This document shows, piece after piece, positions 1-64,000 of a DNA stretch of 64,000 nt. The stretch is taken from NCBI GenBank assembly GCA_963769885.1, contig CAVYNH010000006.1, positions 1-64,000 on the forward strand, read 5' to 3'. This DNA is from Methanobacteriota archaeon. GTDB taxonomy: Archaea > Thermoplasmatota > E2 > DHVEG-1. A program made the position numbers and the translations under genes. Under the pieces are notes generated by a model. That model had not been told where the DNA came from, made no database searches, and saw only the letters and a list, made by a program, of their open reading frames with translations. Positions within the stretch are counted from its first letter, which is position 1, and each line of letters begins with the position of its first letter.

Positions 1-665
1 TCAAAAAGAAGCATTGTCCTCGTTCTAAGTAAACAGAATAGAAACGAAGAGGCCATTCAAGTCATGGAGGAAGCGATTCAGGCCAAGTCGAAGAATGCGG
101 AACTCTACTTAATCCTGTCAGCCCTCTTTGAAAAAGAGAATCACTTGCAAAGGGCTTTAGCCACTCTTCAAAAAGGGCTTGATCAGAACAAAGACAGCAT
201 AGAGATCCTTTTCGGCTCGGGGCACTTTACGATAAGTTGGGAGATTTTGAAAAAATGATCGCCGAGATGAAGGAAGTTCTTCGATTGAATCCGGACTATG
301 CCGATGCCCTCAACTACCTTGGCTATTCTTATGCAGATCGAGGCATCCAACTCGAAGAGGCTCTTGAATTGGTTCAGAAGGCAATGGCCCTAAAACCCCG
401 TATGGGCTACATCACCGATAGTTTGGGTTGGGTCTATTTTAAACTGGGAGACTACGAGAGGGCTGTGACTGAACTTGAAAAGGCAAATGAATTGACTCCA
501 GATGATCCCTTCATCACCGAGCATTTAGCCGACAGCTACTTCAAGCTGAGCCGGATCGAAAAGGCCGTTGAGCTTTATAAAAAGGCTCTCAAGTTGGATC
601 CCAAGTCAGATCAGACGGAGAGGTTGAAGGATAAGATTAAGAAACTGCAAGAGGAAAAGAAGTAA
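1..665 (+). CDS. Tetratricopeptide-repeat protein, 5' partial; split by a 1-nt frameshift at the T run 209-212
   Basis: ORFs 64-258 and 237-665 are consecutive TPR helices (ALNYLGYSYAD, DSLGWVYFKLG, EHLADSY). One extra T restores ILFRLGALYDKLGDFEK. Confidence 0.8.
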
Positions 666-722
666 TCAGCAAGTCAAATTCCAAAAACCAAATCCCAAAT
701 TCCAAACGAATTCCAATTTCCC

Positions 723-913
723 AATATTGATGGTCTCGTAAAAACTCAAAAAAACGTCACTCCGGCCCCGATTTTCATCGGGATAAACTCCAGCCGCAAT
801 CCAGACGACGTCCCTGCGGAAGGGCAGGGAACCATTTAAAAACACTGGATTCCCGTTTTCGCGGGAATGACGATAATGGGGCAAATCAGACTTTTTACGA
901 GTTCATCAATATT
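723..913. mobile_element. MITE-like element with ~25-bp terminal inverted repeats and an internal ATTCCC-N8-GGGAAT palindrome
   Basis: AATATTGATGGTCTCGTAAAAACTC (723-747) matches the reverse complement of GACTTTTTACGAGTTCATCAATATT (889-913) at 22/25. Internal GGATTCCCGTTTTCGCGGGAATGAC at 847-871. Non-coding, between convergent genes. Confidence 0.6.
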
Positions 914-1012
914 CAAATAGCCAAAAAATATTTTAGCCAACCTTTTGTGAATTTTTGTCATTGAGATTTTGGTCATTATTTGATTATTGGTGCTTGGAAT
1001 TTGGTTATTTAT

Positions 1013-1252
1013 TTAGCCTCCTGCGACAGGAGGGAAAATGCTTAGAACATCCCCCTCTTCTAATATCTGATCCTTCTTCCCATGGATGCCGTTGACTAAA
1101 ATGATCTTGGGCATCTCTTCGGGTATTTTGAGTCTTGATATAATATCCTGTACGCGGATTTGACGATCAACCTCCATTTTGCAGGAAAAACGACTGCTTC
1201 CTTTTGGGAGATAATCTCTTAGCATGGCAAATAACTTTACTTCGATCTCCAT
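1013..1252 (-). CDS. MoaD/ThiS family sulfur-carrier protein
   Basis: 79 aa, ubiquitin-like pattern VKLFAML...ILVNG...LEEGDVLSIFPPVAGG with C-terminal GG. Confidence 0.9.
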   Translation of the reverse strand: MEIEVKLFAMLRDYLPKGSSRFSCKMEVDRQIRVQDIISRLKIPEEMPKIILVNGIHGKKDQILEEGDVLSIFPPVAGG

Positions 1253-1493
1253 CGAATTCCACTCCCTATTTTCTTTCCTTGAACTCCCTCTTACAAACCA
1301 TATTGTACTGTTCTTCGGTTTTCTAATTCTATTATATGCGAAATTTTTTTTCTTTTCCAGTCATGCCCTATGCCCTATTCTGCACCAAACTTTATTTTCC
1401 AATGACAAGAATAGGCAGTTCTTATCTTCCTCGAAAGAACCTCTTTTAAAACAGTTCAATTTGAAATCAATGGCTTAAGAGACTTAGGTCTCT

Positions 1494-1510
1494 TTGGCAT
1501 TGAAATTGCA
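1494..1510 (+). promoter_or_regulatory. Putative sigma-54 (-24/-12) promoter
   Basis: TTGGCATTGAAATTGCA gives GG-N10-GC spacing. No clear intact gene lies downstream. Confidence 0.4.
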
Positions 1511-1732
1511 GATTTAAAGCCAACATTGCCGACAAAGTCAAACCGCGATCAATCATGGGACAGAAAGATAAGACCCCCGTAGTCTAGAGTGAATGGTTTT
1601 CCGTTTGAGTAGAAAATCCTTAGAAGAAATAAACGAGCTCAAAAGGGAGATAGAAGTTCTTAAATGCCGACTATGCTCTGTATATTCTAGATCATGGTGA
1701 TCCATGTATTTGATGCGAGAAAGATCCTCAAC

Positions 1733-2407
1733 CTAGAGAGGGTTCTGTTCGCAGAAGCAGCCGAAGGTTCCTGTGGGACAGCAGCTTGGCAGCTCCTCAA
1801 TACGAACGCATCTTCCACAGAGTTCTGCCGGCTCTTGAACTCCTTGGCAGGGAACGATCACACCAGGACAAACATAGTCACATCCCCGACAGAGACGGCA
1901 TGTCTCTGGCCTCACCTCAAAGGGCATGCTCACTTTTCTACCCATCCCTCTTCCAACAAATCCGAGGGCCTTTCCGTCCATCTGTTCGTAACACATCCGG
2001 ATGCAGAGACCGCAGAGGATGCACCGATTATCCTCCATGGGAAATCGAACTTTTAGAAGCCCCATGCGAGCGGCAATGTCCTGGGCTATTTTCACGTTGG
2101 GAGCGCTGGCTACTAAAAGCTCAGCCAACATCTTCCTCGCACGGATAATTCGTGGGGATTGGGTCTGAATAACCATCCCCTCCCTGACCTCGTGTGTACA
2201 TGAGGTGTCAACAAAAGTCTTACCCCCTCCATCATAGCCAATCTCCACCACACAGATTCGACACCCCCCATAGGGAGTGAGATTTTCCATATAGCATACC
2301 GTAGGAATGTGTATCCCAAATTCGTGGGCGGCTTGGAGAATGGTGTTTCCCTCCTCCGCATCCAACGATCGTCCATCTATCGTAATATTGACAGTTTTTC
2401 TTTCCAT
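1733..2407 (-). CDS. 2Fe-2S/4Fe-4S subunit resembling the N-terminus of NuoG/HydA/FdhA
   Basis: IPTVC...GGCRICVVE...SC 2Fe-2S motif; CILCGLCIRMC and CRLCRGCDYVCP 4Fe-4S motifs. Confidence 0.85.
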   Translation of the reverse strand: MERKTVNITIDGRSLDAEEGNTILQAAHEFGIHIPTVCYMENLTPYGGCRICVVEIGYDGGGKTFVDTSCTHEVREGMVIQTQSPRIIRARKMLAELLVASAPNVKIAQDIAARMGLLKVRFPMEDNRCILCGLCIRMCYEQMDGKALGFVGRGMGRKVSMPFEVRPETCRLCRGCDYVCPGVIVPCQGVQEPAELCGRCVRIEELPSCCPTGTFGCFCEQNPL

Positions 2408-2430
2408 CCTATGCTCCTTTACCGAATTTT

Positions 2431-2558
2431 TCCTCTCCCCAGGCGGGAGAGGATTGAGGTGAGGGGGTAAATGAGTTCGTTGTTCACCCCCACCGCGCCG
2501 TCGCCAAAGCGGCTAATGCGCGTCGGCGACCTTCCCCTTCCCCATCGAGGGGGAGGGT
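2431..2558. repeat. REP-like palindromic intergenic element
   Basis: CCTCTCCC...GGGAGAGG...GAGGTGAGGGG and CCCCTTCCCC...GGGGGAGGG stem-loops between co-oriented genes. Confidence 0.55.
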
Positions 2559-2564
2559 GTTAGT

Positions 2565-2692
2565 TTAGGGATCTACTGAGATTATCACCGCATTGGCTTT
2601 GCATACATCTTTACAGGATCCACATTTTGAACAGATCTCTGCAAGGATTAGGTGACCCTGCTTTTTCTCACCTTTCTGATCGCTTGGGCTGG
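2565..2692 (-). CDS. C-terminal fragment of a NuoF/HydB-like subunit (4Fe-4S), cut off at the sequence junction
   Basis: Minus strand reads ...GEKKQGHLILAEICSKCGSCKDVCKANAVIISVDP*, directly upstream of the NuoG-like gene. Similarity stops at ~2692. Confidence 0.7.
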
Positions 2693-2845
2693 CGTATTGG
2701 TTTCTTTGATGGATATATAGAAGTATCTGAGGAAGGTTGGTGGCATGACACTTGGTATATCTTCTTTAATGTTGAAAAGGAAATAGGTGTCGTAAGAGTA
2801 GAAGTTTAGTTATTTTGAATATTTAAAATCGTGAGAAAAAAAGAT

Positions 2846-2866
2846 GCAGGAGGAGAGATTTGAACT
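2846..2866 (-). repeat. Degenerate copy of the tRNA-Ser 3' end
   Basis: GCAGGAGGAGAGATTTGAACT compared with tRNA GCTGGGGAGGAGATTTGAACT (2890-2910). Confidence 0.6.
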
Positions 2867-2888
2867 ACAGTAAACTTGTAAAAAATTA

Positions 2889-2976
2889 CGCTGGGGAGGA
2901 GATTTGAACTCCTGCGGCCAACGAGGACCAATAGCTCTCGAGGCTATCGCTTTGAACCGGGCTTAGCTACCCCAGC
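2889..2976 (-). tRNA. tRNA-Ser(CGA)
   Basis: Acceptor GCTGGGG/CCCCAGC-G, anticodon stem ATAGC-CTCGAGA-GCTAT, long variable arm, T-arm AGGAG-TTCAAAT-CTCCT. No encoded CCA. Confidence 0.95.
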
Positions 2977-3053
2977 ATCGGTATGTGGCCCTTCTCTGGT
3001 AGGGGGTCAAAAGTTTAATCTAAGACTTTTTTATATCCGTATCGGTCGACCCT

Positions 3054-3260
3054 ATGAAGGTATCCGTGGTGATCCTGCCGGAGAAGACGGTGCGTCAGGT
3101 TAATATCCAGCCGGGCTGTACGGTGGAGGATGTGCTGCGGATGCTATCGTTCCTGCCGGACTCGTACGTGGTCCTGCGCGGGTCAAGGCCGGTGCCGGTC
3201 GACGACGTCCTGGATACCGACGTTGAATTGACGGCGGTACGGGTCGCCTCCGGCGGCTAA
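3054..3260 (+). CDS. SAMP/MoaD/ThiS-like ubiquitin-fold protein
   Basis: 68 aa ending VRVASGG. A TATA-like TTTTATAT lies ~20 nt upstream. Confidence 0.85.
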   Translation: MKVSVVILPEKTVRQVNIQPGCTVEDVLRMLSFLPDSYVVLRGSRPVPVDDVLDTDVELTAVRVASGG

Positions 3261-3273
3261 AGAAATTTGTGTT

Positions 3274-3346
3274 GCTCCCGTGGTGTAGTGGCCAATCATA
3301 AAGCCCTCTCGAGGCTTTGACTCGGGTTCAAATCCCGACGGGAGCA
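3274..3346 (+). tRNA. tRNA-Glu(CTC); anchor of the cassette array
   Basis: Acceptor GCTCCCG/CGGGAGC-A, anticodon stem AAGCC-CTCTCGA-GGCTT, T-arm TCGGG-TTCAAAT-CCCGA. No encoded CCA. Confidence 0.95.
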
Positions 3347-3518
3347 TTCCGATAATTAGCACGATTAGAGTATTTTCTAGATCTTCTCCCATTAATATAC
3401 CTGCCAATTATTAGCGCGTAATGGGAGATTTTGATGCCTTTTAACGGTAAAGGAAGGGGGCACTGCTGAGGGTTTATAAAGCATAAAATGTTTTAAACTA
3501 GTGATTTGGGGATCATGT

Positions 3519-3944
3519 ATGAAAGCCATAATAAGACAAGTCGAAGGGTGTTCTTTTATTGGCAAAGCGGATAGTAACCATTGGATTAATATTGACGCAC
3601 CGAAAGAATCTTTTGGTTCGGATGCCGCTGCTCATCCAATGGAGTTAATATTGATTGCTCTTGGCTGTTGTTCTGGATGCGATGTCGTCTCGATTTTAAA
3701 GAAAAAACAAATACAATTAAAAGGATTTGAAATCCATGTTGACGCTGAGCGATCAGAAACTTATCCAAAGGTGTTTACAAAGATACATCTAGAATACGTG
3801 TTTTATAGCCAAAAGATTGACCCAATACATGTAGAACGGGCGATTGCATTATCACAGGAGAAATATTGTTCTGTATTTGCTATGTTGAAATCATCAGTAT
3901 CTATCACCACATCTTATAAGATAACGAATGAAGTAAGTAAATGA
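3519..3944 (+). CDS. OsmC/YhfA family protein (cassette 1)
   Basis: PMELILIALGCCSGCDV...AIALSQEKYCSVFAML. Confidence 0.85.
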   Translation: MKAIIRQVEGCSFIGKADSNHWINIDAPKESFGSDAAAHPMELILIALGCCSGCDVVSILKKKQIQLKGFEIHVDAERSETYPKVFTKIHLEYVFYSQKIDPIHVERAIALSQEKYCSVFAMLKSSVSITTSYKITNEVSK

Positions 3945-4049
3945 ACAACATTTTAACTCCGAAAATCAATTCTTAAAGACTTTTTTTGGTAATGCTTAAA
4001 TAAATTCCCCAATTGTAGTTCGAGATACCACAATCAAATTGAGGAGAGC

Positions 4050-6470
4050 ACGACGAAAAACAAAACCACATCCGACTATAAAACAATCTCCATTGAAGAA
4101 ACGATTGAACTACTGAAAACATCTATAAATGGACTAACGGAATCCGAGGCAAAACATCGCCTTGAAACATTTGGGTATAATAAGATAAAGGAAGAAAAAC
4201 GGCATCCTTTAATTGATTTTTTTTCCCGGTACTGGGGACCCATGCCCTGGCTATTAGAAATAGCAATCATTCTATCATATTTCCTCGATCATTATCTGGA
4301 AGCAGTAATCATTTTCATTTTACTCACGGTAAACGTCATCATTGGTTTTATCCATGCACACCATTCTCAAAAAGTCCTTGATTTATTAAAAAAACGATTA
4401 GCAGTCAAAGCAAAGCTACAGCGCGATGGAGCCTGGATAATAAAAAACGCACAGGAGATTGTCCCAGGCGATATCTTTGTACTGGAACTTGGGGACCTGG
4501 TGCCTGTTGATGCCAAGATCATAAAAGGAGAGATTTCTGTTGATCAATCAGCATTAACCGGCGAATCCTTACCCATTGATGCCCATCGGTCAGATATCAT
4601 CTACTCCAGTACTCTGGTAACACGAGGAGAAGCATTCTGCGTAGCGGTGAATACCGGGGTAAATACCTCATTTGGTCGAACCGCTGAGTTGCTACAAGCA
4701 GCCAAACCGAAATCCCATCAAGAAAAAATCATCATGACTATTACAAAATATATGATGTATTTCGGGATGGCGGCGTTGATCGCAGTTGCAATTTTTGCAT
4801 TGTTCGCAGGAATCACGTATATTTCGATTCTCACGTTCGTCGTGATCTTTCTTATGGGCGCGATTCCTGTGTCTCTTCCAGCGGTTATCACCATTGTCCA
4901 ATCCGTAGGTGCGATGGAACTTGCCAAGGAAGATGTGCTCGTAACGCGGCTTGATTCCATTGAGGATGCAGCGTCGATTGATGTGCTCTGTCTCGATAAA
5001 ACAGGTACCATTACCCAAAACAAACTATCGGTCACCGACATCATCCCATTTACAGGGTATACAAAAGAGGATGTTGCGCTGTTCGCGCGGTTAGCATCGC
5101 TCAAAGCAAGTAAAGAATTGATCGACACTGCGATCATCGATTATACAGTGTCTCTAGGATTTGATGTTACTCCTTATAAAAAGATCCATTTCACTCCATT
5201 CGACCCATCGATTAAAAGAACAGAGGCACTTATCGAGAAAGACAACAGACGCTTCACAGTAATGAAAGGATCACCACAAGTAATACTCAATCTGTGCAAA
5301 GAATTAGATGAAAAAAATCGAAAAAATGTTGATACCTCAATTGAAGACCTATCAAAGAAAGGATACAGGACGCTTGCGGTAGCCCGATCCACCGACGATA
5401 ACATAGACCACCTTCAGTTCTTAGGATTAGTCGCATTAGCTGACCCCATACGACCAGATTCCAGGAATATGATCGAAGCAGTAAAACAACTTGGAATCAA
5501 ACCTCTGATGTTGACTGGCGATAACATCAATATTGCCAAAGAAATTGCGCAGCAAGCATCGATTGGGAGTAAGATTATTCGCATGAATGATCTCAAAGAT
5601 TTAGGTGAAGAAGAGAAAATAAAAATTTGTGAAGAATATGACGGGTTCGCTGAAATATATCCAGAGGACAAATACAAGATTGTCACATTGCTACAATCAT
5701 GCGGTCATACGGTTGGCATGACAGGCGACGGAGTTAATGACGCGCCCGCGCTCAAACAGGCAGAGATGGGGATAGCAGTCAGCAATTCAACCGATGTCGC
5801 AAAAGGAGCAGCAAGCGTCGTGCTGGAAGAACCCGGACTTGGAGTAATCGCTGATGCAATACGGATAAGCAGGAAAACCTATCAACGAATGCTGACGTGG
5901 GTCATCAACAAAGTCACCAAAACAATTGAGTTTATCGTTCTATTGACGATAGGGTTCTTCTGGCTTCATAATCTTATCATCACGCTTTTAGGTATGGCAC
6001 TTCTCTTGGTCGCCAATGATTTTGCAACAATATCACTGGCAACCGATAATGTGAAAGACACACGTACTCCAGACACATGGAACATCAAGAATATTACCTT
6101 AGCCTCACTTGTTATAGCTATATTGTTAGTGATTCAAGGCGCAATCACTATATATCTGGGGGAAACCTATTTCAATCTGATTTGGGTGCAACTGACGACG
6201 TTTGTCACTTTGACGCTCGTTTTTCATAGTTTGTTGAGAGTGTCTATCGTGCGAGAACGGAGACATTTCTGGTCTTCACGACCTGGAAACGGATTAATGA
6301 TTTCAATCGTAGTAACCATTACAGCATTCACATTATTGGGCATCTATGGTGTTATTATGCCACCGATTACTCTTGGCCAAGTGGTCTTTACGTTAGGATT
6401 CTCAGCGCTCTTCATCTTCGTCTTTGTAGATCCAATAAAATATTGGGCATTTAAAAAATTCTGCTTATAA
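4050..6470 (+). CDS. Plasma-membrane proton-efflux P-type ATPase (P3A-like) (cassette 1)
   Basis: TGES, DKTGT and GDGVNDAPALK motifs. The frame stays open upstream of ATG 4242 and encodes the Cation_ATPase_N segment GLTESEAKHRLETFGYN. Probable start is ACG at 4050 after GAGGAG. Confidence 0.9.
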   Translation, partial: TTKNKTTSDYKTISIEETIELLKTSINGLTESEAKHRLETFGYNKIKEEKRHPLIDFFSRYWGPMPWLLEIAIILSYFLDHYLEAVIIFILLTVNVIIGFIHAHHSQKVLDLLKKRLAVKAKLQRDGAWIIKNAQEIVPGDIFVLELGDLVPVDAKIIKGEISVDQSALTGESLPIDAHRSDIIYSSTLVTRGEAFCVAVNTGVNTSFGRTAELLQAAKPKSHQEKIIMTITKYMMYFGMAALIAVAIFALFAGITYISILTFVVIFLMGAIPVSLPAVITIVQSVGAMELAKEDVLVTRLDSIEDAASIDVLCLDKTGTITQNKLSVTDIIPFTGYTKEDVALFARLASLKASKELIDTAIIDYTVSLGFDVTPYKKIHFTPFDPSIKRTEALIEKDNRRFTVMKGSPQVILNLCKELDEKNRKNVDTSIEDLSKKGYRTLAVARSTDDNIDHLQFLGLVALADPIRPDSRNMIEAVKQLGIKPLMLTGDNINIAKEIAQQASIGSKIIRMNDLKDLGEEEKIKICEEYDGFAEIYPEDKYKIVTLLQSCGHTVGMTGDGVNDAPALKQAEMGIAVSNSTDVAKGAASVVLEEPGLGVIADAIRISRKTYQRMLTWVINKVTKTIEFIVLLTIGFFWLHNLIITLLGMALLLVANDFATISLATDNVKDTRTPDTWNIKNITLASLVIAILLVIQGAITIYLGETYFNLIWVQLTTFVTLTLVFHSLLRVSIVRERRHFWSSRPGNGLMISIVVTITAFTLLGIYGVIMPPITLGQVVFTLGFSALFIFVFVDPIKYWAFKKFCL

Positions 6471-6546
6471 AAAGTAGCCGATTTATTCGGAGGGCCTATT
6501 TATTCAACTCAAGTCATGTATTGAGGGATTTATAGCCGTGAGTCTT

Positions 6547-6562
6547 AAATCCCGAGGGAGCA
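6547..6562 (+). repeat. att-like repeat R1 (tRNA-Glu 3' end, 1-nt deletion)
   Basis: AAATCCCGA-GGGAGCA; the downstream ~36 nt also resemble the sequence after the tRNA. Confidence 0.85.
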
Positions 6563-6746
6563 TGCCAATAATTAGCATGGTTTGAGTATCTTCTACATTT
6601 CCCCGGTTCTGAAAGACTGTGATCGACAAACTTGATGGTATTATCGGAGATGTTGACATTTTGATTATTGTAAATACTATAGGGTGCATGTAAAAGAAAA
6701 TTAAATATTCTCCTATAACATTCTCATAATAAGATTTTTCAGGCTT

Positions 6747-7703
6747 ATGAAAAAAATAGCAATATTAACACGAGATTGCGCGGGTGTAAACGCAGCCATA
6801 CGAGCCGTGGTACGAACAGCATGCGGGTACCGCATCGAAGTCATTGGGGTGTTAAAAGGCTACGATGGTTTGATTGATGGGAATTTCATTACACTCAACC
6901 GTGGTTCAGTGTCAGGGATTATTAATTTAGGGGGAACGATCCTTAAAACTTCTCGCTCGAAGAGATTTATCACTGATGCAGGTCAAAAACAAGCAGTCAA
7001 CAACATCAAGGAACAGAAAATAGAAGGAATCATTGTAATCGGGGGGAATGGCTCTTTAACAGGTGCGCACATCCTTGCAACGAAATATGGAATCCCTGTT
7101 GTTGGTATCCCAGCGACAATTGATAATGATATCACTGGTGTTGACCTATCGATTGGTGCCGATACCGCGGTCAATGTTGCGTTAGACGCGGTAGATAAAA
7201 TCCGGGACACTGCAACGAGTTTGGAACGAATTTTCATTGTAGAAGTTATGGGTCATGAAAGCGGCTACATAGCTATGCAGGTTGCTTTAGCTGGAGGCTG
7301 TGAGGAAGTATTGCTTCCTGAAAAAGAATTCACTATCGAATCGATGTGCACAGAGATACAACAAGGGAATGCGAAAGGAAAATCAAGCTGGATTATTATT
7401 GTTGCCGAGGGAAGGGCTAAGGCTCATGATGTCGCTCGTTTTATTACCCAAAAAACAAAACTTGAGACGAGGGTTGCTGTGTTAGGACACATTCAGCGGG
7501 GAGGACATCCAACCGCTGTTGATAGAATTCTTGCGTCTCAGCTTGGAAACCAAGCGGTTGAGGTTTTACGAAACGGTCAAACTGATCTTTGTGTGAGTTT
7601 GAAAAATGATAAATTAATCACCATTCCTCTGTCCGTGGTATTTCAGCCGAAAAAAATCGATGTATCAGAGACCTATAAATTGATAAAACTTCTTACAAAG
7701 TAA
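6747..7703 (+). CDS. pfkA: ATP-dependent 6-phosphofructokinase (cassette 2)
   Basis: GGTILKTSR, GGNGS, PATIDNDI, EVMG, LGHIQRGG. Confidence 0.9.
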   Translation: MKKIAILTRDCAGVNAAIRAVVRTACGYRIEVIGVLKGYDGLIDGNFITLNRGSVSGIINLGGTILKTSRSKRFITDAGQKQAVNNIKEQKIEGIIVIGGNGSLTGAHILATKYGIPVVGIPATIDNDITGVDLSIGADTAVNVALDAVDKIRDTATSLERIFIVEVMGHESGYIAMQVALAGGCEEVLLPEKEFTIESMCTEIQQGNAKGKSSWIIIVAEGRAKAHDVARFITQKTKLETRVAVLGHIQRGGHPTAVDRILASQLGNQAVEVLRNGQTDLCVSLKNDKLITIPLSVVFQPKKIDVSETYKLIKLLTK

Positions 7704-7776
7704 GAAAAATTTGATTCTATACGAAATTGTATTTATGTAAACGTCCATAATCTGAATTGAAAACGAGGAACATAGA

Positions 7777-9930
7777 ATGCCAAGTATTAAGAGTCCATTA
7801 TCGGAGATTCCTGAGAGAATTTCCGGTCTTTCAGAATTAGCGTATAACTCCTGGTGGAGTTGGCATCCGGAAGCACGAATGTTGTTCAAAATGATTGATA
7901 GAGCTTCATGGAAATTAAGTGTTCACAATCCTGTTAAAATGCTGCTTTCTATCGATAATACCATATTGAAGAATATGGTGAAAGACCAAAAGTTTTTACG
8001 GCAATATGATGCGGTTATTGCGCGCTTTCATGAAGAGATGAAAACAAACACAGGCTGGTTTCTTGAAAATATTACACGGCGGGATGATTTGTCACTTGCG
8101 TTTTTTTCTGCGGAATATGGTCTTCATCATTCCCTTCCACTTTATGCGGGAGGGCTTGGGTTTCTCGCTGGAGATCTGCTCAAAGAAAGTAGCGACCTTG
8201 GAATCCCTGTCGTTGCTGTAGGATTTATGTATCCCGAAGGGTACGTTCAACAACGAATCAGCTCCGACGGATGGCAACAAGACGATAATGAGCCTATCGA
8301 TAGAGAATCTGCTCCCATCACCCGTGTATATGATACGAAAGGAAAATATCGGGTAATCAGAGTTCCTTTTTTTGAGCCTGCTCTCAACGTGGGATTCTGG
8401 AAGGTTCAGGTGGGTCGTGTTGAACTCTATCTCATGGACACCGATATCAGTGAGAACGATCCATGGAACCGAGGAATCACCTCGCATTTGTACATCGGTA
8501 GCCCTGAACAACGCCTTCGTCAGGAAATTGTCCTTGGCATCGGTGGCGCTGAAGTACTTCGACAAATGGGAAAGAGGCATTCAGTGCTTCATTTAAATGA
8601 AGGACATACCGTGTTTGCTATCTTAGAACGAATCCGTGAGAAAGTTACAACTGGCATGAGTTTCAATGAAGCATTCGAACAGACACGCCAAACAACGATT
8701 TTTACCACACATACACCAGTTCCCGCAGGAAACGATATTATTCCGTTCTCTCTTGTAGAAAAGTATTTTTCAGGGTATTGGCCTGCCCTTGGTTTAGATC
8801 GAGGTTCTTTTCTCGCATTAGGTATTGACCCAAAGGATCCAAACGCAGGATTCAATATGACTGCTTTTGGGTTAAAAGGATCACGCTACCATAATGGCGT
8901 CAGTACACGCCATGGGGTCGTAGCTCGAAAGATGTGGCATTCGTTGTGGCCAGAGGTACCAGAACAAAAGGTCCCTATTGATTCAATTACCAATGGAATC
9001 CATGTTCCGACATGGATCGAACCAAAAATGCAGCTCCTTTTCGATAAATATCTTGGGCCAGATTGGATCTCAAAGCATGAGGACCCTGAGATTTGGAGGC
9101 ATATTGACGATATACCAGACGAGGAACTCTGGCAGACCCATTATTGGCTTAAAACAAAATTGGTGATACGCATCATGGATCGCGCGCGTCAGCGGATGGA
9201 TGAACACCCAGACCCAAAGATTATTCTCGCATCAGGTGTGTTACTAGACCCGAATGTGTTGACTATTGGTTTTGCCCGCAGATTTGCGACCTATAAACGA
9301 GCGACCTTGATTTTCCAGGATATCCAACGTCTTCAAAACATTATAAATAATCGTTGGAAACCTATTCAAATCATTTTCGCAGGAAAAGCACATCCAGCGG
9401 ATGACCAAGGTAAACGACTCATACAACAGGTGTTCAACATTGCAAAAGATGCTGCCTTTGGTGGACGAATTGCATTTGTTGAAGATTACGACGAAAACTT
9501 AGCCCAATATTTAACCCATGGTGTTGATGTTTGGTTGAATAATCCTCAACCTCCCTACGAGGCATGTGGGACGAGCGGGATGAAAGCCTCATTGAATGGC
9601 GTTCCGAATCTGAGTATTCTTGATGGGTGGTGGATTGAGGGATATAACGGTAAAAACGGATGGTCATTTGGGGATAAAGAGGGAAATCGAAGCGATAGCG
9701 AAGATGCGTCTGCTATCTATGAACTCCTTGAAAAAAGAGTCATTCCACTGTACTACGATGTTGATGATGATGGCTTTCCTGATAAATGGGTTAAATTAAT
9801 GAAGGAAACGATAAAAAGCACTGCAGCACCCTTTAGCTCACGCAGAATGATGAAAGAATATGCCATAAAATTTTACCAGCCTGCGTTACAATTTGCCTCC
9901 GACATTCAAGTAGATAAAAAAAACACTTAA
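7777..9930 (+). CDS. glgP: Alpha-glucan (glycogen/maltodextrin) phosphorylase (cassette 2)
   Basis: YAGGLGFLAGD, HLNEGH, FARRFATYKR and the PLP-lysine motif EACGTSGMK. Confidence 0.95.
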   Translation: MPSIKSPLSEIPERISGLSELAYNSWWSWHPEARMLFKMIDRASWKLSVHNPVKMLLSIDNTILKNMVKDQKFLRQYDAVIARFHEEMKTNTGWFLENITRRDDLSLAFFSAEYGLHHSLPLYAGGLGFLAGDLLKESSDLGIPVVAVGFMYPEGYVQQRISSDGWQQDDNEPIDRESAPITRVYDTKGKYRVIRVPFFEPALNVGFWKVQVGRVELYLMDTDISENDPWNRGITSHLYIGSPEQRLRQEIVLGIGGAEVLRQMGKRHSVLHLNEGHTVFAILERIREKVTTGMSFNEAFEQTRQTTIFTTHTPVPAGNDIIPFSLVEKYFSGYWPALGLDRGSFLALGIDPKDPNAGFNMTAFGLKGSRYHNGVSTRHGVVARKMWHSLWPEVPEQKVPIDSITNGIHVPTWIEPKMQLLFDKYLGPDWISKHEDPEIWRHIDDIPDEELWQTHYWLKTKLVIRIMDRARQRMDEHPDPKIILASGVLLDPNVLTIGFARRFATYKRATLIFQDIQRLQNIINNRWKPIQIIFAGKAHPADDQGKRLIQQVFNIAKDAAFGGRIAFVEDYDENLAQYLTHGVDVWLNNPQPPYEACGTSGMKASLNGVPNLSILDGWWIEGYNGKNGWSFGDKEGNRSDSEDASAIYELLEKRVIPLYYDVDDDGFPDKWVKLMKETIKSTAAPFSSRRMMKEYAIKFYQPALQFASDIQVDKKNT

Positions 9931-9941
9931 GACATCGTTTA

Positions 9942-11414
9942 TTATTCCGCTCCGATAGTTAGGATTCCAAAGGAGTCCGTTCCACCTGGTTTTTTCGAAA
10001 ATCTTCGCTGAGTGAGTATCACCTTATCATTCTTTTTAACGAGATCCGTATTATTAATAAAGTTAAGGAGAGGAACATGCCAACTCCGAGTTTTGTTAGC
10101 CATAAAAAAAGGATACACTCCGTAAGAGAGATTAAGAAACCGGCACGTGCTTTTTTGTCTACTAAACGCTAATATCCAGCATTCTGGTTTAAATCGTGAA
10201 ATACGCCGAGCGGTATTTCCACTTGTAGTCGGGGTGAGAATATACCTTACTTGTAAGGTCTCTGCAGCTTCTACAACGTTTAGTGAAATAATGTCTGTTA
10301 CGCTACGATGATCATCGCTTACGGTACGTCTCAGTACACCCTGAAGATCACATGATGACGGAGCAGCTCTCCGTTTTTGTTCCGTTGCTTTCGCGATTCT
10401 TCTCATCATCTGAACGGTCTCAATAGGATATTTTCCGATTGCGGTTTCTTCAGAGAGCATGACCGCATCAGTACCGTCAAGAATAGCGTTTGCGACATCT
10501 GCGACTTCCGCTCGTGTTGGACGACTGTTTTCCTTCATCGACTCTAACATTTGTGTCGCAGTAATGACTGGACAACCAACGAGATTGGCTTTGTTGATAA
10601 GTTTTTTCTGCACAGAGGGAACGTCTTCTAAGGGTATTTCAAGCCCTAGGTCCCCACGAGCAATCATAACAGCATCTGAGACAAAGAGGATCTGTTCAAA
10701 ATTTTTTACAGCATCTTTTCGTTCGATTTTCGCTATCGCATATATTGTCTTTCCTTTTTTCTGAGCATATTCTTTTACTTGGAGGATATCATGTGCATTT
10801 TTAATAAACGATACTCCGAATGTGTCAACTCCTTCTTTTAACCCGAAATCAATAAATTCAAGGTCTTTTTGTGTTACCGCATCTAGGAATAAGTTAGCTC
10901 CTGGCAGATTGACTCCTTTCGATGAGTACAATGCTCCACCGGTAAGTACCTTGCATCGAACCTCTTCGTTTACAATAGCTTGTACTTTTAATTGAATAAA
11001 TCCATCGTTAAAATAAATTGTCTGTCCTTTGGAGATACTTTTTAGTAACTGATTGTATTTGATTGGAATAAGCGTATCCGTCCCTTGAACATCTTGTGAC
11101 GTGAGTGTAATTTGTGTATTTTTCTTAAGGACGATAGGTTCAGATTCTAACGTCCCTATTCTGATTTTTGAACCAGGAAGATCGATAAGTATCGTAATTG
11201 TTTTTTCTAAGTCCGCAGCTGTTTTTTTAATCTGTCGAATATCCTTTCTATGGTCAGTAGAAGTACCAAAAGAAAAATTGAGTCGAGCGACATTCATTCC
11301 ATTCATTATTAATTCTTCTAAAATTTCAGGAGATCGAGATGCAGGACCGATAGTACAAACAATTTTTGTTTTATGACAAGGCAATCTTATTTTTCGATGG
11401 ATTTGTTTGTTCAT
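9942..11414 (-). CDS. pyk: Pyruvate kinase (cassette 2)
   Basis: KTKIVCTIGPAS, IAKIE, MIARGDLG, ATQMLESM, RPTRAEVADVANA. Confidence 0.95.
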   Translation of the reverse strand: MNKQIHRKIRLPCHKTKIVCTIGPASRSPEILEELIMNGMNVARLNFSFGTSTDHRKDIRQIKKTAADLEKTITILIDLPGSKIRIGTLESEPIVLKKNTQITLTSQDVQGTDTLIPIKYNQLLKSISKGQTIYFNDGFIQLKVQAIVNEEVRCKVLTGGALYSSKGVNLPGANLFLDAVTQKDLEFIDFGLKEGVDTFGVSFIKNAHDILQVKEYAQKKGKTIYAIAKIERKDAVKNFEQILFVSDAVMIARGDLGLEIPLEDVPSVQKKLINKANLVGCPVITATQMLESMKENSRPTRAEVADVANAILDGTDAVMLSEETAIGKYPIETVQMMRRIAKATEQKRRAAPSSCDLQGVLRRTVSDDHRSVTDIISLNVVEAAETLQVRYILTPTTSGNTARRISRFKPECWILAFSRQKSTCRFLNLSYGVYPFFMANKTRSWHVPLLNFINNTDLVKKNDKVILTQRRFSKKPGGTDSFGILTIGAE

Positions 11415-11593
11415 GTAATTCACTATTTTTTAAGAATTGGCAGGTATTCGTCGCTTAAATATTATGTCCTTGTGATCCAATAGATGATGAAATAGGGGCT
11501 GCGCCCATATAATCCTGTTCTGCCTTCGTTTCTGGGTAAAATTTTTCCATTCAGTCGATTCAAATTGTTTGTATCCAATCTGGAACTCTTCGT

Positions 11594-11949
11594 ATGGATA
11601 TGGGGTATCCGGTTCTTAATGAGAACGGAAATCTTGTCAGCATCCTTACCCATCATGATATTTATAATTCGATTTTAGAGGATAAGTACGATCTTAAGTC
11701 AAAGACGTCGAATCCAAGGATTTACTACTTACATATCCAAATGAATCCCTGGAGGAAACCATTAATAGGATGGTGAAAAAAGATGTCAGTCATGTTCCCG
11801 TGGTTGATCCATCTAATCCGACTCACCTTATTGGTTTAATTACAAAGGGAGATATCTTGAAAGCCCATCATAAAAAACGAGTGATAGATGCAATGCGTAT
11901 CCATTTCACACTGCGTAATATTTTACCTAAAAATTGGAAAAAGGAATGA
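11594..11949 (+). pseudogene. Truncated, frameshifted CBS-pair fragment (resembles the C-terminus of a ClC/CBS protein)
   Basis: GYPVLNENGNLVSILTHHDI, frameshift at ~11697, then VKDVESKDLLLTYPNESLEETINRMVKKDVSHVPVVD...LIGLITKGDILKA. No N-terminus. Confidence 0.7.
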
Positions 11950-12002
11950 ATATTGATCTTCTTCCTTTTACAGAAAAAAGGGGATTTATACTCGTGAGCG
12001 CC

Positions 12003-12019
12003 AAATCCCGACGGGAGCA
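12003..12019 (+). repeat. att-like repeat R2
   Basis: AAATCCCGACGGGAGCA, 17/17 identical to tRNA-Glu 3330-3346. Confidence 0.95.
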
Positions 12020-12128
12020 TTTTTTATATATTTATGACGTCACCATTTTAGGGTGAGTTTTAAATCATCTATACAAATTACTTTGCAATACAAAGTATTA
12101 TATACTACAAACTACATATCAGTATATA

Positions 12129-12779
12129 GTGAAAAGAATGACAGAACCAATGAATTTAAAAGAAATCGAAAAAAAAGCATACCGTTTTACATTTACAGAC
12201 GGAATCTATGACCTAACCTATGCCACCTTGCTCATCATGATTGCCCTTGCGCCCATCCTCAGAGAACTCATCGGACTCGGCTACATATTGTTCCTTGTTA
12301 TCCCCGCACCACTTCTCTTACTCCTGGGAATACGATACATCTCCGTTCCACGCATCGGCCTTGTCAAATTTAATCAACACCGAAAGACAACACAAAAAAA
12401 AATAGCAATAATCTGCATCATACTCTTACCACTCACTGTTATACTCGTGCTTCTTACCGCCGCACAAATCTTCCCGGGATCCTACGGAACTCTCCTGGGA
12501 GTATATACCGTACCAATCGGAGGAGCACTCTTTGCTATCGCACTCCTGAGTCTTATCGCCTACTTCATCGAGTTTTCGCACCTCTACGCATACGGGCTTG
12601 CAATCGGTTTAGGCATTCTCATCTCGGAACTTCTCTACGATCCTGTTGCTCCTCCATGGAACAGCGTGATTGCTTTCGGAATCTCAGGCACCCTGTTGTT
12701 TATCTACGGCATCATTGAACTTGTGCGATTCATCCGGACATATCCCCTACCAAAAGAGGAGAACAGTATTGTCAACTAA
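12129..12779 (+). CDS. Multi-pass membrane protein (cassette 3)
   Basis: About 6-7 hydrophobic segments; N-terminal EKKAYR...DGIYD. Confidence 0.75.
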   Translation: MKRMTEPMNLKEIEKKAYRFTFTDGIYDLTYATLLIMIALAPILRELIGLGYILFLVIPAPLLLLLGIRYISVPRIGLVKFNQHRKTTQKKIAIICIILLPLTVILVLLTAAQIFPGSYGTLLGVYTVPIGGALFAIALLSLIAYFIEFSHLYAYGLAIGLGILISELLYDPVAPPWNSVIAFGISGTLLFIYGIIELVRFIRTYPLPKEENSIVN

Positions 12780-13101
12780 AAAAAAGAAAACAATGGAAAA
12801 CAGACAACCGCTGGATTTCATCGATAAAATCATCCATGAACCAGCACGACTCAACATCATGGCTTACTTATATGTTATTGACAGCGCGGATTTCCTATTT
12901 CTCATGCGACAGACAGGACTTACCTTTGGCAACCTCTCCGCGCATATGAGCAAGCTTGAAGATGCAGGATACATACAGATAAAAAAAGAGTTCCTCGGGA
13001 AAAAACCACATACGATGCTCAGCCTCACAAAAAAAGGTCGAACAACTTTTGAAGAATATCGAAATAATATGAAACAGTTTTTTAACGATTTACCCACCTA
13101 A
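12769..13101 (+). CDS. Winged-HTH transcriptional regulator (MarR/ArsR-like) (cassette 3)
   Basis: IIHEPARLNIM...LTFGNLSAHMSKLEDAGYI...LTKKGR. Start is TTG 12769 (after GAGGAG) or ATG 12793. Confidence 0.85.
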   Translation: MSTKKKKTMENRQPLDFIDKIIHEPARLNIMAYLYVIDSADFLFLMRQTGLTFGNLSAHMSKLEDAGYIQIKKEFLGKKPHTMLSLTKKGRTTFEEYRNNMKQFFNDLPT

Positions 13102-13173
13102 CATCCAATTCATCAAAAAAATCTACTCCCCAAAGCTCAAATATGCAGGAGCATTACACTTTAAACATATATG

Positions 13174-13186
13174 CCCGACGGGAGCA
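13174..13186 (+). repeat. att-like repeat R3
   Basis: CCCGACGGGAGCA, 13/13. Confidence 0.9.
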
Positions 13187-13241
13187 TGCTAATTTTTATC
13201 ATGAGTAAAATTTTTATACAATTGAATACATTTTGTATACA

Positions 13242-13805
13242 ATGCTTGAGCGGCTCTTCACTTCCAAGACTCGCGTGAAAATCTTAACCCTTTTCATTCT
13301 TAATCCCGATCGAGAACTTCATGTACGGGAAATCGCCAGACTCACCAAAGAAAATATCAACGCTATCCGGCGGGAATTGACCAACCTTGAAGAAACAGGA
13401 CTGCTGAAAAGCTCACGAAAAGGAAACATGAAACAATATACGCTCAATAAGGAAATGCCCCTCTATGAAGAACTTGCCTCCATGGTGTTAAAAACCGAGG
13501 GCGTGGCAAAGATACTCAAAGAACATCTTGACGACCTTGGCTCCATACAGACCGCGTTCATCTACGGCTCTTTTGCACGCCACAACGCACAACTCTCAAG
13601 CGACATTGACGTCTTCATCATCGGAACCATCAGCGAAAAAACATTAATCTCAGCACTTCATGACCTCGAAAAACAACTCTCCAGGGAAATCAACTACATT
13701 CTCTTCACCCCAGAGGAATTCACCTCGCGAAAGAGAAATAAGGATCCCTTTGTCGTCAACGTCCTCAAAGAACCTAAAGTGATGCTCCAAGGCGATCTCC
13801 CTTGA
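13242..13805 (+). CDS. HTH plus minimal nucleotidyltransferase (MNT) protein (cassette 4)
   Basis: N-terminal wHTH (LHVREIARLT); IYGSFAR...SDIDVFII gives the GS-x10-DxD motif. Confidence 0.9.
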   Translation: MLERLFTSKTRVKILTLFILNPDRELHVREIARLTKENINAIRRELTNLEETGLLKSSRKGNMKQYTLNKEMPLYEELASMVLKTEGVAKILKEHLDDLGSIQTAFIYGSFARHNAQLSSDIDVFIIGTISEKTLISALHDLEKQLSREINYILFTPEEFTSRKRNKDPFVVNVLKEPKVMLQGDLP

Positions 13806-14221
13806 CGCTCGACCAGCTGGAACGACAAGGGTACATCAAAAGACTCCCTATTGATACCAAAAAGATTAGGGACACACTAGCTCTGGCACAACGAGATATT
13901 GTGACCGCAAAAACCCTGCTTCATCAAGATGCGGATTGGACATTCTCTATTGCGTACAATGCTATCTTACAGACCTTGCGGGCATTTATGTTTTCACAAG
14001 GCTACCGACCGGATGGCAGCAATCAACACGTCTCAACGGTCCGCTTTGCTGAACTATTCCTAGATAAAGACGTAGTAATCGTATTTGATAGAATGAGACG
14101 GAAACGACATATTTCCGTGTATGACACCGCTGGGTCCATCTCTAGAACCGAGGCGAAAACTGCGATTCAAACGGCAGAGGAAATCTTCCAAGAGATTAAG
14201 CAACGAATACACGAAAAATGA
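13802..14221 (+). CDS. HEPN domain protein (cassette 4)
   Basis: AYNAIL...GYRP...H...RRKRHISVY; overlaps the MNT gene by 4 nt. Confidence 0.85.
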   Translation: MTLDQLERQGYIKRLPIDTKKIRDTLALAQRDIVTAKTLLHQDADWTFSIAYNAILQTLRAFMFSQGYRPDGSNQHVSTVRFAELFLDKDVVIVFDRMRRKRHISVYDTAGSISRTEAKTAIQTAEEIFQEIKQRIHEK

Positions 14222-14229
14222 ATGCACTC

Positions 14230-14242
14230 CCCGACGGGAGCA
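14230..14242 (+). repeat. att-like repeat R4
   Basis: CCCGACGGGAGCA, 8 nt after the HEPN stop codon. Confidence 0.9.
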
Positions 14243-14401
14243 TTTTTTTACTGTCTACAGGAGAAAAATCATCGATTTTTCGAATCCTCACAGGGGCTCT
14301 ATTGCCAGAGGTTCAAAGCCCCCTATGGGTATTTTTACCCTTATTTTTTTGTACTAAAAAAGATTTAAATAACAAACGAGCTTTATTTTTCATAAGGAGG
14401 A

Positions 14402-15439
14402 ATGACTTTGATTAGGAAAGGACTGACGGTTATAATTATTCTTATAACCCTTGGGACTTGTATCATTCCATCCATCGCACAAGATACTGAGAAACCACTA
14501 CCAACATCAAAAGGTGATTGGTTATATGTTGGTGGCAGTGGACCAGGGAATTATACAAACATACAGAATGCCGTTGACAATGCATCTAGTGGTGATACGA
14601 TATTTGTCTATAGCGGGGTGTATACCTATTTCAAACCAGGTAATCGAGGATGCATCGACATTCAACAAAAAAATATTACATTAATAGGTCAAGACAAGGA
14701 TACAACCATCTTGGATGGCAATTGGTCAAACGGAATCGTTCATGTTGATAGCCCGATCTTTAGCATATCTGGTTTTACTGTGAGGAATAGCGGCTCATCG
14801 CACGGCCCAGGTTGGTTTGGCATCGAAATAGGTTTTAATTATAACGAAGAAACAACGATACACGATAATATCATCTGTGGAGGTCACAATGATGGCATCA
14901 TAGTCTGGGGAGGCAAATGTTCCGTGTACAATAATACAATTTTTGGTAATGCCGGGGCAATATACATGAGTACCGGCAATGGTGAGATTTTTAATAATAA
15001 AATCTCGGAAAATACCTATGGCATACATGTACTAGGATACAGCTTCGTTCATGACAATATCATACAAAATAATACTGTTGGAATATTCGTTGAGGGATCA
15101 AGTAAAGTTGAACGTAATCAAATTGAGCAAAACGATGTAGGTGTACAAACGGGAAATTCTAAAGCGAAAATTCAGAAGAACAATTTCGTTGATAATGAGA
15201 TCCAAGCCCAATATTCCAACCTCTTGGTTTTTATTAATCTGTTTTTACCGTTACCCTACCGATTCAATTGGAGAGGCAATTACTGGAATGACTGGACGTC
15301 ACCTCTTCCAAGACCAATCAAGGGATATTGGTCGTATCTATTTTTGCCTACCTTCGAAATCATTGGATCATTCCCCTCAGTTCAATTCGATTTATTGCCC
15401 TCGACTACACCGTATGACATCAAACTAACGTCAGTCTGA
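14402..15439 (+). CDS. Secreted right-handed beta-helix (NosD/CASH-like) protein (cassette 5)
   Basis: Signal peptide, WLYVGGSGPGNYTNIQNAVDNA, Asn-ladder repeats, NYW. Confidence 0.85.
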   Translation: MTLIRKGLTVIIILITLGTCIIPSIAQDTEKPLPTSKGDWLYVGGSGPGNYTNIQNAVDNASSGDTIFVYSGVYTYFKPGNRGCIDIQQKNITLIGQDKDTTILDGNWSNGIVHVDSPIFSISGFTVRNSGSSHGPGWFGIEIGFNYNEETTIHDNIICGGHNDGIIVWGGKCSVYNNTIFGNAGAIYMSTGNGEIFNNKISENTYGIHVLGYSFVHDNIIQNNTVGIFVEGSSKVERNQIEQNDVGVQTGNSKAKIQKNNFVDNEIQAQYSNLLVFINLFLPLPYRFNWRGNYWNDWTSPLPRPIKGYWSYLFLPTFEIIGSFPSVQFDLLPSTTPYDIKLTSV

Positions 15440-15538
15440 AAAAGGTAAGTATTGAATATCTCGTAACGAATCCCTTTGGGAGATTTTCTGCCAAACCTTC
15501 ACTTCCTCTCGCCTGGGGGCACTGAAGTATTGGCACAT

Positions 15539-15554
15539 AATCCCGACGGAAGCA
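15539..15554 (+). repeat. att-like repeat R5
   Basis: AATCCCGACGGAAGCA, 15/16. Confidence 0.9.
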
Positions 15555-15756
15555 TTGATACAGATCCTAAAAAAGATCTTGCTTTCCTCTTTTTAATTTG
15601 TCTAATAAGTATTTTTTCGTAAAAATACTGTTGTCTCGTCCAAAAAATGAAAGCATACCTTTAATTCACCATTGATAGTAAAAGATATGTAGGGTCATTC
15701 ATATTGAACTCACGTAATTCTTTATCTGGAAAAAATTCTTGGTTTGCAAGGAAACC

Positions 15757-17307
15757 ATGAAAAAAATCAAAGTCATCGTACTCATCGTCCTCCTTCTCTG
15801 CGTCGGTGTTTCAGGATGCATTAACCAGGCAGGGAATGACAATCAAAAAAAAAGAGAGTTACTTACCATTGGAATATCAGAAGATCCTCAAGGATTTTTT
15901 CCTTGGATTTACAGTTACGATACCTGTACGTTAGGAATAAATTTCAATATCTTCAGCCCCTTGGTCGAGTTTGATAATAGTTTTAGACTGTTTCCGAAGC
16001 TTGCAAAATCATGGAATAACCCTGATAATTGCACCTGGCGGTTTTTCCTACGACAGGACGTCAAGTTCCACAACGGGTATAATTTTACTGCGAATGACGT
16101 GAAATACACTCTCGATCTCATAAAAGACAATAGAAGTAATATACTCCGGGACTTGATTACAGAGATTAAGGAAGTCTCTGTAGTAGATAATTATACAGTC
16201 GACGTCAAGACGTTTCAGCCGTTCCCCATCCTCTTAAACAAATTGACTAATATCCCAATTGCCTCCAAAAAATATCAGGAAGAAACCCTGGAAAAATGGC
16301 CAATCGGGACCGGGGCCTATAAACTGGAAGAGTACGTTCCAAAGGATCACATCACCTTGGAAAAATTCGATGGCTATTCGATGGGACATCCGACGATACA
16401 AAAAGTCGTTTTCAAAGTAATTCCAGATAGCAAAGCATTGAAAGAAGCGTTTCTCGCAAAAGAACTTGACATCATGGAGCATGTGCTTCCCGCCGATGTG
16501 AAAGAAATATCCAACACTTCAGGACTGAGTGTAAAGAAGTTCTCAAGTCCAACCGTGTGGTATATAGGATTTGATTTCAGGGAAAACAACAGTAGTGCAT
16601 TCCCTGAGAGGAAGAATCCGTTAGCTGACGTGCGCGTCAGGGAAGCGATGTATCACGCGATTGATATCAATGCAATTCTCGGCTTGTTAGAATCGTCAGC
16701 AGAATCTGCCTCCCAGTTTTTATCACCCTTGATTTTTGGATATAACCCTGAAATCAAACGGTTATCATACGATTTGAATCTCTCCCGGCAACTTCTCCAG
16801 GAGGCAGGGTATGAAAACGGTTTTAATTTAACATTGGATTGCCAACAGGAGTATCCACTGCAAATCCAGATTTGCGGGGAAATAGTACGGCAACTTTCAC
16901 AGATCCTTACTGTTCATTTCAATCCTCTTCCCTCTGACCAATATTATATGAAGCTATATTCGAGGAATTGTTCCATTTATTTTATTGGCTGGATACCGGC
17001 GACCGGTGATGGCGGTGAAATATTTGATTATCTCCTGCGCTCCAAACATGATCCACTCGGGGTAGGATCGTATAATTTCGGATATTATTCGAACCAAACC
17101 GTCGATCAAATAACCCAGGAAGTCGCCCATACCATGAACCAGAAAACACGGAAGCTTCTGATGCGAGAGGGATTCAAGGTCGCCATGGATGATGTGGCCT
17201 GCATTCCCCTCTATATCAGCGTCTGTAATGTTGGCGTCGCCGATTATATCGACTGGACTCCAAGAGCGGATCTCATGACGCTTGTCGAAGAAATTATTGT
17301 TAAATAA
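15757..17307 (+). CDS. Family 5 (oligopeptide/nickel-type) solute-binding lipoprotein (cassette 6)
   Basis: Lipobox-like VSGC, LRQDVKFHNG, PIGTGAYKL, VREAMYHAID. Confidence 0.9.
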   Translation: MKKIKVIVLIVLLLCVGVSGCINQAGNDNQKKRELLTIGISEDPQGFFPWIYSYDTCTLGINFNIFSPLVEFDNSFRLFPKLAKSWNNPDNCTWRFFLRQDVKFHNGYNFTANDVKYTLDLIKDNRSNILRDLITEIKEVSVVDNYTVDVKTFQPFPILLNKLTNIPIASKKYQEETLEKWPIGTGAYKLEEYVPKDHITLEKFDGYSMGHPTIQKVVFKVIPDSKALKEAFLAKELDIMEHVLPADVKEISNTSGLSVKKFSSPTVWYIGFDFRENNSSAFPERKNPLADVRVREAMYHAIDINAILGLLESSAESASQFLSPLIFGYNPEIKRLSYDLNLSRQLLQEAGYENGFNLTLDCQQEYPLQIQICGEIVRQLSQILTVHFNPLPSDQYYMKLYSRNCSIYFIGWIPATGDGGEIFDYLLRSKHDPLGVGSYNFGYYSNQTVDQITQEVAHTMNQKTRKLLMREGFKVAMDDVACIPLYISVCNVGVADYIDWTPRADLMTLVEEIIVK

Positions 17308-17325
17308 CGGAGGCGAGATACATCG

Positions 17326-18969
17326 TTGTTGGCAAAACAAGTAATGAAGAAATTCCACAGCGTGAAACTCAAGGTCATCCTGCCCCTCTTGGTTATTCTT
17401 CTAGCAGTATTTCTCATTAGTTCATTGGTCATTATTGAACGGGAATCAAAGGCAGCGAAAGACACTATCATTAGCACTGCTGAGTCTTTCTCCAGCTTAT
17501 CTGTGGTCTATGTGATTGACAATTATCAGCTGTATTATGATTCTGGTTTTTATAAATTCATTGAAGTCATCGATGGTTTAATGAAACTGAACGCCAACCT
17601 CATCGAAACACAAATCGTCGATGTGAACGGGAAAATTCTCTTCGACTACACGGAGATACAGGAAGGAAAATACAATGAACAGACAAACGGGGAACGATTC
17701 CTCGAAAATGCAACATTGATACAAAGAGCCGGCGACCCGACCTCTTCTCTTATTCTCAATGAAACCACACGACGTATTGACATCATCCAGCCGTATTTCG
17801 ATGAAACGGGGAGACATGACTATTCCGTGAGATATGTTTTTTCGCTTTCTCGTCTGGATGCAATGACACACGAGATGATTATTACCATATTGATGTATTC
17901 TGGCGTCTTCATTGTCGTGTCTTTCCTCCTGATTTATTTCCTTTTTAATTACTTCATTTCAGCTCCGATCGGGGAGTTGACCAAAGGCGTTCGTACGATG
18001 AGCACCGGAACGCTAGGACATAAGGTGAACATCACATCAAAGGATGAAATCGGTGAGTTGGCAACCGCATTCAATACGATGAGCGCCGATCTCAAGCTTT
18101 CCAGAGACAATTTGGAGGAGTACAGCAAAAATCTGGAAAAACTCGTGGCTGAACGTACAAAAGAATTAGAAGAAAAAACGAATCGTCTTCAGCAAATCAA
18201 TCAAGATTTACTGGTCGCACGAGAAGAGCTCAACGTATTGAATAAGAATCTCGAGGAACGAGTAATAGAACGAACAAAAGAAGTGGAGAAATTACTCAAG
18301 CAAAAAGATGAGTTCATCACCCAACTGGGTCACGATCTGAAAAATCCTCTAGGTCCCCTGATCAATCTACTTCCACTCCTTGAAGAACAAGAAGCGGATG
18401 CTGCAAAAAAAGAGATGTTGACTGTTCTGCATCGGAATGCCGATTACATGAGAAATCTCGTTGTCAAAACACTCGAACTTGCGGTGTTAAATTCTCCGAA
18501 TACGAAGTTTTCCATTGAAAGGATGAACCTATATACAGAAGTCAGCCAAATCATTGAACATAAAAAGATTCTGTTCGATGTAAAACAAGTAAAAATTTCT
18601 AACAATATCGATCATGCGTTGTTCGTAAAAGCAGACCGATTACGACTTGAAGAGCTGCTGACAAACATCTTTGAAAATTCTGTGAAATACTGCAAAGAGG
18701 AGTGCAAGATTATCATCGATGCAGAACAGACAAATGACCTCGCCAAAATCTCTATCGCAGATAAGGGCATCGGGATGACCAAAGAAGAAATCGAACGCAT
18801 CTTTGACGAGTTCTACAAAGCCGATTCTGCGCGTCATGACATTCAGAGTACTGGACTAGGAATGTCGATTTGTAAACGAATTGTTGAGAAACATGGGGGT
18901 AGTATTTGGGTGGAAAGCAAGGGTCCTGGCAAGGGCACAACCGTGTTCTTCACCTTACCAGCAGCATAA
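17326..18969 (+). CDS. Membrane sensor histidine kinase with HAMP domain (cassette 6)
   Basis: Two TM segments, HAMP (DEIGELATAFNTM), H-box GHDLKNPL, N/G1/F/G2 boxes. Confidence 0.92.
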   Translation: MLAKQVMKKFHSVKLKVILPLLVILLAVFLISSLVIIERESKAAKDTIISTAESFSSLSVVYVIDNYQLYYDSGFYKFIEVIDGLMKLNANLIETQIVDVNGKILFDYTEIQEGKYNEQTNGERFLENATLIQRAGDPTSSLILNETTRRIDIIQPYFDETGRHDYSVRYVFSLSRLDAMTHEMIITILMYSGVFIVVSFLLIYFLFNYFISAPIGELTKGVRTMSTGTLGHKVNITSKDEIGELATAFNTMSADLKLSRDNLEEYSKNLEKLVAERTKELEEKTNRLQQINQDLLVAREELNVLNKNLEERVIERTKEVEKLLKQKDEFITQLGHDLKNPLGPLINLLPLLEEQEADAAKKEMLTVLHRNADYMRNLVVKTLELAVLNSPNTKFSIERMNLYTEVSQIIEHKKILFDVKQVKISNNIDHALFVKADRLRLEELLTNIFENSVKYCKEECKIIIDAEQTNDLAKISIADKGIGMTKEEIERIFDEFYKADSARHDIQSTGLGMSICKRIVEKHGGSIWVESKGPGKGTTVFFTLPAA

Positions 18970-19094
18970 CTGCCTTAAGACGGAGAAAAAGAGACTGGAT
19001 TTCTCATTGTCATCAACAGAAATATTTCATTGAGTTCACCTACAGAAATAAATATTAAAGACGTCCAAGATATATCTGTAGAGGCAGAGAAATC

Positions 19095-19481
19095 ATGAAA
19101 AAAATCATGTTAGTCGATGATGAAAAGGATCAGATATTTTTCATTAAAACTTCTTTTAAGAATTTATTTGGAAAAGATTATATGATTGTCCCTGCCGAGA
19201 GCGGCGAAAAATGCTTTGAACTATTAAATAAGCAAGAGATCCCTGATCTAATACTTTTGGATATCATGATGCCAAAGATGAACGGATGGGAGGTGTTCGA
19301 CCGGCTACGCGCGAATCCCTTGTGGAAGGATATTCCGATTATCTTTCTGACTGCGCGAACCGATGAATTTGCTGAGCATGCAGGAGTGCTCATCGCCGAA
19401 GATTACATTAAGAAACCAATTGAAATTAAAGAGTTAAAGATCCGTATCGATAATGTGTTAAAAAAGTCGAAGAAGAAATAG
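19095..19481 (+). CDS. Single-domain response regulator (cassette 6)
   Basis: LVDD, LLDIMMPKMNG, FLTA, KP. Confidence 0.92.
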   Translation: MKKIMLVDDEKDQIFFIKTSFKNLFGKDYMIVPAESGEKCFELLNKQEIPDLILLDIMMPKMNGWEVFDRLRANPLWKDIPIIFLTARTDEFAEHAGVLIAEDYIKKPIEIKELKIRIDNVLKKSKKK

Positions 19482-19535
19482 CACAAACATGTTCTCCCAT
19501 ATTTCTCCTTTACTCTATGGTTTTTTGTAAAACGA

Positions 19536-20507
19536 TTATATTTTCTCGGGGAGAATATTCGATTTGAATACCTCGGTGACATAGAGGTAGTCATAATTTG
19601 CGATGTCGTCAGGGAATTTTTTTCGTAGGTCTTCCATCACACAGTAGAAGTGTTCAAAATTCGTCGCATATAATGCGATTTCCAGGTCATACCCACCGAT
19701 TGCCTTATGAATCTCCCAGAGGAATGGGTTATCGCTTAGATAGGTGATGATTTGGTTTTTCTTGTTGTAGTCACGGAGGGATAGGTTGACAATGAATTCC
19801 CGTAAGCCAAGTTTATTGATATCCATTGTAATTGAATACCTTTGGATGACCCCTGATTTAATGAGTTTGTTTGTCCGAGAATGAACGGTCACTGTCGACG
19901 CATTCACTTGGGCGGCGATTTCAACGCTGTTGATCCGTGTGTTTTTTGCAAGCAGATTTAATATTTTATGGTCTATTGCGTCGACGTCAACAGTAAACCC
20001 ATTGTCTCGATATTCATAGGCATGTTCATGCGACGCTTCTAGTTCGTTGATAAGGAGGGAGTGTTTATATCCGAATGATTCGTAGAGCTGAGAAAAAAAT
20101 ATTTCTTTGAAATAATACCGATAGTGCCGTAGGGTTTCTTCATAGAACGCATAAAAATGGTTCGGGGATTTCACAAGGATAGTAATGATGAGATCGTACC
20201 GCCCCTTTGTGGATGCGATTTTCCAGGTGTTATCATGGTTGACAAAATGGGCGACAATCTCCTTTTCCTTATCGGGTGACGCGTACTGGAGAACAATATA
20301 AAGACGGTAAACAGAAAACCCAAGTTTAAAGACATCAATCATGGCATTGAAACCCTTAATGATTCCTTTGGCCTGCAGCCGTTTGATTCGGTATTCGACG
20401 ACATTTTTTTGGAGACCGACTTCTTTTGCTATGGATGAAAAAGACTGCCTGGAGTTCAAAAACAAATGATAGAGAATTTTATGGTCCTTGGAATCGAGTT
20501 CTCGCAC
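19536..20507 (-). CDS. Tandem-domain Lrp/AsnC regulator (cassette 6)
   Basis: Two HTH-AsnC units (LDSKDHKIL..., VDAIDHKIL...). Confidence 0.88.
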   Translation of the reverse strand: MRELDSKDHKILYHLFLNSRQSFSSIAKEVGLQKNVVEYRIKRLQAKGIIKGFNAMIDVFKLGFSVYRLYIVLQYASPDKEKEIVAHFVNHDNTWKIASTKGRYDLIITILVKSPNHFYAFYEETLRHYRYYFKEIFFSQLYESFGYKHSLLINELEASHEHAYEYRDNGFTVDVDAIDHKILNLLAKNTRINSVEIAAQVNASTVTVHSRTNKLIKSGVIQRYSITMDINKLGLREFIVNLSLRDYNKKNQIITYLSDNPFLWEIHKAIGGYDLEIALYATNFEHFYCVMEDLRKKFPDDIANYDYLYVTEVFKSNILPEKI

Positions 20508-20759
20508 AAAAAATCATCGTTTATTGAGCTATTAAATTTTTCCAATTTTTTTTCCTATTACTACTATCATTCCGGATGGTAGGTGGAGCGAAGCCGGAAA
20601 TGATGATTTTATGAAAATTGGACAAATCCACAATCACCTCGTAATTTATTTTCTTTTTGAGCAAATTTCTTGGATATAGTCTTTAGTAATGCATCATCGC
20701 TGTTTTTTCATGAGGCAAACCAATGGAAAATGCTGTTCCATACATAGGAAGGTAAGAAT

Positions 20760-22133
20760 ATGAAAAAGATCATAGCATTTTTGGCGATAGGGATTTTGAC
20801 CCTAGGCGGAATTGGGGCGAGTGCGTTTTCTACCAATAACATCAAGACACGAATGACAAGTGCTGACGATTATGACATGGTGATCATCGCGCCGGAAAAA
20901 TTTGTCTCGTCTCTCCAACCTCTTGTTAATCATAAAAACAGCCATGATGTCCATACATCCATAAAAACAACCGAGGCAATTTATACAGAATACGAAGGTC
21001 GGGATAAGGCTGAGCAAATAAAGTATTTCATTAAAGATGCTATTGAACGATGGAATATTCAATATGTCTTACTTGTTGGTGGGATGAAACCTCTCAGTTT
21101 TCATTGGCTTGTCCCTGTCAGATACTCAAATCTGGATGATGGATCCGCCCATAAAGTATTCCTTACTGATTTGTACTTTGCTGATATCTATAAGGGTAAC
21201 ACCTCAGAGTTTGACGATTGGGATAGCAATGGCAACGGGGTGTTTGCCGAGTGGGGGGTTAACGGTGATAAGCTGGATTTGAAGCCCGATGTTGCTGTCG
21301 GTCGGCTTCCCTGTAGAACGACTGGTGAAGTAAAAACAGTGGTTGAAAAAATTATCACCTATGAGAATACGACATATGGAAAAAGATGGTTTCGACAAAT
21401 GGTCGTTGTTGGAAGTGATACCTTCCCTGATCATCCTGGATATGAGGGTGAAGCCACCTGTGATATTGCCGCTAGTTATATGGAAAATTTCGCCATAAAA
21501 AGGTTATACGCGTCAACTGGGAATCTATCAGGTCCAGACGACATTATTGGTGCGGTGAATCTGGGATGTGGGTTTTTATTGACTCGTGGACAAGGCGGGA
21601 CCGATCGAGTGAGAATGGTGATGCCGAATGGATCAGAGTTCATCGCTTTTGATATCGACTCGATTTCAAAGTTAAAAAATAAAGATATGTACCCGATTTG
21701 TGTGTTAGCTGAATGTATTCATGGTCGATTCGACGTGGGAAGAATCAACATTCTGAAATTACTTCAGAAGAATCCTGAGTATAACATCTATGATTGCATC
21801 TACGAATGCATCGCATGGAGGTTAGTGAGAGAAAAGAACGCGGGAGCCATCGCCACAATAACAAATACAAACATCTGTTACGGCGCCTATGGTGATAATA
21901 ATCATAATGGTATTCCTGATGACGCAGAATTCTATGGAGGGTTCCTTGGGGTTGAACTATTCCGACTATACGCTCAAGAGGGACTAAATACGCTTGGTGC
22001 GCTTCATCAACAAGCGTTACTTAACTATATTAAATTGTACCCTGTGTACACAGATAAAATTCACTGTAAAAGCGTGCAGGAGTTTATCCTCTTCGGTGAT
22101 CCGAGTTTAAAAATCGGAGGATACGCAGAATAA
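20760..22133 (+). CDS. C25 (gingipain-like) peptidase homolog (cassette 6)
   Basis: Signal peptide, YVLLVGG, TDLYFADI, VGRLP, LFGDPSL. The position of the catalytic His reads GQG. Confidence 0.85.
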   Translation: MKKIIAFLAIGILTLGGIGASAFSTNNIKTRMTSADDYDMVIIAPEKFVSSLQPLVNHKNSHDVHTSIKTTEAIYTEYEGRDKAEQIKYFIKDAIERWNIQYVLLVGGMKPLSFHWLVPVRYSNLDDGSAHKVFLTDLYFADIYKGNTSEFDDWDSNGNGVFAEWGVNGDKLDLKPDVAVGRLPCRTTGEVKTVVEKIITYENTTYGKRWFRQMVVVGSDTFPDHPGYEGEATCDIAASYMENFAIKRLYASTGNLSGPDDIIGAVNLGCGFLLTRGQGGTDRVRMVMPNGSEFIAFDIDSISKLKNKDMYPICVLAECIHGRFDVGRINILKLLQKNPEYNIYDCIYECIAWRLVREKNAGAIATITNTNICYGAYGDNNHNGIPDDAEFYGGFLGVELFRLYAQEGLNTLGALHQQALLNYIKLYPVYTDKIHCKSVQEFILFGDPSLKIGGYAE

Positions 22134-22253
22134 ATTCGTATTCCTTTTCATCGAAAATATCATCGGGGGATGCTTACCGCTCGTGAGCGAACTTCGTAGC
22201 GGATTTCATACCAGACAGTAACTTCCTCCTGGGGGTTTGAACCCTTTACATGT

Positions 22254-22269
22254 AATCCCGACGGGAGCA
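22254..22269 (+). repeat. att-like repeat R6
   Basis: AATCCCGACGGGAGCA, 16/16. Confidence 0.95.
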
Positions 22270-22421
22270 TTGTTTCACTGTCTTCAGGAGAAAAAAAGGT
22301 CACTTTTCGCATCCCCTTTTGAGCATTTATGCCAGAGACTCAAATCCATTCCCTTGCATATTTTTATATACATGATTCATGTTACTTGCCATGTATTAGC
22401 ATAGCATAAAGAGGCGGATTA

Positions 22422-23318
22422 ATGAAAAGAAAATGTATGACGGTTGGAATCATTTTCTTGTTCGTGGGAATCAGCGCAATTCAAACGATTGCACAGGATA
22501 CTGAGAAAACGCTACCAACATTAAGAGGTAGTTGGTTGTACGTCGGTGGGAGTGGACCTGGAAACTATTCGAGAATACAGGATGCTATTAATAATGCGAG
22601 TGATGAAAATACGGTTTTTGTATATGATGACAGCTCACCATATTATGAAAATCTTATTATTAATAAATCAATTTCATTGATAGGCGAAAAAAAAGAGACA
22701 ACAATTATTGATGGAAGCGGCGGCAACATAATTATATTGATACAACAAACTGAAAATGTCCAAATACAAGGATTCACTATACGAAACAGCTCACGTTCAA
22801 AAATCGATTGGGATTATGCGAAGGGGATAGGAATTCAACTATTAGCGGCAAAATTTTGTAACATTTCTGATACAATAATTACTAATACAGATGTAGGAAT
22901 CTGTCTATTAAACTATATCTGGAATGAATTTACAGATAGTAATATGCTTTCAAAAAATATTATCATAAAAAATTCATTTGGTATAGCTCTTGATTGGGGA
23001 AGTGGTTACACTACCATAGAAAACAATGACCTTCGACTTAATTGGTACGGGTTAATAATTATCACTACAAATTCTAACACCATTATTAAAAATAATTTTA
23101 TGTGGAATTTCCGTTCGGTTTTACTGACCACTGACATTATGTGGCCGGATGGTAATCCACTCGATGAAATTGATCATAACATGTGGTCAATGAATTATTG
23201 GGGGCGATCTCAGTTTCTTCATCTCATACTTGGTCAAGCAAGAGTGGTCTATGATCATGCATCATGGAATGTTAGATATTTTGAGGTTGACTGGCATCCT
23301 GCACAAGAACCTTACTGA
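22422..23318 (+). CDS. Secreted NosD/CASH-like beta-helix protein (cassette 7)
   Basis: WLYVGGSGPGNYSRIQDAINNA, NYW, DWHPAQEPY. The stop codon lies inside the cassette right arm. Confidence 0.85.
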   Translation: MKRKCMTVGIIFLFVGISAIQTIAQDTEKTLPTLRGSWLYVGGSGPGNYSRIQDAINNASDENTVFVYDDSSPYYENLIINKSISLIGEKKETTIIDGSGGNIIILIQQTENVQIQGFTIRNSSRSKIDWDYAKGIGIQLLAAKFCNISDTIITNTDVGICLLNYIWNEFTDSNMLSKNIIIKNSFGIALDWGSGYTTIENNDLRLNWYGLIIITTNSNTIIKNNFMWNFRSVLLTTDIMWPDGNPLDEIDHNMWSMNYWGRSQFLHLILGQARVVYDHASWNVRYFEVDWHPAQEPY

Positions 23319-23331
23319 ACTATTGGCACGT

Positions 23332-23350
23332 ATTCCCGACGGGAACACCA
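23332..23350 (+). repeat. att-like repeat R7, followed by CCA
   Basis: ATTCCCGACGGGAACA-CCA. Confidence 0.85.
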
Positions 23351-23407
23351 TTGGGGCATTGAATCTCGAGTGATAGTCCCTGGTAGGGGAATTGAAAGGA
23401 AGGCTTT

Positions 23408-25039
23408 CTATTCCTTTTCAAGGAAGGGATACTTGTAGTCTGTCGGGGGCAGTAAATTTTCCTTGATGGTCCGCGGGCTGACCCAGGATAGTAAATTGAG
23501 GTACGAACCGGACTTATCGTTCGTCCCTGAGCATCGTGCGCCGCCAAAGGGTTGTTGCCCGACAACCGCACCCGTTGGTTTGTCATTAATGTAGAAGTTC
23601 CCCGCAGCATGCCTCAGAATCTTTGTTGCCAAGACAATTGCGTGGCGATCCTTGGCGAAAATCGACCCAGTCAACGCATAGGGTGATGTCTGGTCACATG
23701 TATGCAAGGTTTCTTCGAACTGGTCATCGTTGTACACATACACAGTCAGCACAGGGCCGAAGATTTCCTCTTCCATGGTGACGAAGTGTGGATTGGTCGT
23801 CTCAATGATGGTTGGTTCGACGAAGTAGCCTGTGGAGCCGTCGGTTTTTCCGCCGACGAGGATCTTCGCCTCGTTGGAATGACGGGCCTTCTCGATGTAC
23901 TCACAGATCGTATCAAACGCTGCCTTGTCGATGACGGCGTTGACGAAAGTGGTGAAATCCTCGACATCTCCTGTTTTGATCTCCTTAAGCACGGTCAGGA
24001 CACTGGTTTTCACGGAAGGCCAAAGGGAGGCAGGGATATAGGCCCGGGAGGCGGCGGAGCATTTCTGGCCTTGGTATTCAAACGCACCGCGGACCATGGC
24101 GGTAGCAACAGCTGCGGTATCAGCGGATGGGTGGACAAAGATGAAGTCTTTTCCGCCGGTCTCCCCGACGAGTTTCGGGTAGTTGTCATAGATGCTGAGG
24201 TTGTCGCTGATGGTCCTCCAAAACTTGCTGAAGACCGGTGTTGACCCGGTGAAATGGATGCCTGCTAGTCGCTTGTCTTTCAGGGCGACATTGCCGATGA
24301 GTTCACCGGAGCCGGGGAGGAAATTGATGACGCCGCGTGGGAATCCGGCTTCCAGGAAGATCTCCATGAGAAGGCTGTTCGATAGCAGCGAGGTCGATGC
24401 TGGTTTCCAGATCACGACGTTGCCTAGGATTGCTGGCGCAGTTGGGAGATTTCCTGCAATCGCTGTGAAGTTGAACGGAGTCACGACGAAGATGAATCCT
24501 TCCAGGGGCCGGTATTCAAGTCGGTTCAACGTCCCGGGAGAGGCATCAGGCTGGTCAGAGTAGACTTTCTGCATGTAGTAGGCGTTAAAACGCAGGAAAT
24601 CAATCATTTCGCAGGCGGCGTCAATCTCGGCCTGGTACGCGTTCTTGCTTTGGCCAAGCATGGTCGCTGCATTCAGCAAGAAGCGGTATTTTTTGGAGAT
24701 GAGTTCCGCTGCCTTCAAAGCGACGGATGCCCGTTCCGCCCAGGGGAGATCTTCCCAGGCGGGTTTGGCGGCCATGGCCGTTTCAATGGCATCGTGCACG
24801 AGCGCTGCGGTGACTTTATGATACGACGCTAAGACGCGGCGATGGTTATGCGGCATGACGACTTTCCCGACGTCACCGGTCGGGATTCTTCTTCCCCCGA
24901 TGATAGGTAGAATTTCTGTTTTCTTGCTTTGGAGAGTCTTGATTGCCTCAACGAGGGCTTTTCGTTCAGGGCTTCCGGGAGCATATTGGTAGGTTGGTTC
25001 ATTGGAGGGTTTAGGAATGTGAATAATGGTTTCGTCCAG
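23408..25039 (-). CDS. pruA: L-glutamate gamma-semialdehyde (P5C) dehydrogenase (cassette 8)
   Basis: NEP..YAPGSPER, ETGGKDF, EYQGQKCSA, EEIFGP, QQPFGG. The frame extends 61 codons past ATG 24856 to CTG 25039, preceded by GGTGAT. Confidence 0.92.
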   Translation of the reverse strand: MDETIIHIPKPSNEPTYQYAPGSPERKALVEAIKTLQSKKTEILPIIGGRRIPTGDVGKVVMPHNHRRVLASYHKVTAALVHDAIETAMAAKPAWEDLPWAERASVALKAAELISKKYRFLLNAATMLGQSKNAYQAEIDAACEMIDFLRFNAYYMQKVYSDQPDASPGTLNRLEYRPLEGFIFVVTPFNFTAIAGNLPTAPAILGNVVIWKPASTSLLSNSLLMEIFLEAGFPRGVINFLPGSGELIGNVALKDKRLAGIHFTGSTPVFSKFWRTISDNLSIYDNYPKLVGETGGKDFIFVHPSADTAAVATAMVRGAFEYQGQKCSAASRAYIPASLWPSVKTSVLTVLKEIKTGDVEDFTTFVNAVIDKAAFDTICEYIEKARHSNEAKILVGGKTDGSTGYFVEPTIIETTNPHFVTMEEEIFGPVLTVYVYNDDQFEETLHTCDQTSPYALTGSIFAKDRHAIVLATKILRHAAGNFYINDKPTGAVVGQQPFGGARCSGTNDKSGSYLNLLSWVSPRTIKENLLPPTDYKYPFLEKE

Positions 25040-25180
25040 CGTCGATCACCAGTGACAAAGCATGGACAATAACTATATAATTACTTGTTTGGGAACTGAA
25101 CCTTTGGCCCATATTTCCTTCAGGGGATTTTTGCAAAAATATTCTTCCACGCTCCTGGCGAAAGTGAACCCTCGGTAGGC

Positions 25181-25196
25181 AATCCCGACGGAAGCC
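25181..25196 (+). repeat. att-like repeat R8 (distal end of the array)
   Basis: AATCCCGACGGAAGCC, 14/16, preceded by a family-B right arm. Confidence 0.85.
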
Positions 25197-25309
25197 TTTC
25201 TCTCCGACCCCAAAACGGCATTAAACATGAAAGAATTCGCCTATATTTATGACTCAACAAAGTATTTAAATAATGAATGATGGTTAATTAGTTAAGGGAG
25301 GACAACAGA

Positions 25310-27716
25310 ATGGGTAGAAAAATCGTTGGGATTTTGACTTGTACGCTGTTACTCACCATCGCCCTTTTCCAACCGCGGCTCGCAGGAGAACTTATGAAGA
25401 CAGGAGCTGAAGACGATCATCAGTCCATCGTCGATGAGGGATCGCTGGCGATAACATTGTCCGCCAAGCCGTACACCATAACACATCTGGATTCGGGTTT
25501 TTCGGAGGTGTCGATGGTTGACTACGGCACACTCCTCGTGGCCGGAAAACCGATGCTTCCGATAAAAACGTTCTTTGTCGGCCTCCCACCAGGGTGCGAG
25601 GTCATGTCTGTTGGGCTGGTTGGGGAGGACGATGTCGAGGTGCCTGGATTGTACCATATCAGGCCGGCTCCACCCGCAGCTGGCAATGATGCCACACCAA
25701 TCGAGTGGAAAACAGACGAGGAGGTGTACTCATCGTCAGCGCCATACCCGCCAGTCATCTACGAATTCCTGGGGATGAGTCAGATGAGAAAGTACTCCCT
25801 CGCAATGATCCGTTTTTGCCCCGTCTCGTATTCCCCTGCACGTGAAAAACTCCTGTTACATAAAAGCATTACTCTCTCTGTTCATTATCAAAAGGTGAAC
25901 GTAGTATCTGATGACGTGTTAGCGGATACGGTGATGGATGATATGGCGTCAGCAATCATCGTGAACTACCCATCCATTGCCTCCTCCTACCGTCGCGTGA
26001 TAAGTCCTGTAGGCAGACAGACCGGGCCTGATTACGTCATCATCACCACGCAGCCTCTCGTGAATTCGTTCTTTGGGTTCATCAACTGGAAGACGAGCCT
26101 TGGCCATTACGCGGCATACTTCACCGTCCCCTGGATTGTGACGAATTATCCAGCGAGTGATACCCAGAAGAGCATCAGGAATTTCCTTGCAGCAAACTAC
26201 ATTTCCTGGGGGATAAAATACGTGTTACTCGGGGGGAGCATCGCCACGGTTCCGATGAGGACATGTTACCCGGACCCCACCAACCATAGCATCGATGTTC
26301 CCACTGATTACTACTACGCCGACCTGACCGGCAACTGGGACAGCGACGGTGATGGGTACTACGGCGAACAAGGACAGGATGCTGTTGATTTTACTCCCGA
26401 AGTCTGGGTGGGGAGAATACCCATCGATGTCCCATCGACGGTGACCAATATTTGCACCAAGATTATCAACTTTGAATCATCCCCGTTTTCAGGCTGGAAG
26501 AAGAATGCGATGCTACTCGGCGCCGTTTATAATTACGCGAATGAGGACCGTACCGGCTGGCCACGATGGGATGGGGCAGAGCTCATGGAGAGATGCAGGA
26601 CGGATCTCCTCACGGGTTTCTCGTGCGTCACCATGTACGAAAAGGAGGGACTCTCCCCCTGCAGCTATTCCTGTACGACGCTCTTGAAGTGGTCGCAGGT
26701 GATCCAATTCTGGGGTGGGAACTCAGGCTGGGGGATCGTGAACTGGGCTGCCCATGGGTCATCTACCTCCGCGAGTAGGAAGGTCTGGTCCACCGATGAT
26801 GGGGACGGCGTCCCAGAGAGTGCTGAAATGACGTGGCCTGTCTTCATCCAAAATACCGATAATACCCAGTTGAATGACCAGAAGCCCCCCATCGTCTTTA
26901 GCGCAAGCTGTTCCAATGAGTACCCTGAAGTCGCGGCTAACCTCGGGGCAAACCTTCTCGTGCAGGGAGCCTCCGCGTTCATCGGCGCCACGCGCACCGC
27001 CTATGGAACAATCGGCTGGACGCAGCCCTCCCAGGGTGGGGACGAGACGATGAGCTACGATTTTATCGACAGGATCGCGAACCATGGCCAAGACTGCGGT
27101 CCCGCGTTGTATCAGGCGAAGCAGTATGTCTACAACAACTACCCCTGGAACTCGTGGATGGACTATGCGAATATGTACGATTTCAATCTCTACGGGGATC
27201 CCTCCATGGTGATGAACTTCCCGCCCAGTACGCCTCGTCTGCCGTCTGGTCCAACGCAAGGGGTGAGCACAATCGACTATACCTACACCACGAATGCAAC
27301 GGATCATAATAGTGATCAGTTATACTACTGGTTTGAGTGGGGTGACGGAACCAGCAGTGGCTGGACGGGGCCGTACCAATTCGGGCGTGACCGCGAGTGC
27401 CACGCACAACTGGAGTGGAGAAGGAACGTATCAAATCAGGGTGAAAGCCAAAGACACATCAGGCCGCGAGGGGAACTGGTCGGATTCGCTGAGTGTCCAG
27501 GTTGTTGGCCTCAGGACAACCCTGCTCATCGGATTGATAGACTGGAAGAATCAGACTGGAAGGTTGATTACCTGCACGGCGGTGTTCCTCATCATGATCC
27601 CGTCAACGCCCATCCTTCATCATTCTGGTGAGATCATCGCGATATCAAAGGATCATGCTCTCGGTTTCATCGGAGAGAGAGTTGTCCTTGGAATCTTCCA
27701 TGCGACGGCGCTGTAA
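25310..27716 (+). CDS. C25 peptidase with propeptide and PKD-like tail; 1-nt frameshift at ~27377
   Basis: Propeptide GKPMLP, TDYYYADL, VGRIP, AHG...SC dyad, YGDPS, FEWGDG. The tail continues in ORF 27294-27716. Confidence 0.88.
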
Positions 27717-27989
27717 GGATCATCGTCATTGATTTCCCCGGCGGCCCTTCGGGCCGGTTAATCGAACGATTGCCCACCGCTTCATTCACTGAGAGGGCCC
27801 AAGACCGAAGCTCATCTACTCCCACGTGACACTGGGATTCTGGCTCATGATGATTCCCTTACGGATGATAATAGAACGCTATGCCTGAGGGATGGGGTAA
27901 GAGGCCGATGTCATGGTTGCAGGCTGCAAGGCACCGACATGGCCTATCATTCAGACTGCGATCGGCGATTACACCGCGGGCAGCGGCCG

Positions 27990-28118
27990 TTCCACGGCAT
28001 CATCGACGAGGTCCGACTATCGGATACCGCACGCAGCAGATCATGGATTCAGACGGAGTACCAAAACCAGGTCAGTATGGGCAGTTACCTGCGGCGTGGG
28101 TCCGAACTGTTCCTTTAG
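27990..28118 (+). pseudogene. Remnant of the C-terminus of a LamG-like/DUF2341-type protein
   Basis: FHGIIDEVRLSDTARSRSWIQTEYQNQ...* with no intact upstream frame. Confidence 0.6.
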
Positions 28119-28482
28119 AAAAAGAGAGAACGACGGGGTGATTCTCTCTATTTCTTCTTCTTTTTTTTGCAATATTATTTTCTAATAAAATCGGGAGTAT
28201 TCCAGGAACTTTATTATGATAATATATAATTTTTATGCAGTACATATTTAAAGATGCGAAGGCATGTCTTCGTACTCAAGCCGATAGTTAACATGACACA
28301 GAGTTGATATTAGGATGGTTTGAGGACGAATCGGCGGAGAGGGGGAAGACATTGTCAACAATGGATATATGGGTATGGAAGGATGGTTTTTTTCAGCTAT
28401 ACCTCCTCAAGACAGGAAGTCGACTCTTCCCTCTCATAAGCGCCGAGGGATAATCATTAAAGGAGATAACAGAGGAATAGAC

Positions 28483-29526
28483 ATGCGTAGAAAAATGGTA
28501 GGACTAAGTATTTGTATGCTGATGGTCGCCGCGGCCTTCGTGCCCGCGTTGGCGGCGCAGAGCACCGAAGAGCCATGCAAAGAATGCGCATCCAGTGGCA
28601 ACCCTATTGTGAAATGGGAGCAGCTTCCAGACATGACCCCGAACGGGGTCGACGTGGACATGACACGCGATGCAAATACCCACCGGATTCTCGCGGATGA
28701 CTTCAGATGCAACGTCACCGGTTATATCACCAAAATCCATTTCTGGGGATCGTGGTTCAACGACATGAAGGGCATCATCAAGCTCATCCATCTGAGCATC
28801 CATGAGGACATCCCCGCGAATCAGAGTTCGACCAATTACAGTATGCCGGGGAAAATGCTGTGGCAGGCGAACTTCACGAACTTCACCGAGCACTTATACA
28901 GCCAGGACATCCCAGAATGGTGGTACAACCCCTACACCACTGAGGTCATCCCCAACTCGGATCACATGATCTGGGAGTACGACGTCAATATCAGCGAGAC
29001 AAACGCCTTCAAGCAGTTGGGAACCGCCACCAAACCCGTGGTGTATTGGCTGGATGCGTACGTTGAGACCATGACCGGCCTGTTCGGCTGGAAGACGGCG
29101 GGTAAGCATTGGAACGACGACGCGGTGTACTACACCGATTACTGGAAGGAGCTTAAGTACCCGCCTCAGCACCCGCTCGTAGGTCAATCCATTGATCTCG
29201 CCTTCCGCATCACGACGACGCCGATCGTCTGCTGCTTCAAGGTGACGTTCCCCTTGATCAGCCTCATGAAGGTGAAGGTCAAAGTGACTGAGACCTGTAA
29301 CCGGACTCAAACGAACGTCCCATGGAACATGACCATCAGCTGGGGGACGATCAACAAATACTACACGGGGACCATTGCCACCCTCGCCGCGCTTGGGAGC
29401 ACCACGATTTCCTCGGGGACGATAATCCATTTCGGCTGGGTCACCGTCACCGTGAAAGTCGACGATTGTCCTCCGGTGGTAAAACGGGTGCTCATGCTCT
29501 TCGGGATTATCATCGCCCCGCCGTAA
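28483..29526 (+). CDS. Secreted protein with a conserved extracellular domain (DUF7901-like)
   Basis: Signal peptide; KWEQLPD...ILADDF...IHFWGSW...FGWKT...WNDDAV...DLAF. Confidence 0.7.
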   Translation: MRRKMVGLSICMLMVAAAFVPALAAQSTEEPCKECASSGNPIVKWEQLPDMTPNGVDVDMTRDANTHRILADDFRCNVTGYITKIHFWGSWFNDMKGIIKLIHLSIHEDIPANQSSTNYSMPGKMLWQANFTNFTEHLYSQDIPEWWYNPYTTEVIPNSDHMIWEYDVNISETNAFKQLGTATKPVVYWLDAYVETMTGLFGWKTAGKHWNDDAVYYTDYWKELKYPPQHPLVGQSIDLAFRITTTPIVCCFKVTFPLISLMKVKVKVTETCNRTQTNVPWNMTISWGTINKYYTGTIATLAALGSTTISSGTIIHFGWVTVTVKVDDCPPVVKRVLMLFGIIIAPP

Positions 29527-29645
29527 CCCTCTCCACTCTTTTTTTTCTTTTTTCCTTTTTTTTCGTTTCGTCGTCGTTGAGTATGCACCTGCCTATATGG
29601 GTTTAAATACGTGAGAATCCTTTGCTAGGCTGGGATGCATCAGGA

Positions 29646-31205
29646 ATGCTGCTTGAGATTGCGGTAGCCCTCGTCTTCGCCAAGATTTTCAGCATGGCGT
29701 TTGAGAAAATCAAACAGCCGGGCGTCATCGGGGAAATCATGGCCGGCATCTTACTAGGTCCCTGCTGCATCGGGCTCCTGACGGGCGCATCCATCACGTT
29801 GTTGAACACCAAACTGTTCCAGTTCACTCTGAACCTGACGACGCCTGAGTTTAAGGAGTTCGCGTTCATCGGCTCAGTTTTCCTCTTATTCCTGATCGGA
29901 CTTGAGACAAACCTCAACGATTTGAAACAGACGAAAAAAACTGGGCTTTGCGTCGGCGTCTTCGGCATCGTCATTCCCTTCCTCTTCGGCAATCTAGTCG
30001 GGATGCTCTTCCATCTGACCCTGATTCAGGGGATGGCGATCGGGACGATTTTCCTGGCGACCTCGACCACCATCGCGGTCCGAATCCTCTCTGATATGGA
30101 CCTGCTGGCGACGAAAGTCGGGTTAACGCTACGGACTGCCTTAGTCGTTAATGATGTTCTCGCCATGGTGTTTTTCGCGCTGGTCTTCGGCGCAGGAAGC
30201 TCAATTGTTCTGCTCCTACAAATCGTCCTCTTCTTCTCAGTCACAATTCTCGTCGGCTTTGTCGTCATCCGGTTCGCCTTGCGGAAGAATGCGAAGCGAC
30301 ACGCCCCCATCATCGTCCTCACCAGCGGGCTGGCGACTTGCTTCTTGTTTGCGACGTTCGCGGAGAATTTCGGGATGACCGCAATCATCGGGGCATTTAT
30401 CGCCGGCATATTCATCAGGAAAACCCCGGAGGCCAACGTCCTCATCGACTACAGCAAGACCATCGGCTACGCGTTCTTCATCCCCCTGTTCTTCGTCTGG
30501 ATAGGGGCGAACTTCAACTTCTTGTCCATTCTGCACTCCGACCAGCTGACATCCCTGCTCATCTTCTGCGCCGTCTTCATCGCCTTGGCGATGCTCGGCA
30601 ACTTCCTCGGCAGCTCCCTTGGCGCGCGGCTCTCCGGCATGAAACGCCGAGAGGCAATCAGCGTCGGCATCGGCATGATGCCGGTGATGGGCGTGGCGCT
30701 GATCATCGTCTCCGCCGGCATCGACCGCGGCATCTTCGGTGTTCCAACCAGCATCCTTGCGAACCAAATCAAGGTCGCGACTCTCTTCCTCATCTTCACC
30801 AGCTGCATCGTCTCCCCGGTGCTCCTCAAGCGCAGCATGGGCTCCGGGATGTTCAACAAGTCGAAGACGAAGCTCTCCTCGTACCATCACCCCCACTGCA
30901 CCGAGTGCGCCTCGCCTTTGCGCCTGGACACGGTGAGAGGGCAATGGTTCTGTGATGTCTGCGACCGGGTGGTATACCTTCCACGAAAGAAACCACGCCA
31001 CGAACCCTTCCGAGCCTACAACTCAAAATCGGTGCAGTACGTTGTCGGCGCAGCAACAATATTGATCTGCGGCCTGACCATCCCCGACCTTGGCGGTGGG
31101 ATAACAGTCAAACTTGCTGCCCTGATGGGCATCTTCCTGGGCGTGTTCGTCGCGTTCCTGGCCATCCGCCACCTCTTCACGGGACCGAAGAAACTCCAGG
31201 GATAA
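29646..31205 (+). CDS. Cation:proton antiporter (CPA2/NapA-like) with C-terminal Zn-ribbon and 2 extra TM segments
   Basis: QPGVIGEIMAGILLGP, LFLIGLE, VVNDV, GAFIAG, FFIPLFF; tail CTEC...CDVC. Confidence 0.88.
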   Translation: MLLEIAVALVFAKIFSMAFEKIKQPGVIGEIMAGILLGPCCIGLLTGASITLLNTKLFQFTLNLTTPEFKEFAFIGSVFLLFLIGLETNLNDLKQTKKTGLCVGVFGIVIPFLFGNLVGMLFHLTLIQGMAIGTIFLATSTTIAVRILSDMDLLATKVGLTLRTALVVNDVLAMVFFALVFGAGSSIVLLLQIVLFFSVTILVGFVVIRFALRKNAKRHAPIIVLTSGLATCFLFATFAENFGMTAIIGAFIAGIFIRKTPEANVLIDYSKTIGYAFFIPLFFVWIGANFNFLSILHSDQLTSLLIFCAVFIALAMLGNFLGSSLGARLSGMKRREAISVGIGMMPVMGVALIIVSAGIDRGIFGVPTSILANQIKVATLFLIFTSCIVSPVLLKRSMGSGMFNKSKTKLSSYHHPHCTECASPLRLDTVRGQWFCDVCDRVVYLPRKKPRHEPFRAYNSKSVQYVVGAATILICGLTIPDLGGGITVKLAALMGIFLGVFVAFLAIRHLFTGPKKLQG

Positions 31206-31232
31206 CAACCGCGCTTTTTTTTCTCTCAAGAA

Positions 31233-31742
31233 CTACACGAAGTCAGACATCGGTACAAGGAAGGATTCGTACTCCTGGACGACAAGTTTCTTCCCCTTTT
31301 TCATGACTGTGAACCCTTCGTGTTCAAGCAGCGCCTTCTGCTTCTGAGTCCCGCCCGGGTATTTCCCATTCAGCGAGCCGTCCGCCTTCAGCGTCCGCCA
31401 GTACGGGATCCCCAGTGGTTTCCCACGTCCCGCAGCCTCCTCCGCCGCATTCGCCGCAGTCATGATGAAGATGCCGGTAGTCAAGGAACAGCAGGCCTTC
31501 ACACCATGCCGCTGAGCCAGCGCCTTGCAGATCTCCATGATCGTGATGACCCGGCCGCGGGGCACCTTCTTCATCAGCTCGACCACCTCGCTTGGATTCA
31601 CCAAGACGACCGAGTCCCCCGCCTCAGCGCCCATCTTATGGACCGCGTTGTAGCACGGGAACTTCTCCTGCAGCGTCACCACCTTCGGCAGCGACTCCTT
31701 GTCCGTCAGCTTCTCCTGCCACGTCTTCCTCCGATACGCCAT
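31233..31742 (-). CDS. MGMT/alkyltransferase-like DNA-binding protein
   Basis: KVPRGRVIT...IPYWRTLKADGSLN.KYPGG...Q..LLE.EG; no PCHR cysteine. Confidence 0.75.
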   Translation of the reverse strand: MAYRRKTWQEKLTDKESLPKVVTLQEKFPCYNAVHKMGAEAGDSVVLVNPSEVVELMKKVPRGRVITIMEICKALAQRHGVKACCSLTTGIFIMTAANAAEEAAGRGKPLGIPYWRTLKADGSLNGKYPGGTQKQKALLEHEGFTVMKKGKKLVVQEYESFLVPMSDFV

Positions 31743-31746
31743 CGCA

Positions 31747-32163
31747 TCACCACTCCTTTCCCCGCCGGGAATAGATATACACAACCATGACATTGAGCAC
31801 CAGCATCGAACCGACGATGGCCACCGGCAGCAGCCGAAACAACCCCGTGGCGACAACACCCGTCGAAAGATTGTACACATAATACGCCAACGCCGGATAG
31901 ATCGGCAGCGCCGAGACCACGAACCGCGCCGTGAACACCCGCATGGCCCGCCGTTTCCGACGGTACACCACGTAATACACCACCGACAGCAGGATCATCC
32001 CCGACCACAGAATCGTCACGCTCACCAACGGCCGATCGAACACCGTCAACGTCACATACCACACCGCCAACAAACCAAACGTGACCACGACGGACGCGGT
32101 ATCCTCCGGCTGCACATCCATCCGATGGATCAACCCCCGGACGCCTTCAAGAACGCTAGTCAT
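31747..32163 (-). CDS. Small membrane protein
   Basis: Four hydrophobic segments; co-oriented with the downstream gene. Confidence 0.65.
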   Translation of the reverse strand: MTSVLEGVRGLIHRMDVQPEDTASVVVTFGLLAVWYVTLTVFDRPLVSVTILWSGMILLSVVYYVVYRRKRRAMRVFTARFVVSALPIYPALAYYVYNLSTGVVATGLFRLLPVAIVGSMLVLNVMVVYIYSRRGKEW

Positions 32164-32310
32164 GTCTGCCTCCCGAATCCCCACGACGCTTCTTATAGTC
32201 TCCCGAAAACCGAGAAGGATGAAGCCGTTTAATAATACCTATCCCATAAGCACCAGCGACGGAACCACAACCCTTCAAACCAGATCCCCTCCGCCAACAG
32301 GCATGAAACC

Positions 32311-33207
32311 ATGGACGCCACCGACATAAGCCTCATCATGCTCCTCTCCGCCAACTCTCGGCTCCCCTACGCCGACCTCGCCGAACACCTCAACCTCTCC
32401 GTCAACGCCGTCCACAAGCGCATCCAACAGCTCATCGACCTCGGCATCATCCGCGCCTTCACCGCCAAGGTCAGCCTCAACGCCGCCCACGCCGTCGTTG
32501 TCTTCATCTCCGGCACCTCACACCTCCCCAGCTTCAAAGACCTCCCCGACCGACTCAAAGCCCAAGGCTCCATCTACTGGCTCGCCATCGGCGGCGGCAA
32601 ATACCTCTACATCGGCGCTTACCTCAAAGACCTCACAAACCTCCCCGCCTTCACCGCCTACATCCAACAAGAAACCCAGATCCCCGAGCCGACCATCGGC
32701 CTCATGGCCTTCCCCGCACACCCACCAGGCGCCGCCACTCCCATGCCCTCAGACCTCGACCTCCGTATCATCAACTCCCTCAAAGACAACGCCCGCAAAC
32801 CCCTCTCCGACGTCGCCGCCGAACTCAACGTCTCCACCAAAACCATCCGCCGCCGCCTCACCCATATGACCACCCATACCCAAATCGAACTCAGCATCGA
32901 ATGGTACCCGGACAAGACCAACGACATCATGACCCTCATCGACCTCCACCTCACCCCCGGCACCTCCCCCGCCATCGCCAACACTCTCGTCAAAAAATAC
33001 GCGCCCGCCATCCTCTTCTACTGGGCCTTCGCCAACCTCCCCACCACCATCACCCTCGCCGCCTGGACCAACACCATGAATGACCTCCAAACTCTCAGAG
33101 CCAACCTCGAAAAAGAACCAGGCATCGCCTCCGTCGTCCCCAACATCCTCTTCACCGGCTACATCTTCCCCACCTGGAGGGACCACCTCAGCCTTCCCCA
33201 TCCATGA
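32311..33207 (+). CDS. Tandem-domain Lrp/AsnC regulator
   Basis: Two HTH-AsnC units (MDATDISLI..NSR; DLDLRIINSLKDNARKP). Confidence 0.88.
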   Translation: MDATDISLIMLLSANSRLPYADLAEHLNLSVNAVHKRIQQLIDLGIIRAFTAKVSLNAAHAVVVFISGTSHLPSFKDLPDRLKAQGSIYWLAIGGGKYLYIGAYLKDLTNLPAFTAYIQQETQIPEPTIGLMAFPAHPPGAATPMPSDLDLRIINSLKDNARKPLSDVAAELNVSTKTIRRRLTHMTTHTQIELSIEWYPDKTNDIMTLIDLHLTPGTSPAIANTLVKKYAPAILFYWAFANLPTTITLAAWTNTMNDLQTLRANLEKEPGIASVVPNILFTGYIFPTWRDHLSLPHP

Positions 33208-33334
33208 CCCGTTCATCACCTGCCCGTGTGAAAAACAAGACATCAGCAGCCTGAGGTCTGACCGTTCTTGCCACCACCCGGCTCACAAGAGCCTAAGACC
33301 CCCAGCGCAATAACCTATCCTCCAGTGATAGAAC

Positions 33335-34081
33335 ATGACTGAACCCACCCTCACCATCGACCACTTAAGCAAAACCTTCCACGACGTCACAGCCGTCGAC
33401 AACCTCAGTCTGCGCGTGGAGGCCGGCGAACTCTTCGGCCTCCTCGGTCCCAACGGCGCTGGCAAGACCACTACCATCCACATCCTCTGCGGGCTGCTTA
33501 AACCCACCGCCGGCACCGCCCGCGTCTGCGGTTTCGACATCCACACCCAGGCCCAGGAGATCAAGGACCGGATCGGCGTCTGCATCCAGGAGACCGCCGT
33601 CTACCCCTACCTCACCGGCACCGAGAACATCGACCTCTTCGGCAACCTCTACACGATGGACAAGAAAACCCTCCTCGTGCGACGTACGATGCTGCTGACA
33701 AAGATGGGGCTACTGGACGATGCGAACCGCAAGGCCGGCAAGTACAGCGGCGGGATGAAACGACGCCTCAGCGTCATCCTCGCCCTGATTCATGACCCCT
33801 CTGTCGCCTTTCTCGACGAGCCGACCGTCGCCATGGACCCCCAGTCGCGGCACGCCCTCTGGGACCTCATCAGAGAACTCAAGGGCAGCGGGAAGACCAT
33901 CGTCCTAACCACGCACTCCATGGAAGAGGCAGAGGCACTCTGCGACCGCGTCGGCATCATCGACCACGGCCGCCTCATCGCCCTAGGCTCACCCCGTCAA
34001 ATAATCGCAAGTCACCATGCAAAGAACCTTGAAGAGGTCTTCATCCAACTCACAGGCAGAACCATCAGGGAGGAGGCATAG
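33335..34081 (+). CDS. ABC-2 exporter ATP-binding subunit
   Basis: GPNGAGKT, YSGGM, FLDEPT, TTH. Confidence 0.95.
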   Translation: MTEPTLTIDHLSKTFHDVTAVDNLSLRVEAGELFGLLGPNGAGKTTTIHILCGLLKPTAGTARVCGFDIHTQAQEIKDRIGVCIQETAVYPYLTGTENIDLFGNLYTMDKKTLLVRRTMLLTKMGLLDDANRKAGKYSGGMKRRLSVILALIHDPSVAFLDEPTVAMDPQSRHALWDLIRELKGSGKTIVLTTHSMEEAEALCDRVGIIDHGRLIALGSPRQIIASHHAKNLEEVFIQLTGRTIREEA

Positions 34082-34084
34082 ATC

Positions 34085-35234
34085 ATGAAGGCACAACGTA
34101 TCATCGCATTGACCAAGAAAGAGATGAAGAAGACGGTCCGGGAGCCTGCCGTACTCTTCATGATTTTCCTGTTCCCGGTCGTGTTCGTCTTCGCCTTCGG
34201 CGCCTCGTTCGGCGGCGGTGGAAGCACCCACCCCGTCTACAGCATCGGCGTCGTCAACCTCGACCGGGGTACTACTGGTTCCCAGATTCTCCTCGGCGCG
34301 ATGTCCAACACCACGATCCTCGATCTCCATCGGTATCTAGATAACAAGACTGCGAAGACCGAGCTTTCTCAGGGGCATCTGCAGGCTGTAATTGTTATCC
34401 CCCCAGAGTTCAGCCAGAGTCTCGCCTCGTACCTGGGCCGCGCCCGATACTCCGTCGGCGTGGACGAACGCGAGCATCACCCTTTACTTGGACAAGGGCT
34501 CTCTGGTTGCGACGCAGGCAATTCCGCCAATCATCCAACAAATCCTCACAAGGATGACGCATGACTATGAGGTGATCGCCAGCCCGTTCCAGTTGACCAC
34601 TGCGTCTCTTGTTGAGGTGAAGACGTCTTCGGCCCTTGACTTTCTCGCGCCGGGGATGTTCACCTTCGCTTCCATCTTCCTAATCATGATGGTCGCCCAG
34701 TCGTTTGCGCAGGACCGGGAGAACGGGATGATGCGCAGGATCAGGACCACGCCGACGACGCCCGCGGAGTTCATGGCCGGCCAGGTCATCTCTTACCTGG
34801 GGATTGCGTTGATTCAGGCAATCCTGGTGTTCCTCATGGTCTACCTCATGGGCTTCCGACCGGCTGTGGGCATCGTGGTGTACGCCTTCGCGTTCTTGGT
34901 CATCGTAATCTTTGCGCTGTCGAACATCGGGTTCGGGTTAATCACAGCGACGATCTCGCGGTCGTCTTCTGCGGCGACGGGGCTGTCCTTCTTGTTCGTG
35001 CTGCCGCAGCTATTCCTCGGGACCTTCGTCGGGGCGTCGCTGTCGGGCGCGGCGCAGACCGCGGGGCGGTTCGTACCAAGTTTCTATGTGACGGATGCGT
35101 TGACGTCGCTGTTCCTGCGTGGGGCGGGGATCTTGAGCGCCTCAATCTTGCTGGATGTGGCGGTGGTGTCGGTCTCATGCGTTGCCATCCTGATCGTTGG
35201 GATCGCGCTGTATGCGAAATACTACCGGATCTAA
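34085..35234 (+). CDS. ABC-2 permease; 1-nt frameshift at the GGG run 34435-34437
   Basis: ORFs 34085-34564 and 34392-35234 join as SLASYL|AAPDTP; DFLAPG, DRENG. Confidence 0.85.
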
Positions 35235-35254
35235 ACGTGAAGTGTGGTGTTCGC

Positions 35255-35611
35255 ATGACTGATCTTGGTCGAATCGTCAAGGCGCTTCATGAGCGGATGA
35301 ATGCATCGGATGAGAAGGAGGTCTACCGGCAGCTGGAGAAGACATCCTGGTATCGGACCGGACTCGGGGTACGACTGGTAGGGAAGAAACCACCTGCCTT
35401 GTTCCTGGAGGTGACACTCCGACTTTCTTCGTCGGACGGGGCTGTGGATGTGGCGCGCCTGGAGAAAATAACGGCGGTTCTCCGCGGTCTTCAGGCGCGG
35501 TCGTATCTGCTGATGTATCATGACGGGGGAACGGTTGACTGCGAGAAGGCGGTGGAGGAAGAGAAGCTGCCCGAAGATTACGGGGCGCTCCGTGTGCTTC
35601 TAAGGGAGTAA
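35255..35611 (+). CDS. Hypothetical protein
   Basis: Follows the permease in the same operon and precedes a T-rich terminator-like tract. Confidence 0.6.
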   Translation: MTDLGRIVKALHERMNASDEKEVYRQLEKTSWYRTGLGVRLVGKKPPALFLEVTLRLSSSDGAVDVARLEKITAVLRGLQARSYLLMYHDGGTVDCEKAVEEEKLPEDYGALRVLLRE

Positions 35612-35711
35612 CCCGCCTCTTTTTTCCTCTACTTTTTATGTCTTTTAAGGTGATTCCGCTGGGTCGGCACCCCCTACAGGCCGATCCACGGCGTGTCGGA
35701 CTCCTGAGAAT

Positions 35712-36020
35712 TTATCGTTTGACTTTTAGCTCGAAGACGACGGGGCGGATGCCATCGGTGCAGCAGGCGACCATCGTGTCCCGGTCCTTCATCCAACCGT
35801 CGAAGAGGCCCGAGGTGAACTCGCCGCCGGTGAGGAACGCGGCGACGTACGGGCCGAGGTCCTTCCACGCCCAGTCGCAGAACCCCTCCGGCTTCTCGTA
35901 CTCGGTGACGAACACCTGCCCCTCCGTGAACGCCGGGCACTTCTCCAGCGGGACGCCGACGTAATGCTGGAACTCCTTCTCAAGCAGCCGCTTTAATACC
36001 GTGATCTGAATCTTCACCAT
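35712..36020 (-). CDS. TIGR04076-family protein
   Basis: CPAF.EGQ.F....KPEGFCDWAW...CCTDGIRPVVF. Confidence 0.85.
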   Translation of the reverse strand: MVKIQITVLKRLLEKEFQHYVGVPLEKCPAFTEGQVFVTEYEKPEGFCDWAWKDLGPYVAAFLTGGEFTSGLFDGWMKDRDTMVACCTDGIRPVVFELKVKR

Positions 36021-36141
36021 AGGAAATCACCTACGGGGAGGCGTAGACGTTTCCTGCTTAAGAGGATTCCTTCATGCTCCCGTGAGAACCTTTTTCAAGA
36101 CGGCACCACATACCCACCCCATCCGGGAGAGGAGCCACCCC

Positions 36142-37569
36142 TTGAGACAGACCATCGCCTTCGTCGAACCACCGCACGAAAGTTGGTTCGTCATGGGCGA
36201 ATACCTCGCACCGCCCTCCACCCTCCTCATCCTCGCCGCCTACGTCGAACGCGAACTCCCCGATATCGACCTCCACATCATCGACTGCCAGGCAGAAGCC
36301 CTCGACTGGACCGGCCTCGACCGCCGCCTCCGCAGCCTCGACCCCACCGTAGTCCTCGCCTCCGGCTTCACTACCAACGCCTACGCCTGCGCCAAGGTCA
36401 TCGAGACCGCGAAAATGGTGAACCCGGACGTCACCACCATCGCCGGCGGCATCCACTTCTCCTTCACCCCAGACGAGTCACTCACCGCCTACCCTGAGAT
36501 CGACTACATCGTCCGCGGCGAAGGCGAACAGACCCTTACCCACCTCCTCACCGCCCTCGCACACCAGGAAAAACCACACACCGTCCAAGGCATCTCCTAC
36601 CGCCACAACGGCACCGTCGTCCACACCCCACCCCGGCTCCTCATCGAGAACCTCGACTCCCTCCCCTATCCTGCGTACCATCTCCTGGAAAAAACCCTGC
36701 GCCGCTACCACTTCACGATGATGGCAGGCCGCCGCACCCCCTACATGATCCTGGAGAGCGCCCGCGGCTGCGACCACCGCTGCACCTTCTGCACCCAATG
36801 GAACCACTGGGGCGCCCGATGGCGCACCAAATCCCCACAACGCATCGCGGACGAACTCGAGTTCCTCAACGAGACCTACGGCGGCGTCTTCTTCATGTTC
36901 AGCGACAACCACATGAACCTGCGGCAGCGCGGAGCCCCGCTCGCTGAAGCCATCCACCACAAAAGCTGCAGAGACGACATCATGCTCTTCTTCCAGGCAC
37001 GCGTCGACGACATCGCCGCCCACCCCGACACCCTCCAGCGGCTCCGCGACGTCGGCACCTTCTGGATCCTCACCGGCGTCGAAACCAACCAACAAGAGAC
37101 ACTCGCCCAGTACCGCAAAGGCATCACCCCGACCAACGCCTACGACGCCATGAAAGTGATGCGACAAAACGACATCTTCTCCCACGCCATGTTCGTCATC
37201 GGCTCCCGCACCGACACCCACCAGACCATCGAAGGCCTCCGACAATACTCCCACGATGTCGAGCCTGACTTTCTCATCTACACCGTCCTGACCCCCTTCC
37301 CCGGCACCGTCTATTATACCACCGCCAAAGCCAACGGATGGATCCACGACACCAACTACACCCACTACGACATGGTCCACGCCATCATGCCCACCGAGAC
37401 CCTCACCCGCCAAGAAGTCCAAGAAGAACTCTGGCGCTGCTACCAATCCGCCTACGGCTCCCTGACCAAAAACATTGTAGCATCGCTCTCAAAGAACAAG
37501 CTCAAACGCACCCTTTACCGCCACATGGCAGGTCAGTTCGTCCTCGAAAAACTCAGGAGGCTCATCTAA
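36142..37569 (+). CDS. Cobalamin-binding radical SAM protein
   Basis: GGIH, VRGEGE, RGCDHRCTFC, GVE, TPFPGT; TTG start after GAGGAG. Confidence 0.9.
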   Translation: MRQTIAFVEPPHESWFVMGEYLAPPSTLLILAAYVERELPDIDLHIIDCQAEALDWTGLDRRLRSLDPTVVLASGFTTNAYACAKVIETAKMVNPDVTTIAGGIHFSFTPDESLTAYPEIDYIVRGEGEQTLTHLLTALAHQEKPHTVQGISYRHNGTVVHTPPRLLIENLDSLPYPAYHLLEKTLRRYHFTMMAGRRTPYMILESARGCDHRCTFCTQWNHWGARWRTKSPQRIADELEFLNETYGGVFFMFSDNHMNLRQRGAPLAEAIHHKSCRDDIMLFFQARVDDIAAHPDTLQRLRDVGTFWILTGVETNQQETLAQYRKGITPTNAYDAMKVMRQNDIFSHAMFVIGSRTDTHQTIEGLRQYSHDVEPDFLIYTVLTPFPGTVYYTTAKANGWIHDTNYTHYDMVHAIMPTETLTRQEVQEELWRCYQSAYGSLTKNIVASLSKNKLKRTLYRHMAGQFVLEKLRRLI

Positions 37570-38237
37570 CGCCGAGCAAGATCGCCCTCGAATACCTCGC
37601 CTTTTCCCTCCTCGCCGCTGTCCTCCTCCTCACCCTCGTCCTCTTCTCCCCAGCCTCAGCGCCCTCGCCGACCACCCTCCTCACCATTGGCGTCGCCTTC
37701 ATTGCCTGCTGTCTCCTCGGCATCTCACGAACCCTCAAACCAAACCTCCTCCGCAAACGACCTATACAACAACCCGACACCCGTCACACCCGCGCCTTCC
37801 AGGGGCACCATCCAGACTGCCCCACCTTCAGTACACATACCTACCGCTATCGCGGTAAGACCCGGTGCACCGGCTGCCTGGGCGTCACCCTCGGCCTCCT
37901 CGCCGCCCTCAGCCTCATGACCATCAGCATACTCCTCCCTCTCCACTTCTCCCCGAGCCTCCCGTGGTTCAGTCTCGGCCTCCTCATGATCCTCATCCCC
38001 TATCTCGAGATTCTCCGCGGCCACCGCCGCAACCTCCACATCCTAGCTAACAGCCTGCTCGCCCCGGGCTTCGCCCTCATCGTCCTCACAATCACCCAGC
38101 ACACCGACAGCCTCGTCTTCGGCCTCTTCGCCCTCCTCCTCTGCTTCCTATGGATGGAGACCAGAATCCAGCTCTCACACTGGCGGCATGTCCAACTGTG
38201 TGCCGCCTGCAGCGAACCCTGCAAAAACTACCAATGA
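37569..38237 (+). CDS. Membrane protein with His/Cys metal-binding motifs
   Basis: GHHPDC...H...CTGC and C-terminal C..C...C. Probable ACG start overlapping the upstream TAA. Confidence 0.7.
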   Translation, partial: TPSKIALEYLAFSLLAAVLLLTLVLFSPASAPSPTTLLTIGVAFIACCLLGISRTLKPNLLRKRPIQQPDTRHTRAFQGHHPDCPTFSTHTYRYRGKTRCTGCLGVTLGLLAALSLMTISILLPLHFSPSLPWFSLGLLMILIPYLEILRGHRRNLHILANSLLAPGFALIVLTITQHTDSLVFGLFALLLCFLWMETRIQLSHWRHVQLCAACSEPCKNYQ

Positions 38238-38247
38238 CCCAAACGTC

Positions 38248-38598
38248 CTAGCGCTTCATGAGGATGCGAACACCGAGCAAGATAACCAATAGTGCCACGA
38301 TGCCGCCGAAAACCCAGCCCCACTCAAAGGAATTCACCCACGAGAGACCAGAATAGGTCTTCGCCCATTCCTTCAGCACGACCTCGAAAAAGATCGCCAG
38401 GCCGACTAAAATAATGATGACGCCCCAGAAGACCCGCCAGGCGTGATGCCCCGGCCCACCGCCGCAATCTTCCTCGCAGCGCTCATCACGATGCCGCCGA
38501 TAGTCCTCAGGGGTCATGCCCTTCATGGGGGCTCCACAGCTCTTACAAAACTGAGCATCATCTTCATTCTTTATTCCACAACGTGGGCAATATGCCAT
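38248..38598 (-). CDS. Zinc-ribbon membrane protein
   Basis: YCPRCG..N..DAQFCKSCG plus two TM segments. Confidence 0.85.
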   Translation of the reverse strand: MAYCPRCGIKNEDDAQFCKSCGAPMKGMTPEDYRRHRDERCEEDCGGGPGHHAWRVFWGVIIILVGLAIFFEVVLKEWAKTYSGLSWVNSFEWGWVFGGIVALLVILLGVRILMKR

Positions 38599-38762
38599 TC
38601 CTTGAACCTCCAACGCATTGGATAGAATATCCTCGGACTTGGAACAATCCACTCCCTTTTATCATTTTCCGAAAGGCTTTTCTCCATACTCCAGAGTGGG
38701 AAGGAAAATTTAATAGCATACCCAGCATTAATCGCCTCAAGAAAAAAAAGAGGATGGAAGAG

Positions 38763-39056
38763 ATGCGCAAGAACCACGTGATAGTACTCATATTCATAGG
38801 AATCGTTGCCGTTACCGCCTCCTACAGTGGCTGCCTGAAGAAATCGCCAGGGCCCACGGCTGAAGTATCCACAGGGACCTGCGCCCAGCTCGGCGGCTAT
38901 ATCTGCAACGAGACGCAAGACTGTAACGGCACCTGGTTGGACGCCAACGACACGTTCCGTTGTTGCAGCTGTGAATGCGGCCAGCTCACCTACGAAAGCC
39001 TTGTTCCTGACACGTTTGACGAACCTACCGATGACGCCCTGGAGGACATCACATGA
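38763..39056 (+). CDS. Small Cys-rich lipoprotein
   Basis: Signal with SGC; CAQLGGYIC...C...CCSCEC. Confidence 0.65.
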   Translation: MRKNHVIVLIFIGIVAVTASYSGCLKKSPGPTAEVSTGTCAQLGGYICNETQDCNGTWLDANDTFRCCSCECGQLTYESLVPDTFDEPTDDALEDIT

Positions 39057-39347
39057 GCAGAACACCGTTCCTCGTTCTGCTCCTGGCCGCGGTGCTCGTC
39101 GCCCCCTGCTTTGGCGCCACGGAGTACCCCATCCTAGACAAGCAGGTGGAGATCCGCCATGCACACCTCGCCTGGATCGGGGCCGTCCAGGAAGTCCGGA
39201 TGCAGGCCGCTATCTCTTACATCGACACAATCAGCGCCGGCCAGGGGACCCAGACCCTCATCACGCTTTCGAACACGTTCAAGGAGCAGGTCGATAATCT
39301 GCAGTCCCTGACCACGCATGCGGCGTTGGATGCGGCGCTCGTTCAGA

Positions 39348-39951
39348 GTGACATCCTCCCCGGCATAAATGCCGGGGCTTCCGGGGGTTAGGCTGTCCCC
39401 GGAAACCCGTCAAGGGTGGCTTGTTGGAATCGATGGTTTCTGACGTAGTTGATCACGGTTTCTGTATTGGCGTCGCCAATGGTGCGGAAGAATTTCCCGG
39501 GGCTCCAGAAGGCTCCCCGGGGGTACCGCATTCGGAAGGCGGGAATCCGTAGGAAGATCTCATGGGAGGAGGCTCCTTTGAGGAGGTGGAGGGCGGAGGA
39601 GACGCTCATGGTCGCCGGGAGGCCGGCAACCAGGTGGATGTGGTCCGGCATCACACTGAGTTCGATGACGGTGATGTGATGCCGTGCTGCTACATCACGC
39701 ACCACATTCTCGATTAGTTTTTGGATTTCCTCCCGTCGCATCATGTGGTAGCGGTATTTCGGGCACCATTCCAAATGGTATATATTCTGGCCTACGCTAT
39801 GGCTACTGCTAATAAGTTCCATACAAGATGTCCTGGGCAGGTGCTTCAGAGCGCCCGCGACTGCGGGCGCGTCCACCCAGTACGTGGTAACGAATTTTTG
39901 AAGAAAAATGACGCGATTCATCCCCACGCTAAAGCATGGGGATTTCTCGCT
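39348..39951 (-). mobile_element. IS200/IS605-family insertion sequence (tnpA only)
   Basis: Subterminal hairpins CCCCGGCATAAATGCCGGGG and CCCCACGCTAAAGCATGGGG. Right end reads ...GAGGATGTCAC on the minus strand. No target duplication. Confidence 0.88.
39388..39822 (-). CDS. tnpA: IS200-family Y1 HUH transposase
   Basis: YHLEWCPKYR, HUH motif DHIH, LKGASS, FWSPG, catalytic Tyr in NYVRNH. Confidence 0.93.
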   Translation of the reverse strand: MELISSSHSVGQNIYHLEWCPKYRYHMMRREEIQKLIENVVRDVAARHHITVIELSVMPDHIHLVAGLPATMSVSSALHLLKGASSHEIFLRIPAFRMRYPRGAFWSPGKFFRTIGDANTETVINYVRNHRFQQATLDGFPGTA

Positions 39952-40935
39952 TAGAAGACATTAAGACCACGAACGCGAACTTTAAAAACGAGCTTCAGAC
40001 CCAGCGCGATGCTTACCACGGTACGGCTATCGCCCTCCGCTGGGCGATTCAGACCGCCCTCGATGAAAACGCGACGATGTTGGATGGACTCAAGAATGCC
40101 TATTGGTCGTTGAGGACCACGGACGAGTTAGCTATCTTCGACTTGAGGGTGGACAATGCCCAGACCATTCTGAACACTTTAAGTGACAAAGGCTATAATA
40201 CCACGGAAGCCCAGGGGATCCTTGACGGGATCCAGGCGATGCGGACCGATCTTGAGGCCGCGCTGAATGCCCATGATCAGACGGCGGTCCACGCGGTCAA
40301 CGTACGGATTTATGACCAGTCTGTGATTTTGCGGGCGACCGTGCGGGCGCTGCAGGTTCAGGTCCCGCAGGAGCTGCGTCTTCGGTACTGGATTGAGGTC
40401 GGCGGTCGGGCGTTGAACCGAACTGCGGTTATTCTCTCTGAGCTTGAGGGGCTGGGGTTGAACGTCACGAAGCTTCAGGCGACGCAGGACCAAGCGGTGA
40501 TCGACCTGGGCCGTGCCCAACAGTCGTATCTCGCCGGGGATCTGACCGGGACTCGGAGTGCGTTGTCTGACCTGCGGCTGGATCTTTTATCGATGAGGGA
40601 GGCGTACCACGATCTCATCCTTGGTGGCGCGGTGTCTGGGATGGAGAAGACGACGGTCGAGCATGTGGTTACGGCGTTGGACGATACGACGGTAGGGTTG
40701 GCTGAGGGGACGGCAGAGGCGCCCTAGTCTGCCTCCTTTTTTTTCTTTATTTGGTCGTGAGTTTCGTGAAGTGGGTTCCATTCCCGGGGTACCGTTCCAT
40801 TTCCCTGGGTTCAAGGTTTTCATTCCGTGGTTGACGGTTGATCTGCTTCCCGCCAGGCTGCCGTACCGGACTCCTCCTCATCTGAAGTAAAAAGAGAGAA
40901 AAAGAAGAGAATGCGGTGAGGTCGCTTTACGGTGT

Positions 40936-42345
40936 TCAGGCGTAGCCACCGATTTGGAGGCTGGGGTCGCCGAAGAGGATCCATTGTTCGAGGTTTTTGG
41001 CGATGATGGCGGCGCCGTTCACGGAGGTGTCGTCCCAGTTGATGGGGCATTCTTGGGCGACGTGGGTGACCGCGGCGCGCCAGGTGTCCCCGAGGATTGT
41101 GGTGTGGTTGACGCCGTATTCGGCGAAGAACTGCCGGTCGAGCCATTCGATGCCGCCGACGCCGAGGCTGATGTCGGGGGACTCGTAGCTGAAGGCGGTG
41201 GCGCCGATGGTCGCGATGCTGCCGCCGTTGGGTTTGATGACCCAGATCCAGCTGAAGCAGGCAAGGGTGGGGAGGCTGAAGACCCAGGGTCTGTTGCGGA
41301 AGCTGACGTTGAACATGCTGTTGAAGCAGCCGCTGCCGGTGATGAGGACGGGGAGTTTCTTGCCGTTGTGCAGGAAGGTGAGGTCTCGGATGCGCAGATT
41401 GATCCAGGTGTTGTTGTCGTCGGGCGGGTGGGTGCCCCAGACTTTGGGGTTGCCGTGGCCGGAGAGCCAGAGGAAGCCGCAGCCGTGGTCGACTTTTTTG
41501 ATGATGTCGCTGGCTTTGGTGAAGGTGCCGTCGGATGTCCAGAGTTTGACGGGGGTGAAGTTTTTCATGAGGTCGAGGCCTTGTTGGGTGTAGACTTCGC
41601 CGTCGTAGTAGGGGGTGCGGCCGGGGTAGGTGTCGCCGGCGGCGACGATCATGGTGTTGAACCAGCTGGTGTTGCGTTTGGGTTGGTTTTCGTAGGTGAT
41701 GATCTTGCGGACGACGACGCGGACTTCGTTTGCGTTGGTGGCGGGGAGGCGGCCGAGGCCGACGTCGGGGATGAGGTCGGGGCGGTCGGCGGCGGTCTGG
41801 TTGAGTGCCCATTCGCCGAAGATGCCGTTGTTGTTGTCGTCCCAGCTGCTGAAGCTGCCGTTCTGGGTGTAGATGTCGGCGAAATACAGATCGGAGAGGA
41901 ATTTGCCTTCGGGGTAGGCTTCGTAGGGGCGGTCGAGGTGGCTGTAGCGGACGGGGAGCCACCATTGCTGGTTTTTGTTTTGGCTGGCGAGGCCGCCGAC
42001 GAGGAGGACGTATTTGATGCCCCAGTGTTCGATGGCGGCTTTGATGAAGTATTTGATTTTTTCCGCGTGGTCTCGGCCTTGGAAGTACATCTGGTTGTAG
42101 ATGGTGGTGGTGTCGATGATGATGGTGCGGACGCCGAGCCGGTTTTTGTGGAAGGCGAGGGGGAGGAGGTCGGGGTGGAAGATGGGGTGGGTGATGATGA
42201 GGAGGTCGTAGACGGCGTTATTGAAGATCGTGGGGAGTGATGCCGCCTGTGTTGGTGTGGGGGTGGCGGCTGCTGCGGTGAGGGAGGTGGTGGTGAGGAG
42301 GATGAGGGTGAGGAGTTGGCTGAGTCGAAGGAGTGGGGCGGGCAT
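40936..42345 (-). CDS. C25 (gingipain-like) cysteine peptidase
   Basis: YVLLVGG, SDLYFADI, LGRLP, SGHG...GC dyad, LFGDPSLQIGGY; paralog of 20760-22133. Confidence 0.9.
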   Translation of the reverse strand: MPAPLLRLSQLLTLILLTTTSLTAAAATPTPTQAASLPTIFNNAVYDLLIITHPIFHPDLLPLAFHKNRLGVRTIIIDTTTIYNQMYFQGRDHAEKIKYFIKAAIEHWGIKYVLLVGGLASQNKNQQWWLPVRYSHLDRPYEAYPEGKFLSDLYFADIYTQNGSFSSWDDNNNGIFGEWALNQTAADRPDLIPDVGLGRLPATNANEVRVVVRKIITYENQPKRNTSWFNTMIVAAGDTYPGRTPYYDGEVYTQQGLDLMKNFTPVKLWTSDGTFTKASDIIKKVDHGCGFLWLSGHGNPKVWGTHPPDDNNTWINLRIRDLTFLHNGKKLPVLITGSGCFNSMFNVSFRNRPWVFSLPTLACFSWIWVIKPNGGSIATIGATAFSYESPDISLGVGGIEWLDRQFFAEYGVNHTTILGDTWRAAVTHVAQECPINWDDTSVNGAAIIAKNLEQWILFGDPSLQIGGYA

Positions 42346-42404
42346 GAGTATCGCTGTTCTTTTATATAATTTGCAGTAATATAAAAGTAGCGATGGTGTG
42401 TTTA

Positions 42405-42683
42405 TTAGGGGAGTTTGAAGGTGGGTGTGCCTTCGAAGAGGCTGCGGTAGAGCTGGTTGAAGAGGGTGATGTACTCCTGGGCTTTGGGGGTGGCGGCGTA
42501 GGTGGTTTTGCCGTCCGTGTCTTGTCTGTGGAGGTAGCCTTTCCCTTCGAGGAAGTGGACGTGCTGCTGGCCGATCTTGGTGTTGAGGTCGCAGCGGTTG
42601 ATGATACTGGTGAGGCTGCGGGGCTCGCGGCAGAAGATGAGAATCTCCCAGTAGATTTCGTAGACGGTGCGCCGTTCCGTCAT
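42405..42683 (-). CDS. Winged-helix DNA-binding protein
   Basis: RRTVYEIYWEIL...TSIINRCDLN...Y.ATPKAQEY. Confidence 0.8.
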   Translation of the reverse strand: MTERRTVYEIYWEILIFCREPRSLTSIINRCDLNTKIGQQHVHFLEGKGYLHRQDTDGKTTYAATPKAQEYITLFNQLYRSLFEGTPTFKLP

Positions 42684-43303
42684 GGCGTCTCCCCGCTGAG
42701 GTACTGGCCGAGGGAGTCCTCGGCCTGTTTACTCTGGGCGATGCGCTGATCCCAGACGGTGGCGTGGCGGGTGAAGCGGCGGGTGAAGGAGAGGCAGCCG
42801 ATGCCGACGCCGATGACAGCGAGGCTGCCGGCGAACCCGTAGCCAGAGCCCTGGGCGATGCCGATGACGGCGTTCACGAGGCCGGCGAGGATGAAGAGGA
42901 GGCCGCCGGCCCTGCCGAAGAGCATCATGCGCTGTACCGTCGGGTATTTTTCGCGGTAGAACGAGAGGAGGCGGATGTACAGCTGGGTCAGTCCGGTGTC
43001 ATCTGGTGCAGCTTTGAGGTCCATGAGGGCTTGGTGGATGTGGCCGACGCCGCCGATGACCGGGGCTGTCGTAAGTAGCCAGGAGAAGCCGAGGCCGAAG
43101 CTGACCATACCGAAGAGGATCTGTGAGGCACGGTAGAGGGTTTCCCAGGGTTCTGCGGGGACGCCGGTGAGGAACTTGGTTGCGGGGTCGATGATGATGC
43201 TCATGCCGAGGCCGATGGCGAGCGCCGCGAGCATCAGGTTGATGATGAGGAGTCCAAGGAAGCTATTGACTTCCTGTTCTGCTGTTTTGTTGGTTGGGGT
43301 CAT
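42680..43303 (-). CDS. Four-TM membrane protein
   Basis: Hydrophobic segments; overlaps the wHTH gene by 4 nt. Confidence 0.7.
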   Translation of the reverse strand: MTPTNKTAEQEVNSFLGLLIINLMLAALAIGLGMSIIIDPATKFLTGVPAEPWETLYRASQILFGMVSFGLGFSWLLTTAPVIGGVGHIHQALMDLKAAPDDTGLTQLYIRLLSFYREKYPTVQRMMLFGRAGGLLFILAGLVNAVIGIAQGSGYGFAGSLAVIGVGIGCLSFTRRFTRHATVWDQRIAQSKQAEDSLGQYLSGETP

Positions 43304-43629
43304 GGGTTTCACCGGCAGTCAGTAAGGCGGCTGGCGGGTATAAAGAACCATGAAACCATGTTCCGTATTTCAATTCCCGCTGTCCCCCCCGTCCTAAATC
43401 ACCGGGTAAGGATGTCCTCGGGAGAGGCTCTCCAGCGGGTCCTCACCCCCCAAGCCCCTGCAGGTGTACGGCAGCGTCCTCCCTCGACTTCTTCACCCCC
43501 GTCGGCTCCGATTTCTGCCTCGCCGACGATCCCCACGTGATCCTCCGATAACCCCCCGATTATAAGGAGTTGAACAGACCGAAACACCTATGAACCAGAC
43601 GGGATACTGACAACGCCACAAGAGGGGCC

Positions 43630-44631
43630 GTGCCACCCACCGTGAACCGACGAACACAACTCTACGAATACGCCAAGCTCTCCAGCGCCCACTTCATCTT
43701 CCTCACCGCCATCATCCCCGTCACCGGCGCCATCGCCATGGGCAGCAAAAACCTCGTCTCCCTCACCTTCCTCTTCCTCATCGGCGTCTGCGCTCACACC
43801 GTCGGCTTCGCCTACAACCACTACCGCGACATCGACATAGATCGCCTCAGCACCGACATCGCCCAACGCCCCCTCCTCCAAGGCACCATCCCCAAACGCC
43901 ATGCCCAATTCTTTATCACCGCCGTCTTCCTCACCGGTTTCCTCCTCACCCTCATCGCCTTCGGGTGGCTCCTGGCTCTCATCTACCTCGCCGGCATCAG
44001 CCTCGCCGCCCTCTACGATCTCTACAGCAAACGCCTCCCCGGCATGGATCTCGTCCTTGCCGCCGCCGTCGCCACCGGCGTCGCCTTCGGTGCCGCCACC
44101 GTCTCCACACGCCTGCCGCCCAGCGTCCTCGTTTTCTGCGCCCTTGCGTTCCTCCAGACCCTGAACCTCAACCTCATCGCCGGCGGCCTCAAAGACGCTG
44201 ACCACGACCATCTCATCGGCTCCCGGCATCTCGCCCCCCTGCTCGGCGTCCGGGCCGACCGTGACGCCTTCCACATCCCAGGGTCCTTCAAGGCTCTCGC
44301 CTACCTCTGCGGAGGACTCTACACATTCATCGTCTTCGCCGCAGTCCTCACCGGCATCATCTCCTTGCCTCTCATCCTGCTGCCGGTCCTATTCGCCTTC
44401 ACCGTTGCGTTCTTCGTCATCACCTACAAAATGCTCAGCTTGCCTAGGTTCAATCGCCAAGAGGTCCGCAAGTACGTCGTCATCCAGTATATGGTGAACT
44501 GGCTGAACATCCCGGTGCTCCTTATGAGCGTCGCTCCCTTGGCTGTCCTAATGATCCTATATCCCATCGCCGGCTTGATCGTCTCGAATCTCATCCTTTA
44601 CCGAACCATCTTTCGGCCCCAGGTCCTGTAA
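43630..44631 (+). CDS. UbiA family prenyltransferase
   Basis: NHYRDIDID...RPL..G, YDLYSK, KDADHD; multi-TM. Confidence 0.85.
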   Translation: MPPTVNRRTQLYEYAKLSSAHFIFLTAIIPVTGAIAMGSKNLVSLTFLFLIGVCAHTVGFAYNHYRDIDIDRLSTDIAQRPLLQGTIPKRHAQFFITAVFLTGFLLTLIAFGWLLALIYLAGISLAALYDLYSKRLPGMDLVLAAAVATGVAFGAATVSTRLPPSVLVFCALAFLQTLNLNLIAGGLKDADHDHLIGSRHLAPLLGVRADRDAFHIPGSFKALAYLCGGLYTFIVFAAVLTGIISLPLILLPVLFAFTVAFFVITYKMLSLPRFNRQEVRKYVVIQYMVNWLNIPVLLMSVAPLAVLMILYPIAGLIVSNLILYRTIFRPQVL

Positions 44632-44811
44632 CTCATCATGGGTGCAGTCGATGATTCCGGTCAGCATGTCTGTGTTGGTCGTTGTTTTTTTCATTTTTTT
44701 ATCGCAGAAACAAGGGGGCTCAGGCAAGAAGCGTGTCGTGGGGGCATTAAGGAGGGAGTGTGGGTGGCGACGGGCTTATAAGCCTGTTTTTGGTTACCGT
44801 GGGAGTGGGGA

Positions 44812-45249
44812 ATGAGTAAAATGAACTGTGTCATTGTGTACTGGTCACGGTATGGGAACGGGAAGAAGCTGGTTGATCATCTCGCTGATACGTTGCAGGC
44901 GCGGGGGTCGGCGAAGGTTTTGTCGACGGATGAGGCGGACCCGGCGGCGTTGCCGGCGGCGGATGTGTACGTGTTCTCGGCGCCCGCGGAGGCGATGAAC
45001 CTGCAGAAGAACATGCGGGAGTTCATGAAGCGGCTCCAGCACATGGATGGGAAGAAGTTCGGGATCATCAACACGCATGGGATGAAGAAGAGCAGGCTTG
45101 CGAAGATGGAGAAGCTGCTGTCGAAGAAGGGGATGGCGAAGCTGGCGGAGATCGATTTCCAGGTCGGGCCGAAGGCGCAGGCTGGCCATGGGCTGCCTGA
45201 GGGCTGGGAGGCGTCGATGGACGCGTTCGCGGCGAGGCTTTCGGGCTGA
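44812..45249 (+). CDS. Flavodoxin-like protein
   Basis: IVYWSRYGNGKKL, YVFSAP. Confidence 0.8.
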   Translation: MSKMNCVIVYWSRYGNGKKLVDHLADTLQARGSAKVLSTDEADPAALPAADVYVFSAPAEAMNLQKNMREFMKRLQHMDGKKFGIINTHGMKKSRLAKMEKLLSKKGMAKLAEIDFQVGPKAQAGHGLPEGWEASMDAFAARLSG

Positions 45250-45405
45250 TCCTACCCTTCGCTGGTTTTTCTATCGGTAAACAGCATTACTATGAGAGAG
45301 GATTATCTTCTCTTTCGGGGTACCGGTAAGCAAAGCATAAAAAATATGATTAAAGAATCTACCTAACAGTGGCACTAGAACTGGGCTTAGATACAAGAAA
45401 AGGGT

Positions 45406-46092
45406 TCACCCGGAGTACTTCCCCAAGGTGACATCCCCGTTCGTCGTCGACACCACAAACCGCAGCGTTCCCCCGTTCAGCTGCCCGGTCAGATAATTCT
45501 GATCCGACGTGACGTTCCCCAGCGTAAAACCCGGCGTCGTAATCTGGCCGTTCGTCGTCGACACATCCAGCAACGCCTTCACGTCACTGCCGAACGCCAG
45601 CGACACCGCCCCGTTCGTCGTATACGCGGACACATACCCGCCGATATCCGACAACGTCACACTTCCGTTCGACAACCCGACACTCACATTCCCTTTCACC
45701 CCTTGGACCACCACCGCCCCATTATACGTCGTCACCGAGCTCACCGTCACATTCCGCGGCACCTTTACCGTATACACGATCGTCGGCGCCACCTTCCCAT
45801 GCCCCGTATACCACGTCTCGACCGACACCGAATTCTCTGCCTTCACCACATAGATCTGCCCTTTCGCCAGCTCACTCTGATTCACCGCGGTCTTCACCGC
45901 ACTCACATCAATCGTCGGCTCATCCCACACCGTCACCGTCACACTCCCACGGTTGTTCTGCAACGAAAAAATCGTCGACGCCGTCGCCGGAGCCGACTCA
46001 TGGAACTTCTCCGTCGGCACCGACGGCCCGAAACACCCACTCAACGCCATAGTCACCACAAGGCAGCCTACGAGCACCACAGACAGCCTCAT
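45406..46092 (-). CDS. DUF4097/adhesin-like beta-repeat lipoprotein
   Basis: LSGC lipobox; repeated T(T/Y)NG.V motifs. Confidence 0.8.
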   Translation of the reverse strand: MRLSVVLVGCLVVTMALSGCFGPSVPTEKFHESAPATASTIFSLQNNRGSVTVTVWDEPTIDVSAVKTAVNQSELAKGQIYVVKAENSVSVETWYTGHGKVAPTIVYTVKVPRNVTVSSVTTYNGAVVVQGVKGNVSVGLSNGSVTLSDIGGYVSAYTTNGAVSLAFGSDVKALLDVSTTNGQITTPGFTLGNVTSDQNYLTGQLNGGTLRFVVSTTNGDVTLGKYSG

Positions 46093-46205
46093 ACCGGAGA
46101 TTCACCTGTTACAAGAGAGATACGTCACAGGCCAATAAACTTTCCAAAAAAGAGGAAATCAGATAACCCACCACCCGAATGCCATACACCAGGACCAAGA
46201 CCGCC

Positions 46206-47651
46206 ATGAATATCCTCCTCATAGAACCCAACATCCACACCACTCCCCTCATCCCCCCCATCGCCCTCCCAGCCCTCAAAGGATACCTCCACACCAACAC
46301 CCAACACCACGCCCGCATCATCGACTTGGTCTTCCACAAACACGACTGGCAGGAGCACATCCAACAAGCCCTCACCGCCGACCACCCGGACCTTATCGGC
46401 TTCTCCACCCTCAGCTTCACCTACACCGACGCCCTCGTCATCGCCCACTTCCTTAAAACTCACACCCAAACACCCATCATCTTCGGCGGCGTCCACGTCA
46501 TCCTCAACCCAGACCAAACCATCAACGAACCAGACGTGGACATGATCTGCACCGGCGAAGGCGAACACACCCTCAACGACCTCCTCGACCACCACCTCGA
46601 CCCCACCGACGTCCCCGGCCTCTGGTACAAAAAAGACGGACGCACCATCAAGAATCCGCCCCGCCCCCTCATCGACGACCTCGACAGCCTCGGCATCCCC
46701 GACTACACCGACTACAACATCCCCCGCTACTTCTTCATCAACCACCACCATCTCCCCATCATGGCCACCCGCGGCTGCCCGTACAGCTGCGCCTACTGCA
46801 GCAACCCCGCCCTCAGAAAAACATTCACCGGCCGCTACGTCCGCACCCGCACCGCAGACAGCCTCATCAACGAAATCGACACCAGAGTCACCCAATACAA
46901 AGACCACGGCCTCCAGTTCCTCTACTTCTTCGACGACACCTTCATCCTCAACCGCGCCCTCGTCACCAACTTCTGCACCACCTACAAACAAAAAGGATAC
47001 CACGAATGGCTCCATTGGACCGCCAACATCCGCGCCAACCTCGTCACATCCGACCTCATGACCATGATGAAAGACGCCGGCTGCTACCAAGTCCGAATGG
47101 GCGTCGAAACCGGCAACGAACACCTCCGCAACGCTGTCTACCACCGGGGCATGACCAACAGCCAACTCCAAGAAGCATTCGCCGCCATCCACACCGCCGG
47201 CCTCAGCCTTCGCCTCTACTTCATGGCCGGCGCCCCACAAGAAACCCTCCCCATGATGCACGAAAGCCTCACCCTCGCAAAGCAAACAAACGCGGAATCC
47301 TTCTTCAGCATCCTCTACCCCCTCCCCGGCACCGAGATCCAACAAGCCTGCAAAGACGCCAAGACCCTCATCGACTCCCCCCAGGCCGTCCTTGGCACCA
47401 TCCCCGTCACCCATACCCTCACCGTCACCCCACAGCAACTCACCCAATTCATGAAACAAGTCGGACGCTGGCAGATGAAGAAATACTTCCACGAAGGACT
47501 CCGGCTGAAAGGACCCCGCTTCCTCCTCGACAGCCTCTGGTACGCCCTCCACCTCAGACGCGCCTACGACCTCGAACGCACCCAAATGTTCCTCTGGAAC
47601 GTTCAACGCTACGAACTCGATACCCTCACCACTACTCACGCAGCCGTGTGA
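46206..47651 (+). CDS. Cobalamin-binding radical SAM protein
   Basis: FGGVH, GEGE, RGCPYSCAYC, DDTF, GVETG, PLPGT. Confidence 0.9.
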   Translation: MNILLIEPNIHTTPLIPPIALPALKGYLHTNTQHHARIIDLVFHKHDWQEHIQQALTADHPDLIGFSTLSFTYTDALVIAHFLKTHTQTPIIFGGVHVILNPDQTINEPDVDMICTGEGEHTLNDLLDHHLDPTDVPGLWYKKDGRTIKNPPRPLIDDLDSLGIPDYTDYNIPRYFFINHHHLPIMATRGCPYSCAYCSNPALRKTFTGRYVRTRTADSLINEIDTRVTQYKDHGLQFLYFFDDTFILNRALVTNFCTTYKQKGYHEWLHWTANIRANLVTSDLMTMMKDAGCYQVRMGVETGNEHLRNAVYHRGMTNSQLQEAFAAIHTAGLSLRLYFMAGAPQETLPMMHESLTLAKQTNAESFFSILYPLPGTEIQQACKDAKTLIDSPQAVLGTIPVTHTLTVTPQQLTQFMKQVGRWQMKKYFHEGLRLKGPRFLLDSLWYALHLRRAYDLERTQMFLWNVQRYELDTLTTTHAAV

Positions 47652-47823
47652 TGAGTAGATAGTGGCAGTCCTTAGATTTTCCAGGGCAGAAAAAACAAAA
47701 AAATGTGAGAAAAAACCATGCGTCATCTATCCGTGGTTATTGGTGGGCATTGCATCGGTGCTATTCCTCGCTTTTTCATGGTTGTCTTCCTCCTCCTTAT
47801 TAAAGGAAGAAGACCTCGTTTGA

Positions 47824-49468
47824 TTAGGTATTCAGCCTGGCTCTAAGAATTTGAAAGAATAAGTGAATGATTGAATGCTGTCCTGGATGATAGAACCAGA
47901 ATGCATGGGCTGTCGGCGAGTTCACTGGGATAGTAATCGGTAGTGTCCCCCATCCGCTTTCCAGAGGAGCGGGGTCCTTTGCCTTTGCCTGAATAGTGTA
48001 GTTTCCTTTCTTCGACCATGTATGGTTTGCCATGACGGTTCCGCCGGATGGCACCGGTCCTAGCCACCCGCTGTTCGTCCCATCACCCCACTCAATCCAG
48101 AAGTATACCGGATCAGTATCGGCATCGACAGTTGTCACATTATAGTAATATTTCACGCGTGGTTTTCCGCTCGCTGGCCCCGTGATCGTCGGGTTGTTCG
48201 GCGGATTGTCAACCGTGACCATGTCCTTGGCGGGGGTCGGATCAACATTATTAACACCATTCATGGAGATCGCCTCAATGGTGTGAAGACCGGATGGCAA
48301 CATCGTCGTATTGAATCTGAAATCCTCCTGCCATTCATCCCATATGCCATCGGTTGGTATCGTGGGCATGAGCGTTCCCGAATCGATGCGGAAGAGTACC
48401 ATAACGATGATATTAATGGTGACATCGTTTCCTGGATTTGAAGGCTGTGGGTTCTGGTTTGGGTACGCTACGTCCCAGGCCCTCCCAGTGTAGGAGAGGA
48501 CATGGTTCGCGGTGGGATCCGGCGTGTACGGATTGAGGGTCGTCTCAGGGAGGGTATCGATGATATCCAGGATGCCGTCTCCATCAGTGTCTCTCCAGCC
48601 GACCTGCAGTCGCGTCCCGGACGATAGCGAAAGCGCGTTCGTGTCCATGAGGCAGCCTGAGCCTTCGACATCGGGAGCGTTCAGGTAGCCACTGTATTCG
48701 GTAATCCCGTTATATTCGTCGGTCGCCCAGAAGATGTGACCGGTCTCATGGGCAAAGACTTGATCCATTCTAGTGATTCCCCACGCCCCGTTATCATAGG
48801 TCATGATATTGTAGGGGCCACCGAGATAGCCGTACGCACTGTAGCCGTCGGAGAAGTTACCATCAGCATCGCGGCTGCTGTCGACGATGAACGCGATGTA
48901 CCCCCAATTAGTCTTCGTTGACGTTCGGACGGCGTTAAGGTAATCGCGCGTCCGCTTCAACCAATCCCCTGAGTTATATCCTAATTTGGCCATCGCCTGA
49001 CTGATCCAGAGGTGCTCCCAGGTGGCGTTCGTGAATGCTGATGGATGGATAATTGGTTCGTAGCCGATTTGGACGTTGAGCTGGACATTCAGTACCGACT
49101 GAAAGTTGGGCAAGTGAATTCTGCGCGATCCACCAGGAAATCGTCTGGTTAATCTCGCTTCGAACTGACGTGATCTCAGATGTCGTCCAATTTTCATAAT
49201 TAGGATCTATTGAGCCGTTACTTTCAAGAAAGATAACACTGAGAGAAACGGATCCGATAAGGTACTCGCTGGTATCGTAGTACCCTGGGGCGCCTCCTCT
49301 GTTGTGGATGAGGGATGGATCGAACGGTTCAATGAGTTGAAGGCAATCGTTACTCAGAATCTTGAGTTGTTTTTCAGGCTGGTTGGTATCGGATTCCATG
49401 GCTGGCATGATTGGCGGGAGCATCGATGACAACAGCATACAGAGTATAATACAAACTATTTTTTTCAT
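47824..49468 (-). CDS. Secreted zinc metallopeptidase (HEXXH) with PKD-like tail; 1-nt frameshift at ~49095
   Basis: Signal peptide in ORF 48974-49468; AHETGHIFWATDEY...CLM and EWGDG in ORF 47824-49197. Confidence 0.82.
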
Positions 49469-49784
49469 TACCTTTCCCCGTAAAATTAACCTCGTTTCAT
49501 TATATAAATGTTAGTCTTCATCGGCTTCATCCCGAAATAGAAAATAAGGGAGGGAATGCTTTGTCGCGATAATCCTCGATATATCTATGAAAATTAAAGT
49601 CGGCACAATGAAATTCTCGGTTAACCTCGACATTCTACTTAGCTACTGTTAAGGCGTAATTAAAAGTAAAAGAATAGAAAGCCAATCAGTAGGCCCAGTT
49701 TCCCTTCGCGACTACACCAATTCAGCTTCAAGAAACAACAATAACAACATTTAACAAGCATCTGACGATTCACCCCATCATCCC

Positions 49785-51077
49785 ATGGCGGAGGCGACTA
49801 AACGGGGGATTAGTCTTCGAGCCAGGTTCTTCTATCGGTACCGCCGGTTCATAAAAACCCTCAAGATCTACCTCGTTATCGCCGGCCCCGGCATCATCGT
49901 CATGATCGCCGACAACGACGCCGGCGGCATCACCACCTACACCGCCACCGGCGCCAAATTCGGCTTCAGCCTCATCTGGTTCCTCATCTTACTGGGCCCC
50001 ATCGCCTACATCATCCAAGAAATGACCGTACGCCTCGGCGCCGTCACCAAACAAGGCCACGCCGAAGCCATCTTCGACGCCTTCGGCCCCTTCTGGGGAT
50101 GGTTCTCCCTCAGCGACCTCCTCCTCGTCAACTGGCTCACCCTCATCACCGAATTCATCGGCATGACCGCCGCCCTCTCCATCTTCGGCATCCCCCCCAT
50201 CCTCACCGTCATCGCGGTCCTCCTCCTCCTCATCGTCATGATCCTCCAAGGACGCTACTGGACCTGGGAAAAAATCGTCATCGTCTTCTGCCTCCTCAAC
50301 CTCATCTACATCCCCGCCGCCTTCCTCGTCCACCCCAACTGGAACACCATTCTCACCCACGGCCTTATCCCCAACCTCCCCGGCGGCCTCAGCAGCGACC
50401 TTTTCTTCTTCCTCATGGCCAACATCGGCACCACCATCGCCCCCTGGATGATCTTCTTCCAACAAAGCAGCGTCGTCGACAAAGGCATGAAAGAAAAAGA
50501 CATCCCCTGGGGCAAATTCGACACCATGCTCGGCGCCATCTTCACCGTCCTCGTCGCCATCTTCTGCGTCGTCGTCACCGCCACCGTCCTCTACGGCTCC
50601 AGCATCCAAAGCGCAGCCCAAGCCGCCCACGCCCTCCTCGGCATCCACCAATACGCCGGCGTCCTCCTCGCCATCGGCCTCTTCGACGCCGGCCTCGTCG
50701 GCGCCATCTGCATCAGCCTCGCCAGCTCCTGGGCCTTCGGAGAAGTCTGGGGCTGGGCCCACAGCCTCAACAACAAAATCCGCGAAGCACCCTGGTTCTA
50801 CCTCCTCTACCTCCTCATCCTCATCAGCGCCGCCATCGTCGTCCTCATCCCCGGCGCCCCCCTCGTCCTCATCACCCTCTTCGTCCAAGTCGTCGCCGTC
50901 ACCTTGCTCCCCGCCATCCTCGTCTTCCTCATCCTCATGCTAAACAACGAAGACCTCATGGGCAAATACAAAAACACCCTCACCCAAAACATCATCAGCA
51001 CCGCCATCACCATCTTCCTCATCACCCTCTCCACCCTCTACGCCATCACCGTCCTCTTCCCCACCCTCTTCCACTAA
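49785..51077 (+). CDS. NRAMP-family divalent cation transporter (Mg-type variant)
   Basis: GPGII...DNDAGGITTY, QEM..RLG, IGTTIAPW. Confidence 0.9.
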   Translation: MAEATKRGISLRARFFYRYRRFIKTLKIYLVIAGPGIIVMIADNDAGGITTYTATGAKFGFSLIWFLILLGPIAYIIQEMTVRLGAVTKQGHAEAIFDAFGPFWGWFSLSDLLLVNWLTLITEFIGMTAALSIFGIPPILTVIAVLLLLIVMILQGRYWTWEKIVIVFCLLNLIYIPAAFLVHPNWNTILTHGLIPNLPGGLSSDLFFFLMANIGTTIAPWMIFFQQSSVVDKGMKEKDIPWGKFDTMLGAIFTVLVAIFCVVVTATVLYGSSIQSAAQAAHALLGIHQYAGVLLAIGLFDAGLVGAICISLASSWAFGEVWGWAHSLNNKIREAPWFYLLYLLILISAAIVVLIPGAPLVLITLFVQVVAVTLLPAILVFLILMLNNEDLMGKYKNTLTQNIISTAITIFLITLSTLYAITVLFPTLFH

Positions 51078-51090
51078 AAGGCATGAAACC

Positions 51091-51294
51091 ATGACATCCT
51101 CCACCACCATCCCCCAAAAAATAAAATCCTCCCTCCGCCATCAATCCAACACCATCAGAGCCATCAACGACAAATACCGCCACCCCCGACGCCGCATGAC
51201 CCGCGGCGTCAAAATCGCTTTAATGGGCATCCGCATCTACCTCATCATCATCCTCTGCGTCCTCCTCTACAAATTCATCACCCTCATCCACTAA
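51091..51294 (+). CDS. Small membrane protein in the NRAMP/MgtE operon
   Basis: Basic stretch followed by one TM segment; same codon style as its neighbours. Confidence 0.65.
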   Translation: MTSSTTIPQKIKSSLRHQSNTIRAINDKYRHPRRRMTRGVKIALMGIRIYLIIILCVLLYKFITLIH

Positions 51295-51312
51295 CCAAAA
51301 AAGGTGACACCT

Positions 51313-52590
51313 ATGGCCATGAACGGAACACTCCCCATCGGCATGAAACCCGAGATCACCTACCACCTCACCCAACTCCTCGACACCCCCGTCTACCTCA
51401 AAGACAAAAGAATCGGCAAACTCCAAGACCTCGTCATCCGCGACGGCGACAAAGTCGCCGAAGTCGTCCAACTCTACATCCACCGCCCCTTCGGCGACCC
51501 CGCCCTCCTCATCCCCTGGGAAAACACCAGAGTCCTCACCCCCCGAGAAATCGACATCGACATCGACACTCCAGACACGTACGTCACCGAACCCAAAGAA
51601 GGCACTATCCTCCTCAAAGACCACATCCTCGACAAAAAAATCCTCGACATCGAAGGCCAAGAAGTCGAAGTCGTCTACGACGTCACCCTCATCCTCAGAG
51701 ACAGACTCTACGTCACTGACGTCGACATCAGCCGCTACAGCTTCCTCCGACGCATCGGCCTCAAACGCCTCGCCCGCCTCCTCACCCACCCCGAAACCCG
51801 CACTAAAATCGGCACCATCCCCTGGTTCTACATCCAGCCCCTCCCCAGCAACATCAGCAGCTTCGAAGGCGACGTCCGCCTCAAAATCCTCAAAGAAAAA
51901 ATCAGCGACATCCCCCCCGTCGACCTCGCCGACATCCTCGAAGAACTCGACCACGACCAACGCCTCGTCCTCTTCCGCCAACTCGAAACCGAACAAGCCA
52001 GCGACACCCTCGAAGAAATCAACCCCAACGTCCAACGCGCCCTCATCAGCTCACTCGAAAAAGGACACGCCGCCAACCTCATTAACGAGATGACCCCCGG
52101 CCAAGCCGCCGACGTCCTCACCGTGCTGCCCTGGAGCGAGGCGAAACAAATCCTCAAACGCCTCGACCCGGAAAAAGTCAAAAAAATCCAGGCCATCATG
52201 AACTTCCACGAAGAAAAAGTCAAACACTTCAGCACCCTCCGCTACATCACCGCACCCCCAACCCTCACCGTCGGCACCGCCCAGGACGAATACCCGAAAC
52301 TCGCAAAAAACAAAGCCGTCACCATGTACTTCTACGTCATCGACAACCAGAACCGGCTCCTCGGCGTCGTCGACATCAAAGAACTCCTCAAAGCAGACGA
52401 CACCGCCCAGCTCAAAGACATCATGACCGACGACATCATCACCTTGGGGCCAAACAGCATGCTCAAAGAAGCGGCAGAACTCTTCTCCCACTACGGCTTC
52501 CGCGCAATCCCCGTCGTTGACGACCAACGCCGCCTCATTGGCGTCGTCCCCTTCCGCGACGTCATGAACCTGACCCACTACTTCATATAA
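51313..52590 (+). CDS. Soluble MgtE-N/CBS protein with PRC-barrel-like N-terminus
   Basis: PVDLADILEEL, A.DTLEE, CBS pair; no TM domain. Confidence 0.85.
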   Translation: MAMNGTLPIGMKPEITYHLTQLLDTPVYLKDKRIGKLQDLVIRDGDKVAEVVQLYIHRPFGDPALLIPWENTRVLTPREIDIDIDTPDTYVTEPKEGTILLKDHILDKKILDIEGQEVEVVYDVTLILRDRLYVTDVDISRYSFLRRIGLKRLARLLTHPETRTKIGTIPWFYIQPLPSNISSFEGDVRLKILKEKISDIPPVDLADILEELDHDQRLVLFRQLETEQASDTLEEINPNVQRALISSLEKGHAANLINEMTPGQAADVLTVLPWSEAKQILKRLDPEKVKKIQAIMNFHEEKVKHFSTLRYITAPPTLTVGTAQDEYPKLAKNKAVTMYFYVIDNQNRLLGVVDIKELLKADDTAQLKDIMTDDIITLGPNSMLKEAAELFSHYGFRAIPVVDDQRRLIGVVPFRDVMNLTHYFI

Positions 52591-52618
52591 TGGAAAAAGA
52601 AAACCGCTCAAACCTCTG

Positions 52619-52939
52619 CTACTGACCGGCGATGAACCCACGAAACTGTTCTTCGTTCAGCCCTTCCCCGGAGATGCCATCCAGTCAATCAGCCACAACC
52701 CCATGCTTAAACAGCAGCACGGTGGGCACCACATAGACCGAGTACTTACTACAGAAACCATCGTCGTCATCGACCATCGCACACACGAACTGCCCTGGAT
52801 CAGCCTTAAAAATCTTCTCATAAATCGGTAGGAATGCCCGACAATACGGACACCAGGATGCATAAAACAGGACGTACACCTTCTCCTTGGTTTTCACAAA
52901 TAACTCAAGACTTGAAAGCGTTGAAAACTGCATCACCAT
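52619..52939 (-). pseudogene. Thioredoxin with an in-frame TGA at 52685-52687
   Basis: FYASWCPYC, VPT; the frame continues after the stop as LDGISGEGLNEEQFRGFIAGQ*. Confidence 0.75.
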
Positions 52940-53093
52940 CTACCGACTCTCCGCCCTTGACATCGGAAACGACCAACACCTTCTCCTATTTACGCTTATC
53001 CATCAAACGATGACAGGGCGACCCACATACCATCTGCATCGCGAAAAAAAGAAGACAAAAAAAGAGAAAGAGATGAGGGAGACGATTCCCTCA

Positions 53094-55103
53094 TTACCCG
53101 AAAATCAAGCGGAGGAGCGGGAACGCGTTCGGGAACCGCGCGAAGAGCCAGTCCAGGAACCGATGCGACGGCACAAACGGCATCTTCACCGTCGCCGGGT
53201 CAGACCAGTCGCTCTCCAAGTTGAACTTATCCTTCGCCTTCACCTTGATGAGGTAGGTCCCCCGCTTCGCCCAGGTGTGGTTCAGCGTCGCGTTCTGTCC
53301 GGACAGGTACGGACCAGTCCAGTTCGACATCGTTCCGTCACCCCAATCCCACATGAAGTACAACGTCTCGTTCTCATCGGGGTCCGTCGTGCTCGTCGTA
53401 TAGTTGTGGGGCACCTTCGGCTTCCCCTGTGCGGGGCCGACCGGTGTCCTTGGTTTATCAGGGGCGGTACCCGTGACCGTCACGTGGATGATCGGGCTGT
53501 ACCACCAGAGATGCCCATCGATGATCTCCCAGCCGTCCGTGCCATGCAGCTCCTCATGATAGGACGCGTTCGTCCGTTCACTCACCATCCGGAGGTACGG
53601 ATGGCTGCCATAGACCTCCGGGTGCAGGGGTGCGCCGTACCGCTGGTCCACCTGCGCTTTAATGACAAAATAGTAGTTCCCTGAGGTTGACGGCGTGATG
53701 GTCTCGCTGTAGATCGTCCCCGAGGTCTGACCGCTCTCCGCCCCCTCCCAGCCGGTGCCGCCGACCCACTGCCCGGCGTGCTCCGCATGATCTAGGGTTT
53801 CGAACTGAGGATGCGAAATCGGGTCAGGGTCCGTCCCCCACTGAATCGAAGTGTGATCGACAACCAGGCTGCCGTTCACCATCCACCGGAATGGGAGGAA
53901 GGTGCCGGGCATGACGACGCTGTTATCAGGGATGGTCCCGCTCTGGATCTGGACGTTGGGCTGCGCGAGGTCCGACTGATGCAGGATGATCCGGCGGACT
54001 TCCGCGCCGTACCGCGGCGTCGTGTCGTTGCCGAACGTGGACTCCGCCGGGTTCTTCGTCGTGGACATCTCCGGGGAGATCCACTCGACGCCCGCGCCGT
54101 AGTAGTTCCCAAACGTCTCATCATGGACGTAGGGGTCCTCCACCGGGTTCCGCTCGACGTTCCCGCCGTAGGCCCAGGGGGACATGCCGCCTTGGACGAC
54201 GTAGCCGACGGTGCCGGGGATGGTCCCGATGCTGTACATGTCGAAGTCGCCGCCGTAATCGCCGGTGTAAGCCCCGACTCGTTGGCTGGAGACCTCGTAG
54301 AAGTAGAAGTCTGGGGGCGCATAGTCGTTATCCCGGCCGGTGATCGGGCTGACGCCGTGGACCGAGGAGTGCGTGGAGCCCCAGGGATACAGGAGCTCTC
54401 GGGCCCCGCCGTGCCAGTCCAGCGCGATCCGAATCGTGTGGTTGTCAATGAAGCGGTATAAGGTCTTGCCCTGGACGCTCCCCCAGATGCCGCCGGTCGG
54501 CGACCCGGGTCCGTCCATGTCCGCCTCACGGTTCACGTCCCAGCCGTTCCCATCATAGCGCTGCACGTGGTCGTAGCCGTACGGGTTGTGCGAGACCTCA
54601 AGGTAGATCTCGCGGTTGTCGATGAGCCAGCGCAGCCAGGCCTTGTCATAGTCTGGGCACGGCTCGTCCGTGAACGCCATGCGCATCAGCCAGTCGGTGA
54701 ACCAGTAGTTCCCGATGGTGCCGACGGTTTCGTCCCCATGCGGGTTCCCCAGGAACAGGACCTCGGGCTTGTGCAGTCCGAGTGACTCGTTCGTGATCCG
54801 CACGTACCAGTCGTCGTAGCCGCCCGTGAGAGTCCCGGTGTTATATATGACGTTCATCTTGTACAGCTCAATGTAGTTCGGATACGTGCCGTTCAACAGT
54901 TGGTACCACGTAAGGAGCTGCGCGATGTTCGTCGGCTTGTGGTACCAGTCCGGCCCCAGCGGCAGCGTCTTCTCATCCAGGTCTGCCTGGGTGACGACCG
55001 TCCTTGGTTTCTGATGCTCAGAATACCCCGCCGCCGGCAGGGCATTCACCACCATTGTGAGGACAACAATGAGACTCACAATTCCAGTCAATTGCTTCTT
55101 CAT
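53094..55103 (-). CDS. Secreted M14 zinc carboxypeptidase with PKD tail
   Basis: HGDE, NPYG, DVNR, DWHGG, DWGDG. Confidence 0.88.
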   Translation of the reverse strand: MKKQLTGIVSLIVVLTMVVNALPAAGYSEHQKPRTVVTQADLDEKTLPLGPDWYHKPTNIAQLLTWYQLLNGTYPNYIELYKMNVIYNTGTLTGGYDDWYVRITNESLGLHKPEVLFLGNPHGDETVGTIGNYWFTDWLMRMAFTDEPCPDYDKAWLRWLIDNREIYLEVSHNPYGYDHVQRYDGNGWDVNREADMDGPGSPTGGIWGSVQGKTLYRFIDNHTIRIALDWHGGARELLYPWGSTHSSVHGVSPITGRDNDYAPPDFYFYEVSSQRVGAYTGDYGGDFDMYSIGTIPGTVGYVVQGGMSPWAYGGNVERNPVEDPYVHDETFGNYYGAGVEWISPEMSTTKNPAESTFGNDTTPRYGAEVRRIILHQSDLAQPNVQIQSGTIPDNSVVMPGTFLPFRWMVNGSLVVDHTSIQWGTDPDPISHPQFETLDHAEHAGQWVGGTGWEGAESGQTSGTIYSETITPSTSGNYYFVIKAQVDQRYGAPLHPEVYGSHPYLRMVSERTNASYHEELHGTDGWEIIDGHLWWYSPIIHVTVTGTAPDKPRTPVGPAQGKPKVPHNYTTSTTDPDENETLYFMWDWGDGTMSNWTGPYLSGQNATLNHTWAKRGTYLIKVKAKDKFNLESDWSDPATVKMPFVPSHRFLDWLFARFPNAFPLLRLIFG

Positions 55104-55309
55104 AGATTTCAACTTCCCCGTTAAACTGTCTATATGGGGGATATTTTATAAAAAGCTTCGTAAGCACAAAACCACCCCACCACCCAAGAAAAATCAACTC
55201 TAAAGAAGATAAAACCCACTAAAAGACAGAATAAAACACAAAAAAAATCCATAAAAACAACGATACCGCCTCCTTCATCAACAGCCATGAGCAACCCGAC
55301 CACGAACCA

Positions 55310-56602
55310 TCAAATGACCAGGAACTGATTCTCCCGACTCCCATCCCACACCACATACGGCAACAGCACCGCCCGCTCCGCCTCAGACAACCCCCGGCGC
55401 TCCACCGGCGGCAGACGACCCGACGGTACCTTCCCCGCCCACGCCACAAACCGACGCACCATCCACCACGTCCCCGTCAGCCCCCTATTCACAAACACAT
55501 CCACCGCATCAACTCCCTCCCAGCGCCGGAACCCATCCCCAATACACGCAGACTCCTCCCCGGACTGCTCCACAATCCGACCCTGCGACCAACGCCCATA
55601 CTCAGGGTGCGCCGCACACAGCAAGATACGCCCCTTGTGTGCATTCGGACACACCTCCGCCGTCACCGCTGGCATCCCACCTTGATCCAACGTGATCACC
55701 GTCTCCGTCCGCTCCCAATCCCCTGCGAGATAGTACGTGTACAGAAAGACATCCCGCAGTCGCGCATGCTGCCGTTTGATCATCTGGAAAGCTGAAAAAA
55801 CAGCTTTGCCAACCCCCTTCAAGCCCCCGGTATACCGCCAGGCATAGATCCGCCGCCGCGGATCCTCTGAAAGATCCACAGTCGGATACCACGCCAAGAC
55901 CTGTACGTCACGATCCGGACGCTCTGGGACGACCAGCCCCGGGCCTCCCCACCAGCGGACCAACTCCGACTCAGACGCACCCGTAAACACAGGATGCTTG
56001 GTATCCAACTTGAACTCAAGCGGCGCCCCGCCCGTATGCACCCATGCCCCGTCTACGGTCTTGCCGGGTGCAAACGAGAAGACATACGCGGCCGCCCCAA
56101 CATCCTCCGGATGCCGCCTCTGGAACGGGTAAAGCAGAGGGAAGGCAAAGGACCGATAGAACGAGGAGACACAGGAGACACCCAGGTTACTATTATGGTA
56201 GCGTCGCTCTAAAAACGTGCGGGGCTTGCCCGCCCCAGTCTTCAAATCAGTCATGAGGGCCGCGCCACCGCAAATCCCGACATAACCTCCGCCCTTGCGA
56301 ACGAAGTCGGCGATATAGCGTTTCCATCTCCTCGTCCGTAGGGAGAGGGGGTCACCCTTGGTGATGGCATGGCCGTCCCCGACACCGCCGCCGGGGACTA
56401 CGAGCACATCAAAATTGGTCGTGGTGAGTCTTCCTTGCCGGATGTCTCTGTCGGTGAGGTATTCCACGGCAAATTTGTAGGATGAGTCGGGGGTCGTCCA
56501 GGCGTAGTTTTGGAGGAGGGCGAGGAAGAAATGTTTACCGGAGCCCCAGCCGAGAGGCTCATCGGCGAAGATGGCGACGCGGATCACCTTTTCCGCACTC
56601 AT
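55310..56602 (-). CDS. BPL_N / class I glutamine amidotransferase-like protein
   Basis: LVVPGGG, GGGYVGICGGA, HPE (Cys-His-Glu triad pattern). Confidence 0.75.
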   Translation of the reverse strand: MSAEKVIRVAIFADEPLGWGSGKHFFLALLQNYAWTTPDSSYKFAVEYLTDRDIRQGRLTTTNFDVLVVPGGGVGDGHAITKGDPLSLRTRRWKRYIADFVRKGGGYVGICGGAALMTDLKTGAGKPRTFLERRYHNSNLGVSCVSSFYRSFAFPLLYPFQRRHPEDVGAAAYVFSFAPGKTVDGAWVHTGGAPLEFKLDTKHPVFTGASESELVRWWGGPGLVVPERPDRDVQVLAWYPTVDLSEDPRRRIYAWRYTGGLKGVGKAVFSAFQMIKRQHARLRDVFLYTYYLAGDWERTETVITLDQGGMPAVTAEVCPNAHKGRILLCAAHPEYGRWSQGRIVEQSGEESACIGDGFRRWEGVDAVDVFVNRGLTGTWWMVRRFVAWAGKVPSGRLPPVERRGLSEAERAVLLPYVVWDGSRENQFLVI

Positions 56603-57720
56603 CAGGAACCTCGGCGGAGATAGTCCCAGTGATCGAGGGCGAAGCCCCAGCTCTGGTTCACCGTGTCGATGACCTGAGGGTCGATGGCGTAGACGTTGGT
56701 TTTGTACTTCGCCTGTCGTGCGAGGTACTGCTCGATGCCGGGGAGGGCTTGGTCGAGGCCGGGTAACGCAAGCTCCTCGTAGATTCGGCGGACTTGTCCG
56801 CGGGGGTCGGCGACGAGGTCCTCGTAGCGGAGTTCGACGAGGCTGTCTTTGGGGATCTGCGTCTTCTGCTTGTGGTAGTCATTGAAGAGTCGGACGTAGT
56901 TGTCGATGACCTGCTTGTCGAGGTCGGTCGTGGAGGCCGCTTGGAGGGCGAGGACGTCGAGGACGTTGCGGCGCATCTTGCGGGTGGAGAGGTACACGAG
57001 GTAGGGGTCGCGGTAGAGGTAGATGAACTTTGCCTCGGGGAACAGTTCCCGGAGGGTGGTGATGCGGGCGGTGTTGGGTGGGTTTTTGGAGAGGAGGCGG
57101 CGGCCGTGGTTGGCGTAGGTGATGGCTTTGATGAGGCTGAGGTAGGCGGTTTTCCAGTCGTCTTTTTCGGCTGTGGTGAGGCCGGTGAAGTGGATGGATT
57201 TTTGGTATTGTTGTTCAGCGTTCTTGGGGAAGTAGAGGCAGTGGAAGAAGGACCAGGGGCAGAGGACGGCGAGGGCGGCTTCGTCTTCGTAGGGGCCGTC
57301 CATGGCGACTTCGATGGCGTCCATGGGTCTGGTTTTGGGGAGGAACCGGGACAGGAAGTCTTTAATCGGCTCTAAGGTGAGGAAGCTGTCGGGGAGGAGC
57401 GTGTTCCAGAGGGAGACGTGGCAGAATTGGGGGTCTTGGCTGAGCAGCTCGTGGAGGTAGGTGGTGCCGCTGCGCCAGTGTCCGATGATGAAGACGGGGG
57501 GATGCTGGAGTGTTGTCGCTTCGATGCGGTGTTGGTAGCGGAGTCGGTAGAGGAATCGTACCGGTGCGGTCGCAATGGACATCACGGTGATGAAGGCGGC
57601 GCGGGGGTAGTAGCCGCGGTCGACGCCGCCGTTGGCGGCGAGGAGTCGGATCCATCGGCGGGTGGAGATTGCGAAGAGGGGGTGTTGGATGATGTTTTGT
57701 TTTTTTGTGGGCTCAGTCAT
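56602..57720 (-). CDS. PAPS-dependent sulfotransferase family protein
   Basis: PVFIIGHWRSGTTYLH, KNP, FIYLYRDP, RYEDLV. Confidence 0.88.
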   Translation of the reverse strand: MTEPTKKQNIIQHPLFAISTRRWIRLLAANGGVDRGYYPRAAFITVMSIATAPVRFLYRLRYQHRIEATTLQHPPVFIIGHWRSGTTYLHELLSQDPQFCHVSLWNTLLPDSFLTLEPIKDFLSRFLPKTRPMDAIEVAMDGPYEDEAALAVLCPWSFFHCLYFPKNAEQQYQKSIHFTGLTTAEKDDWKTAYLSLIKAITYANHGRRLLSKNPPNTARITTLRELFPEAKFIYLYRDPYLVYLSTRKMRRNVLDVLALQAASTTDLDKQVIDNYVRLFNDYHKQKTQIPKDSLVELRYEDLVADPRGQVRRIYEELALPGLDQALPGIEQYLARQAKYKTNVYAIDPQVIDTVNQSWGFALDHWDYLRRGS

Positions 57721-58858
57721 GGGTTGTCTCCGTGATGGGTGTTTCGTAGACGCGGTGGATCTTGGTGATTTTGGCGCCGGTGACGGCCATGGTGGAGCGG
57801 GCGGCGGTGTTGGTCTCGTCGATCCAGCCGATCTCGGCGGAGCGGTAGCCGCGTCGTCGCATCTCGGTAAAAGCGGCGTGGTTGAGGCAGGAGGCGATGT
57901 TGCGGTCGCGGTAGTCTTTGCGGATGCCGATGAGGTGGAGTTTGCCGGTGGTGATGGAGTGCTGGCGGTAGAGGAAGCTGAGGAGTTGGGGGGGGCCGAG
58001 GCGGCCGTGCATGCGGGCGAAGACTTGGTTGTAGTCCGGGGTGGCCCAGAGGTAGGCGATGGGGGTGTGGTTGATTTCGGCGATGAGGAAGAGGCGGGTG
58101 TCGACGAACCAGCGGAGTTGTTGGATGCCGAAGCGGGTGCGGACTTCTTCTCGGGATGCGGGGACGAATCCCCAGTGGTCCTGGAAGGTTTCGAGGAAGA
58201 GGTCGATCCACCAGTTGAGTTCTCTGCCGGTGTGGAGTCGGTTGAAGGGGCGGATGTGGATGCCGCTGTCGCGGCAGTGTTGGGCTTTTTCTTCGAGTCG
58301 GCGGGGGAAGGGTTTGGTGAGGTCGAAGGTGAAGGTGAGGAGGTCTTTGGTTTTGGTCATGCCGTAGCGTTCGGCGAAGGCGGCGTAGTATGGGGGGGTG
58401 TAGGTGGCAAGGAGGGTCTGGGGGGCGTCGTGGCCGGCGATGAGGAAGCCGCTGCCGATGTCGATGCGGCCGTCGATGGGGCCGCGCATGGTGGTCATGC
58501 CGTGGGTGGCGAGCCAGTGTTGCGCGGTGGCGAGGAGGGCGGTGGCGGTGTCGTAGTCGTTGATGGTTTCGAAGAAGCCGAAGAAGCCGACGTTGTCGTC
58601 GATGGTTTTGGTGTAGAGGTGGTCGATGATGGCAGCGATGCGGCCGACGGTTTTGCCGTTTTTTGTGGCGAGGAAGAGGCGGCGGTCGGCGTGGGTCCAG
58701 AACGGGTTTTTTGGGGAGAAGAATCTGTTGATCTCGGTGTAGAATGGGGGGATCCAGTGGGGGGTGTCGGCGTAGAGTGGGAAGGGGGCTTGATAGAATC
58801 GTCTGAGGTCCGTGGGGAGGTCCATCGGGATGATGTGTATTGGGTGATTTTTTTCCAT
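57713..58858 (-). CDS. GNAT-fold N-acetyltransferase (YghO-like)
   Basis: WIPP, VGRIAA, GFFGFFE, RGP, HWGFVP, GWIDETN. Confidence 0.8.
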   Translation of the reverse strand: MEKNHPIHIIPMDLPTDLRRFYQAPFPLYADTPHWIPPFYTEINRFFSPKNPFWTHADRRLFLATKNGKTVGRIAAIIDHLYTKTIDDNVGFFGFFETINDYDTATALLATAQHWLATHGMTTMRGPIDGRIDIGSGFLIAGHDAPQTLLATYTPPYYAAFAERYGMTKTKDLLTFTFDLTKPFPRRLEEKAQHCRDSGIHIRPFNRLHTGRELNWWIDLFLETFQDHWGFVPASREEVRTRFGIQQLRWFVDTRLFLIAEINHTPIAYLWATPDYNQVFARMHGRLGPPQLLSFLYRQHSITTGKLHLIGIRKDYRDRNIASCLNHAAFTEMRRRGYRSAEIGWIDETNTAARSTMAVTGAKITKIHRVYETPITETTHD

Positions 58859-59027
58859 GGCTTCGGGGCGGTTGCCCATGCGTATAGCTCCTCCTTATTT
58901 AAAGAGGGCTCCCGCCGTCTGTTGAAGGGGTTCGTGGTTATATTCTTTTTTCCCAATTCATGCCTCATTTTCGGCTTCATCTAAGAGGGGAGGGAGAGAA
59001 TGGATGCAGTCGCCTCAGACGCGTTGT

Positions 59028-60800
59028 TTATGTCTGCGTGAAGCGTGGGAATACAGAGGCTATGATATTCTGCTCGAATCGTGTCTCATGAAGGCGATGT
59101 GCGTGCCAAACGGCGGCGAGGAATCGAAGCAGCAGCTTCAGGGGGCTGGTCTGCCAGGCCTGCTCATGGGTGAGGGTCGGTGTTTTGAGCGTGACGGGGA
59201 TGAGTTCATAGTCGGATGCATTGTTCTGGTTCTCGACGCGGAGGTAGGTATCGAAGTGAGCGCGGCTTTGGTTCGGTGCGATGATCGATACCTGCACGGT
59301 GAGGTCTCCTGCTTCCGGGGTCAGCCCCATCCCTGATTCGGGGGTGAACGTCCATTCTCCCCACGTGAGCAGGGTGGTGTTCACGGTCCAGTTCAGCAGG
59401 GAGCCGGCGCGCCCGATGTTGCGGACGGTGAAGTTCCCGGTGACTGTTGCTTCGGGATGGACTCGGGACCAGTGCAGGCTGCCGGAGCAGTCCAGGTCAG
59501 GGGTCTCTGAGGGAGGCGGAGGCGTGAATGGAGGGATATAGTTGATCTTGTAGACGTCGTTGAGCCATGGGCTGGGATAGGTGTTGGTGTAGCTCCAGAC
59601 GATGTCGTTGTCTGGCGTCACCTCGAAGAAGACGCCGGTGATGCCGTTGCAGATTATGGTGTCACCGTCCAGGAGCCGTTCTGCCCCGGAGATGCGGGTG
59701 GCGTAGAAGCTCGTGGTCGGTGTCGCGGTGTAGCTCCAGTTCAGGCTGCTGGGGCCGTATCTGGAGCCGGGGGCCAAGAAGTACGAGCCGGTTTCGTTCA
59801 CAGGTGGGGCGAACTCGTCCACAGAGGAATATCCGCGGTTGAGGCCGTTGTTGAAGACGAGGATGTGGCCGGCGCCGGGGTACCCGGGGCGGATCCACGT
59901 GGCGTCGTGCTGGCTTGAGAAGATCATGTCGCTTGCCGTCCCGCGGCCGTACGCCAGGGGGTTGCCCCAGCGGTAGAGGATGTCGCCGCCGTGGCCGTAT
60001 CGGCCGCCGGTGTGGCCCGCGGCTTGCGCCGTCGTGGTGCTGTGGTCGATGACCCAGACTTCGTTGAAGTAGGGGCAGCTGATGAGTATCTGGTCGAACT
60101 GCTCATTGTAGTCGAGAGAGTTGCAGTGGAGCCAGTCTGTGTCCATACTTCCGTAGTTGATGTCGATGAGCTCGGGATGGTCGGAGATGGCCCCGTAATG
60201 CGGTAGTGAGGCGCTGTAATCTTGGATGAGGTGGTCCCAGACGTGCCACTGCCAGACGATGGTCCCGCTCATCGGGCCCGTTGGCTTGACCTCGATGATG
60301 TGCTCGGGGCAGACGCCGTTGGGGGGGACGTGTGCGGGGTTTCGTCCTGCCGCGATGGCCTCGGCCGGGGTTTTCTTTTCCCAGGCGAGGAGGAGGATGT
60401 CGCCATTCGGCAGCATGCGGACGTCATGGTGGGAGACATGGGTGCTGGAGCTGTAGGTGTAGTCCCAGACGACGGTCCCGTCCCAGAGGATTTTTTGGAC
60501 GCCGCCGCCGGTTCCGCCGAAGGTCCAAAGGTCGGTCTTGTAGGTACGCAGGATGGTGCCGTCGCCGAGCCAGCGGACGCCGGCCCCGGGCACGGCTGAG
60601 CTCGCCCAGGTGTGGTTCACTGCTCCGGAGCGGTCAATGAGGTACGTTATCGTCGAATCCATCGGGGCGAAGAGGATCTGTCCCTCAAGATCGAGGGATC
60701 GGCGAGGAGGGGCCATAGCGTCCGGTGTGGCGACTGCAGGCAGGCATACCGCGAGGACCAGAAACAGGCATCCTACCATGAGCGCCGCCGTAGCCTTCAT
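59028..60800 (-). CDS. Secreted aryl-sulfate sulfotransferase (ASST-like)
   Basis: HHD..MLPNG, WHVWDHL, DWLHCNS, YRWGNP, QHDA, VFNNG. Confidence 0.85.
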   Translation of the reverse strand: MKATAALMVGCLFLVLAVCLPAVATPDAMAPPRRSLDLEGQILFAPMDSTITYLIDRSGAVNHTWASSAVPGAGVRWLGDGTILRTYKTDLWTFGGTGGGVQKILWDGTVVWDYTYSSSTHVSHHDVRMLPNGDILLLAWEKKTPAEAIAAGRNPAHVPPNGVCPEHIIEVKPTGPMSGTIVWQWHVWDHLIQDYSASLPHYGAISDHPELIDINYGSMDTDWLHCNSLDYNEQFDQILISCPYFNEVWVIDHSTTTAQAAGHTGGRYGHGGDILYRWGNPLAYGRGTASDMIFSSQHDATWIRPGYPGAGHILVFNNGLNRGYSSVDEFAPPVNETGSYFLAPGSRYGPSSLNWSYTATPTTSFYATRISGAERLLDGDTIICNGITGVFFEVTPDNDIVWSYTNTYPSPWLNDVYKINYIPPFTPPPPSETPDLDCSGSLHWSRVHPEATVTGNFTVRNIGRAGSLLNWTVNTTLLTWGEWTFTPESGMGLTPEAGDLTVQVSIIAPNQSRAHFDTYLRVENQNNASDYELIPVTLKTPTLTHEQAWQTSPLKLLLRFLAAVWHAHRLHETRFEQNIIASVFPRFTQT

Positions 60801-60833
60801 AGAAATTTTCCCTTATATCTAAAGGAGGCGGAG

Positions 60834-60853
60834 GGATTTATATCCTTTTTTCC
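60834..60853 (-). promoter_or_regulatory. BRE/TATA-like promoter, identical to the one upstream of the paralog
   Basis: GGAAAAAAGGATATAAATCC on the minus strand, also at 62696-62715, ~33 nt upstream of each ATG. Confidence 0.65.
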
Positions 60854-60902
60854 TCGTAAAAACCCCCTGCAGCCGCTTGGGCCCTCTCGGACTCGTGATT
60901 CC

Positions 60903-62663
60903 TTACCTTAGGTCGAAAAGAGGGAAAAAGGAAGCCATGGCATTCTCCCGTAAGGTAGCGTGGTGTACGCCACGTGCTTCCCATAAAACGGCGAGGAACC
61001 GCAACAGCAATTTCAAGGGGCTGACCATGGGCGGGCCTTGGACGACGACCGTCGGCGTCTTGAGCGTCACTGGGATGAGTCCATAGTCAGAGGCATTATT
61101 CAGGTTCTCCACGCGGACGTAGCCTTCAAAGGCGGCGTTGCTTTGGTTCGGGGCCACGACCGAGACCTGCACGTCTATGCTCCCTGCTGCCGGCGTCAAC
61201 CCCATCCCAGACGAGGGCGTGATCGTCCACGTTCCCCACGTGAGCAGGGAGGTGTTCACGGACCAGTTCAGCAGCGAGCCTGCGCTGCCGGCGTTCCATA
61301 CACTGAAGCTGCCGGTGACGGTCGCGCCTGGATGCACGTCGGACCATGACAGGCTACCGGAGCACTTCAAGTCCGGGTAGACAACGGGAGGTGGTGTGGT
61401 CGCAGGAGGGACCCAGTCGATCTTGTAGATCTCGCCAGCATACGGGATGGTGTACGACCAGACTTGTGTCAAGCTCGGGGTGACTTCGATGACCTTTCTG
61501 GTTTCCCCATTGCAGATCATCGTGTCTCCATCCGGTAGGCGTTCAGCCCCAGAAATGTGGCTGGCGTAAAAGCTGGTTGACGGCGTCGCGGTATAGGTCC
61601 ACGTGAGGCTTGAAGGACCGTAGGCAGCGCCAGGGGCTAAGTAATAGAACCCGGTCGCGTTCACCGCGGGAGTGAACTCGTCGACGGAGGAATAGTGCCG
61701 TGACACGCCGTTGTTGAAGACGAGGATATCGCCTGCGCCCGGACACCCGGAATCAATCCATGTGGCATCATGCTGGCTATTGAACACCGTGGTGCCTGAG
61801 CGGCTGTAGGCCGCTGGGTTCCCCCAGCGGTAGAGCAGGTCGCCGCCGTGGCCGTAGTGGCCGCCGGTGTGGCCCGCCGCCTGCGCGGTGGTGGTGCTGT
61901 GGTCGATGACCCAGACTTCGCCGAAGTTATGGCAGCTGATGAGGATCTGGTCGAACTGTTCGTTGTAGTCGATGGAGTTGCAGTGGAGCCAATCCTGTCC
62001 GGCCGACGTTGCGTAGTTGATGTTGATGAGCTCCGGGTGATCGCTGATTACACCGTAGTTTGGTTTCGACGAGCTTTGGTCTTGGATGAGGTGGTCCCAG
62101 ACGTGCCATTGCCACACGATCGTCCCGCTCGTCGGACCCGTGGGCTGTATCTCAACGAGGTGCTCTGGGCAGAGGCCTTGGGACGGCGCTGATGTCCGTC
62201 CCATCGCGATGGCTTCCGACTGGGTCTTTTTCTCCCAAGCTTCCAGCAGGATGTTGCCGTTGGGTAGCATGCGGACGTCATGATGGGAACAGTATGTGGT
62301 CGTGCTATATTCGTAACTCCAGGTGACGGTTCCGTTCCAGAGGATGATCTGGACGCCGCCGCCTGCTCCTCCAAAGCCCCAGTTGAGGTTCGTCTTGTAG
62401 GTCCGTAAAATGGTGCCGTCGCCAATCCAGCGGACGCCTGCTCCGGGGATGGCAGCACTCGTCCACGTGTGGTTCACGGTGCCGTCACGATCGACGAGGT
62501 AGGTCTTCGTCGAGGCCATGGATGAATACAGAATTTGGCCATCGAGGTCGGGCAGTGGTTGTTGGCCGCGTGAATTGTCTGTCTGGGTCGTGAACAGCCC
62601 AGGGATAGTCGGCGTCAAAAAAAGGAGGGTGCAGCTTACTGCGAGAATAATCGCGGCCTTCAT
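60903..62663 (-). CDS. Secreted aryl-sulfate sulfotransferase (tandem paralog)
   Basis: Same motifs as 59028-60800, with high similarity throughout. Confidence 0.85.
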   Translation of the reverse strand: MKAAIILAVSCTLLFLTPTIPGLFTTQTDNSRGQQPLPDLDGQILYSSMASTKTYLVDRDGTVNHTWTSAAIPGAGVRWIGDGTILRTYKTNLNWGFGGAGGGVQIILWNGTVTWSYEYSTTTYCSHHDVRMLPNGNILLEAWEKKTQSEAIAMGRTSAPSQGLCPEHLVEIQPTGPTSGTIVWQWHVWDHLIQDQSSSKPNYGVISDHPELININYATSAGQDWLHCNSIDYNEQFDQILISCHNFGEVWVIDHSTTTAQAAGHTGGHYGHGGDLLYRWGNPAAYSRSGTTVFNSQHDATWIDSGCPGAGDILVFNNGVSRHYSSVDEFTPAVNATGFYYLAPGAAYGPSSLTWTYTATPSTSFYASHISGAERLPDGDTMICNGETRKVIEVTPSLTQVWSYTIPYAGEIYKIDWVPPATTPPPVVYPDLKCSGSLSWSDVHPGATVTGSFSVWNAGSAGSLLNWSVNTSLLTWGTWTITPSSGMGLTPAAGSIDVQVSVVAPNQSNAAFEGYVRVENLNNASDYGLIPVTLKTPTVVVQGPPMVSPLKLLLRFLAVLWEARGVHHATLRENAMASFFPLFDLR

Positions 62664-62695
62664 AGAACCTTTCCTCCAATTCCTAAGGGGGTGTC

Positions 62696-62715
62696 GGATT
62701 TATATCCTTTTTTCC
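62696..62715 (-). promoter_or_regulatory. BRE/TATA-like promoter
   Basis: 20/20 identical to 60834-60853. Confidence 0.65.
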
Positions 62716-62740
62716 CAATTCGTACCCGACTCTGGTTCAT

Positions 62741-63034
62741 TTATCCCTCCGAAAAGAAGGGGGTCTGTACTTGGCCGAGCCATTGGTGGGACAGGAGACG
62801 GGCAATGAAGGGCAGGAGAAAATCGTGGATCCAGGCTCGCGGTTGAACTGGAGCGTAGACGCCTCTCACCTCACCTGGGGCGCATGGACGTTCACCCCCA
62901 CCTCCGGGCAGAATCTGACCCTCGATACTTCCACTGACATTGTAAGAACCAGAACTCGGCGTCAAGCCCGCCATCACACACGGTACGACAAGAAGTACAG
63001 CGCATGCTACTGGCAGAAGCGTTATCGTCTTCAT
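62741..63034 (-). pseudogene. Collapsed and partly inverted third ASST paralog
   Basis: Signal peptide plus EGQIL on the minus strand; the C-terminal domain piece GSRLNWSVDASHLTWGAWTFTPTSG is on the plus strand. Confidence 0.75.
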
Positions 63035-63331
63035 TATATACTTTCCCCATTTTTTAAAATATAATTCTAATATAAATTATTTTCCCCAATATACTGCCAA
63101 CTCCCCCAGCATCTAGACCCCCATTCGAAAAAAAATTTCACATTAATCCGGCTATATCCCAGGCTCCAGAGGAGACCATTTGACAACTTCACCAAAAACA
63201 ATACCCATACAAGGAGAAAACAGGCCGATACACAGCGTCCTTACCCACGTCGCCCCGGCATCCGTAAAGCCAGGGAAACCATTAAGAAAAACCATGTCTT
63301 CCCCCATATGCGGGAAGGAGAGACCCCACAC

Positions 63332-64000
63332 ATGGCGCTAAAACGGACCCTCACCTACTTCGACATGGTCGCCATCGTCGTCGGCTCCATCGTCGGCGCC
63401 GACATCTACGTCGCCTCCTCTCTCACCGCAAACCTGCTCGGCCCCGCTGCCCTCCTCGTCTGGATCGCCGCCGGCCTCGCCGCCACCGTCATCGCCCTCG
63501 TCTTCGCCTACTGCGCCTACTACGTCCCACGGGTCGGCGGCCCCTTCGCCTTCGTCTCCGCCGCCTTCGACGACTTCTTCGGCTTCCTCACCGGCTGGAG
63601 CATCTGGATCGCCGAAGTCATCTCGCTCCCCGTCTTCGCCATCGCCTTCGTCCAATACCTCCAATACTTCACCGGCGCCCTCACCACCCCAGCACAGATC
63701 CTCATCAAAGCCGCCTTCATCATCGCCCTGACCACCATCAACATCTTCGGGGTCAAAGCCGCCGGACGCGTTAACGACATCCTCACCATCCTCAAACTCC
63801 TCCCCCTCATCCTCCTCATCATCGCCGGCATCGCCTTCATCGCCATGAACCCCTCCACATTCATCGCACACTACATCCCCTTCGCCCCCCTCGGCTTCAG
63901 CCAATTCGGCACCGCCCTCGTCCTCATCTTCTGGGCCTACGTCGGCTTCGAAATGGGCACCTTCCCCTCCACCGAAGTCATCAACCCCCGCAAGACCGTC
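63332..64000 (+). CDS. APC-family amino acid permease, 3' partial
   Basis: LKRTL...VGSIVGADIY, GGPFAF, GFLTGW, FWAYVGFE. Confidence 0.9.
   Translation, partial: MALKRTLTYFDMVAIVVGSIVGADIYVASSLTANLLGPAALLVWIAAGLAATVIALVFAYCAYYVPRVGGPFAFVSAAFDDFFGFLTGWSIWIAEVISLPVFAIAFVQYLQYFTGALTTPAQILIKAAFIIALTTINIFGVKAAGRVNDILTILKLLPLILLIIAGIAFIAMNPSTFIAHYIPFAPLGFSQFGTALVLIFWAYVGFEMGTFPSTEVINPRKTV

Follow-up and report, generated by a model that had tools for sequence, protein, structure and literature searches.

The window, the whole 64,000-nt stretch of a Thermoplasmatota contig that was analysed, contains an array of ~22 kb next to a tRNA-Glu(CTC) gene. The array consists of eight cargo-only modules (M1 to M8), seven of which are clearly foreign. 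The contig measures 785 kb and starts with the window, 2.9 kb from a tRNA-Ser(CGA) gene. The junctions of the modules (J1 to J8) carry copies of the 13-nt 3' end of this tRNA-Glu, CCCGACGGGAGCA on the plus strand, referred to here as the att core. The features of the locus are as follows.

2888-2977, minus strand: tRNA-Ser(CGA), divergent from tRNA-Glu; the pair is the anchor kept in relatives
3273-3347, plus strand: tRNA-Glu(CTC); its final 13 nt (3334-3346) are the att core
3348-6550, plus strand: module M1, OsmC-like protein and P-type ATPase; GC 0.40; type-A/a arms
6551-6562, plus strand: junction J1, core with a one-base deletion; a diverged T-arm-like arm before it, the tRNA's own arm after it
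6563-12006, plus strand: module M2, phosphofructokinase, glucan phosphorylase and pyruvate kinase (minus strand); GC 0.41; type-A/a arms
12007-12019, plus strand: junction J2, exact core; 17 nt match the tRNA end
12020-13173, plus strand: module M3, 216-aa protein of no known family and winged-helix regulator
13174-13186, plus strand: junction J3, exact core
13187-14229, plus strand: module M4, nucleotidyltransferase (MNT)/HEPN pair of toxin-antitoxin type
14230-14242, plus strand: junction J4, exact core; 15 nt on, the arm motif CAGGAGAAA at 14258-14266
14243-15541, plus strand: module M5, secreted NosD-like beta-helix protein; GC 0.39; type-B/b arms, which are imperfect inverted repeats
15542-15554, plus strand: junction J5, core with one mismatch
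15555-22256, plus strand: module M6, family-5 solute-binding protein, histidine kinase, response regulator, Lrp-type regulator (minus strand) and C25 peptidase; GC 0.41
22257-22269, plus strand: junction J6, exact core; arm motif at 22285-22293, tRNA-Leu-like tail at 22342-22358
22270-23334, plus strand: module M7, second NosD-like protein, 39% identical to that of M5; GC 0.35
23335-23347, plus strand: junction J7, core with one mismatch; G001 likewise has a Glu-type core here, next to the orthologous gene
23348-25183, minus strand: module M8, aldehyde dehydrogenase; GC 0.525; common to the sister species G001
25184-25196, plus strand: junction J8, the most degenerate core (two mismatches) and distal end of the array; type-b left arm as in J5-J7

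The eight further copies of the core lie between 6.5 and 25.2 kb. Exact copies begin at 12007, 13174, 14230 and 22257, one-mismatch copies at 15542 and 23335, and a two-mismatch copy at 25184, all on the plus strand. The copy with a one-base deletion (6551-6562) is the one that the first-pass annotation had placed at 6547, with AAAT counted in; its start coordinates lie 3-4 nt upstream because part of the T-loop was included. All eight copies (8/8) are intergenic and share the same orientation, as had been described there. At up to two mismatches, 12 matches to the core were counted in the window, compared with 1.96 +/- 1.38 in shuffled versions of it (n=100), none of which (0/100) reached 12. 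The remaining two-mismatch matches (29777, 59359 and 61234) are located within coding sequence and appear chance-like, in agreement with the earlier statement that the other ~39 kb hold no clear copy. Taken as bare words, the copies that start at 25184 and 6551 carry little weight. They are nevertheless considered real because their non-tRNA flanking arms are common to other junctions.

Within the whole 2.09-Mb assembly, the exact 13-mer is confined to the array and is not scattered over the genome. One-mismatch copies are found at a second tRNA-Glu (UUC), which has a 1.1-kb cassette of its own, and two more in an island on another contig of the assembly; a few others appear chance-like. Arrays of this kind are not restricted to tRNA-Glu(CTC). 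The genome holds about twenty such units, distributed over twelve tRNAs, and an integrase is present in 2/12 of these arrays. Copies of tRNA tails are found downstream of and co-oriented with the tRNA in 24 cases and inverted in none. The notion that the tRNA serves as the sole attI-like site is not supported, since M7 and arrays elsewhere in the genome mix cores from different tRNAs.

The GC content of M1-M7 ranges from 0.35 to 0.44, compared with 0.55-0.58 for the genome, and that of M8 (0.525) is near-native. A Pfam search of the 17 main open reading frames of the array yielded no recombinase, replication or transfer gene. Similarly, tblastn with nine integrases detected no integrase remnant or fragment in the array or at any module end; the sole match was trivial, as it corresponds to the part of a reading frame from the G002 genome that runs through the tRNA gene itself. 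Both searches agree with the description of the modules in the first-pass annotation. PF00589 has no match in the window, and the nearest matches in the genome lie at a distance of hundreds of kb or on other contigs.

The arms at the start and end of a module are of the same type, A/a in M1 and M2 and B/b in M5 and M7. This is as expected, because a circular P-core-P' element leaves such matched arms after integration. Adjacent arms differ in type. Rfam matches were limited to the two tRNAs, and the junctions therefore belong to no known RNA family.

In related genomes, the tRNA-Ser/tRNA-Glu pair is a conserved anchor of the locus. The pair is 85% identical in G001, which belongs to the same genus, and was further found in G002, G016 and two other MAGs. 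In G001, the tRNA pair and the distal aldehyde dehydrogenase are kept and M1-M7 are all missing; the aldehyde dehydrogenase adjoins a low-GC array with Glu-type cores. In other relatives, the tRNA-Glu site is empty. M1-M7 are species-specific and M8 is common to the sister species; the comparison of relatives reveals wholesale cassette turnover or an empty site. M8 is probably the oldest unit of the array. The near-native GC content of M8 and its presence in G001 hint at the polarity proposed earlier, with the newest cassette nearest the tRNA. A further hint comes from the relative G004, in which a newer unit without an integrase has displaced an integrase-bearing one distally.

Two of the modules were found as the same units in other genomes. 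The M3 gene pair is present on five metagenome (JGI) contigs and on Logan contigs of three wetland studies, with 94-95% identity. On three of the five JGI contigs (L023, L026 and L027), the homology to M3 stops at J2 and J3, beyond which the sequences are different; on the other two (L024 and L025), the gene pair alone recurs, without Glu cores. The Logan contigs break at 12006 and 13184, again with different flanks. Counting the window and the JGI contigs, M3 occurs in at least three different neighborhoods. Copies of M4 with 75-78% identity and Glu-type cores at their bounds are found in at least two other contexts, and the closest homologue (87% identical) is located on an 18.6-kb contig. 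On three contigs, M4 follows an M5-type arm and a core, a combination that differs from the junction in the window. No integrase-like sequence was found in the M4-bearing contigs. M3 and M4 are therefore discrete, integrase-less compact units, and M3 is a mobile one. The earlier description of discrete integrase-free units thus holds for at least these two, whose breakpoints coincide with cores. Since they recur as the same units in other genomes, they look like hitch-hiking cassettes dependent on a borrowed tRNA-specific integrase.

A matching integrase is known from G002, a member of the same family but of another genus. Its tRNA-Glu(CTC) is followed by an 8.4-kb element that is flanked by the identical 13-nt core and encodes its own tyrosine integrase (L002:3291-4578, minus strand) along with restriction-modification cargo. 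The gene of this integrase type runs across its own attP. Relatives of the G002 integrase were located at 26 loci in Thermoplasmatales MAGs, 22 of which abut a tRNA 3' end, and ~20 of these 22 show a GGAG-centred motif that starts 8-12 nt past the tRNA. The same motif is found behind J4 and J6, that is, in M5 and M7 only; M1-M4, M6 and M8 have arms of other types, not tied to this integrase family. The family is so far confined to Thermoplasmatales/Thermoplasmatota MAGs. A second integrase family adjoins tRNA-Glu(UUC) in G001. The first-pass annotation had postulated a recombinase encoded elsewhere. Cognate integrases do exist in G002 and G001, but the 92%-complete assembly analysed here contains no tRNA-Glu-specific integrase, and activity in this genome would therefore need an incoming helper. 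On another contig, an integrase fragment (C4:93595) lies near a Glu-type core. The possibility that it is the decayed remnant of a local helper was dropped because it has no significant kinship to either tRNA-abutting family. Viral contigs returned nothing from an integrase-alignment scan or from a scan for the core-plus-motif pattern. Core-core joints, circles and empty sites numbered zero in run X1, the only run that holds this population (28% of sampled words), at a depth of ~2-4 and with contigs only. Three small joints in other runs were ignored, as they lie inside genes and have 90-95% identity.

The array probably arose by tandem accretion of non-autonomous, att-only cassettes at the tRNA, with integrases acting in trans as in CIME- or tycheposon-like systems. 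Each cassette would consist of cargo between two attP halves, namely the arm after one 13-bp core and the arm before the next. A tRNA-Glu-specific tyrosine integrase from an autonomous sister element, either co-resident or transient, would recombine attP with the tRNA 3' end. Integration would restore the tRNA and displace the older units together with the old tRNA end distally, and repeated events would stack the units. As the cassettes lack an integrase, they would depend on one supplied in trans. We infer this action in trans, as well as insertion mainly at the tRNA-proximal site. Cassettes may also be carried along when neighboring units excise together. The mixed tRNA cores within one array do not fit a simple scheme of one integrase and one site, and integrase decay does occur in the lineage: in G004, an 82-aa integrase stump lies behind the displaced core.

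The latter observation bears on a rather unlikely alternative, in which the modules are once-autonomous islands that lost their integrase by deletion after integration, so that no mobilisation in trans takes place and the array is a graveyard. Integrase loss is the published account of integrase-less integrated elements of archaea (PMC8371274), and the cognate integrase is missing from this genome. However, all modules of the array (8/8) and the arrays at 10/12 tRNAs genome-wide lack an integrase, the array in the window retains no detectable remnant of one, and the proximal unit of G004 keeps only ~26 nt of arm and nothing of the integrase gene sequence. In addition, the compact integrase-less forms of M3 and M4, with their ends at cores, are the same in several unrelated contexts. 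Under decay, the same clean deletion would therefore have been needed independently each time.

It is also quite improbable that the units were shuffled between arrays and genomes without any integrase, by homologous recombination or gene conversion across conserved cores and arms (~30-100 bp) after uptake of entire array segments. The same arm types recur in different genera, arrays mix cores of different tRNAs, and homologous recombination between tandem elements has been proposed for module exchange among archaeal mobile elements (PMC8371274). Shuffling would be expected to leave breakpoints inside the longer shared arms, whereas the homology of the M3 and M4 copies to the window stops at most a few nt from the 13-nt core. 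Moreover, adjacent arms are of different types, and 13 nt of identity is very short for homologous recombination.

A dedicated recombinase that is encoded elsewhere in the genome, acts on all tRNA-end junctions and reads the arms instead of the core, which would make the system a true integron analogue, is very unlikely. The candidate is a tyrosine recombinase of 331/340 aa, present in two copies with 86% identity (C6:676482 and C4:123922) plus a fragment, and NosD-like cargo is found both near it and in the array. No link between this recombinase and tRNA-end junctions was found, however: CAGGAGAAA is not enriched around the 331/340-aa gene, and a k-mer search around the 340-aa copy yielded no exact repeated word. 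Folding of the eight junctions as single-strand DNA gave z-scores of -2.2 to +0.8 and no common hairpin, and the arm motif is tied instead to the tRNA-abutting integrase family.

Finally, the cores may be viewed as a miniature transposable element of tRNA origin (MITE- or SINE-like), which copied itself into the intergenic spaces of an island of ordinary genes. The relative G003, where junction units of ~90-150 bp with a Glu core occupy four loci without a detectable tRNA-Glu nearby, would fit this reading, but tRNA-Glu(CTC) was not located in the G003 genome and runs of N, which may hide the tRNA, abut two of the sites. The reading is extremely improbable, as the flanks of the nine cores contain neither terminal inverted repeats nor target-site duplications and vary in type between junctions, M3 and M4 travel together with their bounding cores, and the copies in the genome analysed here lie strictly downstream of, and co-oriented with, the cognate tRNA.

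Among known systems, the locus looks like an archaeal counterpart of bacterial cis-mobilisable elements (CIMEs) and not like a true integron. CIMEs and the tandem accretion of ICE/IME-type elements are known from Streptococcus and other bacteria (PMC5704250; ICEberg 2.0, PMC6323972). As in CIMEs, att-flanked units without recombination or transfer genes are arranged in tandem at the site of a related integrase-bearing element, whose integrase would presumably mobilise them. Nine co-oriented cores bound the eight units as direct copies on both sides, the units contain no integrase/excisionase, replication or transfer function, and the G002 element, although from another genus, is an autonomous relative with the same core at the same site. 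Unlike CIMEs, the array is located in an archaeon, its units are smaller (1-7 kb, often one gene) and follow one another eight in a row. Further differences are that the same genome holds no helper, that the helper integrase gene crosses its own attP, and that we infer mobilisation here.

Tycheposons occupy variable, tRNA-adjacent islands of Prochlorococcus, with partial tRNA copies between them, and older elements are said to move deeper into the island as new ones arrive (10.1101/2020.12.28.424599). The islands contain adaptive cargo for transport, metabolism and defence as well as scattered integrase-less remnants (10.1101/2020.12.28.424599). The array shares the position at a tRNA, the partial tRNA copies and the cargo modules. 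Tycheposons proper encode an integrase and in many cases have replication genes; pieces that lack the integrase are described as degenerated remnants (10.1101/2020.12.28.424599). In the array, by contrast, the integrase-less compact unit is dominant, two such units recur in other genomes, and the integrases belong to an archaeal family.

Archaeal integrons were reportedly found in 2022. Integrons and CALINs are arrays of mostly co-oriented, small, recombinase-free cassettes that are drawn from a shared environmental pool, with older cassettes in distal position. The small, mostly co-oriented, recombinase-free cassettes from a shared pool, the apparent insertion end and the distal position of older units resemble this organization. 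The array differs in that it has no adjacent IntI-type gene or attI, and in that the repeat at its junctions is a tRNA 3' end without an attC-type imperfect palindrome or hairpin. Single, promoterless, co-oriented open reading frames are not the rule either: M2 and M6 contain 3-5 genes each, including regulators and genes on the opposite strand, and M8 is encoded on the opposite strand. The integron-like classification of the first-pass annotation was therefore not retained.

The tandem islands of Dehalococcoides are said to lie at a single tmRNA gene, to be larger and to carry a site-specific recombinase gene of their own. According to PMC3146451, these ssrA-targeted islands with adaptive cargo are separated by direct copies of the 3' end of the small RNA. 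For archaea, the review PMC8371274 describes 'gene capture' by tyrosine integrases (She et al. 2001, cited therein) that act on tRNA 3' ends with a short tRNA-derived core, as well as tandem integration and integrase-less integrated elements. In the SSV-type ('suicidal') elements, the integrase gene is split into int(N) and int(C) halves on either side of the captured element, whereas no integrase halves flank the modules of the array. In the literature searched, no description of long arrays of att-only mini-cassettes was found.

On a broader and more tentative reading, which is possible but less than probable, Thermoplasmatota may run an integron-analogous form of gene capture on tRNA ends, with a pool, integrases and hopping cassettes. 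A pool of minimal att-only cassettes, consisting of arms of <100 bp plus cargo, would be shared across genera. tRNA-specific integrases whose gene straddles attP would insert and excise the cassettes at about 1/4 of the tRNA genes, and cassettes with cores of other tRNAs would hop between arrays. The integrase-less state would then be a selected functional form rather than a product of decay.

The practical value is modest for now and consists of an improved annotation of islands and cassettes in MAGs and of a set of candidate tRNA-specific recombinases whose sites are defined. The system lends itself to direct tests, with one integrase family, a 13-bp core and short arms. If the cassettes are indeed serviced in trans, archaeal tRNA genes would be general docking points for a shared pool of exchangeable modules, with ion pumps, glycolytic enzymes, toxin-antitoxin pairs, surface proteins and signalling systems as the cargo at stake. 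This would extend helper-dependent hitch-hiking elements from bacteria to Archaea, where integrase-less integrated elements have so far been read as decay products, and would offer a concrete mechanism by which islands in uncultured Thermoplasmatota become hypervariable.

The assembly (G000, 2.09 Mb, 7 contigs) is 92% complete, and the window covers the initial 64 kb of a 785-kb contig. A 13-nt core, CCCGACGGGAGCA, that constitutes the end of tRNA-Glu(CTC), is repeated downstream on the plus strand. The recurrence of this tRNA end at eight places, as described in the first-pass annotation, was borne out by the core search, with slight corrections to the coordinates. In the following list, tRNA genes are from ARAGORN and Rfam, core copies from a word search of the window (J1 from the window sequence) and module contents from Pfam. 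J1 to J8 are the core copies that end the cargo modules M1 (tRNA-proximal) to M8 (distal).

2888-2977, minus strand, tRNA-Ser(CGA)
3273-3347, plus strand, tRNA-Glu(CTC)
6551-6562, plus strand, core copy with a single-base deletion (J1), ending M1: OsmC and P-type ATPase
12007, plus strand, exact core copy (J2), ending M2: phosphofructokinase, glucan phosphorylase and pyruvate kinase
13174, plus strand, exact core copy (J3), ending M3: 216-aa protein without family and winged-helix regulator
14230, plus strand, exact core copy (J4), ending M4: nucleotidyltransferase/HEPN pair
15542, plus strand, core copy with one mismatch (J5), ending M5: NosD-like beta-helix protein
22257, plus strand, exact core copy (J6), ending M6: solute-binding protein, histidine kinase, response regulator, Lrp-type regulator and C25 peptidase
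23335, plus strand, core copy with one mismatch (J7), ending M7: NosD-like beta-helix protein
25184, plus strand, core copy with two mismatches (J8), ending M8: aldehyde dehydrogenase

The window contains 12 core matches with ≤2 mismatches, compared to 1.96 ± 1.38 in shuffles, and J1 to J8 are all intergenic. The two weakest copies are confirmed by their flanks, whose arms recur at other junctions. Across the whole assembly, the exact core word is confined to this array. One-mismatch copies mark a second tRNA-Glu (UUC), which has its own 1.1-kb cassette, and are also found at two sites in an island on contig 4; the few remaining ones are chance-like.

The GC content is 35-44% between the tRNA and about 23.3 kb, compared to 55-58% in the remaining window and the genome. 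Recombinase, replication and transfer genes were not found in M1-M8 by Pfam, and a tblastn search with nine tyrosine recombinases from G000 and its relatives detected no integrase remnants in the first 27 kb. The sequences flanking the cores (arms) are non-random. Within a module, the arm after the upstream core pairs with the arm before the downstream core, with type A/a pairs in M1 and M2 and type B/b pairs in M5 and M7. This is the arrangement left by an integrated circular element with a P-core-P' site. Type-a arms have the appearance of a diverged T-arm and extend the tRNA homology; in type-B/b arms, the word CAGGAGAAA is found together with imperfect inverted repeats.

In the start arms of M7 (22342-22358) and M5 (about 14300-14325), a tRNA-Leu-like tail or T-arm-like fragment is located about 70-85 nt past the Glu core; a junction apparently derived from a tRNA-Leu array is thus present in these NosD-like cassettes. 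Mixed cores of different tRNAs in single arrays are also present elsewhere in G000. On the 3' side of tRNA-Ser(CGA), the GC content is low (0.44) as far as the contig start (1-2887), and a second tRNA-like T-arm/acceptor fragment is found about 27 nt past this tRNA (2845-2865, minus strand). This low-GC DNA probably opens a second array, located on the far side of the tRNA pair and truncated where the contig ends. Further along, in the window's native DNA (30000-64000), strong GC skew forms kilobase-scale blocks of alternating sign, from about -0.49 to about +0.43.

The strongest new evidence concerns the view that the modules are independent mobile units, which gained support for M3 and M4: both recur elsewhere with homology ending at cores. 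M3 was found in Logan contigs from three wetland studies (90-96% identity), whose homology to the window breaks off precisely at 12006 and 13184, where J2 and J3 have their outer edges. The M3 gene pair is also encoded on five JGI metagenome contigs (94-95% nucleotide identity) from hosts with 33-40% GC. Three of the five are homologous from core to core (12006/12008 to 13187/13199), with flanks that are unrelated to the window and represent at least two further contexts; in the other two, homology is limited to the gene pair. M4 copies in contigs from several samples are 75-78% identical, with homology from the J3 core to the J4 core, and are bounded by cores of the tRNA-Glu(UUC) type. In one contig group, a type-a arm ends the upstream neighbor. 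In a second group, the 110 nt ahead of M4 are homologous to the M5 end arm plus J5, a junction combination that is absent from the window. No integrase-like sequence was found in the contigs bearing M4 copies. These core-bounded copies in differing contexts indicate that at least two modules were transferred or exchanged as units lacking an integrase, the breakpoints falling on the core. On two JGI contigs (L024, 3700-5068; L025, 700-2100), the M3 pair is enclosed by repeats that consist of CAGGAGAAA and then a short ATG-containing palindrome, without Glu cores, which suggests that the M3 cargo has a second kind of junction site.

The same-genus relative G001 has the tRNA-Ser/tRNA-Glu pair as well, with 85% identity across 480 nt. 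Next come a 160-nt 'empty' unit, made up of the arm motif and a second core, and then low-GC DNA; the contig ends 550 nt past the tRNA. None of M1-M7 was found in G001. The M8 aldehyde dehydrogenase is present on another contig (77% identity), beside a Glu-type core and an array of low GC content that reaches the contig end, with an arm-like junction on the far side. Since M8 is also present in G001 and near-native in GC content (0.525), the oldest unit would be the most distal one, with species-specific foreign units (M1-M7) toward the tRNA. This order agrees with insertion near the tRNA and with the earlier proposal that the newest cassette is nearest to it. Among further family members, the site holds one 1.2-kb integrase-less unit in G016 and a single distant core in G013; in G008 and two MAGs, the tRNA pair is present with no core copies downstream of tRNA-Glu. 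Conserved junction units of 90-150 bp are found at several loci of G003 (L016, L017, L019) and G008 (L021, L022), in the order palindromic left arm, Glu core, inverted arm motif and type-a-like arm. No tRNA-Glu is detectable near these units, two of which adjoin runs of N.

All 44 tRNA genes of G000 were surveyed for copies of their 13-nt tail (≤1 mismatch, within 30 kb). Downstream, 24 copies are co-oriented and none inverted; upstream, the numbers are 4 and 3. Arrays are found at twelve tRNAs, including Pro(CGG), Glu(UUC), three Leu, Ser(GCU), Met/Ile(CAU) and Arg(GCG), typically with units of 1-2 kb. An integrase is present in only two, the 12.8-kb tRNA-His and the 8.4-kb tRNA-Pro(UGG) element. 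The genome has eight PF00589 matches and one serine recombinase, none near tRNA-Glu. CAGGAGAAA occurs 64 times in G000 (about 16 expected). At least 14 of these are located close to a tRNA end or tail copy, a few tens of nt away at most; they either immediately follow the core in direct orientation or immediately precede it in inverted orientation. The inverted arm motif also lies about 15 nt past tRNA-Phe and tRNA-Thr(GGU) (contig 5, about 64987; contig 7, about 113994), neither of which has a tail copy in the downstream 30 kb (≤1 mismatch); here it may represent arm scars or have another role such as termination. Secreted NosD-like beta-helix proteins (>30 tblastn matches) and C25-type peptidases (>25 matches) form very large paralogous families in G000, several members of which adjoin tRNA-tail junctions.

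In the same-family relative G002, an 8.4-kb element with the identical 13-nt core on both flanks is located behind tRNA-Glu(CTC). It encodes a tyrosine-type integrase (429 aa) on the opposite strand, with the 3' end of the gene reaching into the tRNA; a methylase and a DpnII-type restriction enzyme are among the cargo. This integrase is 43% and 28% identical to the G000 integrases beside tRNA-Arg(CCG) and tRNA-Pro(UGG), respectively. A scan of species-representative genomes with the integrase alignment returned 26 loci, all from Thermoplasmatales/Thermoplasmatota-type MAGs. The gene adjoins a tRNA 3' end (Glu, Val, Pro, Arg, Lys or Met) in 22 of them, and in about 20 of these 22, by inspection, a GGAG-centered word (as in CAGGAGAAA or TCGGAGAAA) follows 8-12 nt past the tRNA. 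The same word is found past J4 and J6; at least two modules, M5 and M7, thus bear the arm signature of this integrase family. In G001 and G004 it also occurs past the tRNA-Glu genes, and in G000 past tRNA-Pro(CGG) tail copies and the tRNA-Leu(CAA) and tRNA-Met ends. A second-family integrase, 43% identical to the G000 tRNA-His integrase, is encoded directly past tRNA-Glu(UUC) in G001, whose array has UUC-type cores.

The tRNA-abutting integrase genes span their own att site (L002 of G002, 2941-4578; G000 contig 7, 200123-201409). In G002, the integrated frame extends across the entire tRNA gene, on its opposite strand (545 codons), while the reconstructed excised form stops two codons past the core (436 codons). 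Integration thus exchanges the C-terminal tail; in SSV-type integrases, by contrast, the split is N-terminal. Two further tyrosine recombinases of 331/340 aa (86% identical) are located on contig 6 (676482-677504) and contig 4 (123922-124917), with a fragment at contig 4, 109010; NosD-like genes cluster around the contig-6 copy (655-694 kb).

The best-supported reading, which we regard as reasonably probable, holds that att-only cassettes accreted in tandem and rely on tRNA-specific integrases from autonomous sister elements. The sister elements would supply these enzymes in trans, and the cassettes would use them to accrete at the tRNA. The main rival, rather unlikely in our assessment, is simple decay of once-autonomous elements, the default explanation in the literature for integrase-less archaeal elements (PMC8371274). 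Decay does occur: in G004, an integrase-less unit adjoins the tRNA, followed by a displaced degenerate core and a G002-type integrase reduced to an 82-aa C-terminal stump. The proximal and the stump-bearing unit have only about 26 nt of arm in common, and this genome shows accretion and decay side by side. However, decay leaves unexplained the recurrence of M3 and M4 as identical compact integrase-less units in unrelated neighborhoods, as well as the ten of twelve G000 arrays that are integrase-free without detectable stumps. Exchange through the arms by homologous recombination is improbable; breakpoints located at a 13-nt core, with arms of differing type on its two sides, fit it poorly. A dedicated recombinase serving the junctions is more doubtful still, no link between such an enzyme and the junctions having been found. 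A MITE-like origin of the repeats is contradicted by their anatomy and hardly credible.

The integron-like system proposed in the first-pass annotation did not hold up: IntI, attI and an attC-like fold are absent, and the modules include multi-gene ones, with genes on both strands. Functionally among the closest known systems are bacterial cis-mobilisable elements (CIMEs) and accretion arrays (PMC5704250, PMC6323972), tycheposon islands and archaeal 'gene capture' at tRNA genes. Our literature search found no description of long att-only mini-cassette arrays at archaeal tRNAs. In sum, the array described in the first-pass annotation exists and its interpretation is supported in part; the array represents a novel archaeal form of a known type of element. 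Added here are cassette-level evidence for two modules (M3 and M4), a counterpart that has its own integrase and shares both site and core, and a common arm signature.

Follow-up and report, generated by a model that had tools for sequence, protein, structure and literature searches.

What could give two neighbouring segments of an archaeal chromosome the same non-coding ends around unrelated genes? The window (the whole stretch of DNA analysed, 64,000 nt) comes from an uncultured Thermoplasmatota archaeon and contains an intact tRNA-Glu(CTC) gene (3273-3347, + strand; aragorn, Rfam RF00005 60.2 bits), the anchor (attB) of an array of such segments. An earlier note had assigned the first two, cassettes 1 and 2, to a mobile vector family. 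Both are bounded by direct copies of the last 13 nt of the tRNA gene, CCCGACGGGAGCA (3334-3346, +), which comprise the 3' strand of the T-stem, the 3' strand of the acceptor stem and the discriminator. This core recurs as R2 (12007-12019, +), identical to the tRNA end, and as R1 (6551-6562, +), which lies where the note placed it but has lost one C (CCCGA-GGGAGCA). The damage to R1 by this 1-nt deletion counts against the reading that we prefer below.

Cassette 1 begins with a left arm, X(A) (3347-3382), carries genes for an OsmC-like protein (3501-3944; PF02566, E 1.5e-18) and a type IIIA proton-efflux P-type ATPase (4242-6470; Pfam E1-E2_ATPase), and ends with a right arm, Y(A), GGGATTTATAGCCGTGAGTCTTAAAT (6525-6550), all on the + strand. 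The ATPase passes the proton-efflux equivalog TIGR01647 with 679 bits against a cut-off of 615. Cassette 2 has its left arm X(A) at 6563-6598 (+) and its right arm Y(A), GGGATTTATACTCGTGAGCGCCAAAT, at 11981-12006 (+). Between them lie ATP-dependent 6-phosphofructokinase (pfk, 6747-7703, +), alpha-glucan (maltodextrin/glycogen) phosphorylase (glgP, 7777-9930, +) and pyruvate kinase (pyk, 9942-11423, -), with 90%, 90% and 88% amino acid identity, respectively, to the proteins of one metagenome locus (L106). The note's list of this cargo, pfk/glgP/pyk, was right but incomplete, as a frameshifted remnant of a CBS-domain gene in two short frames (11594-11949, +) is present too. Neither cassette contains a recombinase or replication gene.

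The sequences that the note quoted were all found in place, and its main observation of common non-coding ends around unrelated cargo was borne out. The left arms are identical at 29 of 36 positions, ungapped; among 300,000 random pairs of 36-mers from the array the best had 24 identical positions and none had 29. The right arms (6525-6547 and 11981-12003) agree at 17 of 23 positions (permutation p ~2.5e-5), and the two right ends have in common the motif GGGATTTATA..CGTGAG....AAAT, followed by the core. The letters AAATCCC, which the note had counted as part of the right arm, are tRNA-derived (T-loop plus T-stem) and not arm-specific. No similarity between the cassettes was detected outside the arms, and OsmC with a proton pump is unrelated to ATP-PFK, alpha-glucan phosphorylase and pyruvate kinase.

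We considered whether cassettes 1 and 2 go back to a single ancestral unit through local duplication of its ends. Although the left arms resemble one another (81%) more than they resemble the rest of the X(A) family, as local duplication would have it, the units are dissimilar outside the arms and the R1 junction is a canonical Y(A)-core junction of the kind seen at more than 100 unrelated loci. Moreover, OsmC occurs with its own Y(A) directly behind it in metagenome locus L095 (gene 80%, protein 76% identical), and in L110 a Y(A) follows the 5' end of pyk at a distance of ~250 nt. With the right arm at more than 100 independent loci with differing cargo, tandem duplication is virtually excluded, in agreement with the note.

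The two cassettes come first in an array of eight units. Further core copies in direct orientation were found at 13174-13186, 14230-14242, 15542-15554, 22257-22269, 23335-23347 and 25184-25196, making nine behind the intact tRNA-Glu with the tRNA's own included; none was found beyond 25196. A 17-nt core pattern allowing up to 3 mismatches gave 8 matches where 0.31 were expected; none of 100 shuffled sequences gave as many. (A genome-wide search for extra tRNA-tail copies with up to 2 mismatches was noisy, and local clusters alone were used.) The six units closed by these further cores (12020-25196, +) carry a membrane protein with HTH_34; MNT-HEPN; NosD; SBP/HK/RR/AsnC/C25 peptidase; NosD; and aldehyde dehydrogenase. 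The G+C content of the array is 35-45% (~40%), against 55% for the genome.

Two features of tRNA-targeting integrative elements are thus present, namely direct repeats of the tRNA 3' part with the tRNA regenerated, and foreign composition with variable presence among relatives. The array units lack a third, their own tyrosine integrase beside one att site: PF00589 had no match in the window, and the genome's 8 matches all lie outside it. Retention of both att sites together with absence of integration and transfer genes is a feature of CIMEs. The reading that we prefer, with a probability of about 0.65, is that cassettes 1 and 2 are non-autonomous, CIME-like units that accreted in tandem at the 3' end of tRNA-Glu(CTC) and were served in trans. 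We read the shared arms as the two halves, P and P', of an att site that has the 3' end of tRNA-Glu at its centre.

Y(A) and the core together form a site of ~44 nt with the consensus GGGATTTATACCCGTGRGTGCYAAAT-CCCGACRGGAGCA. It was found in 23 of 118 genomes of the order (a reversed-pattern control gave 1 match) and in 102 metagenome contigs; a search of 185,579 species gave 18 matches, of which 16 are Thermoplasmatota or Thermoplasmata MAGs. Viral contigs (IMG/VR) gave 0 matches, and so no free viral or plasmid attP form of the right arm was found. Conservation begins sharply at GGGA and stops after GGAGCAT. Across genera of 28-55% G+C the site is nearly intact while the sequence on either side is unconserved, which argues for continued selection on it. 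The tRNA-Glu acceptor end always stands directly behind the right arm, and in each array the acceptor-stem base R agrees with the resident tRNA (G here, A at tRNA-Glu(TTC) arrays). Y(A) plus core is the conserved, specific part, dedicated to the two tRNA-Glu isoacceptor genes. It is dispensable for residence in the array, since MNT-HEPN and some other units lack any Y(A)-type arm.

The orientation of the arm tracks the tRNA, not the cargo genes, which lie on either strand (pyk here, a CAAX protease on contig C2 of the genome, all three ORFs in L077). This bears on the idea that the right arm is a transcript-level element (a terminator, a tRNA-like processing signal or a small RNA) and not a recombination site. 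A hairpin is present with tRNA acceptor-like sequence at its end, and the left arms are T-rich and resemble tRNA trailers or terminators. However, the arm stands upstream of a minus-strand cargo start on C2 and after the divergent pyk here; the 5' acceptor strand required for a tRNA-like minihelix is absent, and the window contains no Rfam family besides two tRNAs. We find this idea hardly credible.

The same hairpin (GGGATTT-N15-AAATCCC) could suggest a true integron-like system, in which the right arm folds as a single strand into an attC-like structure for an integron-type integrase. Its 8-bp outer inverted repeat, GGGATTTA/TAAATCCC, is kept in ~100 copies, the DNA fold is worth ~-6 kcal/mol, and the site, like attC, stands at the 3' end of the cassette; among NCBIfam models, the one nearest to the Glu-linked integrases described below is 'XerA / integron integrase', although their 121 bits fall below its cut-off of 220. 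We rejected the hairpin because its inner stem shows no covariation: among 101 copies the m8-m13 pair is a C-A mismatch in 35, C-G in 38 and T-A in 12. Since the outer stem takes its 3' half from the tRNA T-loop/T-stem, a pair of inverted protein-binding sites would account for the repeat just as well, and some units have no hairpin at all. Cargo genes on both strands with their own upstream regions, the lack of an attI/Pc-type platform gene beside the array, and identity with a tRNA 3' end, a hallmark of ordinary double-strand att recombination, also make an integron proper very improbable.

Returning to units accreted at the tRNA end, we found arrays directly behind tRNA-Glu in other genera: four units of 0.65-2.5 kb behind tRNA-Glu(TTC) in G113, three units in L087, and a further array in G115. 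G088 was unusable for structure, its apparent chromosome being a scaffold with 100-N gaps at these repeats. Bounded Y(A) cassettes range from 86 bp to 8.5 kb and carry diverse cargo (ArsP, DsbD, radical SAM, UbiA, Fic, C25 peptidase, NosD, CAAX protease). None of them contains an integrase, PF00589 is not among the families matched by at least 3 of 140 ORFs flanking Y(A) sites, and of the more than 100 Y(A) junctions almost all have no integrase beside them.

The MNT-HEPN unit (13174-14242) is conserved exactly from core to core in three metagenome loci (L146, L127 and L135; 75-78% nucleotide identity) and, at the same identity, from the left core up to the contig end in L098; these copies have other neighbours on either side and the local core variant. 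The units are thus modular, with breakpoints at the core. The sister species G015 has a tRNA flank 85% identical to ours with other units behind the tRNA, and its assembly contains none of the cargo of cassettes 1-4. We rejected aldehyde dehydrogenase as native flanking sequence, as a Y arm and core bound it in relatives, intact in L156 and decayed in G015 and L087.

The note had named confinement of the arms to this locus as grounds against its proposal, and both arms recur elsewhere. X(A) is a recognisable family at other loci too, and a third unit with both arms lies at the genome's other tRNA-Glu gene (contig C2, 13936-15018). The picture of conserved ends around exchangeable cargo therefore stands; a fixed pair of arms defining one vector does not. 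Among ~46 complete cassettes ending in Y(A), ~13 start with an A-type left arm as read by eye from the listing (a crude automatic classifier tagged 5), and ~24 start with the T-rich X(B) arm (19 by the classifier). Nor does each cargo have one arm set: the right arm of the aldehyde dehydrogenase cassette is B-type here and A-type in L156, and the pfk-glgP-pyk module is 88% identical in L106 with neither arm within the shared stretch. The left arm is a real family, yet it is not tied to the right arm, and what the note took for vector ends are better described as att halves. X(B) carries a CTCCTG motif that is also seen at arrays of other tRNAs in the genome, including that of tRNA-Pro(tgg), where a member of the order's second integrase family (~430 aa, below) is present; more than one enzyme may thus be involved.

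The note had asked if members ever encode an integrase. The cassettes have none of their own, but at four loci the same tRNA-Glu core is used by elements of one family that bear an integrase. These encode a Xer-like tyrosine integrase of ~410 aa (Phage_int_SAM, Phage_integrase and a C-terminal zinc ribbon), located ~40-50 nt after tRNA-Glu(TTC) in G015, tRNA-Glu(CTC) in L114, a Y(A)-core junction in L109 and a Glu core in G062. The Glu-linked integrases form two well-supported clades (99/99 and 100/99), separate from Thr-, Phe- and His-linked ones. Their adjacent left arms (..TTAAATGCCCC / ..CTTAAAAGCCCC) differ from X(A), and we rejected derivation of X(A) from the integrase-proximal arm. The order's other abundant integrase family (~430 aa) was rejected as the Glu enzyme, with a tRNA-Glu gene or Glu core at 0 of 30 fetched loci; 26 of these loci have a gene for a tRNA of Pro, Met, Val, Ile or Ala, and the remaining 4 have no tRNA gene.

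No right end was recovered for integrase-bearing elements at tRNA-Glu, Thr or Phe in relatives, whose contigs ended early, and a stretch of 41 kb in G062:C2 holds no second core. Both ends were obtained for tRNA-His elements alone (in our genome, G028 and G019); their arms have short inverted motifs around the core and are not Y(A). The Glu enzyme is most likely the ~410-aa Xer-like zinc-ribbon integrase, supplied by rarer autonomous elements, and we infer that this enzyme mobilises the cassettes in trans. In the present genome (92% complete) no Glu-type integrase was found at E<=1e-20, and its copy of the ~410-aa family is of the tRNA-His type only, so the array would currently be a static record of past captures.

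Alternatively, the units may be what is left of once autonomous elements stripped of their integrase and most genes, never small mobile cassettes and with nothing acting in trans. Integrase loss after integration and tandem integration are both documented for archaeal elements (PMC8371274), and contig C4 has a degenerate Y(A)-type site with the decayed fragment of an integrase ~0.85 kb away; the damaged R1 core and the decaying arms of the distal aldehyde dehydrogenase unit in G015 and L087 are of the same kind. We nevertheless regard decay as unlikely, considering the near-universal lack of an integrase next to Y(A) junctions, the run of four units as small as 0.65-2.5 kb, the near-intact 44-nt site between unconserved sides, and the exact core-to-core extent of MNT-HEPN in differing neighbourhoods.

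If cassettes 1 and 2 are CIME-like units, each unit would span one core to the next, and X, just after a core, and Y, just before the next, would be the P' and P halves of an attP-type site, joined as Y-core-X in a circular form. A tyrosine integrase would recombine this site with the tRNA 3' end or with any core in the array, the crossover presumably falling within the 13 nt of the core, which would regenerate the tRNA and shift older units outward. The left arm would be drawn from a few interchangeable families, X(A) here and the commoner X(B) elsewhere, and would double as the tRNA 3' trailer when its unit stands first.

If moved in trans, these units would form a gene-capture platform of sediment archaea, integron-like in its working and built from ordinary tRNA-att recombination, in which there are some fifty cargo-only units for each autonomous element. 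Such a platform would account for the entry of low-G+C modules for metabolism and stress into a 55% G+C genome, among them a block leading from glycogen to pyruvate whose counterpart in another metagenome is 88% identical. More tentatively, uncultured Thermoplasmatota may possess a tRNA-anchored analogue of the integron, that is, a pool of small promoter-bearing cassettes with the ~44-nt site; a visiting Xer-like zinc-ribbon integrase would excise them as circles and put them back at either tRNA-Glu gene. Genera would then exchange pfk-glgP-pyk, OsmC with the proton pump, and TA pairs as plug-in units, and the two tRNA-Glu arrays could also rearrange the chromosome by recombining with each other. 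A well-defined 44-nt site with a candidate integrase is perhaps usable as an archaeal tool for site-specific insertion.

Among known systems, the CIMEs of streptococci (ICESt1/ICESt3 type) keep attL and attR, lack recombination and transfer genes and are stacked at the 3' end of a target gene (PMC5704250). For them, as for our units, movement should require an integrase from a related autonomous element. Our units differ in their archaeal host, tRNA-Glu target, lack of conjugation context and combinatorial arms; they are far smaller (0.1-8.5 kb) and far more numerous than the autonomous elements, and their mobilisation is predicted from sequence. Archaeal plasmids and viruses integrated in tandem at tRNA genes by non-suicidal tyrosine integrases (pNOB8-type) follow the same logic, with direct repeats of the tRNA 3' end for each unit and a regenerated tRNA, and tandem integration and integrase loss have been reported for them (PMC8371274); our units are cargo-only, with no replication, virion or integrase genes. 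In that review of archaeal tyrosine recombinases we did not find the Xer-like integrase family of uncultured Thermoplasmatota with its C-terminal zinc ribbon. A 'suicidal' split integrase of the SSV type is not indicated either, as a PF00589 scan of the genome found no integrase-like fragments at the cassette ends and the quoted arm stretches contain stop codons.

Tycheposon islands of Prochlorococcus grow by successive integrations beside tRNA genes, with partial tRNA copies between units (bioRxiv 10.1101/2020.12.28.424599). They resemble our array in their adaptive metabolic cargo and in degenerated units deeper in the island. They are bacterial, however, with their own tyrosine recombinase and often replication modules, whereas almost all units here lack a hallmark gene, and cassettes 1 and 2 have neither a recombinase of the tycheposon clade nor a replication module.

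In 2022 Ghaly et al. reportedly found integrons or integrase-less attC clusters (CALINs) in archaeal MAGs. Like these, our array is polarised and consists of small cassettes of varied cargo, each with a conserved site at its 3' end, and the enzyme lies elsewhere or at the array head, as with the integrase right beside tRNA-Glu(TTC) in G015. Here, however, a tRNA 3' end together with an arm takes the place of attC; instead of R''-L''/L'-R' with extrahelical bases there is only the 8-bp outer inverted repeat, and no folded-strand structure is supported. There is no IntI/attI/Pc platform and no integrase gene in or beside the array, and the cassettes stand in both orientations with their own upstream regions. 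What we describe is a known route to genomic islands, here in a tidy, integron-like form: a well-documented new family of a known mechanism.

The window, positions 1-64000 of contig C6 of the 2.09-Mb source genome (55% G+C), has a tRNA-Glu(CTC) gene at 3273-3347 whose last 13 bases, CCCGACGGGAGCA, recur downstream as eight further copies in the same orientation, the last ending at 25196. A 17-nt pattern of this core gave 8 matches where 0.31 were expected, and no core copy was found downstream of 25196. The G+C content of 3347-23400 is 35-45%. The core repeats cut the array into eight units, which carry OsmC and a type IIIA proton P-type ATPase (unit 1), pfk, glgP, pyk and a broken CBS gene (unit 2), a membrane protein and an HTH_34 regulator (unit 3), MNT-HEPN (unit 4, 13174-14242), NosD (units 5 and 7), an SBP, a histidine kinase, a response regulator, AsnC and a C25 peptidase (unit 6), and an aldehyde dehydrogenase (unit 8, 23348-25196). 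The CBS domain is matched by two short overlapping frames at 11594-11949, in the gap that separates pyk from the right arm of unit 2, and this stretch is the remnant of a frameshifted CBS-pair gene.

The earlier note had described the first two units, or cassettes, as sharing both non-coding ends around different cargo, and this observation was confirmed, with the arms lying where it had placed them. The left ends (3347-3382 and 6563-6598) are identical at 29/36 positions, a value that 300,000 pairs drawn at random from within the array all failed to reach, and the right ends (6525-6547 and 11981-12003) at 17/23 positions (p ~2.5e-5). Both right arms continue into AAAT and the core, one C being missing from the core copy that closes cassette 1, and the cargo of the two cassettes is indeed unrelated.

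Both arms were also found beyond this locus, the right arm as a site in other genera and metagenomes and the left arm as a looser family. Of the 118 genomes of the order, 23, spread over 10 genera, matched a pattern of the right arm plus the start of the core; the reversed pattern, used as a control, matched once. The exact IUPAC pattern occurred at 18 places among 185,579 species genomes, 16 of them in Thermoplasmatota MAGs and the remaining two, in bacteria, evidently chance matches; it also occurred in 102 metagenome stretches and had no match in viral contigs. The relatives are deposited as MAGs of uncultured Thermoplasmata or Thermoplasmatota. When about 100 distinct copies were compared, the conserved block was ~44 nt long, starting abruptly at GGGA and ending after GGAGCAT, with unconserved flanks on either side. 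Without exception, the tRNA-Glu acceptor end C[A/G]GGAGCA comes next after the motif, and its variable base is the same as in the anchoring tRNA: G in the window, and A on contig C2 of the same genome, in another genome of the order (G113) and in three metagenome loci (L087, L146 and L156). The right arm is a widespread and specific site. In other genera, arrays of units with this arm stand directly behind tRNA-Glu; in G113, for example, tRNA-Gln and tRNA-Glu(TTC) are followed by four units of 2.4, 2.5, 0.65 and 1.8 kb.

The arm type is not strictly tied to tRNA-Glu, because a similar arm is joined to a tRNA-Arg-type core (AAATCCCGACAGGTCCGC) at C4:139752-139790 (+) of the source genome. This copy is inverted relative to a tRNA-Arg(ccg) gene 6 kb away (C4:133466-133541, minus), near which an integrase gene is located (C4:132044-133396), and an inversion may have occurred here. 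In metagenome locus L114 (Ga0315277_10097386, 827-2267), tRNA-Glu(CTC) and an integrase are followed by an inverted, degenerate right arm and core; either two convergent arrays abut at this place or an inversion took place between cores.

The strict pattern of the left arm matched at three places in the source genome, after both tRNA-Glu genes and at the end of cassette 1, with a few weak matches elsewhere. By inspection, a looser but clear family, TGCTAWTWATTRACAYGGTTA..., follows the junctions of right arm and core in many metagenome loci, in the sister species (G015) and in another genome of the order (G053). A third member with both arms in the source genome lies on contig C2, where tRNA-Glu(TTC) (13859-13935) is followed by the left arm, a CAAX-protease gene (minus), the right arm and a core ending at 15018. 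The pairing of left and right arms, which the earlier note had put up for testing, is not obligatory: among ~46 complete units ending in this right arm, ~13 start with a left arm like that of cassettes 1 and 2 and ~24 with a different T-rich arm, ...TTTTTTCTCCTGTTGGAAAC... These counts were read from a listing, whose crude automatic classifier under-counts the first type of left arm. The CTCCTG motif of the T-rich arm is also found at the borders of tRNA-Pro, Arg, Met and Leu arrays of the source genome.

Cargo can be separated from arms. Three metagenome loci (L146, L127 and L135) hold the MNT-HEPN unit conserved over its full length between cores, and a fourth (L098) holds it from the left core to the contig end, at 75-78% nucleotide and 74-83% protein identity; there it stands after a unit with the right arm of cassettes 1 and 2 and before other units, with the local core, in which the variable base is A. 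The OsmC gene occurs alone in L095, 118 nt before the right-arm site. A block with 88% identity to pfk-glgP-pyk over 4.7 kb is present in L106 (Ga0209777_10008686, 4880-9965), flanked there by a tRNA-Leu-like 3' half and by a right arm with Glu core in inverted orientation, and the homology includes neither arm; in L110, the start of pyk is followed by the right arm, the same as in the window. A tRNA-Leu tail is also present inside a Glu-type array of the sister species (G015:C23). It seems that units pass from the array of one tRNA to that of another, taking their old cores along. The flank of the tRNA in the sister species is 85% identical, with other units behind the tRNA, and the assembly of this species (91% complete) lacks the cargo of cassettes 1-4.

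In G015, G113, L087 and L156, the tRNA-Glu arrays have the aldehyde dehydrogenase as their most distal unit, and this unit ends in an intact right arm in L156, in decayed ones in G015 and L087, and in a B-type arm in the window. The arrays of these relatives that contain the gene, internally or as the distal unit, have a tRNA-Glu(TTC)-type core (G015:C23; G113:C17, also listed as L039; L087; L156). The array stands directly behind tRNA-Glu(TTC) in G113 and L087; in the window, the gene is the last of the array at tRNA-Glu(CTC). This difference suggests that the two tRNA-Glu arrays once underwent an exchange, a chromosome rearrangement via the shared core.

The four bases preceding CCCGA vary with the type of right arm (AAAT, TATG, ACTC, TAAT, TATT or CAAT) and the left arm starts directly after GCA, so that the exchange point probably lies inside the 13-nt core. 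The right arm holds GGGATTTA, the inverse of TAAATCCC at its end. The outer 8 bp of this inverted repeat are conserved, the inner positions show no covariation, and the 3' half is tRNA sequence; because of the latter two features, the repeat is predicted to be inverted protein-binding sites in a double-stranded attP, and an attC-like fold was rejected on the same grounds. The left arm of a unit inserting at the tRNA would become the new 3' trailer of the tRNA, a role that may account for the recurrence of a few T-rich left-arm families at many tRNAs.

None of the eight PF00589 matches of the genome lies in the window. Bounded units with this right arm range from 86 bp to 8.5 kb, and their larger ORFs encode permeases, redox proteins, radical SAM enzymes, Fic, peptidases, beta-helix proteins and an IS240 transposase. 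The earlier note had raised the possibility of a member carrying an integrase; no tyrosine recombinase was among these ORFs, nor was PF00589 among the families matched by at least three of 140 junction-flanking ORFs (250-520 aa). A phmmer search of the right-arm loci with integrases of the source genome found only two, in L109 and L114, both of a ~410-aa family whose members combine a SAM-like N-terminal domain with the catalytic domain and a C-terminal zinc ribbon; the nearest NCBIfam model of this family is archaeal XerA, with a score below the cut-off. Integrases of this family start ~40-50 nt after a junction of right arm and core (L109, gene at 4785-5990, minus), tRNA-Glu(CTC) (L114), tRNA-Glu(TTC) (G015:C22 of the sister species, gene at L209:6423-7646) or a Glu core (G062:C2, in another genome of the order). 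In a maximum-likelihood tree, the Glu-linked integrases fall into two clades, with support of 99/99 and 100/99, apart from the members beside tRNA-Thr, Phe and His. Judging from adjacency and phylogeny, this family is most likely the enzyme of the Glu site. The other common integrase family of the order (~430 aa, in 67/118 genomes) lies at tRNA-Pro, Met, Val, Ile or Ala in 26 of 30 loci examined (those with a tRNA gene), and none of the 30 has a Glu core or a gene for tRNA-Glu. A search in relatives yielded no complete element with an integrase at tRNA-Glu.

The single ~410-aa zinc-ribbon member of the source genome (C7, 166693-167940) is at tRNA-His, where it heads a 13-kb element (C7:166566-179481) flanked on both sides by the tRNA end, repeated perfectly over 15 nt; an inverted GGGAT...ATCCC is found in the right arm there too. 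Two ~335-aa Xer-like recombinase genes with 83% nucleotide identity (C6:676482-677504 and C4:123922-124917) and a fragment of a third copy (C4:109010-109135) were also seen, all inside islands of ~30-38% G+C; this recombinase is multi-copy and element-borne.

The genome is riddled with arrays of tRNA 3' ends. Further direct copies are arrayed for tRNA-Pro(cgg), Leu(caa), Arg(gcg), Met and Ser(gct), at C1:42299-46221, C4:197715-200111 (minus), C7:72962-88962 (minus), C6:598436-599869 (minus) and C4:358567-360471 (minus), and many have the arm motif CTACAGGAGAAAA / TTCTCCTGTTG in common. At C6:618985-619075 (minus), aragorn called a tRNA of 91 nt whose anticodon has four bases (gtag); it may be a misread intron-containing tRNA.

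For archaeal elements, both integration in tandem at tRNA genes and loss of the integrase have been described (PMC8371274). Streptococcal CIMEs keep their att sites without recombination genes, accrete site-specifically and are moved by the integrase of a related element (PMC5704250), and Prochlorococcus tycheposons make islands from successive integrations with partial tRNAs between them (bioRxiv 10.1101/2020.12.28.424599). The array in the window probably works like all three. It fails the tests of an integron, having neither an attC-like structure nor an IntI/attI platform. Particular to it are the compact units that carry only cargo and far outnumber autonomous elements, the well-defined Glu-specific site of 44 nt and the mix-and-match arms.

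Follow-up and report, generated by a model that had tools for sequence, protein, structure and literature searches.

Shared arms of integrase-less cassettes behind an archaeal tRNA-Glu gene as the likely halves of a recombination site

The 64,000-nt stretch of DNA analyzed here (the window), from an uncultured Thermoplasmatota archaeon, carries, downstream of a tRNA-Glu(CTC) gene, an array of eight units within 22 kb, none of which includes an integrase gene. The question raised by this locus is what the similar sequences, or arms, at the ends of these units represent, and how cassettes could have been inserted without an enzyme of their own. The shared arms are real. Most likely they are the halves of a recombination site on small cassettes that lack the recombination enzyme, and the array illustrates, in orderly archaeal form, an established route to gene islands.

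The last 11-20 nt of tRNA-Glu(CTC) recurred eight times downstream of the gene in a repeat search, and units are bounded by these direct-repeat cores, among them those starting at 14230, 15539, 22254, 23332 and 25181 (Table 1). A-type arms flank cassettes 1 and 2 on both sides and B-type arms flank cassettes 5 and 7 on both sides; at the level of single cassettes, the proposal of the first-pass annotation that two element lineages feed one array therefore held. Cassette 6 encodes a solute-binding protein, a histidine kinase, a response regulator, an Lrp-type regulator and a C25 peptidase. Gene orientation is mixed, the Lrp and aldehyde dehydrogenase genes being on the minus strand, a TATA-type promoter is present in cassettes 5 and 7, and the GC profile places the end of the low-GC island at R8, the right arm of cassette 8. 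No recombinase or directionality factor was found by Pfam searches of the ORFs of at least 100 aa between 3348 and 25300, the genome's eight PF00589 matches all lie away from the array, and no IntI-type integrase is located at the array head.

Table 1. Positions in the window of the tRNA anchor, the cores, the B-type arms and the cargo of cassettes 5 to 8
Feature	Position	Strand	Basis or detail
tRNA-Glu(CTC), array anchor	3273..3347	+	ARAGORN; Rfam tRNA 60 bits
Core copy, left boundary of cassette 5	14230..14244	+	repeat search
Proximal left arm B (L5): T-run, ACAGGAGAAAA motif (14257-14267), 8-bp A/T hairpin (14263-14281)	14245..14281	+	
Fragment resembling 5' half of right arm B	14282..14324	+	weak nhmmer match, E 0.15; exact inverted box 14303-14315 (minus-strand match)
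Decayed tRNA-Leu 3' core, then T-run	14310..14339	+	compared with Leu cores elsewhere
Promoter region, TATA-like element near 14364-14371	14340..14401	+	common to cassettes behind Leu cores
Cassette 5 cargo, secreted NosD-like beta-helix protein	14402..15439	+	PF05048
R5, full right arm B	15449..15557	+	nhmmer E 2e-26; inverted box 15489-15501, box 15523-15535, core 15539-15556; dyad halves 15478-15501 and 15523-15544
Cassette 6 cargo	15557..22165	.	Pfam
R6, full right arm B	22166..22272	+	nhmmer E 2e-18; TGAA 22238, core 22254-22271
L7, left arm B	22272..22364	+	motif 22285-22294; inverted box 22330-22342 (1 mismatch); Leu-like core 22339-22359
Cassette 7 cargo, NosD-like paralogue	22422..23318	+	39% identity to cassette 5 protein
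R7, short right arm B	23314..23349	+	nhmmer E 1.5e-7; box 23316-23328, core 23332-23346
Cassette 8 cargo, aldehyde dehydrogenase	23408..24856	-	PF00171
R8, full right arm B	25091..25199	+	nhmmer E 5e-18; TGAA 25165, core 25181-25196

When the 60 nt preceding each core (core excluded) were compared with shuffles, the pairs R5-R6, R5-R7 and R5-R8 were similar with z of approximately 6.7 and R6-R8 with z = 3.5, and similarity was not significant for R6-R7 and R7-R8. The right arm that had been described as common to cassettes 5 to 8 was thus recovered in R5, R6 and R8 (z 3.5-6.8), but in R7 the shared part is confined to the last ~36 nt. A TGAA lying exactly 12 nt ahead of A(A/T)TCCCGAC was exact in all four arms. 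The interior of this spacing, earlier taken to be variable, is not free: it exists as two subtypes, R5/R7 and R6/R8, the first of which is nearly invariant among more than 20 copies in other genomes. The element can be written as a box, TGAA(G/C)-N3-TGGCA, located 3 nt upstream of the tRNA-Glu-derived core. Only four exact copies of the 13-nt form TGAA-N4-TGGCA occur in the window, compared with about 0.5 expected by chance, and all of them are within B arms, in direct orientation in R5 and R7 and inverted in L5 and in the 5' half of R5. The fixed spacing thus marks a conserved site, which would fit the suggested protein-binding site, though without the variable interior. R5, R6 and R8 extend into an imperfect dyad of ~110 nt; in R7 the box and core stand without this dyad, and the TGA of its box (23316-23318) doubles as the stop codon of the cassette 7 ORF. 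Right arm B was also considered as a decayed tRNA-Glu body, which visual inspection made plausible, and this was rejected, as a 16-arm profile matched tRNA 5' parts no better than 2000 shuffles; additionally, the Rfam tRNA model had no match at the arms and a pairwise test of right arm against tRNA was not significant.

The left arm of ~95 nt reported for cassettes 5 and 7 was borne out. L5 and L7 (aligned over 14225-14420 and 22252-22440) were 77% identical over the first ~96 columns past the core, beyond which the alignment diverges up to the ribosome-binding site, and 74% identical over 91 nt without gaps. Local alignment of the 95 nt past the cores scored 70 against 16.2 +/- 3.1 in shuffles (z = 17), a score approached by no other left-arm pair besides the family A pair L1/L2. 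It is not, however, a single arm: a decayed tRNA-Leu core makes up the final third, and a Leu-type promoter comes next, the Leu cores used for comparison being those before homologous genes in relatives and at ~509.9 kb of contig C7 of this genome (G000:C7). The promoter element recurs behind Leu cores with different cargo, NosD-like genes follow Leu cores both in relatives and at G000:C7, and BLAST matches to the left arm in relatives begin at query position ~107. Upon testing, the left arm did not prove to be a generic promoter of NosD-like genes devoid of a tRNA core. The left-arm motif is absent from L6 and L8, though R6 and R8 are B-type.

The arms were also observed beyond this genome. 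The pattern TGWA-N12-AWTCCCGAC had 40 matches in 23 of 101 family genomes, compared with 6 for the reversed control, and a 25-nt form of the right arm is conserved in four genera and 31 metagenome contigs. Its 27-nt form was detected in 6 MAG contigs and 31 metagenome contigs, where neither the flanks nor the cargo are related. Right arm B was always on a Glu core, was joined to a Leu core in 0 of the 101 genomes, and was absent from the viral contigs searched. With the left arm as BLAST query, 100 relatives gave matches to coding and promoter parts only; anchoring on the core recovered the left-arm motif and hairpin behind Glu cores in four genomes (G003, G050, G080 and G098). Both arm types, A and B, recur in related genomes. 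Array content is wholly different between this genome (G000) and G003, a member of the same genus, where only gene-less arm modules follow tRNA-Glu(CTC) and where the aldehyde dehydrogenase cargo, at 77% DNA identity, is part of another array with A-type arms. Presence/absence comparisons were few because assemblies often break directly after tRNA-Glu. On contigs L155 and L149, a cassette between tRNA-Leu(GAG) and its repeat holds an internal right arm B with a Glu core; such apparent Leu-left/Glu-right cassettes were rejected as proof of recombination between unlike sites, as the Leu repeat follows ~260 nt past the Glu core.

The left-arm motif connects the array to one family of tyrosine integrases. 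In related genomes, a GGAG-type motif (a pattern drawn up after the sequences had been seen) is present within 30 nt downstream of 19 of the 22 tRNAs facing a member of this integrase family, with at least 10 tRNA species covered, compared with 7% of random 30-mers; GGAG-rich motifs also serve as ribosome-binding sites. An 8.3-kb element at tRNA-Glu(CTC) in G001 has related arms and an integrase 42% identical to the one encoded on contig C4 of the present genome, and on metagenome contig L177 a Glu-core array with one arm-B and one arm-A cassette has a same-family integrase as its distal unit. Right arm B was not found as the end of any element with its own integrase, L177 included, and no integrase is present in or beside this array or in the arrays examined in G003, G050, G086 and G098. 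Members of the family match PF00589 only weakly (32-49 bits), and their long N-terminal part is uncharacterised. The C4 integrase (G000:C4:132044-133396, 450 aa), which has no relatives in the phage collection, adjoins tRNA-Arg(CCG), a tRNA in which the first 14 of the last 22 nt are common to tRNA-Glu (GTTCAAATCCCGAC). It is the nearest candidate in this genome for cassette insertion, though at another tRNA than Glu.

On balance, we favor the interpretation that arm family B is the attP-type attachment site of an integrase-less cassette lineage targeting tRNA-Glu. In this reading the right arm travels with the cassette; it comprises the 13-nt box, 3 nt and a duplicate of the final ~16 nt of tRNA-Glu. 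The left arm starts with the kind of motif and hairpin that marks the tRNA-proximal arm in the archaeal tyrosine-integrase family, and the box in inverted orientation comes after it. Because the left arm is composite, with a decayed tRNA-Leu core and a Leu-type promoter, cassettes 5 and 7 would be two-site Leu and Glu cassettes, lacking an integrase and able to occupy either tRNA-Leu or tRNA-Glu arrays; entry into tRNA-Glu through the Glu-type site would leave a Leu-type junction at the left end, which matches the 95-nt left arm. The Glu-core-containing cassettes of L155 and L149 and the NosD-like genes behind Leu cores are in keeping with two-site cassettes. Cassettes 5 and 7 were probably inserted by site-specific recombination with a tyrosine integrase coded elsewhere, which would bind the box and the motif and act in trans, and the cassettes may still be mobile.

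The same features could be read as inert scars, that is, as old integrations from which the integrase was deleted and whose cassettes no longer move, with likeness due to descent and the occasional transfer of whole islands. The missing integrase, the decay of several cores and of the Leu core, the lack of the motif in L6 and L8, and an orphan arm module far from any tRNA-Glu (G000:C6:77279-77385) are consistent with this. We regard it as unlikely nonetheless, since the 25-nt right arm is near-invariant across four genera and 31 metagenome contigs in unrelated flanking DNA, the same cargo has other arms in a congeneric genome, and the array content of G000 and G003 is completely different. An integron-like capture, in which the right arm would be an attC-like single-strand hairpin ending in the core and used by an unlinked recombinase with little need for homology, draws on the imperfect dyads of R5, R6 and R8, which consist of three boxes with 3-nt mismatched spacers and the core at the end, and in which 80.8% of alignment cells pair in register compared with 19-49% in slid registers. 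Arrays without an integrase in five genomes and the gene-less arm modules also point in this direction. However, the covariation score of the dyads was matched or exceeded in 33 of 500 shuffles and RNAalifold gave only -6 kcal/mol (covariation term -0.3), so that a covariation-supported structured RNA or hairpin was rejected, as was a small upstream hairpin that did not pass the pairing count. The left half of the dyad is missing from R7 and from several copies in relatives, cassettes bring promoters of their own and lie in either orientation, left arms are conserved here and do not exist in integron cassettes, and the Leu repeat mentioned above explains the Leu-left/Glu-right cassettes. These observations made integron-like capture appear markedly improbable.

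Stacking of mini-elements by a Cas1 casposase, with the cores as target-site duplications, was considered because tRNA 3' ends are casposon targets (PMC4046053, PMC10359463). It is scarcely conceivable for this array: Cas1 was ruled out as the inserting enzyme by a PF01867 search that gave no match in this genome (92% complete) and matches above cut-off in only 7 of 61 family genomes, with none in G003, G001, G004, G060 or G050. Moreover, of the casposon hallmarks, Cas1 and terminal inverted repeats abutting a fixed-length duplication, the array has neither, as its repeats vary from 11 to 20 nt and its inverted boxes are separated from the core by 3 nt and ~59 nt. A role chiefly at the RNA level, with the arms as a terminator, a processing signal or a tRNA-like RNA between cassettes, would account for the hairpin and T-run that left arm B places right behind the tRNA or core, where they would end tRNA or cassette transcripts. 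We consider it very improbable, as no Rfam family matched at the arms at E<=1, the right-arm profile matched no tRNA body beyond shuffles, and covariation did not rise clearly above shuffles; terminator function would add to a role in recombination and not replace it.

The attachment-site interpretation agrees in part with several known systems. Tandem accretion of the ICESt1/ICESt3 type and the resulting CIMEs provide att-flanked, integrase-less units stacked at one site, whose movement is attributed to a related element's integrase (PMC5704250). Like CIMEs, the array units are bounded by direct core repeats and contain no recombinase gene; the left-arm motif is common to integrase-bearing elements, including at tRNA-Glu, whereas right arm B is only an array neighbor of an integrase (L177). 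Unlike the ICESt1/ICESt3 CIMEs, the array is in an archaeal host, uses a tRNA 3' end and has many single-gene units of 1-2 kb; conservation of its arm modules extends across genera, and Leu and Glu sites are nested in some cassettes. We know of no conjugative helper for the array cassettes. In tRNA/tmRNA islands and archaeal integrated elements, tyrosine integrases target the tRNA 3' end, displaced tRNA fragments mark element ends, and tandem insertion and integrase loss are documented (Islander, PMC4383910; PMC8371274); what differs here is the presence of eight units in 22 kb with no integrase and with sharply conserved short boxes on unrelated cargo. Prochlorococcus tycheposons, whose cargo modules and partial tRNAs accumulate beside a few tRNA genes and reshape islands (bioRxiv 10.1101/2020.12.28.424599), are similar by description, but they encode a tyrosine or large serine recombinase of their own and, in most cases, a replication module, neither of which was found by Pfam in the array cassettes, and their integrases form a separate bacterial clade. 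Lambda-type attP arm sites may offer a parallel, as a short box likewise flanks the core left and right, inverted and at constant spacing. Integrons have reportedly been described in archaea by Ghaly et al. in 2022. The cassette-borne imperfect palindrome ending at the crossover, the lack of a nearby integrase and the gene-less units are shared with integron attC sites and CALINs; the absence of IntI, the tRNA-derived core, the conserved left arms, the own promoters and both gene orientations are not, and structural covariation in the dyad did not clearly exceed shuffles. That the array is a tRNA-anchored archaeal counterpart of the integron, in which a remote recombinase shuffles hairpin-site cassettes between tRNA-Glu and tRNA-Leu platforms with nested sites as adaptors, is a speculative and quite unlikely extension.

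If the attachment-site interpretation is true, it would show how an uncultured archaeal family that is widespread in sediments and wetlands gains and swaps single accessory genes, including surface proteins, transporters, glycolytic genes and toxin-antitoxin pairs, by means of units that resemble integron cassettes yet are built from tRNA attachment sites. For an uncharacterised family of archaeal integrases with no fewer than ten tRNA species as targets, the box and the integrase-linked motif would be candidate binding sites, and two-site cassettes would account for the transfer of cargo between islands at different tRNAs.

The genome (G000; 2.09 Mb, 7 contigs, C1-C7, 92% complete) has, in the window (C6:1-64000), an array of cassettes bounded by cores, repeated copies of the tRNA 3' end, in an island whose GC content was 35-47% until ~24 kb and 55-62% farther right. 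The last 11-20 nt of tRNA-Glu(CTC) recurred eight times within the island, and no recombinase was found among the ORFs between the core repeats. The two NosD-like proteins of the array shared 39% identity, except for a conserved N-terminal 60 residues. Contigs with the same arm were named as Thermoplasmatota or Thermoplasmatales MAGs. At window positions 2846-2977, on the minus strand, tRNA-Ser(CGA) is directed into the low-GC DNA with which the contig begins; because a degenerate copy of its own 3' end lies 44 nt downstream, the contig end may have truncated a second array here.

The first-pass annotation had described a common family of arms (B) in cassettes 5-8, and this observation was confirmed, while its interpretation of the arms as binding sites for a recombinase or directionality factor was supported in part. 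The left arms L5 and L7 aligned at 77% over ~96 nt after the core, 17 sd above shuffles. Right arms R5, R6 and R8 were related to one another, the TGAA-N12-core spacing was exact in R5, R6, R7 and R8, and R7 showed kinship to R5 over the last ~30 nt.

Features of the Glu array, its B arms and the candidate integrase (window positions unless a contig is named)
Feature	Position	Description
tRNA-Glu(CTC)	3273-3347	low-GC island downstream
Left arm part (i)	14245-14281	T-run, ACAGGAGAAAA, 8-bp A/T hairpin
Left arm part (ii)	14282-14324	weak match to long right arm 5' half, including inverted box
Left arm part (iii)	14310-14339 (L7: 22339-22359)	decayed tRNA-Leu 3' end
Left arm part (iv)		promoter
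13-nt box, R5	15523	direct, exact
13-nt box, R7	23316	direct, exact
13-nt box, 5' half of R5	15489	inverted, exact
13-nt box, L5	14303	inverted, exact
13-nt box, L7	22330	inverted, one mismatch
13-nt box, R8	25097	one mismatch
Cargo, 1st in order		OsmC, P-type ATPase
Cargo, 2nd		PFK, glucan phosphorylase, pyruvate kinase
Cargo, 3rd		winged-helix protein
Cargo, 4th		MNT-HEPN pair
Cargo, 5th		NosD-like protein
Cargo, 6th		solute-binding protein, histidine kinase, response regulator, Lrp-type regulator, C25 peptidase
Cargo, 7th		second NosD-like protein
Cargo, 8th		aldehyde dehydrogenase, minus strand
Candidate integrase	C4:132044-133396	450 aa, adjoins tRNA-Arg(CCG)

In R7 the cargo gene uses the TGA of TGAA as its stop codon, and the boundary between cargo and arm therefore lies exactly at TGAA. 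The pattern TGWA-N12-AWTCCCGAC gave 40 matches in 23 of 101 same-family genomes; the reversed control gave 6. The subtype of R5 and R7 was nearly invariant across genera g1, g12, g14 and g18, and exact scans located it in 6 named MAG contigs and 31 metagenome contigs, and in no viral contig. Since the flanks on either side of the ~35-nt conserved stretch were unrelated from locus to locus, as was the cargo beside it (a hydrolase, an FG-GAP protein, an arylsulfotransferase and others), and right arm B was joined to a tRNA-Leu core in 0 of the 101 genomes, the right arm and its Glu-derived core appear to move with the cassette as a single unit. R5 resembled the g18 copies (up to 85%) more than those of its congener, which suggests cassette transfer between genera.

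A long right-arm form of ~110 nt, found by nhmmer in R5, R6 and R8, stretches between a degenerate core and the true one as an imperfect dyad. In an alignment of 16 right-arm sequences from eight genomes (A3), the dyad consisted of three boxes of 6, 5 and 5 nt with 3-nt spacers between them, its right half terminating in the AATCCC of the core, and 80.8% of alignment cells were paired, versus 19-49% in slid registers. Compensatory change in this alignment was not clearly above shuffles, so that the dyad shows conservation at the sequence level and its folded form is putative. The middle and outer boxes make up a 13-nt element, TGAA-N4-TGGCA, which occurs exactly four times across the window, each time within a B arm (~0.5 expected by chance). 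As the exact copies are direct in R5 and R7 and inverted in L5 and the 5' half of R5, left and right arms have one box in common, in opposite orientations. The arm-type sites of attP often carry one box in opposite orientations, and the 13-nt box is a putative site of this kind.

Outside the window, an orphan full right-arm-B module was observed on the minus strand at C6:77279-77385, ~74 kb from tRNA-Glu and in opposite orientation; its Glu core is degenerate and its left arm A-type (the type of cassettes 1 and 2). Additionally, three copies of a hairpin-type right arm on Arg-CCG-type or Glu-TTC-like cores (C4:70843, 114865 and 146532) were located inside and beside the island holding the candidate integrase, which hints that several similar cores are served by one arm type.

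The left arm was composed of four parts. The arrangement of part (i) was also present behind Glu cores in a genome of the same genus (G003) and in G050, G080 and G098, and of 22 loci with the tRNA facing an integrase of one family, 19 had a related motif 6-14 nt past the tRNA, by a pattern composed after the data had been seen. Promoter part (iv) was found in relatives directly 3' of intact Leu cores or of the tRNA-Leu gene itself, upstream of NosD-like or other genes, and in this genome behind a Leu core at C7 ~509.9 kb. At C7:508750-508890, immediately 3' of tRNA-Gly, what appears to be a tRNA-Leu with an intron (anticodon region TAA; no ARAGORN call) leads a small array with another NosD-like paralogue. 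At C5:64983-65007 and C7:113990-114014, directly downstream of tRNA-Phe and tRNA-Thr(GGT), both without a cassette, lies the inverse motif, a T-run followed by CTCCTGTTG, perhaps as a native half-site or as a terminator.

The Leu remnant in the left arm can be compared with metagenome contigs L155 and L149, where tRNA-Leu(GAG) and a Leu repeat bound a cassette that contains, in order, a Leu-type promoter, cargo, the short right arm B with Glu core, 245 nt and a Leu-type right arm. Having an internal right arm B and Glu core within a Leu-bounded cassette, this unit has two sites. It would leave as a circle via its Leu sites and re-enter via its Glu site, giving the product Glu core, Glu-type left arm, Leu-type right arm and Leu core, followed by promoter, cargo, right arm B and Glu core. 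Cassettes 5 and 7 are built in this predicted order, and we infer for them an origin by this route; such a step would explain the sharing of the 95-nt 'arm' and the Leu core inside it. At L182:450-810 (metagenome contig Ga0315268_10021589), a gene-less stretch has Leu and Glu cores alternating every 40-130 nt, linked by conserved spacers, as if empty junction modules had been stacked.

Eight PF00589 matches were obtained in this genome, four being full-length integrases adjoining tRNAs; the motif-linked integrase family occurred in 39 of 61 family genomes, beside at least 10 tRNA species. Cas1 was absent from the genome and rare across the family. The closest relatives of the candidate integrase (41-46% identity) lie at tRNA-Glu(CTC) and tRNA-Glu(TTC) of other genera, and tRNA-Arg(CCG) and tRNA-Glu have the first 14 of their last 22 nt in common. 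In G001, an 8.3-kb element at tRNA-Glu(CTC) has an integrase of this kind at its head, and G060 has a 1.6-kb unit with the same left arm and no integrase. A Glu-core array in contig L177 contains one arm-B and one arm-A cassette and, as its distal unit, the integrase-bearing element. Given the absence of Cas1, the kin of the candidate integrase and these three loci, supply of the integrase in trans would be the most economical reading. At C7:200123-201409 and L071:441-2078, integrase ORFs extend into or through the adjacent opposite-strand tRNA gene, and integration therefore alters the integrase C-terminal tail.

Behind tRNA-Glu(CTC), G003 had only a gene-less module of left and right arm. 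The aldehyde dehydrogenase cargo (window 23412-25089) had a copy elsewhere in G003 at 77% DNA identity, within an array that has Glu(TTC) cores and arms of A type, and the tRNA-Glu array of G050 combined B and A arms with wholly different cargo. Together with the likeness of R5 to g18 copies, these contents and the cargo found with other arms point to turnover. At least 10 other tRNA genes of this genome (Pro-CGG, Glu-TTC, Leu-CAA, Ser-GCT, Val-GAC, Met, Leu-GAG, Arg-GCG, Leu-CAG and His) had their own 3' end repeated one to three times downstream, spaced 0.4-13 kb (e.g., C1:42299-46221, C4:197701-200111, C6:590100-599869 and C7:72948-88962); in the Pro-CGG cassettes, inverted-repeat arms of ~30 nt flank the core. 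ARAGORN also reported a tRNA with a four-base anticodon (gtag) at C6:618985-619075.

Among known systems, the array departs in defining features from an integron, having no IntI, cassettes with their own promoters and in both orientations, and covariation not clearly above shuffles; it likewise departs from a casposon, with no Cas1 and no terminal repeats abutting a fixed duplication. The array probably works in the manner of tandem accretion, as described for cis-mobilisable elements (PMC5704250), resembles tRNA islands in which displaced tRNA fragments act as markers (PMC4383910), including archaeal cases (PMC8371274), and has an ecology similar to that of tycheposon islands (bioRxiv 10.1101/2020.12.28.424599). 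Compared with those descriptions, the density of integrase-less single-gene units, the short, sharply conserved arm box common to several genera and the nesting of Leu and Glu sites within cassettes look new.

Follow-up and report, generated by a model that had tools for sequence, protein, structure and literature searches.

How is a row of small gene cassettes that lacks a recombinase gene built up behind an archaeal tRNA gene, and what is the palindromic sequence that closes several of these cassettes? The question is raised by a stretch of archaeal DNA of 64,000 nucleotides (the window), which is the start of contig C6 of a genome of 2.09 Mb that is 92% complete. In a preliminary description of this DNA the right ends of the cassettes were said to fold into imperfect hairpins that end in the tRNA core, with an architecture like that of integron attC sites, and were proposed to be structure-recognised recombination sites that mimic the T-arm of the tRNA.

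Organization of the tRNA-Glu array

The attachment target is the gene for tRNA-Glu(CTC), located at 3273..3347 on the plus strand (called by ARAGORN; 60 bits with the Rfam tRNA model). Its last 14 nt, TCCCGACGGGAGCA, constitute the core, which is repeated downstream in eight copies on the same strand (at approximately 6552, 12006, 13173, 14229, 15541, 22256, 23334 and 25183). The units are bounded by these direct repeats of the tRNA-Glu 3' end, and the array begins at the intact tRNA. The DNA between the cores has a G+C content of about 40%, as compared with 55-60% elsewhere in the window. In an Rfam scan of positions 1-30000 two tRNAs were the only hits, and the arms described below match no family.

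The units of the array are 1-6 kb in size and often contain a single gene. The genes are mostly co-oriented with the tRNA, the hairpin comes after the stop codon, and several cores are followed by T-runs. According to Pfam searches with all larger ORFs, the cargo differs wholly between units. It consists of (1) OsmC and a P-type ATPase, (2) PFK, glucan phosphorylase and pyruvate kinase, (3) a winged-helix protein, (4) an MNT-HEPN toxin-antitoxin pair, (5) two NosD-like proteins, and (6) a solute-binding protein together with a two-component system and a C25 peptidase; glycolytic genes and surface proteins are among the cargo classes in the window. An ORF of 216 aa (12129-12779), directly 3' of the R2 core, belongs to no Pfam family.

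Structure of the right ends

The junctions are numbered R1 to R8 in the order of the cores; all lie on the plus strand. All strings quoted in the preliminary description were found in the window sequence where it had placed them. At R5 the arms begin at 15478 (5' strand) and 15521 (3' strand), and 19 of 24 positions form Watson-Crick pairs once a GA bulge is removed. At R6, GGATTTCAT (22201) pairs with ATGTAATCC (22250) at 8 of 9 positions, and R8 contains GGGATTTTTGC (25124) and GCAATCCC (25179). The stem GGGATTT-N15-AAATCCC is present at R1 (6525/6547) and R2 (11981/12003), and the core itself holds the dyad TCCCG-A-CGGGA. The hairpins end in the tRNA core, as had been claimed: the 3' strand enters AATCCC, the first bases in common with the tRNA. 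The claim that such hairpins stand at the cassette right ends applies to R1, R2, R5, R6 and R8; R3, R4 and R7 are without such a stem.

Two types of right arm were distinguished. The short A-type arm is found at R1 (6525..6562), where the core has a 1-nt deletion, and at R2 (11981..12019), where it is joined to a perfect 20-nt core; homologues of the R2 arm were located at C2:15004 of the same genome and at loci L018, L020, L022 and L024. The B-type arm is an imperfect palindrome of 84 nt, conserved and joined to the 3' end of tRNA-Glu; it is shared by R5, R6 (22191..22269; 58.5 bits with a covariance model) and R8 (25115..25196; 63.2 bits), the core of R8 being degenerate. R7 (23309..23347) has a truncated B-type arm consisting of the 3' strand and the core, and the ORF of the cassette gene extends up to it. 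At R3 (core at 13173..13186) the upstream hairpin is absent. R4 (core at 14229..14242) has no right arm because the frame of the HEPN gene closes 8 nt before the core.

The B-type arm has a modular structure, which is described here for R5. It starts with Y1 (15445..15470), which repeats the arm module farther upstream, is oriented like the hairpin 3' strand, and has its motif on the minus strand at 15453-15465. This is followed by a small dyad, TCCC-TTT-GGGA (15471..15481), similar to the core dyad as well as to the anticodon arm of tRNA-Glu, by X (15478..15503), a module copy in opposite orientation that forms the hairpin 5' strand, by a C-rich/G-rich apical loop region (15504..15520), and by Y2 (15521..15544), the hairpin 3' strand and the most conserved part of the arm family, which continues into the R5 core, TCCCGACGGAAGCA (15541..15554). 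Y1, X and Y2 are three copies of a module of about 30 nt that alternate in orientation and are spaced by CCC-N-GGG dyads, the last of which is the core. X and Y2 can be drawn as a hairpin because they are inverted copies of this module. Among 34 curated genome copies, the motif TGCCAGAnnTTCA lies at -87 from the core on the minus strand in 17, at -51 on the plus strand in 22, and at -16 on the minus strand in 13.

Left ends

The arm motif is also present on the other side of the core. The left arm of cassette 5 (14243..14330, plus strand) contains ACAGGAGAAAA and one copy of the motif, TGCCAGAGGTTCA (14303-14315), at a distance of 74 nt from where the R4 core starts. The left arm of cassette 7 (22270..22360, plus strand) is 74% identical to it and has a motif copy at 22330-22342, so that the 13-nt motif stands at +74 in both. 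Repeated motifs that flank a core on either side, and in either orientation, have the look of a complex attP. Directly 3' of the R7 core, at 23348-23400, a further Y-dyad-X start was observed (GGGGCATTGAATCTCGAGTGATAGT-CCC-TGGTA-GGGGAATTG), and the arm module is therefore also found on the left side of cassette 8.

In addition, the left arms of cassettes 5 and 7 (14295-14325 and 22330-22358) contain a worn tRNA-Leu-like 3' end, GACTCAAATCCATTCCCTTGCA, which occupies 22345-22358 in cassette 7. B-type arms with Glu cores were encountered downstream of tRNA-Leu(gag), not tRNA-Glu, in several other genomes and metagenome contigs (L154, L193, L215, L109). It seems that att pieces of different tRNAs are carried by the cassettes.

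Origin of the arm from tRNA

The idea that the hairpins mimic the T-arm was not borne out. The stem register is GGGATTT/AAATCCC as compared with TCGGG/CCCGA in the T-arm, and the stem encloses 15 nt or about 55 nt as compared with the 7-nt T-arm loop TTCAAAT. Aligned by eye, the R1 arm matches the 3' half of tRNA-Glu, and covariance model R1 also aligns the tRNA itself. The A-type arms of R1 and R2 follow the tRNA, again by eye, from GGCTTT to the 3' end, with the 5' half of the T-arm changed, and on this alignment the GGGATTT strand is the GGCTTT of the tRNA with one change. It looks like the 3' strand of the anticodon stem, carried along in a tRNA-derived att site, and not like a purpose-built mimic of the T-arm.

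In the B-type arm the small dyad and the bases that follow it resemble the tRNA-Glu anticodon arm (by eye). Locus L063 reads GCCCTAATCGAGCATT where tRNA-Glu has GCCCTCTCGAGGCTTT, and at L038 the D-loop and anticodon arm of tRNA-Glu(TTC) are matched exactly over 21 nt. An arrangement in which X-Y2 is an empty cassette between two cores (a 'null cassette') was considered and set aside, the small dyad being degenerate in the same way in all copies. For the same reason the arm module was inherited as a unit and not formed repeatedly.

Conservation and covariation

Extra tRNA-Glu cores occur in many genomes of the archaeal family, and the DNA that precedes them can be grouped into a small number of arm types common to different genera. 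The covariance model (R1) was made from eight aligned B-type copies with a three-helix structure; with it, the full-length 84-nt element was detected in 26 of 108 family genomes, belonging to several genera. The pattern of 3' strand plus core matched 67 metagenome contigs from freshwater, wetland and sediment, which yielded 57 distinct full hairpins. The 5' strand is missing from the copies at R7, L027 and L079. Scans of viral contigs with the B-type and A-type arm patterns gave no match. Occurrences of the 3' strand beside other tRNA cores were rejected, since matches with three mismatches were coding noise and those with few mismatches all lay on Glu cores; one B-type arm, in genome G021, has an Arg(GCG)-like core. 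At L104:9741-9852 (genome G008) lies a tRNA-Glu some 112 nt long that ARAGORN does not call and that probably contains an intron.

In the 34 genome copies 72-77% of the stem cells are paired, versus 26-50% with slid partners, pairing-preserving double changes are found in 36-45 cells versus 7-24 in controls, and the covariation score is 0.18-0.19 versus at most 0.10 in controls. Stem pairing in the metagenome set is 78.8% (20-55% when slid), and all five measures exceed those of 500 out of 500 shuffles. The palindrome is therefore genuine and conserved, as opposed to a match that arose by chance in a single window. The new element is a defined, widespread family of palindromic arms. Within the 20-kb island GGGATT occurs eight times, three of them not more than 75 nt upstream of a core; the chance of finding it in a random 70-nt window of the island is P = 0.026, although these occurrences are not independent events because the arms are homologous.

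Some covariation on homologous sites, which the preliminary description had named as a check on its proposal, was thus present in the form of pairing-preserving changes above controls. Matching within a site hardly exceeds matching between sites. In the genome copies X fits the reverse complement of Y2 with a score of 8.85 within sites and 7.9 between sites, and in the metagenome copies the values are 9.54 and 9.20 (permutation p = 0.057). X fits Y1 with a score of 7.3, near that of X with Y2. It is chiefly the family consensus that is complementary to itself.

The arm could also be a functionless relic, namely the diverged 3' two-thirds of tRNA-Glu with a palindromic insert, inherited along with a functional core-proximal segment of about 30 nt. 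The likeness of the 5' flank to the tRNA-Glu anticodon arm (L063, L038) and of GGGATTT to GGCTTT would fit such an origin, as would the truncated copies that retain the 3' strand only and the weak energy signal reported below. Neutral sequence should decay faster, however, than is compatible with the retention of the full 84 nt and of its pairing across several genera, in 57 metagenome copies and next to differing cargo. This explanation is considered unlikely.

Folding energies and strand bias

Folding energies of single-stranded DNA were expressed as z scores of the top and bottom strand against shuffled sequence, with the sites trimmed to the claimed ends. The values were -3.5/-5.4 for R1, -1.4/-1.3 for R2, -1.5/-3.4 for R5, -0.3/-0.3 for R6 and +0.3/+0.3 for R8. 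With 70 nt of natural flank on the sites, the bottom strand of R5 alone stands out (z -2.1). The expectation that the sites fold better than shuffled controls therefore holds for R1 and for the bottom strand of R5, and fails for most sites of the window, R2, R6 and R8 being no better than shuffles. The 34 genome copies have a median z of -0.8, with only 7-9 of them below -2 and about equal values for top and bottom strand. A few copies are strong hairpins, with z of -4 to -5.6 (L026, L033, L018). Stem mismatches of G-T versus A-C number 95/64 in the genome copies and 88/71 in the metagenome copies; the excess of G-T is due to one column and reverses once this column is removed. Neither strand, nor RNA, is favoured by the stem mismatches.

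These values bear on a role of the hairpin at the RNA level, as the 3' end of the cassette transcript (stabiliser, terminator or an insulator that separates co-oriented cassettes) that finishes with a tRNA tail and a T-rich terminator. The co-orientation of most genes with the tRNA, the position of the hairpin after the stop codon and the T-runs after several cores agree with it, and with RNA parameters the median z of the 34 copies is -2.1 for the sense strand versus -1.75 for the antisense strand. An excess of G-U over A-C is nevertheless lacking after removal of the one column, and the same module occurs upstream in opposite orientation and in the left arms. To our knowledge, archaeal termination needs no hairpins. 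A role as an RNA element is regarded as very unlikely.

The comparison with attC fits the layout of the sites well, whereas a folded-DNA mechanism finds little support. Taken as a mechanism, the comparison would mean that the cassettes are recombined as folded single-stranded DNA, X pairing with Y2 and the small dyad with the core, by which a duplex core is rebuilt at the base of the hairpin. The cassettes do end 3' in a conserved, imperfect palindrome that varies in length (29 nt for A-type and 84 nt for B-type arms) and has the core at its 3' base, covariation is above controls, and the bottom strand of R5 and the strongest relatives fold well. Columns 2-5, which form the outer pyrimidine tract, are able to pair with the GGG..G of the core and vary only between C and T. 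On the other hand, most energies are no better than in the controls, there is no strand asymmetry, pairing within sites is about the same as between sites, the 5' strand pairs nearly as well with the third, upstream module, conserved left arms with arm motifs are present in cassettes 5 and 7, copies without a 5' strand exist, and there is neither IntI nor an R box. The boxes were sought by a pattern search of the junctions: no RYYYAAC...GTTRRRY pair spans a junction and no core has GTTRRRY, in agreement with the preliminary description. IntI was sought in the whole genome, where the best match to TIGR02249 reached 45.8 bits (cut-off 265). Recombination of this attC-like kind is unlikely.

Mobility of the cassettes

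When contigs of three other metagenomes were mapped on the array, single cassettes were seen to break at cores. One contig of 1407 nt corresponds to 12006-13182 (cassette 3) with unrelated flanks on both sides, and loose ends were found at 3348 and 22269. In a contig from an independent sediment metagenome, 15556 is joined to 14243, so that cassette 5 is linked to itself, right end to left end; this joint represents either an excised circle or a tandem copy. The cassettes move as whole units.

Copies of tRNA tails that close units of 0.4-3.6 kb (mostly 1-2 kb) were detected at about ten other tRNA genes of this genome. These include the genes for tRNA-Pro, Glu-TTC and two Leu (C1:42299-46221, C2:13859-15019, C4:197701-200111, C4:358553-360471) and for Ser, Val, Met and Leu-CAG (C6:217416-217922, C6:598422-599869, C6:741883-742919, C7:164948-166426). 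Small integrase-less cassettes are thus a habit of the whole genome, and tRNA-Glu is no special case.

At the Pro(cgg) and Met tRNAs the integrase-less cassettes are closed by a second type of arm, CTCCTGTTGACC-N8-10-core, and the same CTCCTGTTGACC arm closes an 8.4-kb element with a tyrosine integrase at tRNA-Pro(tgg). This is the relation expected between autonomous elements and non-autonomous derivatives. In this family the inverted partner ACAGGAGAAAA follows a few bases after the core, and the core is flanked by inverted repeats of about 22-35 nt. The cassette ends at Arg(gcg) have a variant arm, CTCCTGTTGGGC, about 25 nt from the core. Sites of the family and its variants are located at C1:44407-44461 (the tRNA-Pro(cgg) junction), C6:590090-590143, C7:75523, C7:81994 and C7:200081-208540. 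The arm family is associated with Pro and Met cores, and in relatives also with Glu cores. A GGGAT...ATCCC stem at the attR of a tRNA-His element bears a loose likeness to the A-type stems.

A stray A-type arm with a Glu core (jointly TCCCGACGGGAGAA) was observed on the minus strand at C4:93595-94740 (L006), far from any tRNA-Glu. It adjoins broken integrase fragments, and the region C4:93-133 kb has four integrase matches.

Direct repeats of 14-16 nt of a tRNA 3' end with abutting inverted repeats, clearest at tRNA-Pro(cgg) with about 22-35 nt, are also what casposon-type units would leave, the 14-nt core being a target-site duplication and the inverted arms the terminal inverted repeats of an insertion by a Cas1 casposase. 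Family 2 casposons target tRNA-Pro. This reading was rejected since Cas1 is absent: PF01867 has no match in this genome, and good matches among relatives occur solely in genomes without the hairpin. The weak matches in hairpin-rich genomes are spurious and fall in the linker of an enzyme. It is a 670-aa fusion of a PLP-dependent enzyme (PALP) and a PAPS reductase (L229:526-2538, genome G120), with homologues in seven genomes of the same genus. Moreover, the elements with the same arm type carry tyrosine integrases. An insertion by a casposase is extremely unlikely.

Candidate recombinases

Pfam searches detected no recombinase in the larger ORFs of the array, and no integrase lies in or beside it. 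Eight matches to tyrosine recombinases (PF00589) are present in the genome, all outside the array. The archaeal family has tRNA-adjacent tyrosine integrases with a C-terminal zinc ribbon after the catalytic domain. One is located after tRNA-His in this genome, inside a 12.9-kb element, another directly after tRNA-Glu(TTC) in a sister genome (L111:1492-2721), and others after tRNA-Thr, -Phe and -Arg. Genes for tRNA-Glu, -Thr, -Phe, -Arg and -His are followed, at about 50 nt, by homologues of the zinc-ribbon integrases at L111:1492-2721 and L125:1486-2733. Based on a hand count among related genomes, the integrase family is weakly associated with the hairpin (11 of 26 hairpin genomes versus 22 of 82 others).

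The searches revealed no integrase-bearing element with a B-type arm, and no tRNA-Glu integrase was found in this 92%-complete genome. Likewise, tblastn with the eight integrases of the genome against the array loci of G129, G124, G120 and G008 gave nothing, and no attR of the integrase-bearing elements at tRNA-Phe, -Thr and -Arg was found in relatives, the contigs of which are too short. In the sister genome G001, contigs C22 and C23, which would link the tRNA-Glu(TTC) integrase to a B-type arm, share no overlap.

Comparison with known systems

The sites resemble the attC sites of integrons, including archaeal integrons (Ghaly et al. 2022, PMC9668308), in that promoter-poor cassettes, mostly of one gene, end 3' in an imperfect palindrome of variable length, the crossover is at the base of the palindrome, and the cassettes are stacked one way with accessory cargo. 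They differ from attC in the absence of IntI and of RYYYAAC/GTTRRRY, in a core that is the 3' end of a tRNA, and in an array that starts at the tRNA, not at attI. Furthermore, the left ends also have conserved arms, strand-specific folding is not indicated, and the arm sequence itself is conserved.

A close parallel is offered by CIMEs and tandem accretion (ICESt1/ICESt3; the ssrA islands of Dehalococcoides, PMC3146451), where tandem units stand behind a tRNA or tmRNA gene and are closed by repeats of its 3' end, many units have no module for integration, and the repeat is closely preceded by a conserved motif. Fifteen integrase-less islands with a 15-bp motif are reported for Dehalococcoides ssrA, and integrase-less arrays of such kind are known in bacteria (PMC3146451). 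The units described here are far smaller (1-6 kb), the host is an archaeon, and alternating modules of 84-125 nt take the place of the 15-bp motif. The putative partner here is a tyrosine recombinase with a zinc ribbon, as opposed to a serine recombinase in Dehalococcoides.

With the complex attP sites of heterobivalent tyrosine integrases (lambda type, P/P') and the archaeal SNJ2 integrase sites (PMC5861418) the arms have in common a core made of a tRNA 3' end, conserved arms on both sides and motifs in both orientations; an accessory DNA-binding protein has been proposed for the SNJ2 arms (PMC5861418). For those sites, a nested palindromy of the arm has not been described. Two inverted copies of a site that could fold into a duplex recombination site are also a property of the attP of the CTX phage. 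That attP is a folded single-stranded DNA substrate of XerCD. Compared with it the stem is much less perfect here, and no single-stranded stage of the cassettes is known.

Proposed function of the arm

The explanation preferred here, to which an even chance is given, is that the hairpin belongs to the P arm of a tRNA-Glu-derived complex attP, and that the cassettes are CIME-like units moved in trans, with docking of protein on duplex DNA. The right (P) arm of the attachment site would close small non-autonomous cassettes, and its module copies would be bound, as duplex DNA, by a tRNA-specific tyrosine integrase or by an accessory DNA-binding protein that an integrase-bearing element provides in trans. 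Recombination between the core and the tRNA-Glu 3' end would be the work of this complex, and the cassettes would stack by accretion.

Docking on arms is suggested by the position of the motif at fixed offsets and the arms at both ends of cassettes 5 and 7, by a complementarity that is mostly of the consensus, with no strand bias and weak folding of single-stranded DNA, and by the wide conservation of the arm together with the breakage of cassettes at cores in independent metagenomes. Supply in trans is suggested by the array without an integrase, the tRNA-adjacent integrases of relatives and the arm types common to integrase-bearing elements. Several results argue against docking. Nested complementarity extends from one end of the 84 nt to the other and takes in GGGATT/AATCCC as well as the apical CCCC/GGGG, which arm-type sites by themselves would not require. 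The double changes (36-45 versus 7-24 cells) were equalled by 0 of 500 shuffles, some copies are strong hairpins, and neither a B-type integrase element nor, in this genome, a tRNA-Glu integrase was found. Alternatively, the arm might be a structure-recognised site, as originally proposed, in which a folded strand (X on Y2, small dyad on core) rebuilds a duplex tRNA-Glu tail for use by a tRNA-specific integrase. This is judged quite unlikely.

Implications

If the arm is a structure-recognised site, it would be an archaeal, tRNA-anchored functional analogue of integron attC that evolved independently from a tRNA fragment, and with a palindrome acting as folded DNA the integron principle would have arisen a second time, independently. 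As a duplex docking site, the arm would be an unusually elaborate att arm built from tRNA-derived pieces. Recombinase-less one-gene cassettes behind tRNA genes seem to be common in uncultured archaea. The 84-125-nt arm is a searchable marker for a widespread cassette family in Thermoplasmatota of freshwater and wetland sediment, and it allows the cassettes to be catalogued, their cargo to be read and the partner integrase to be sought.
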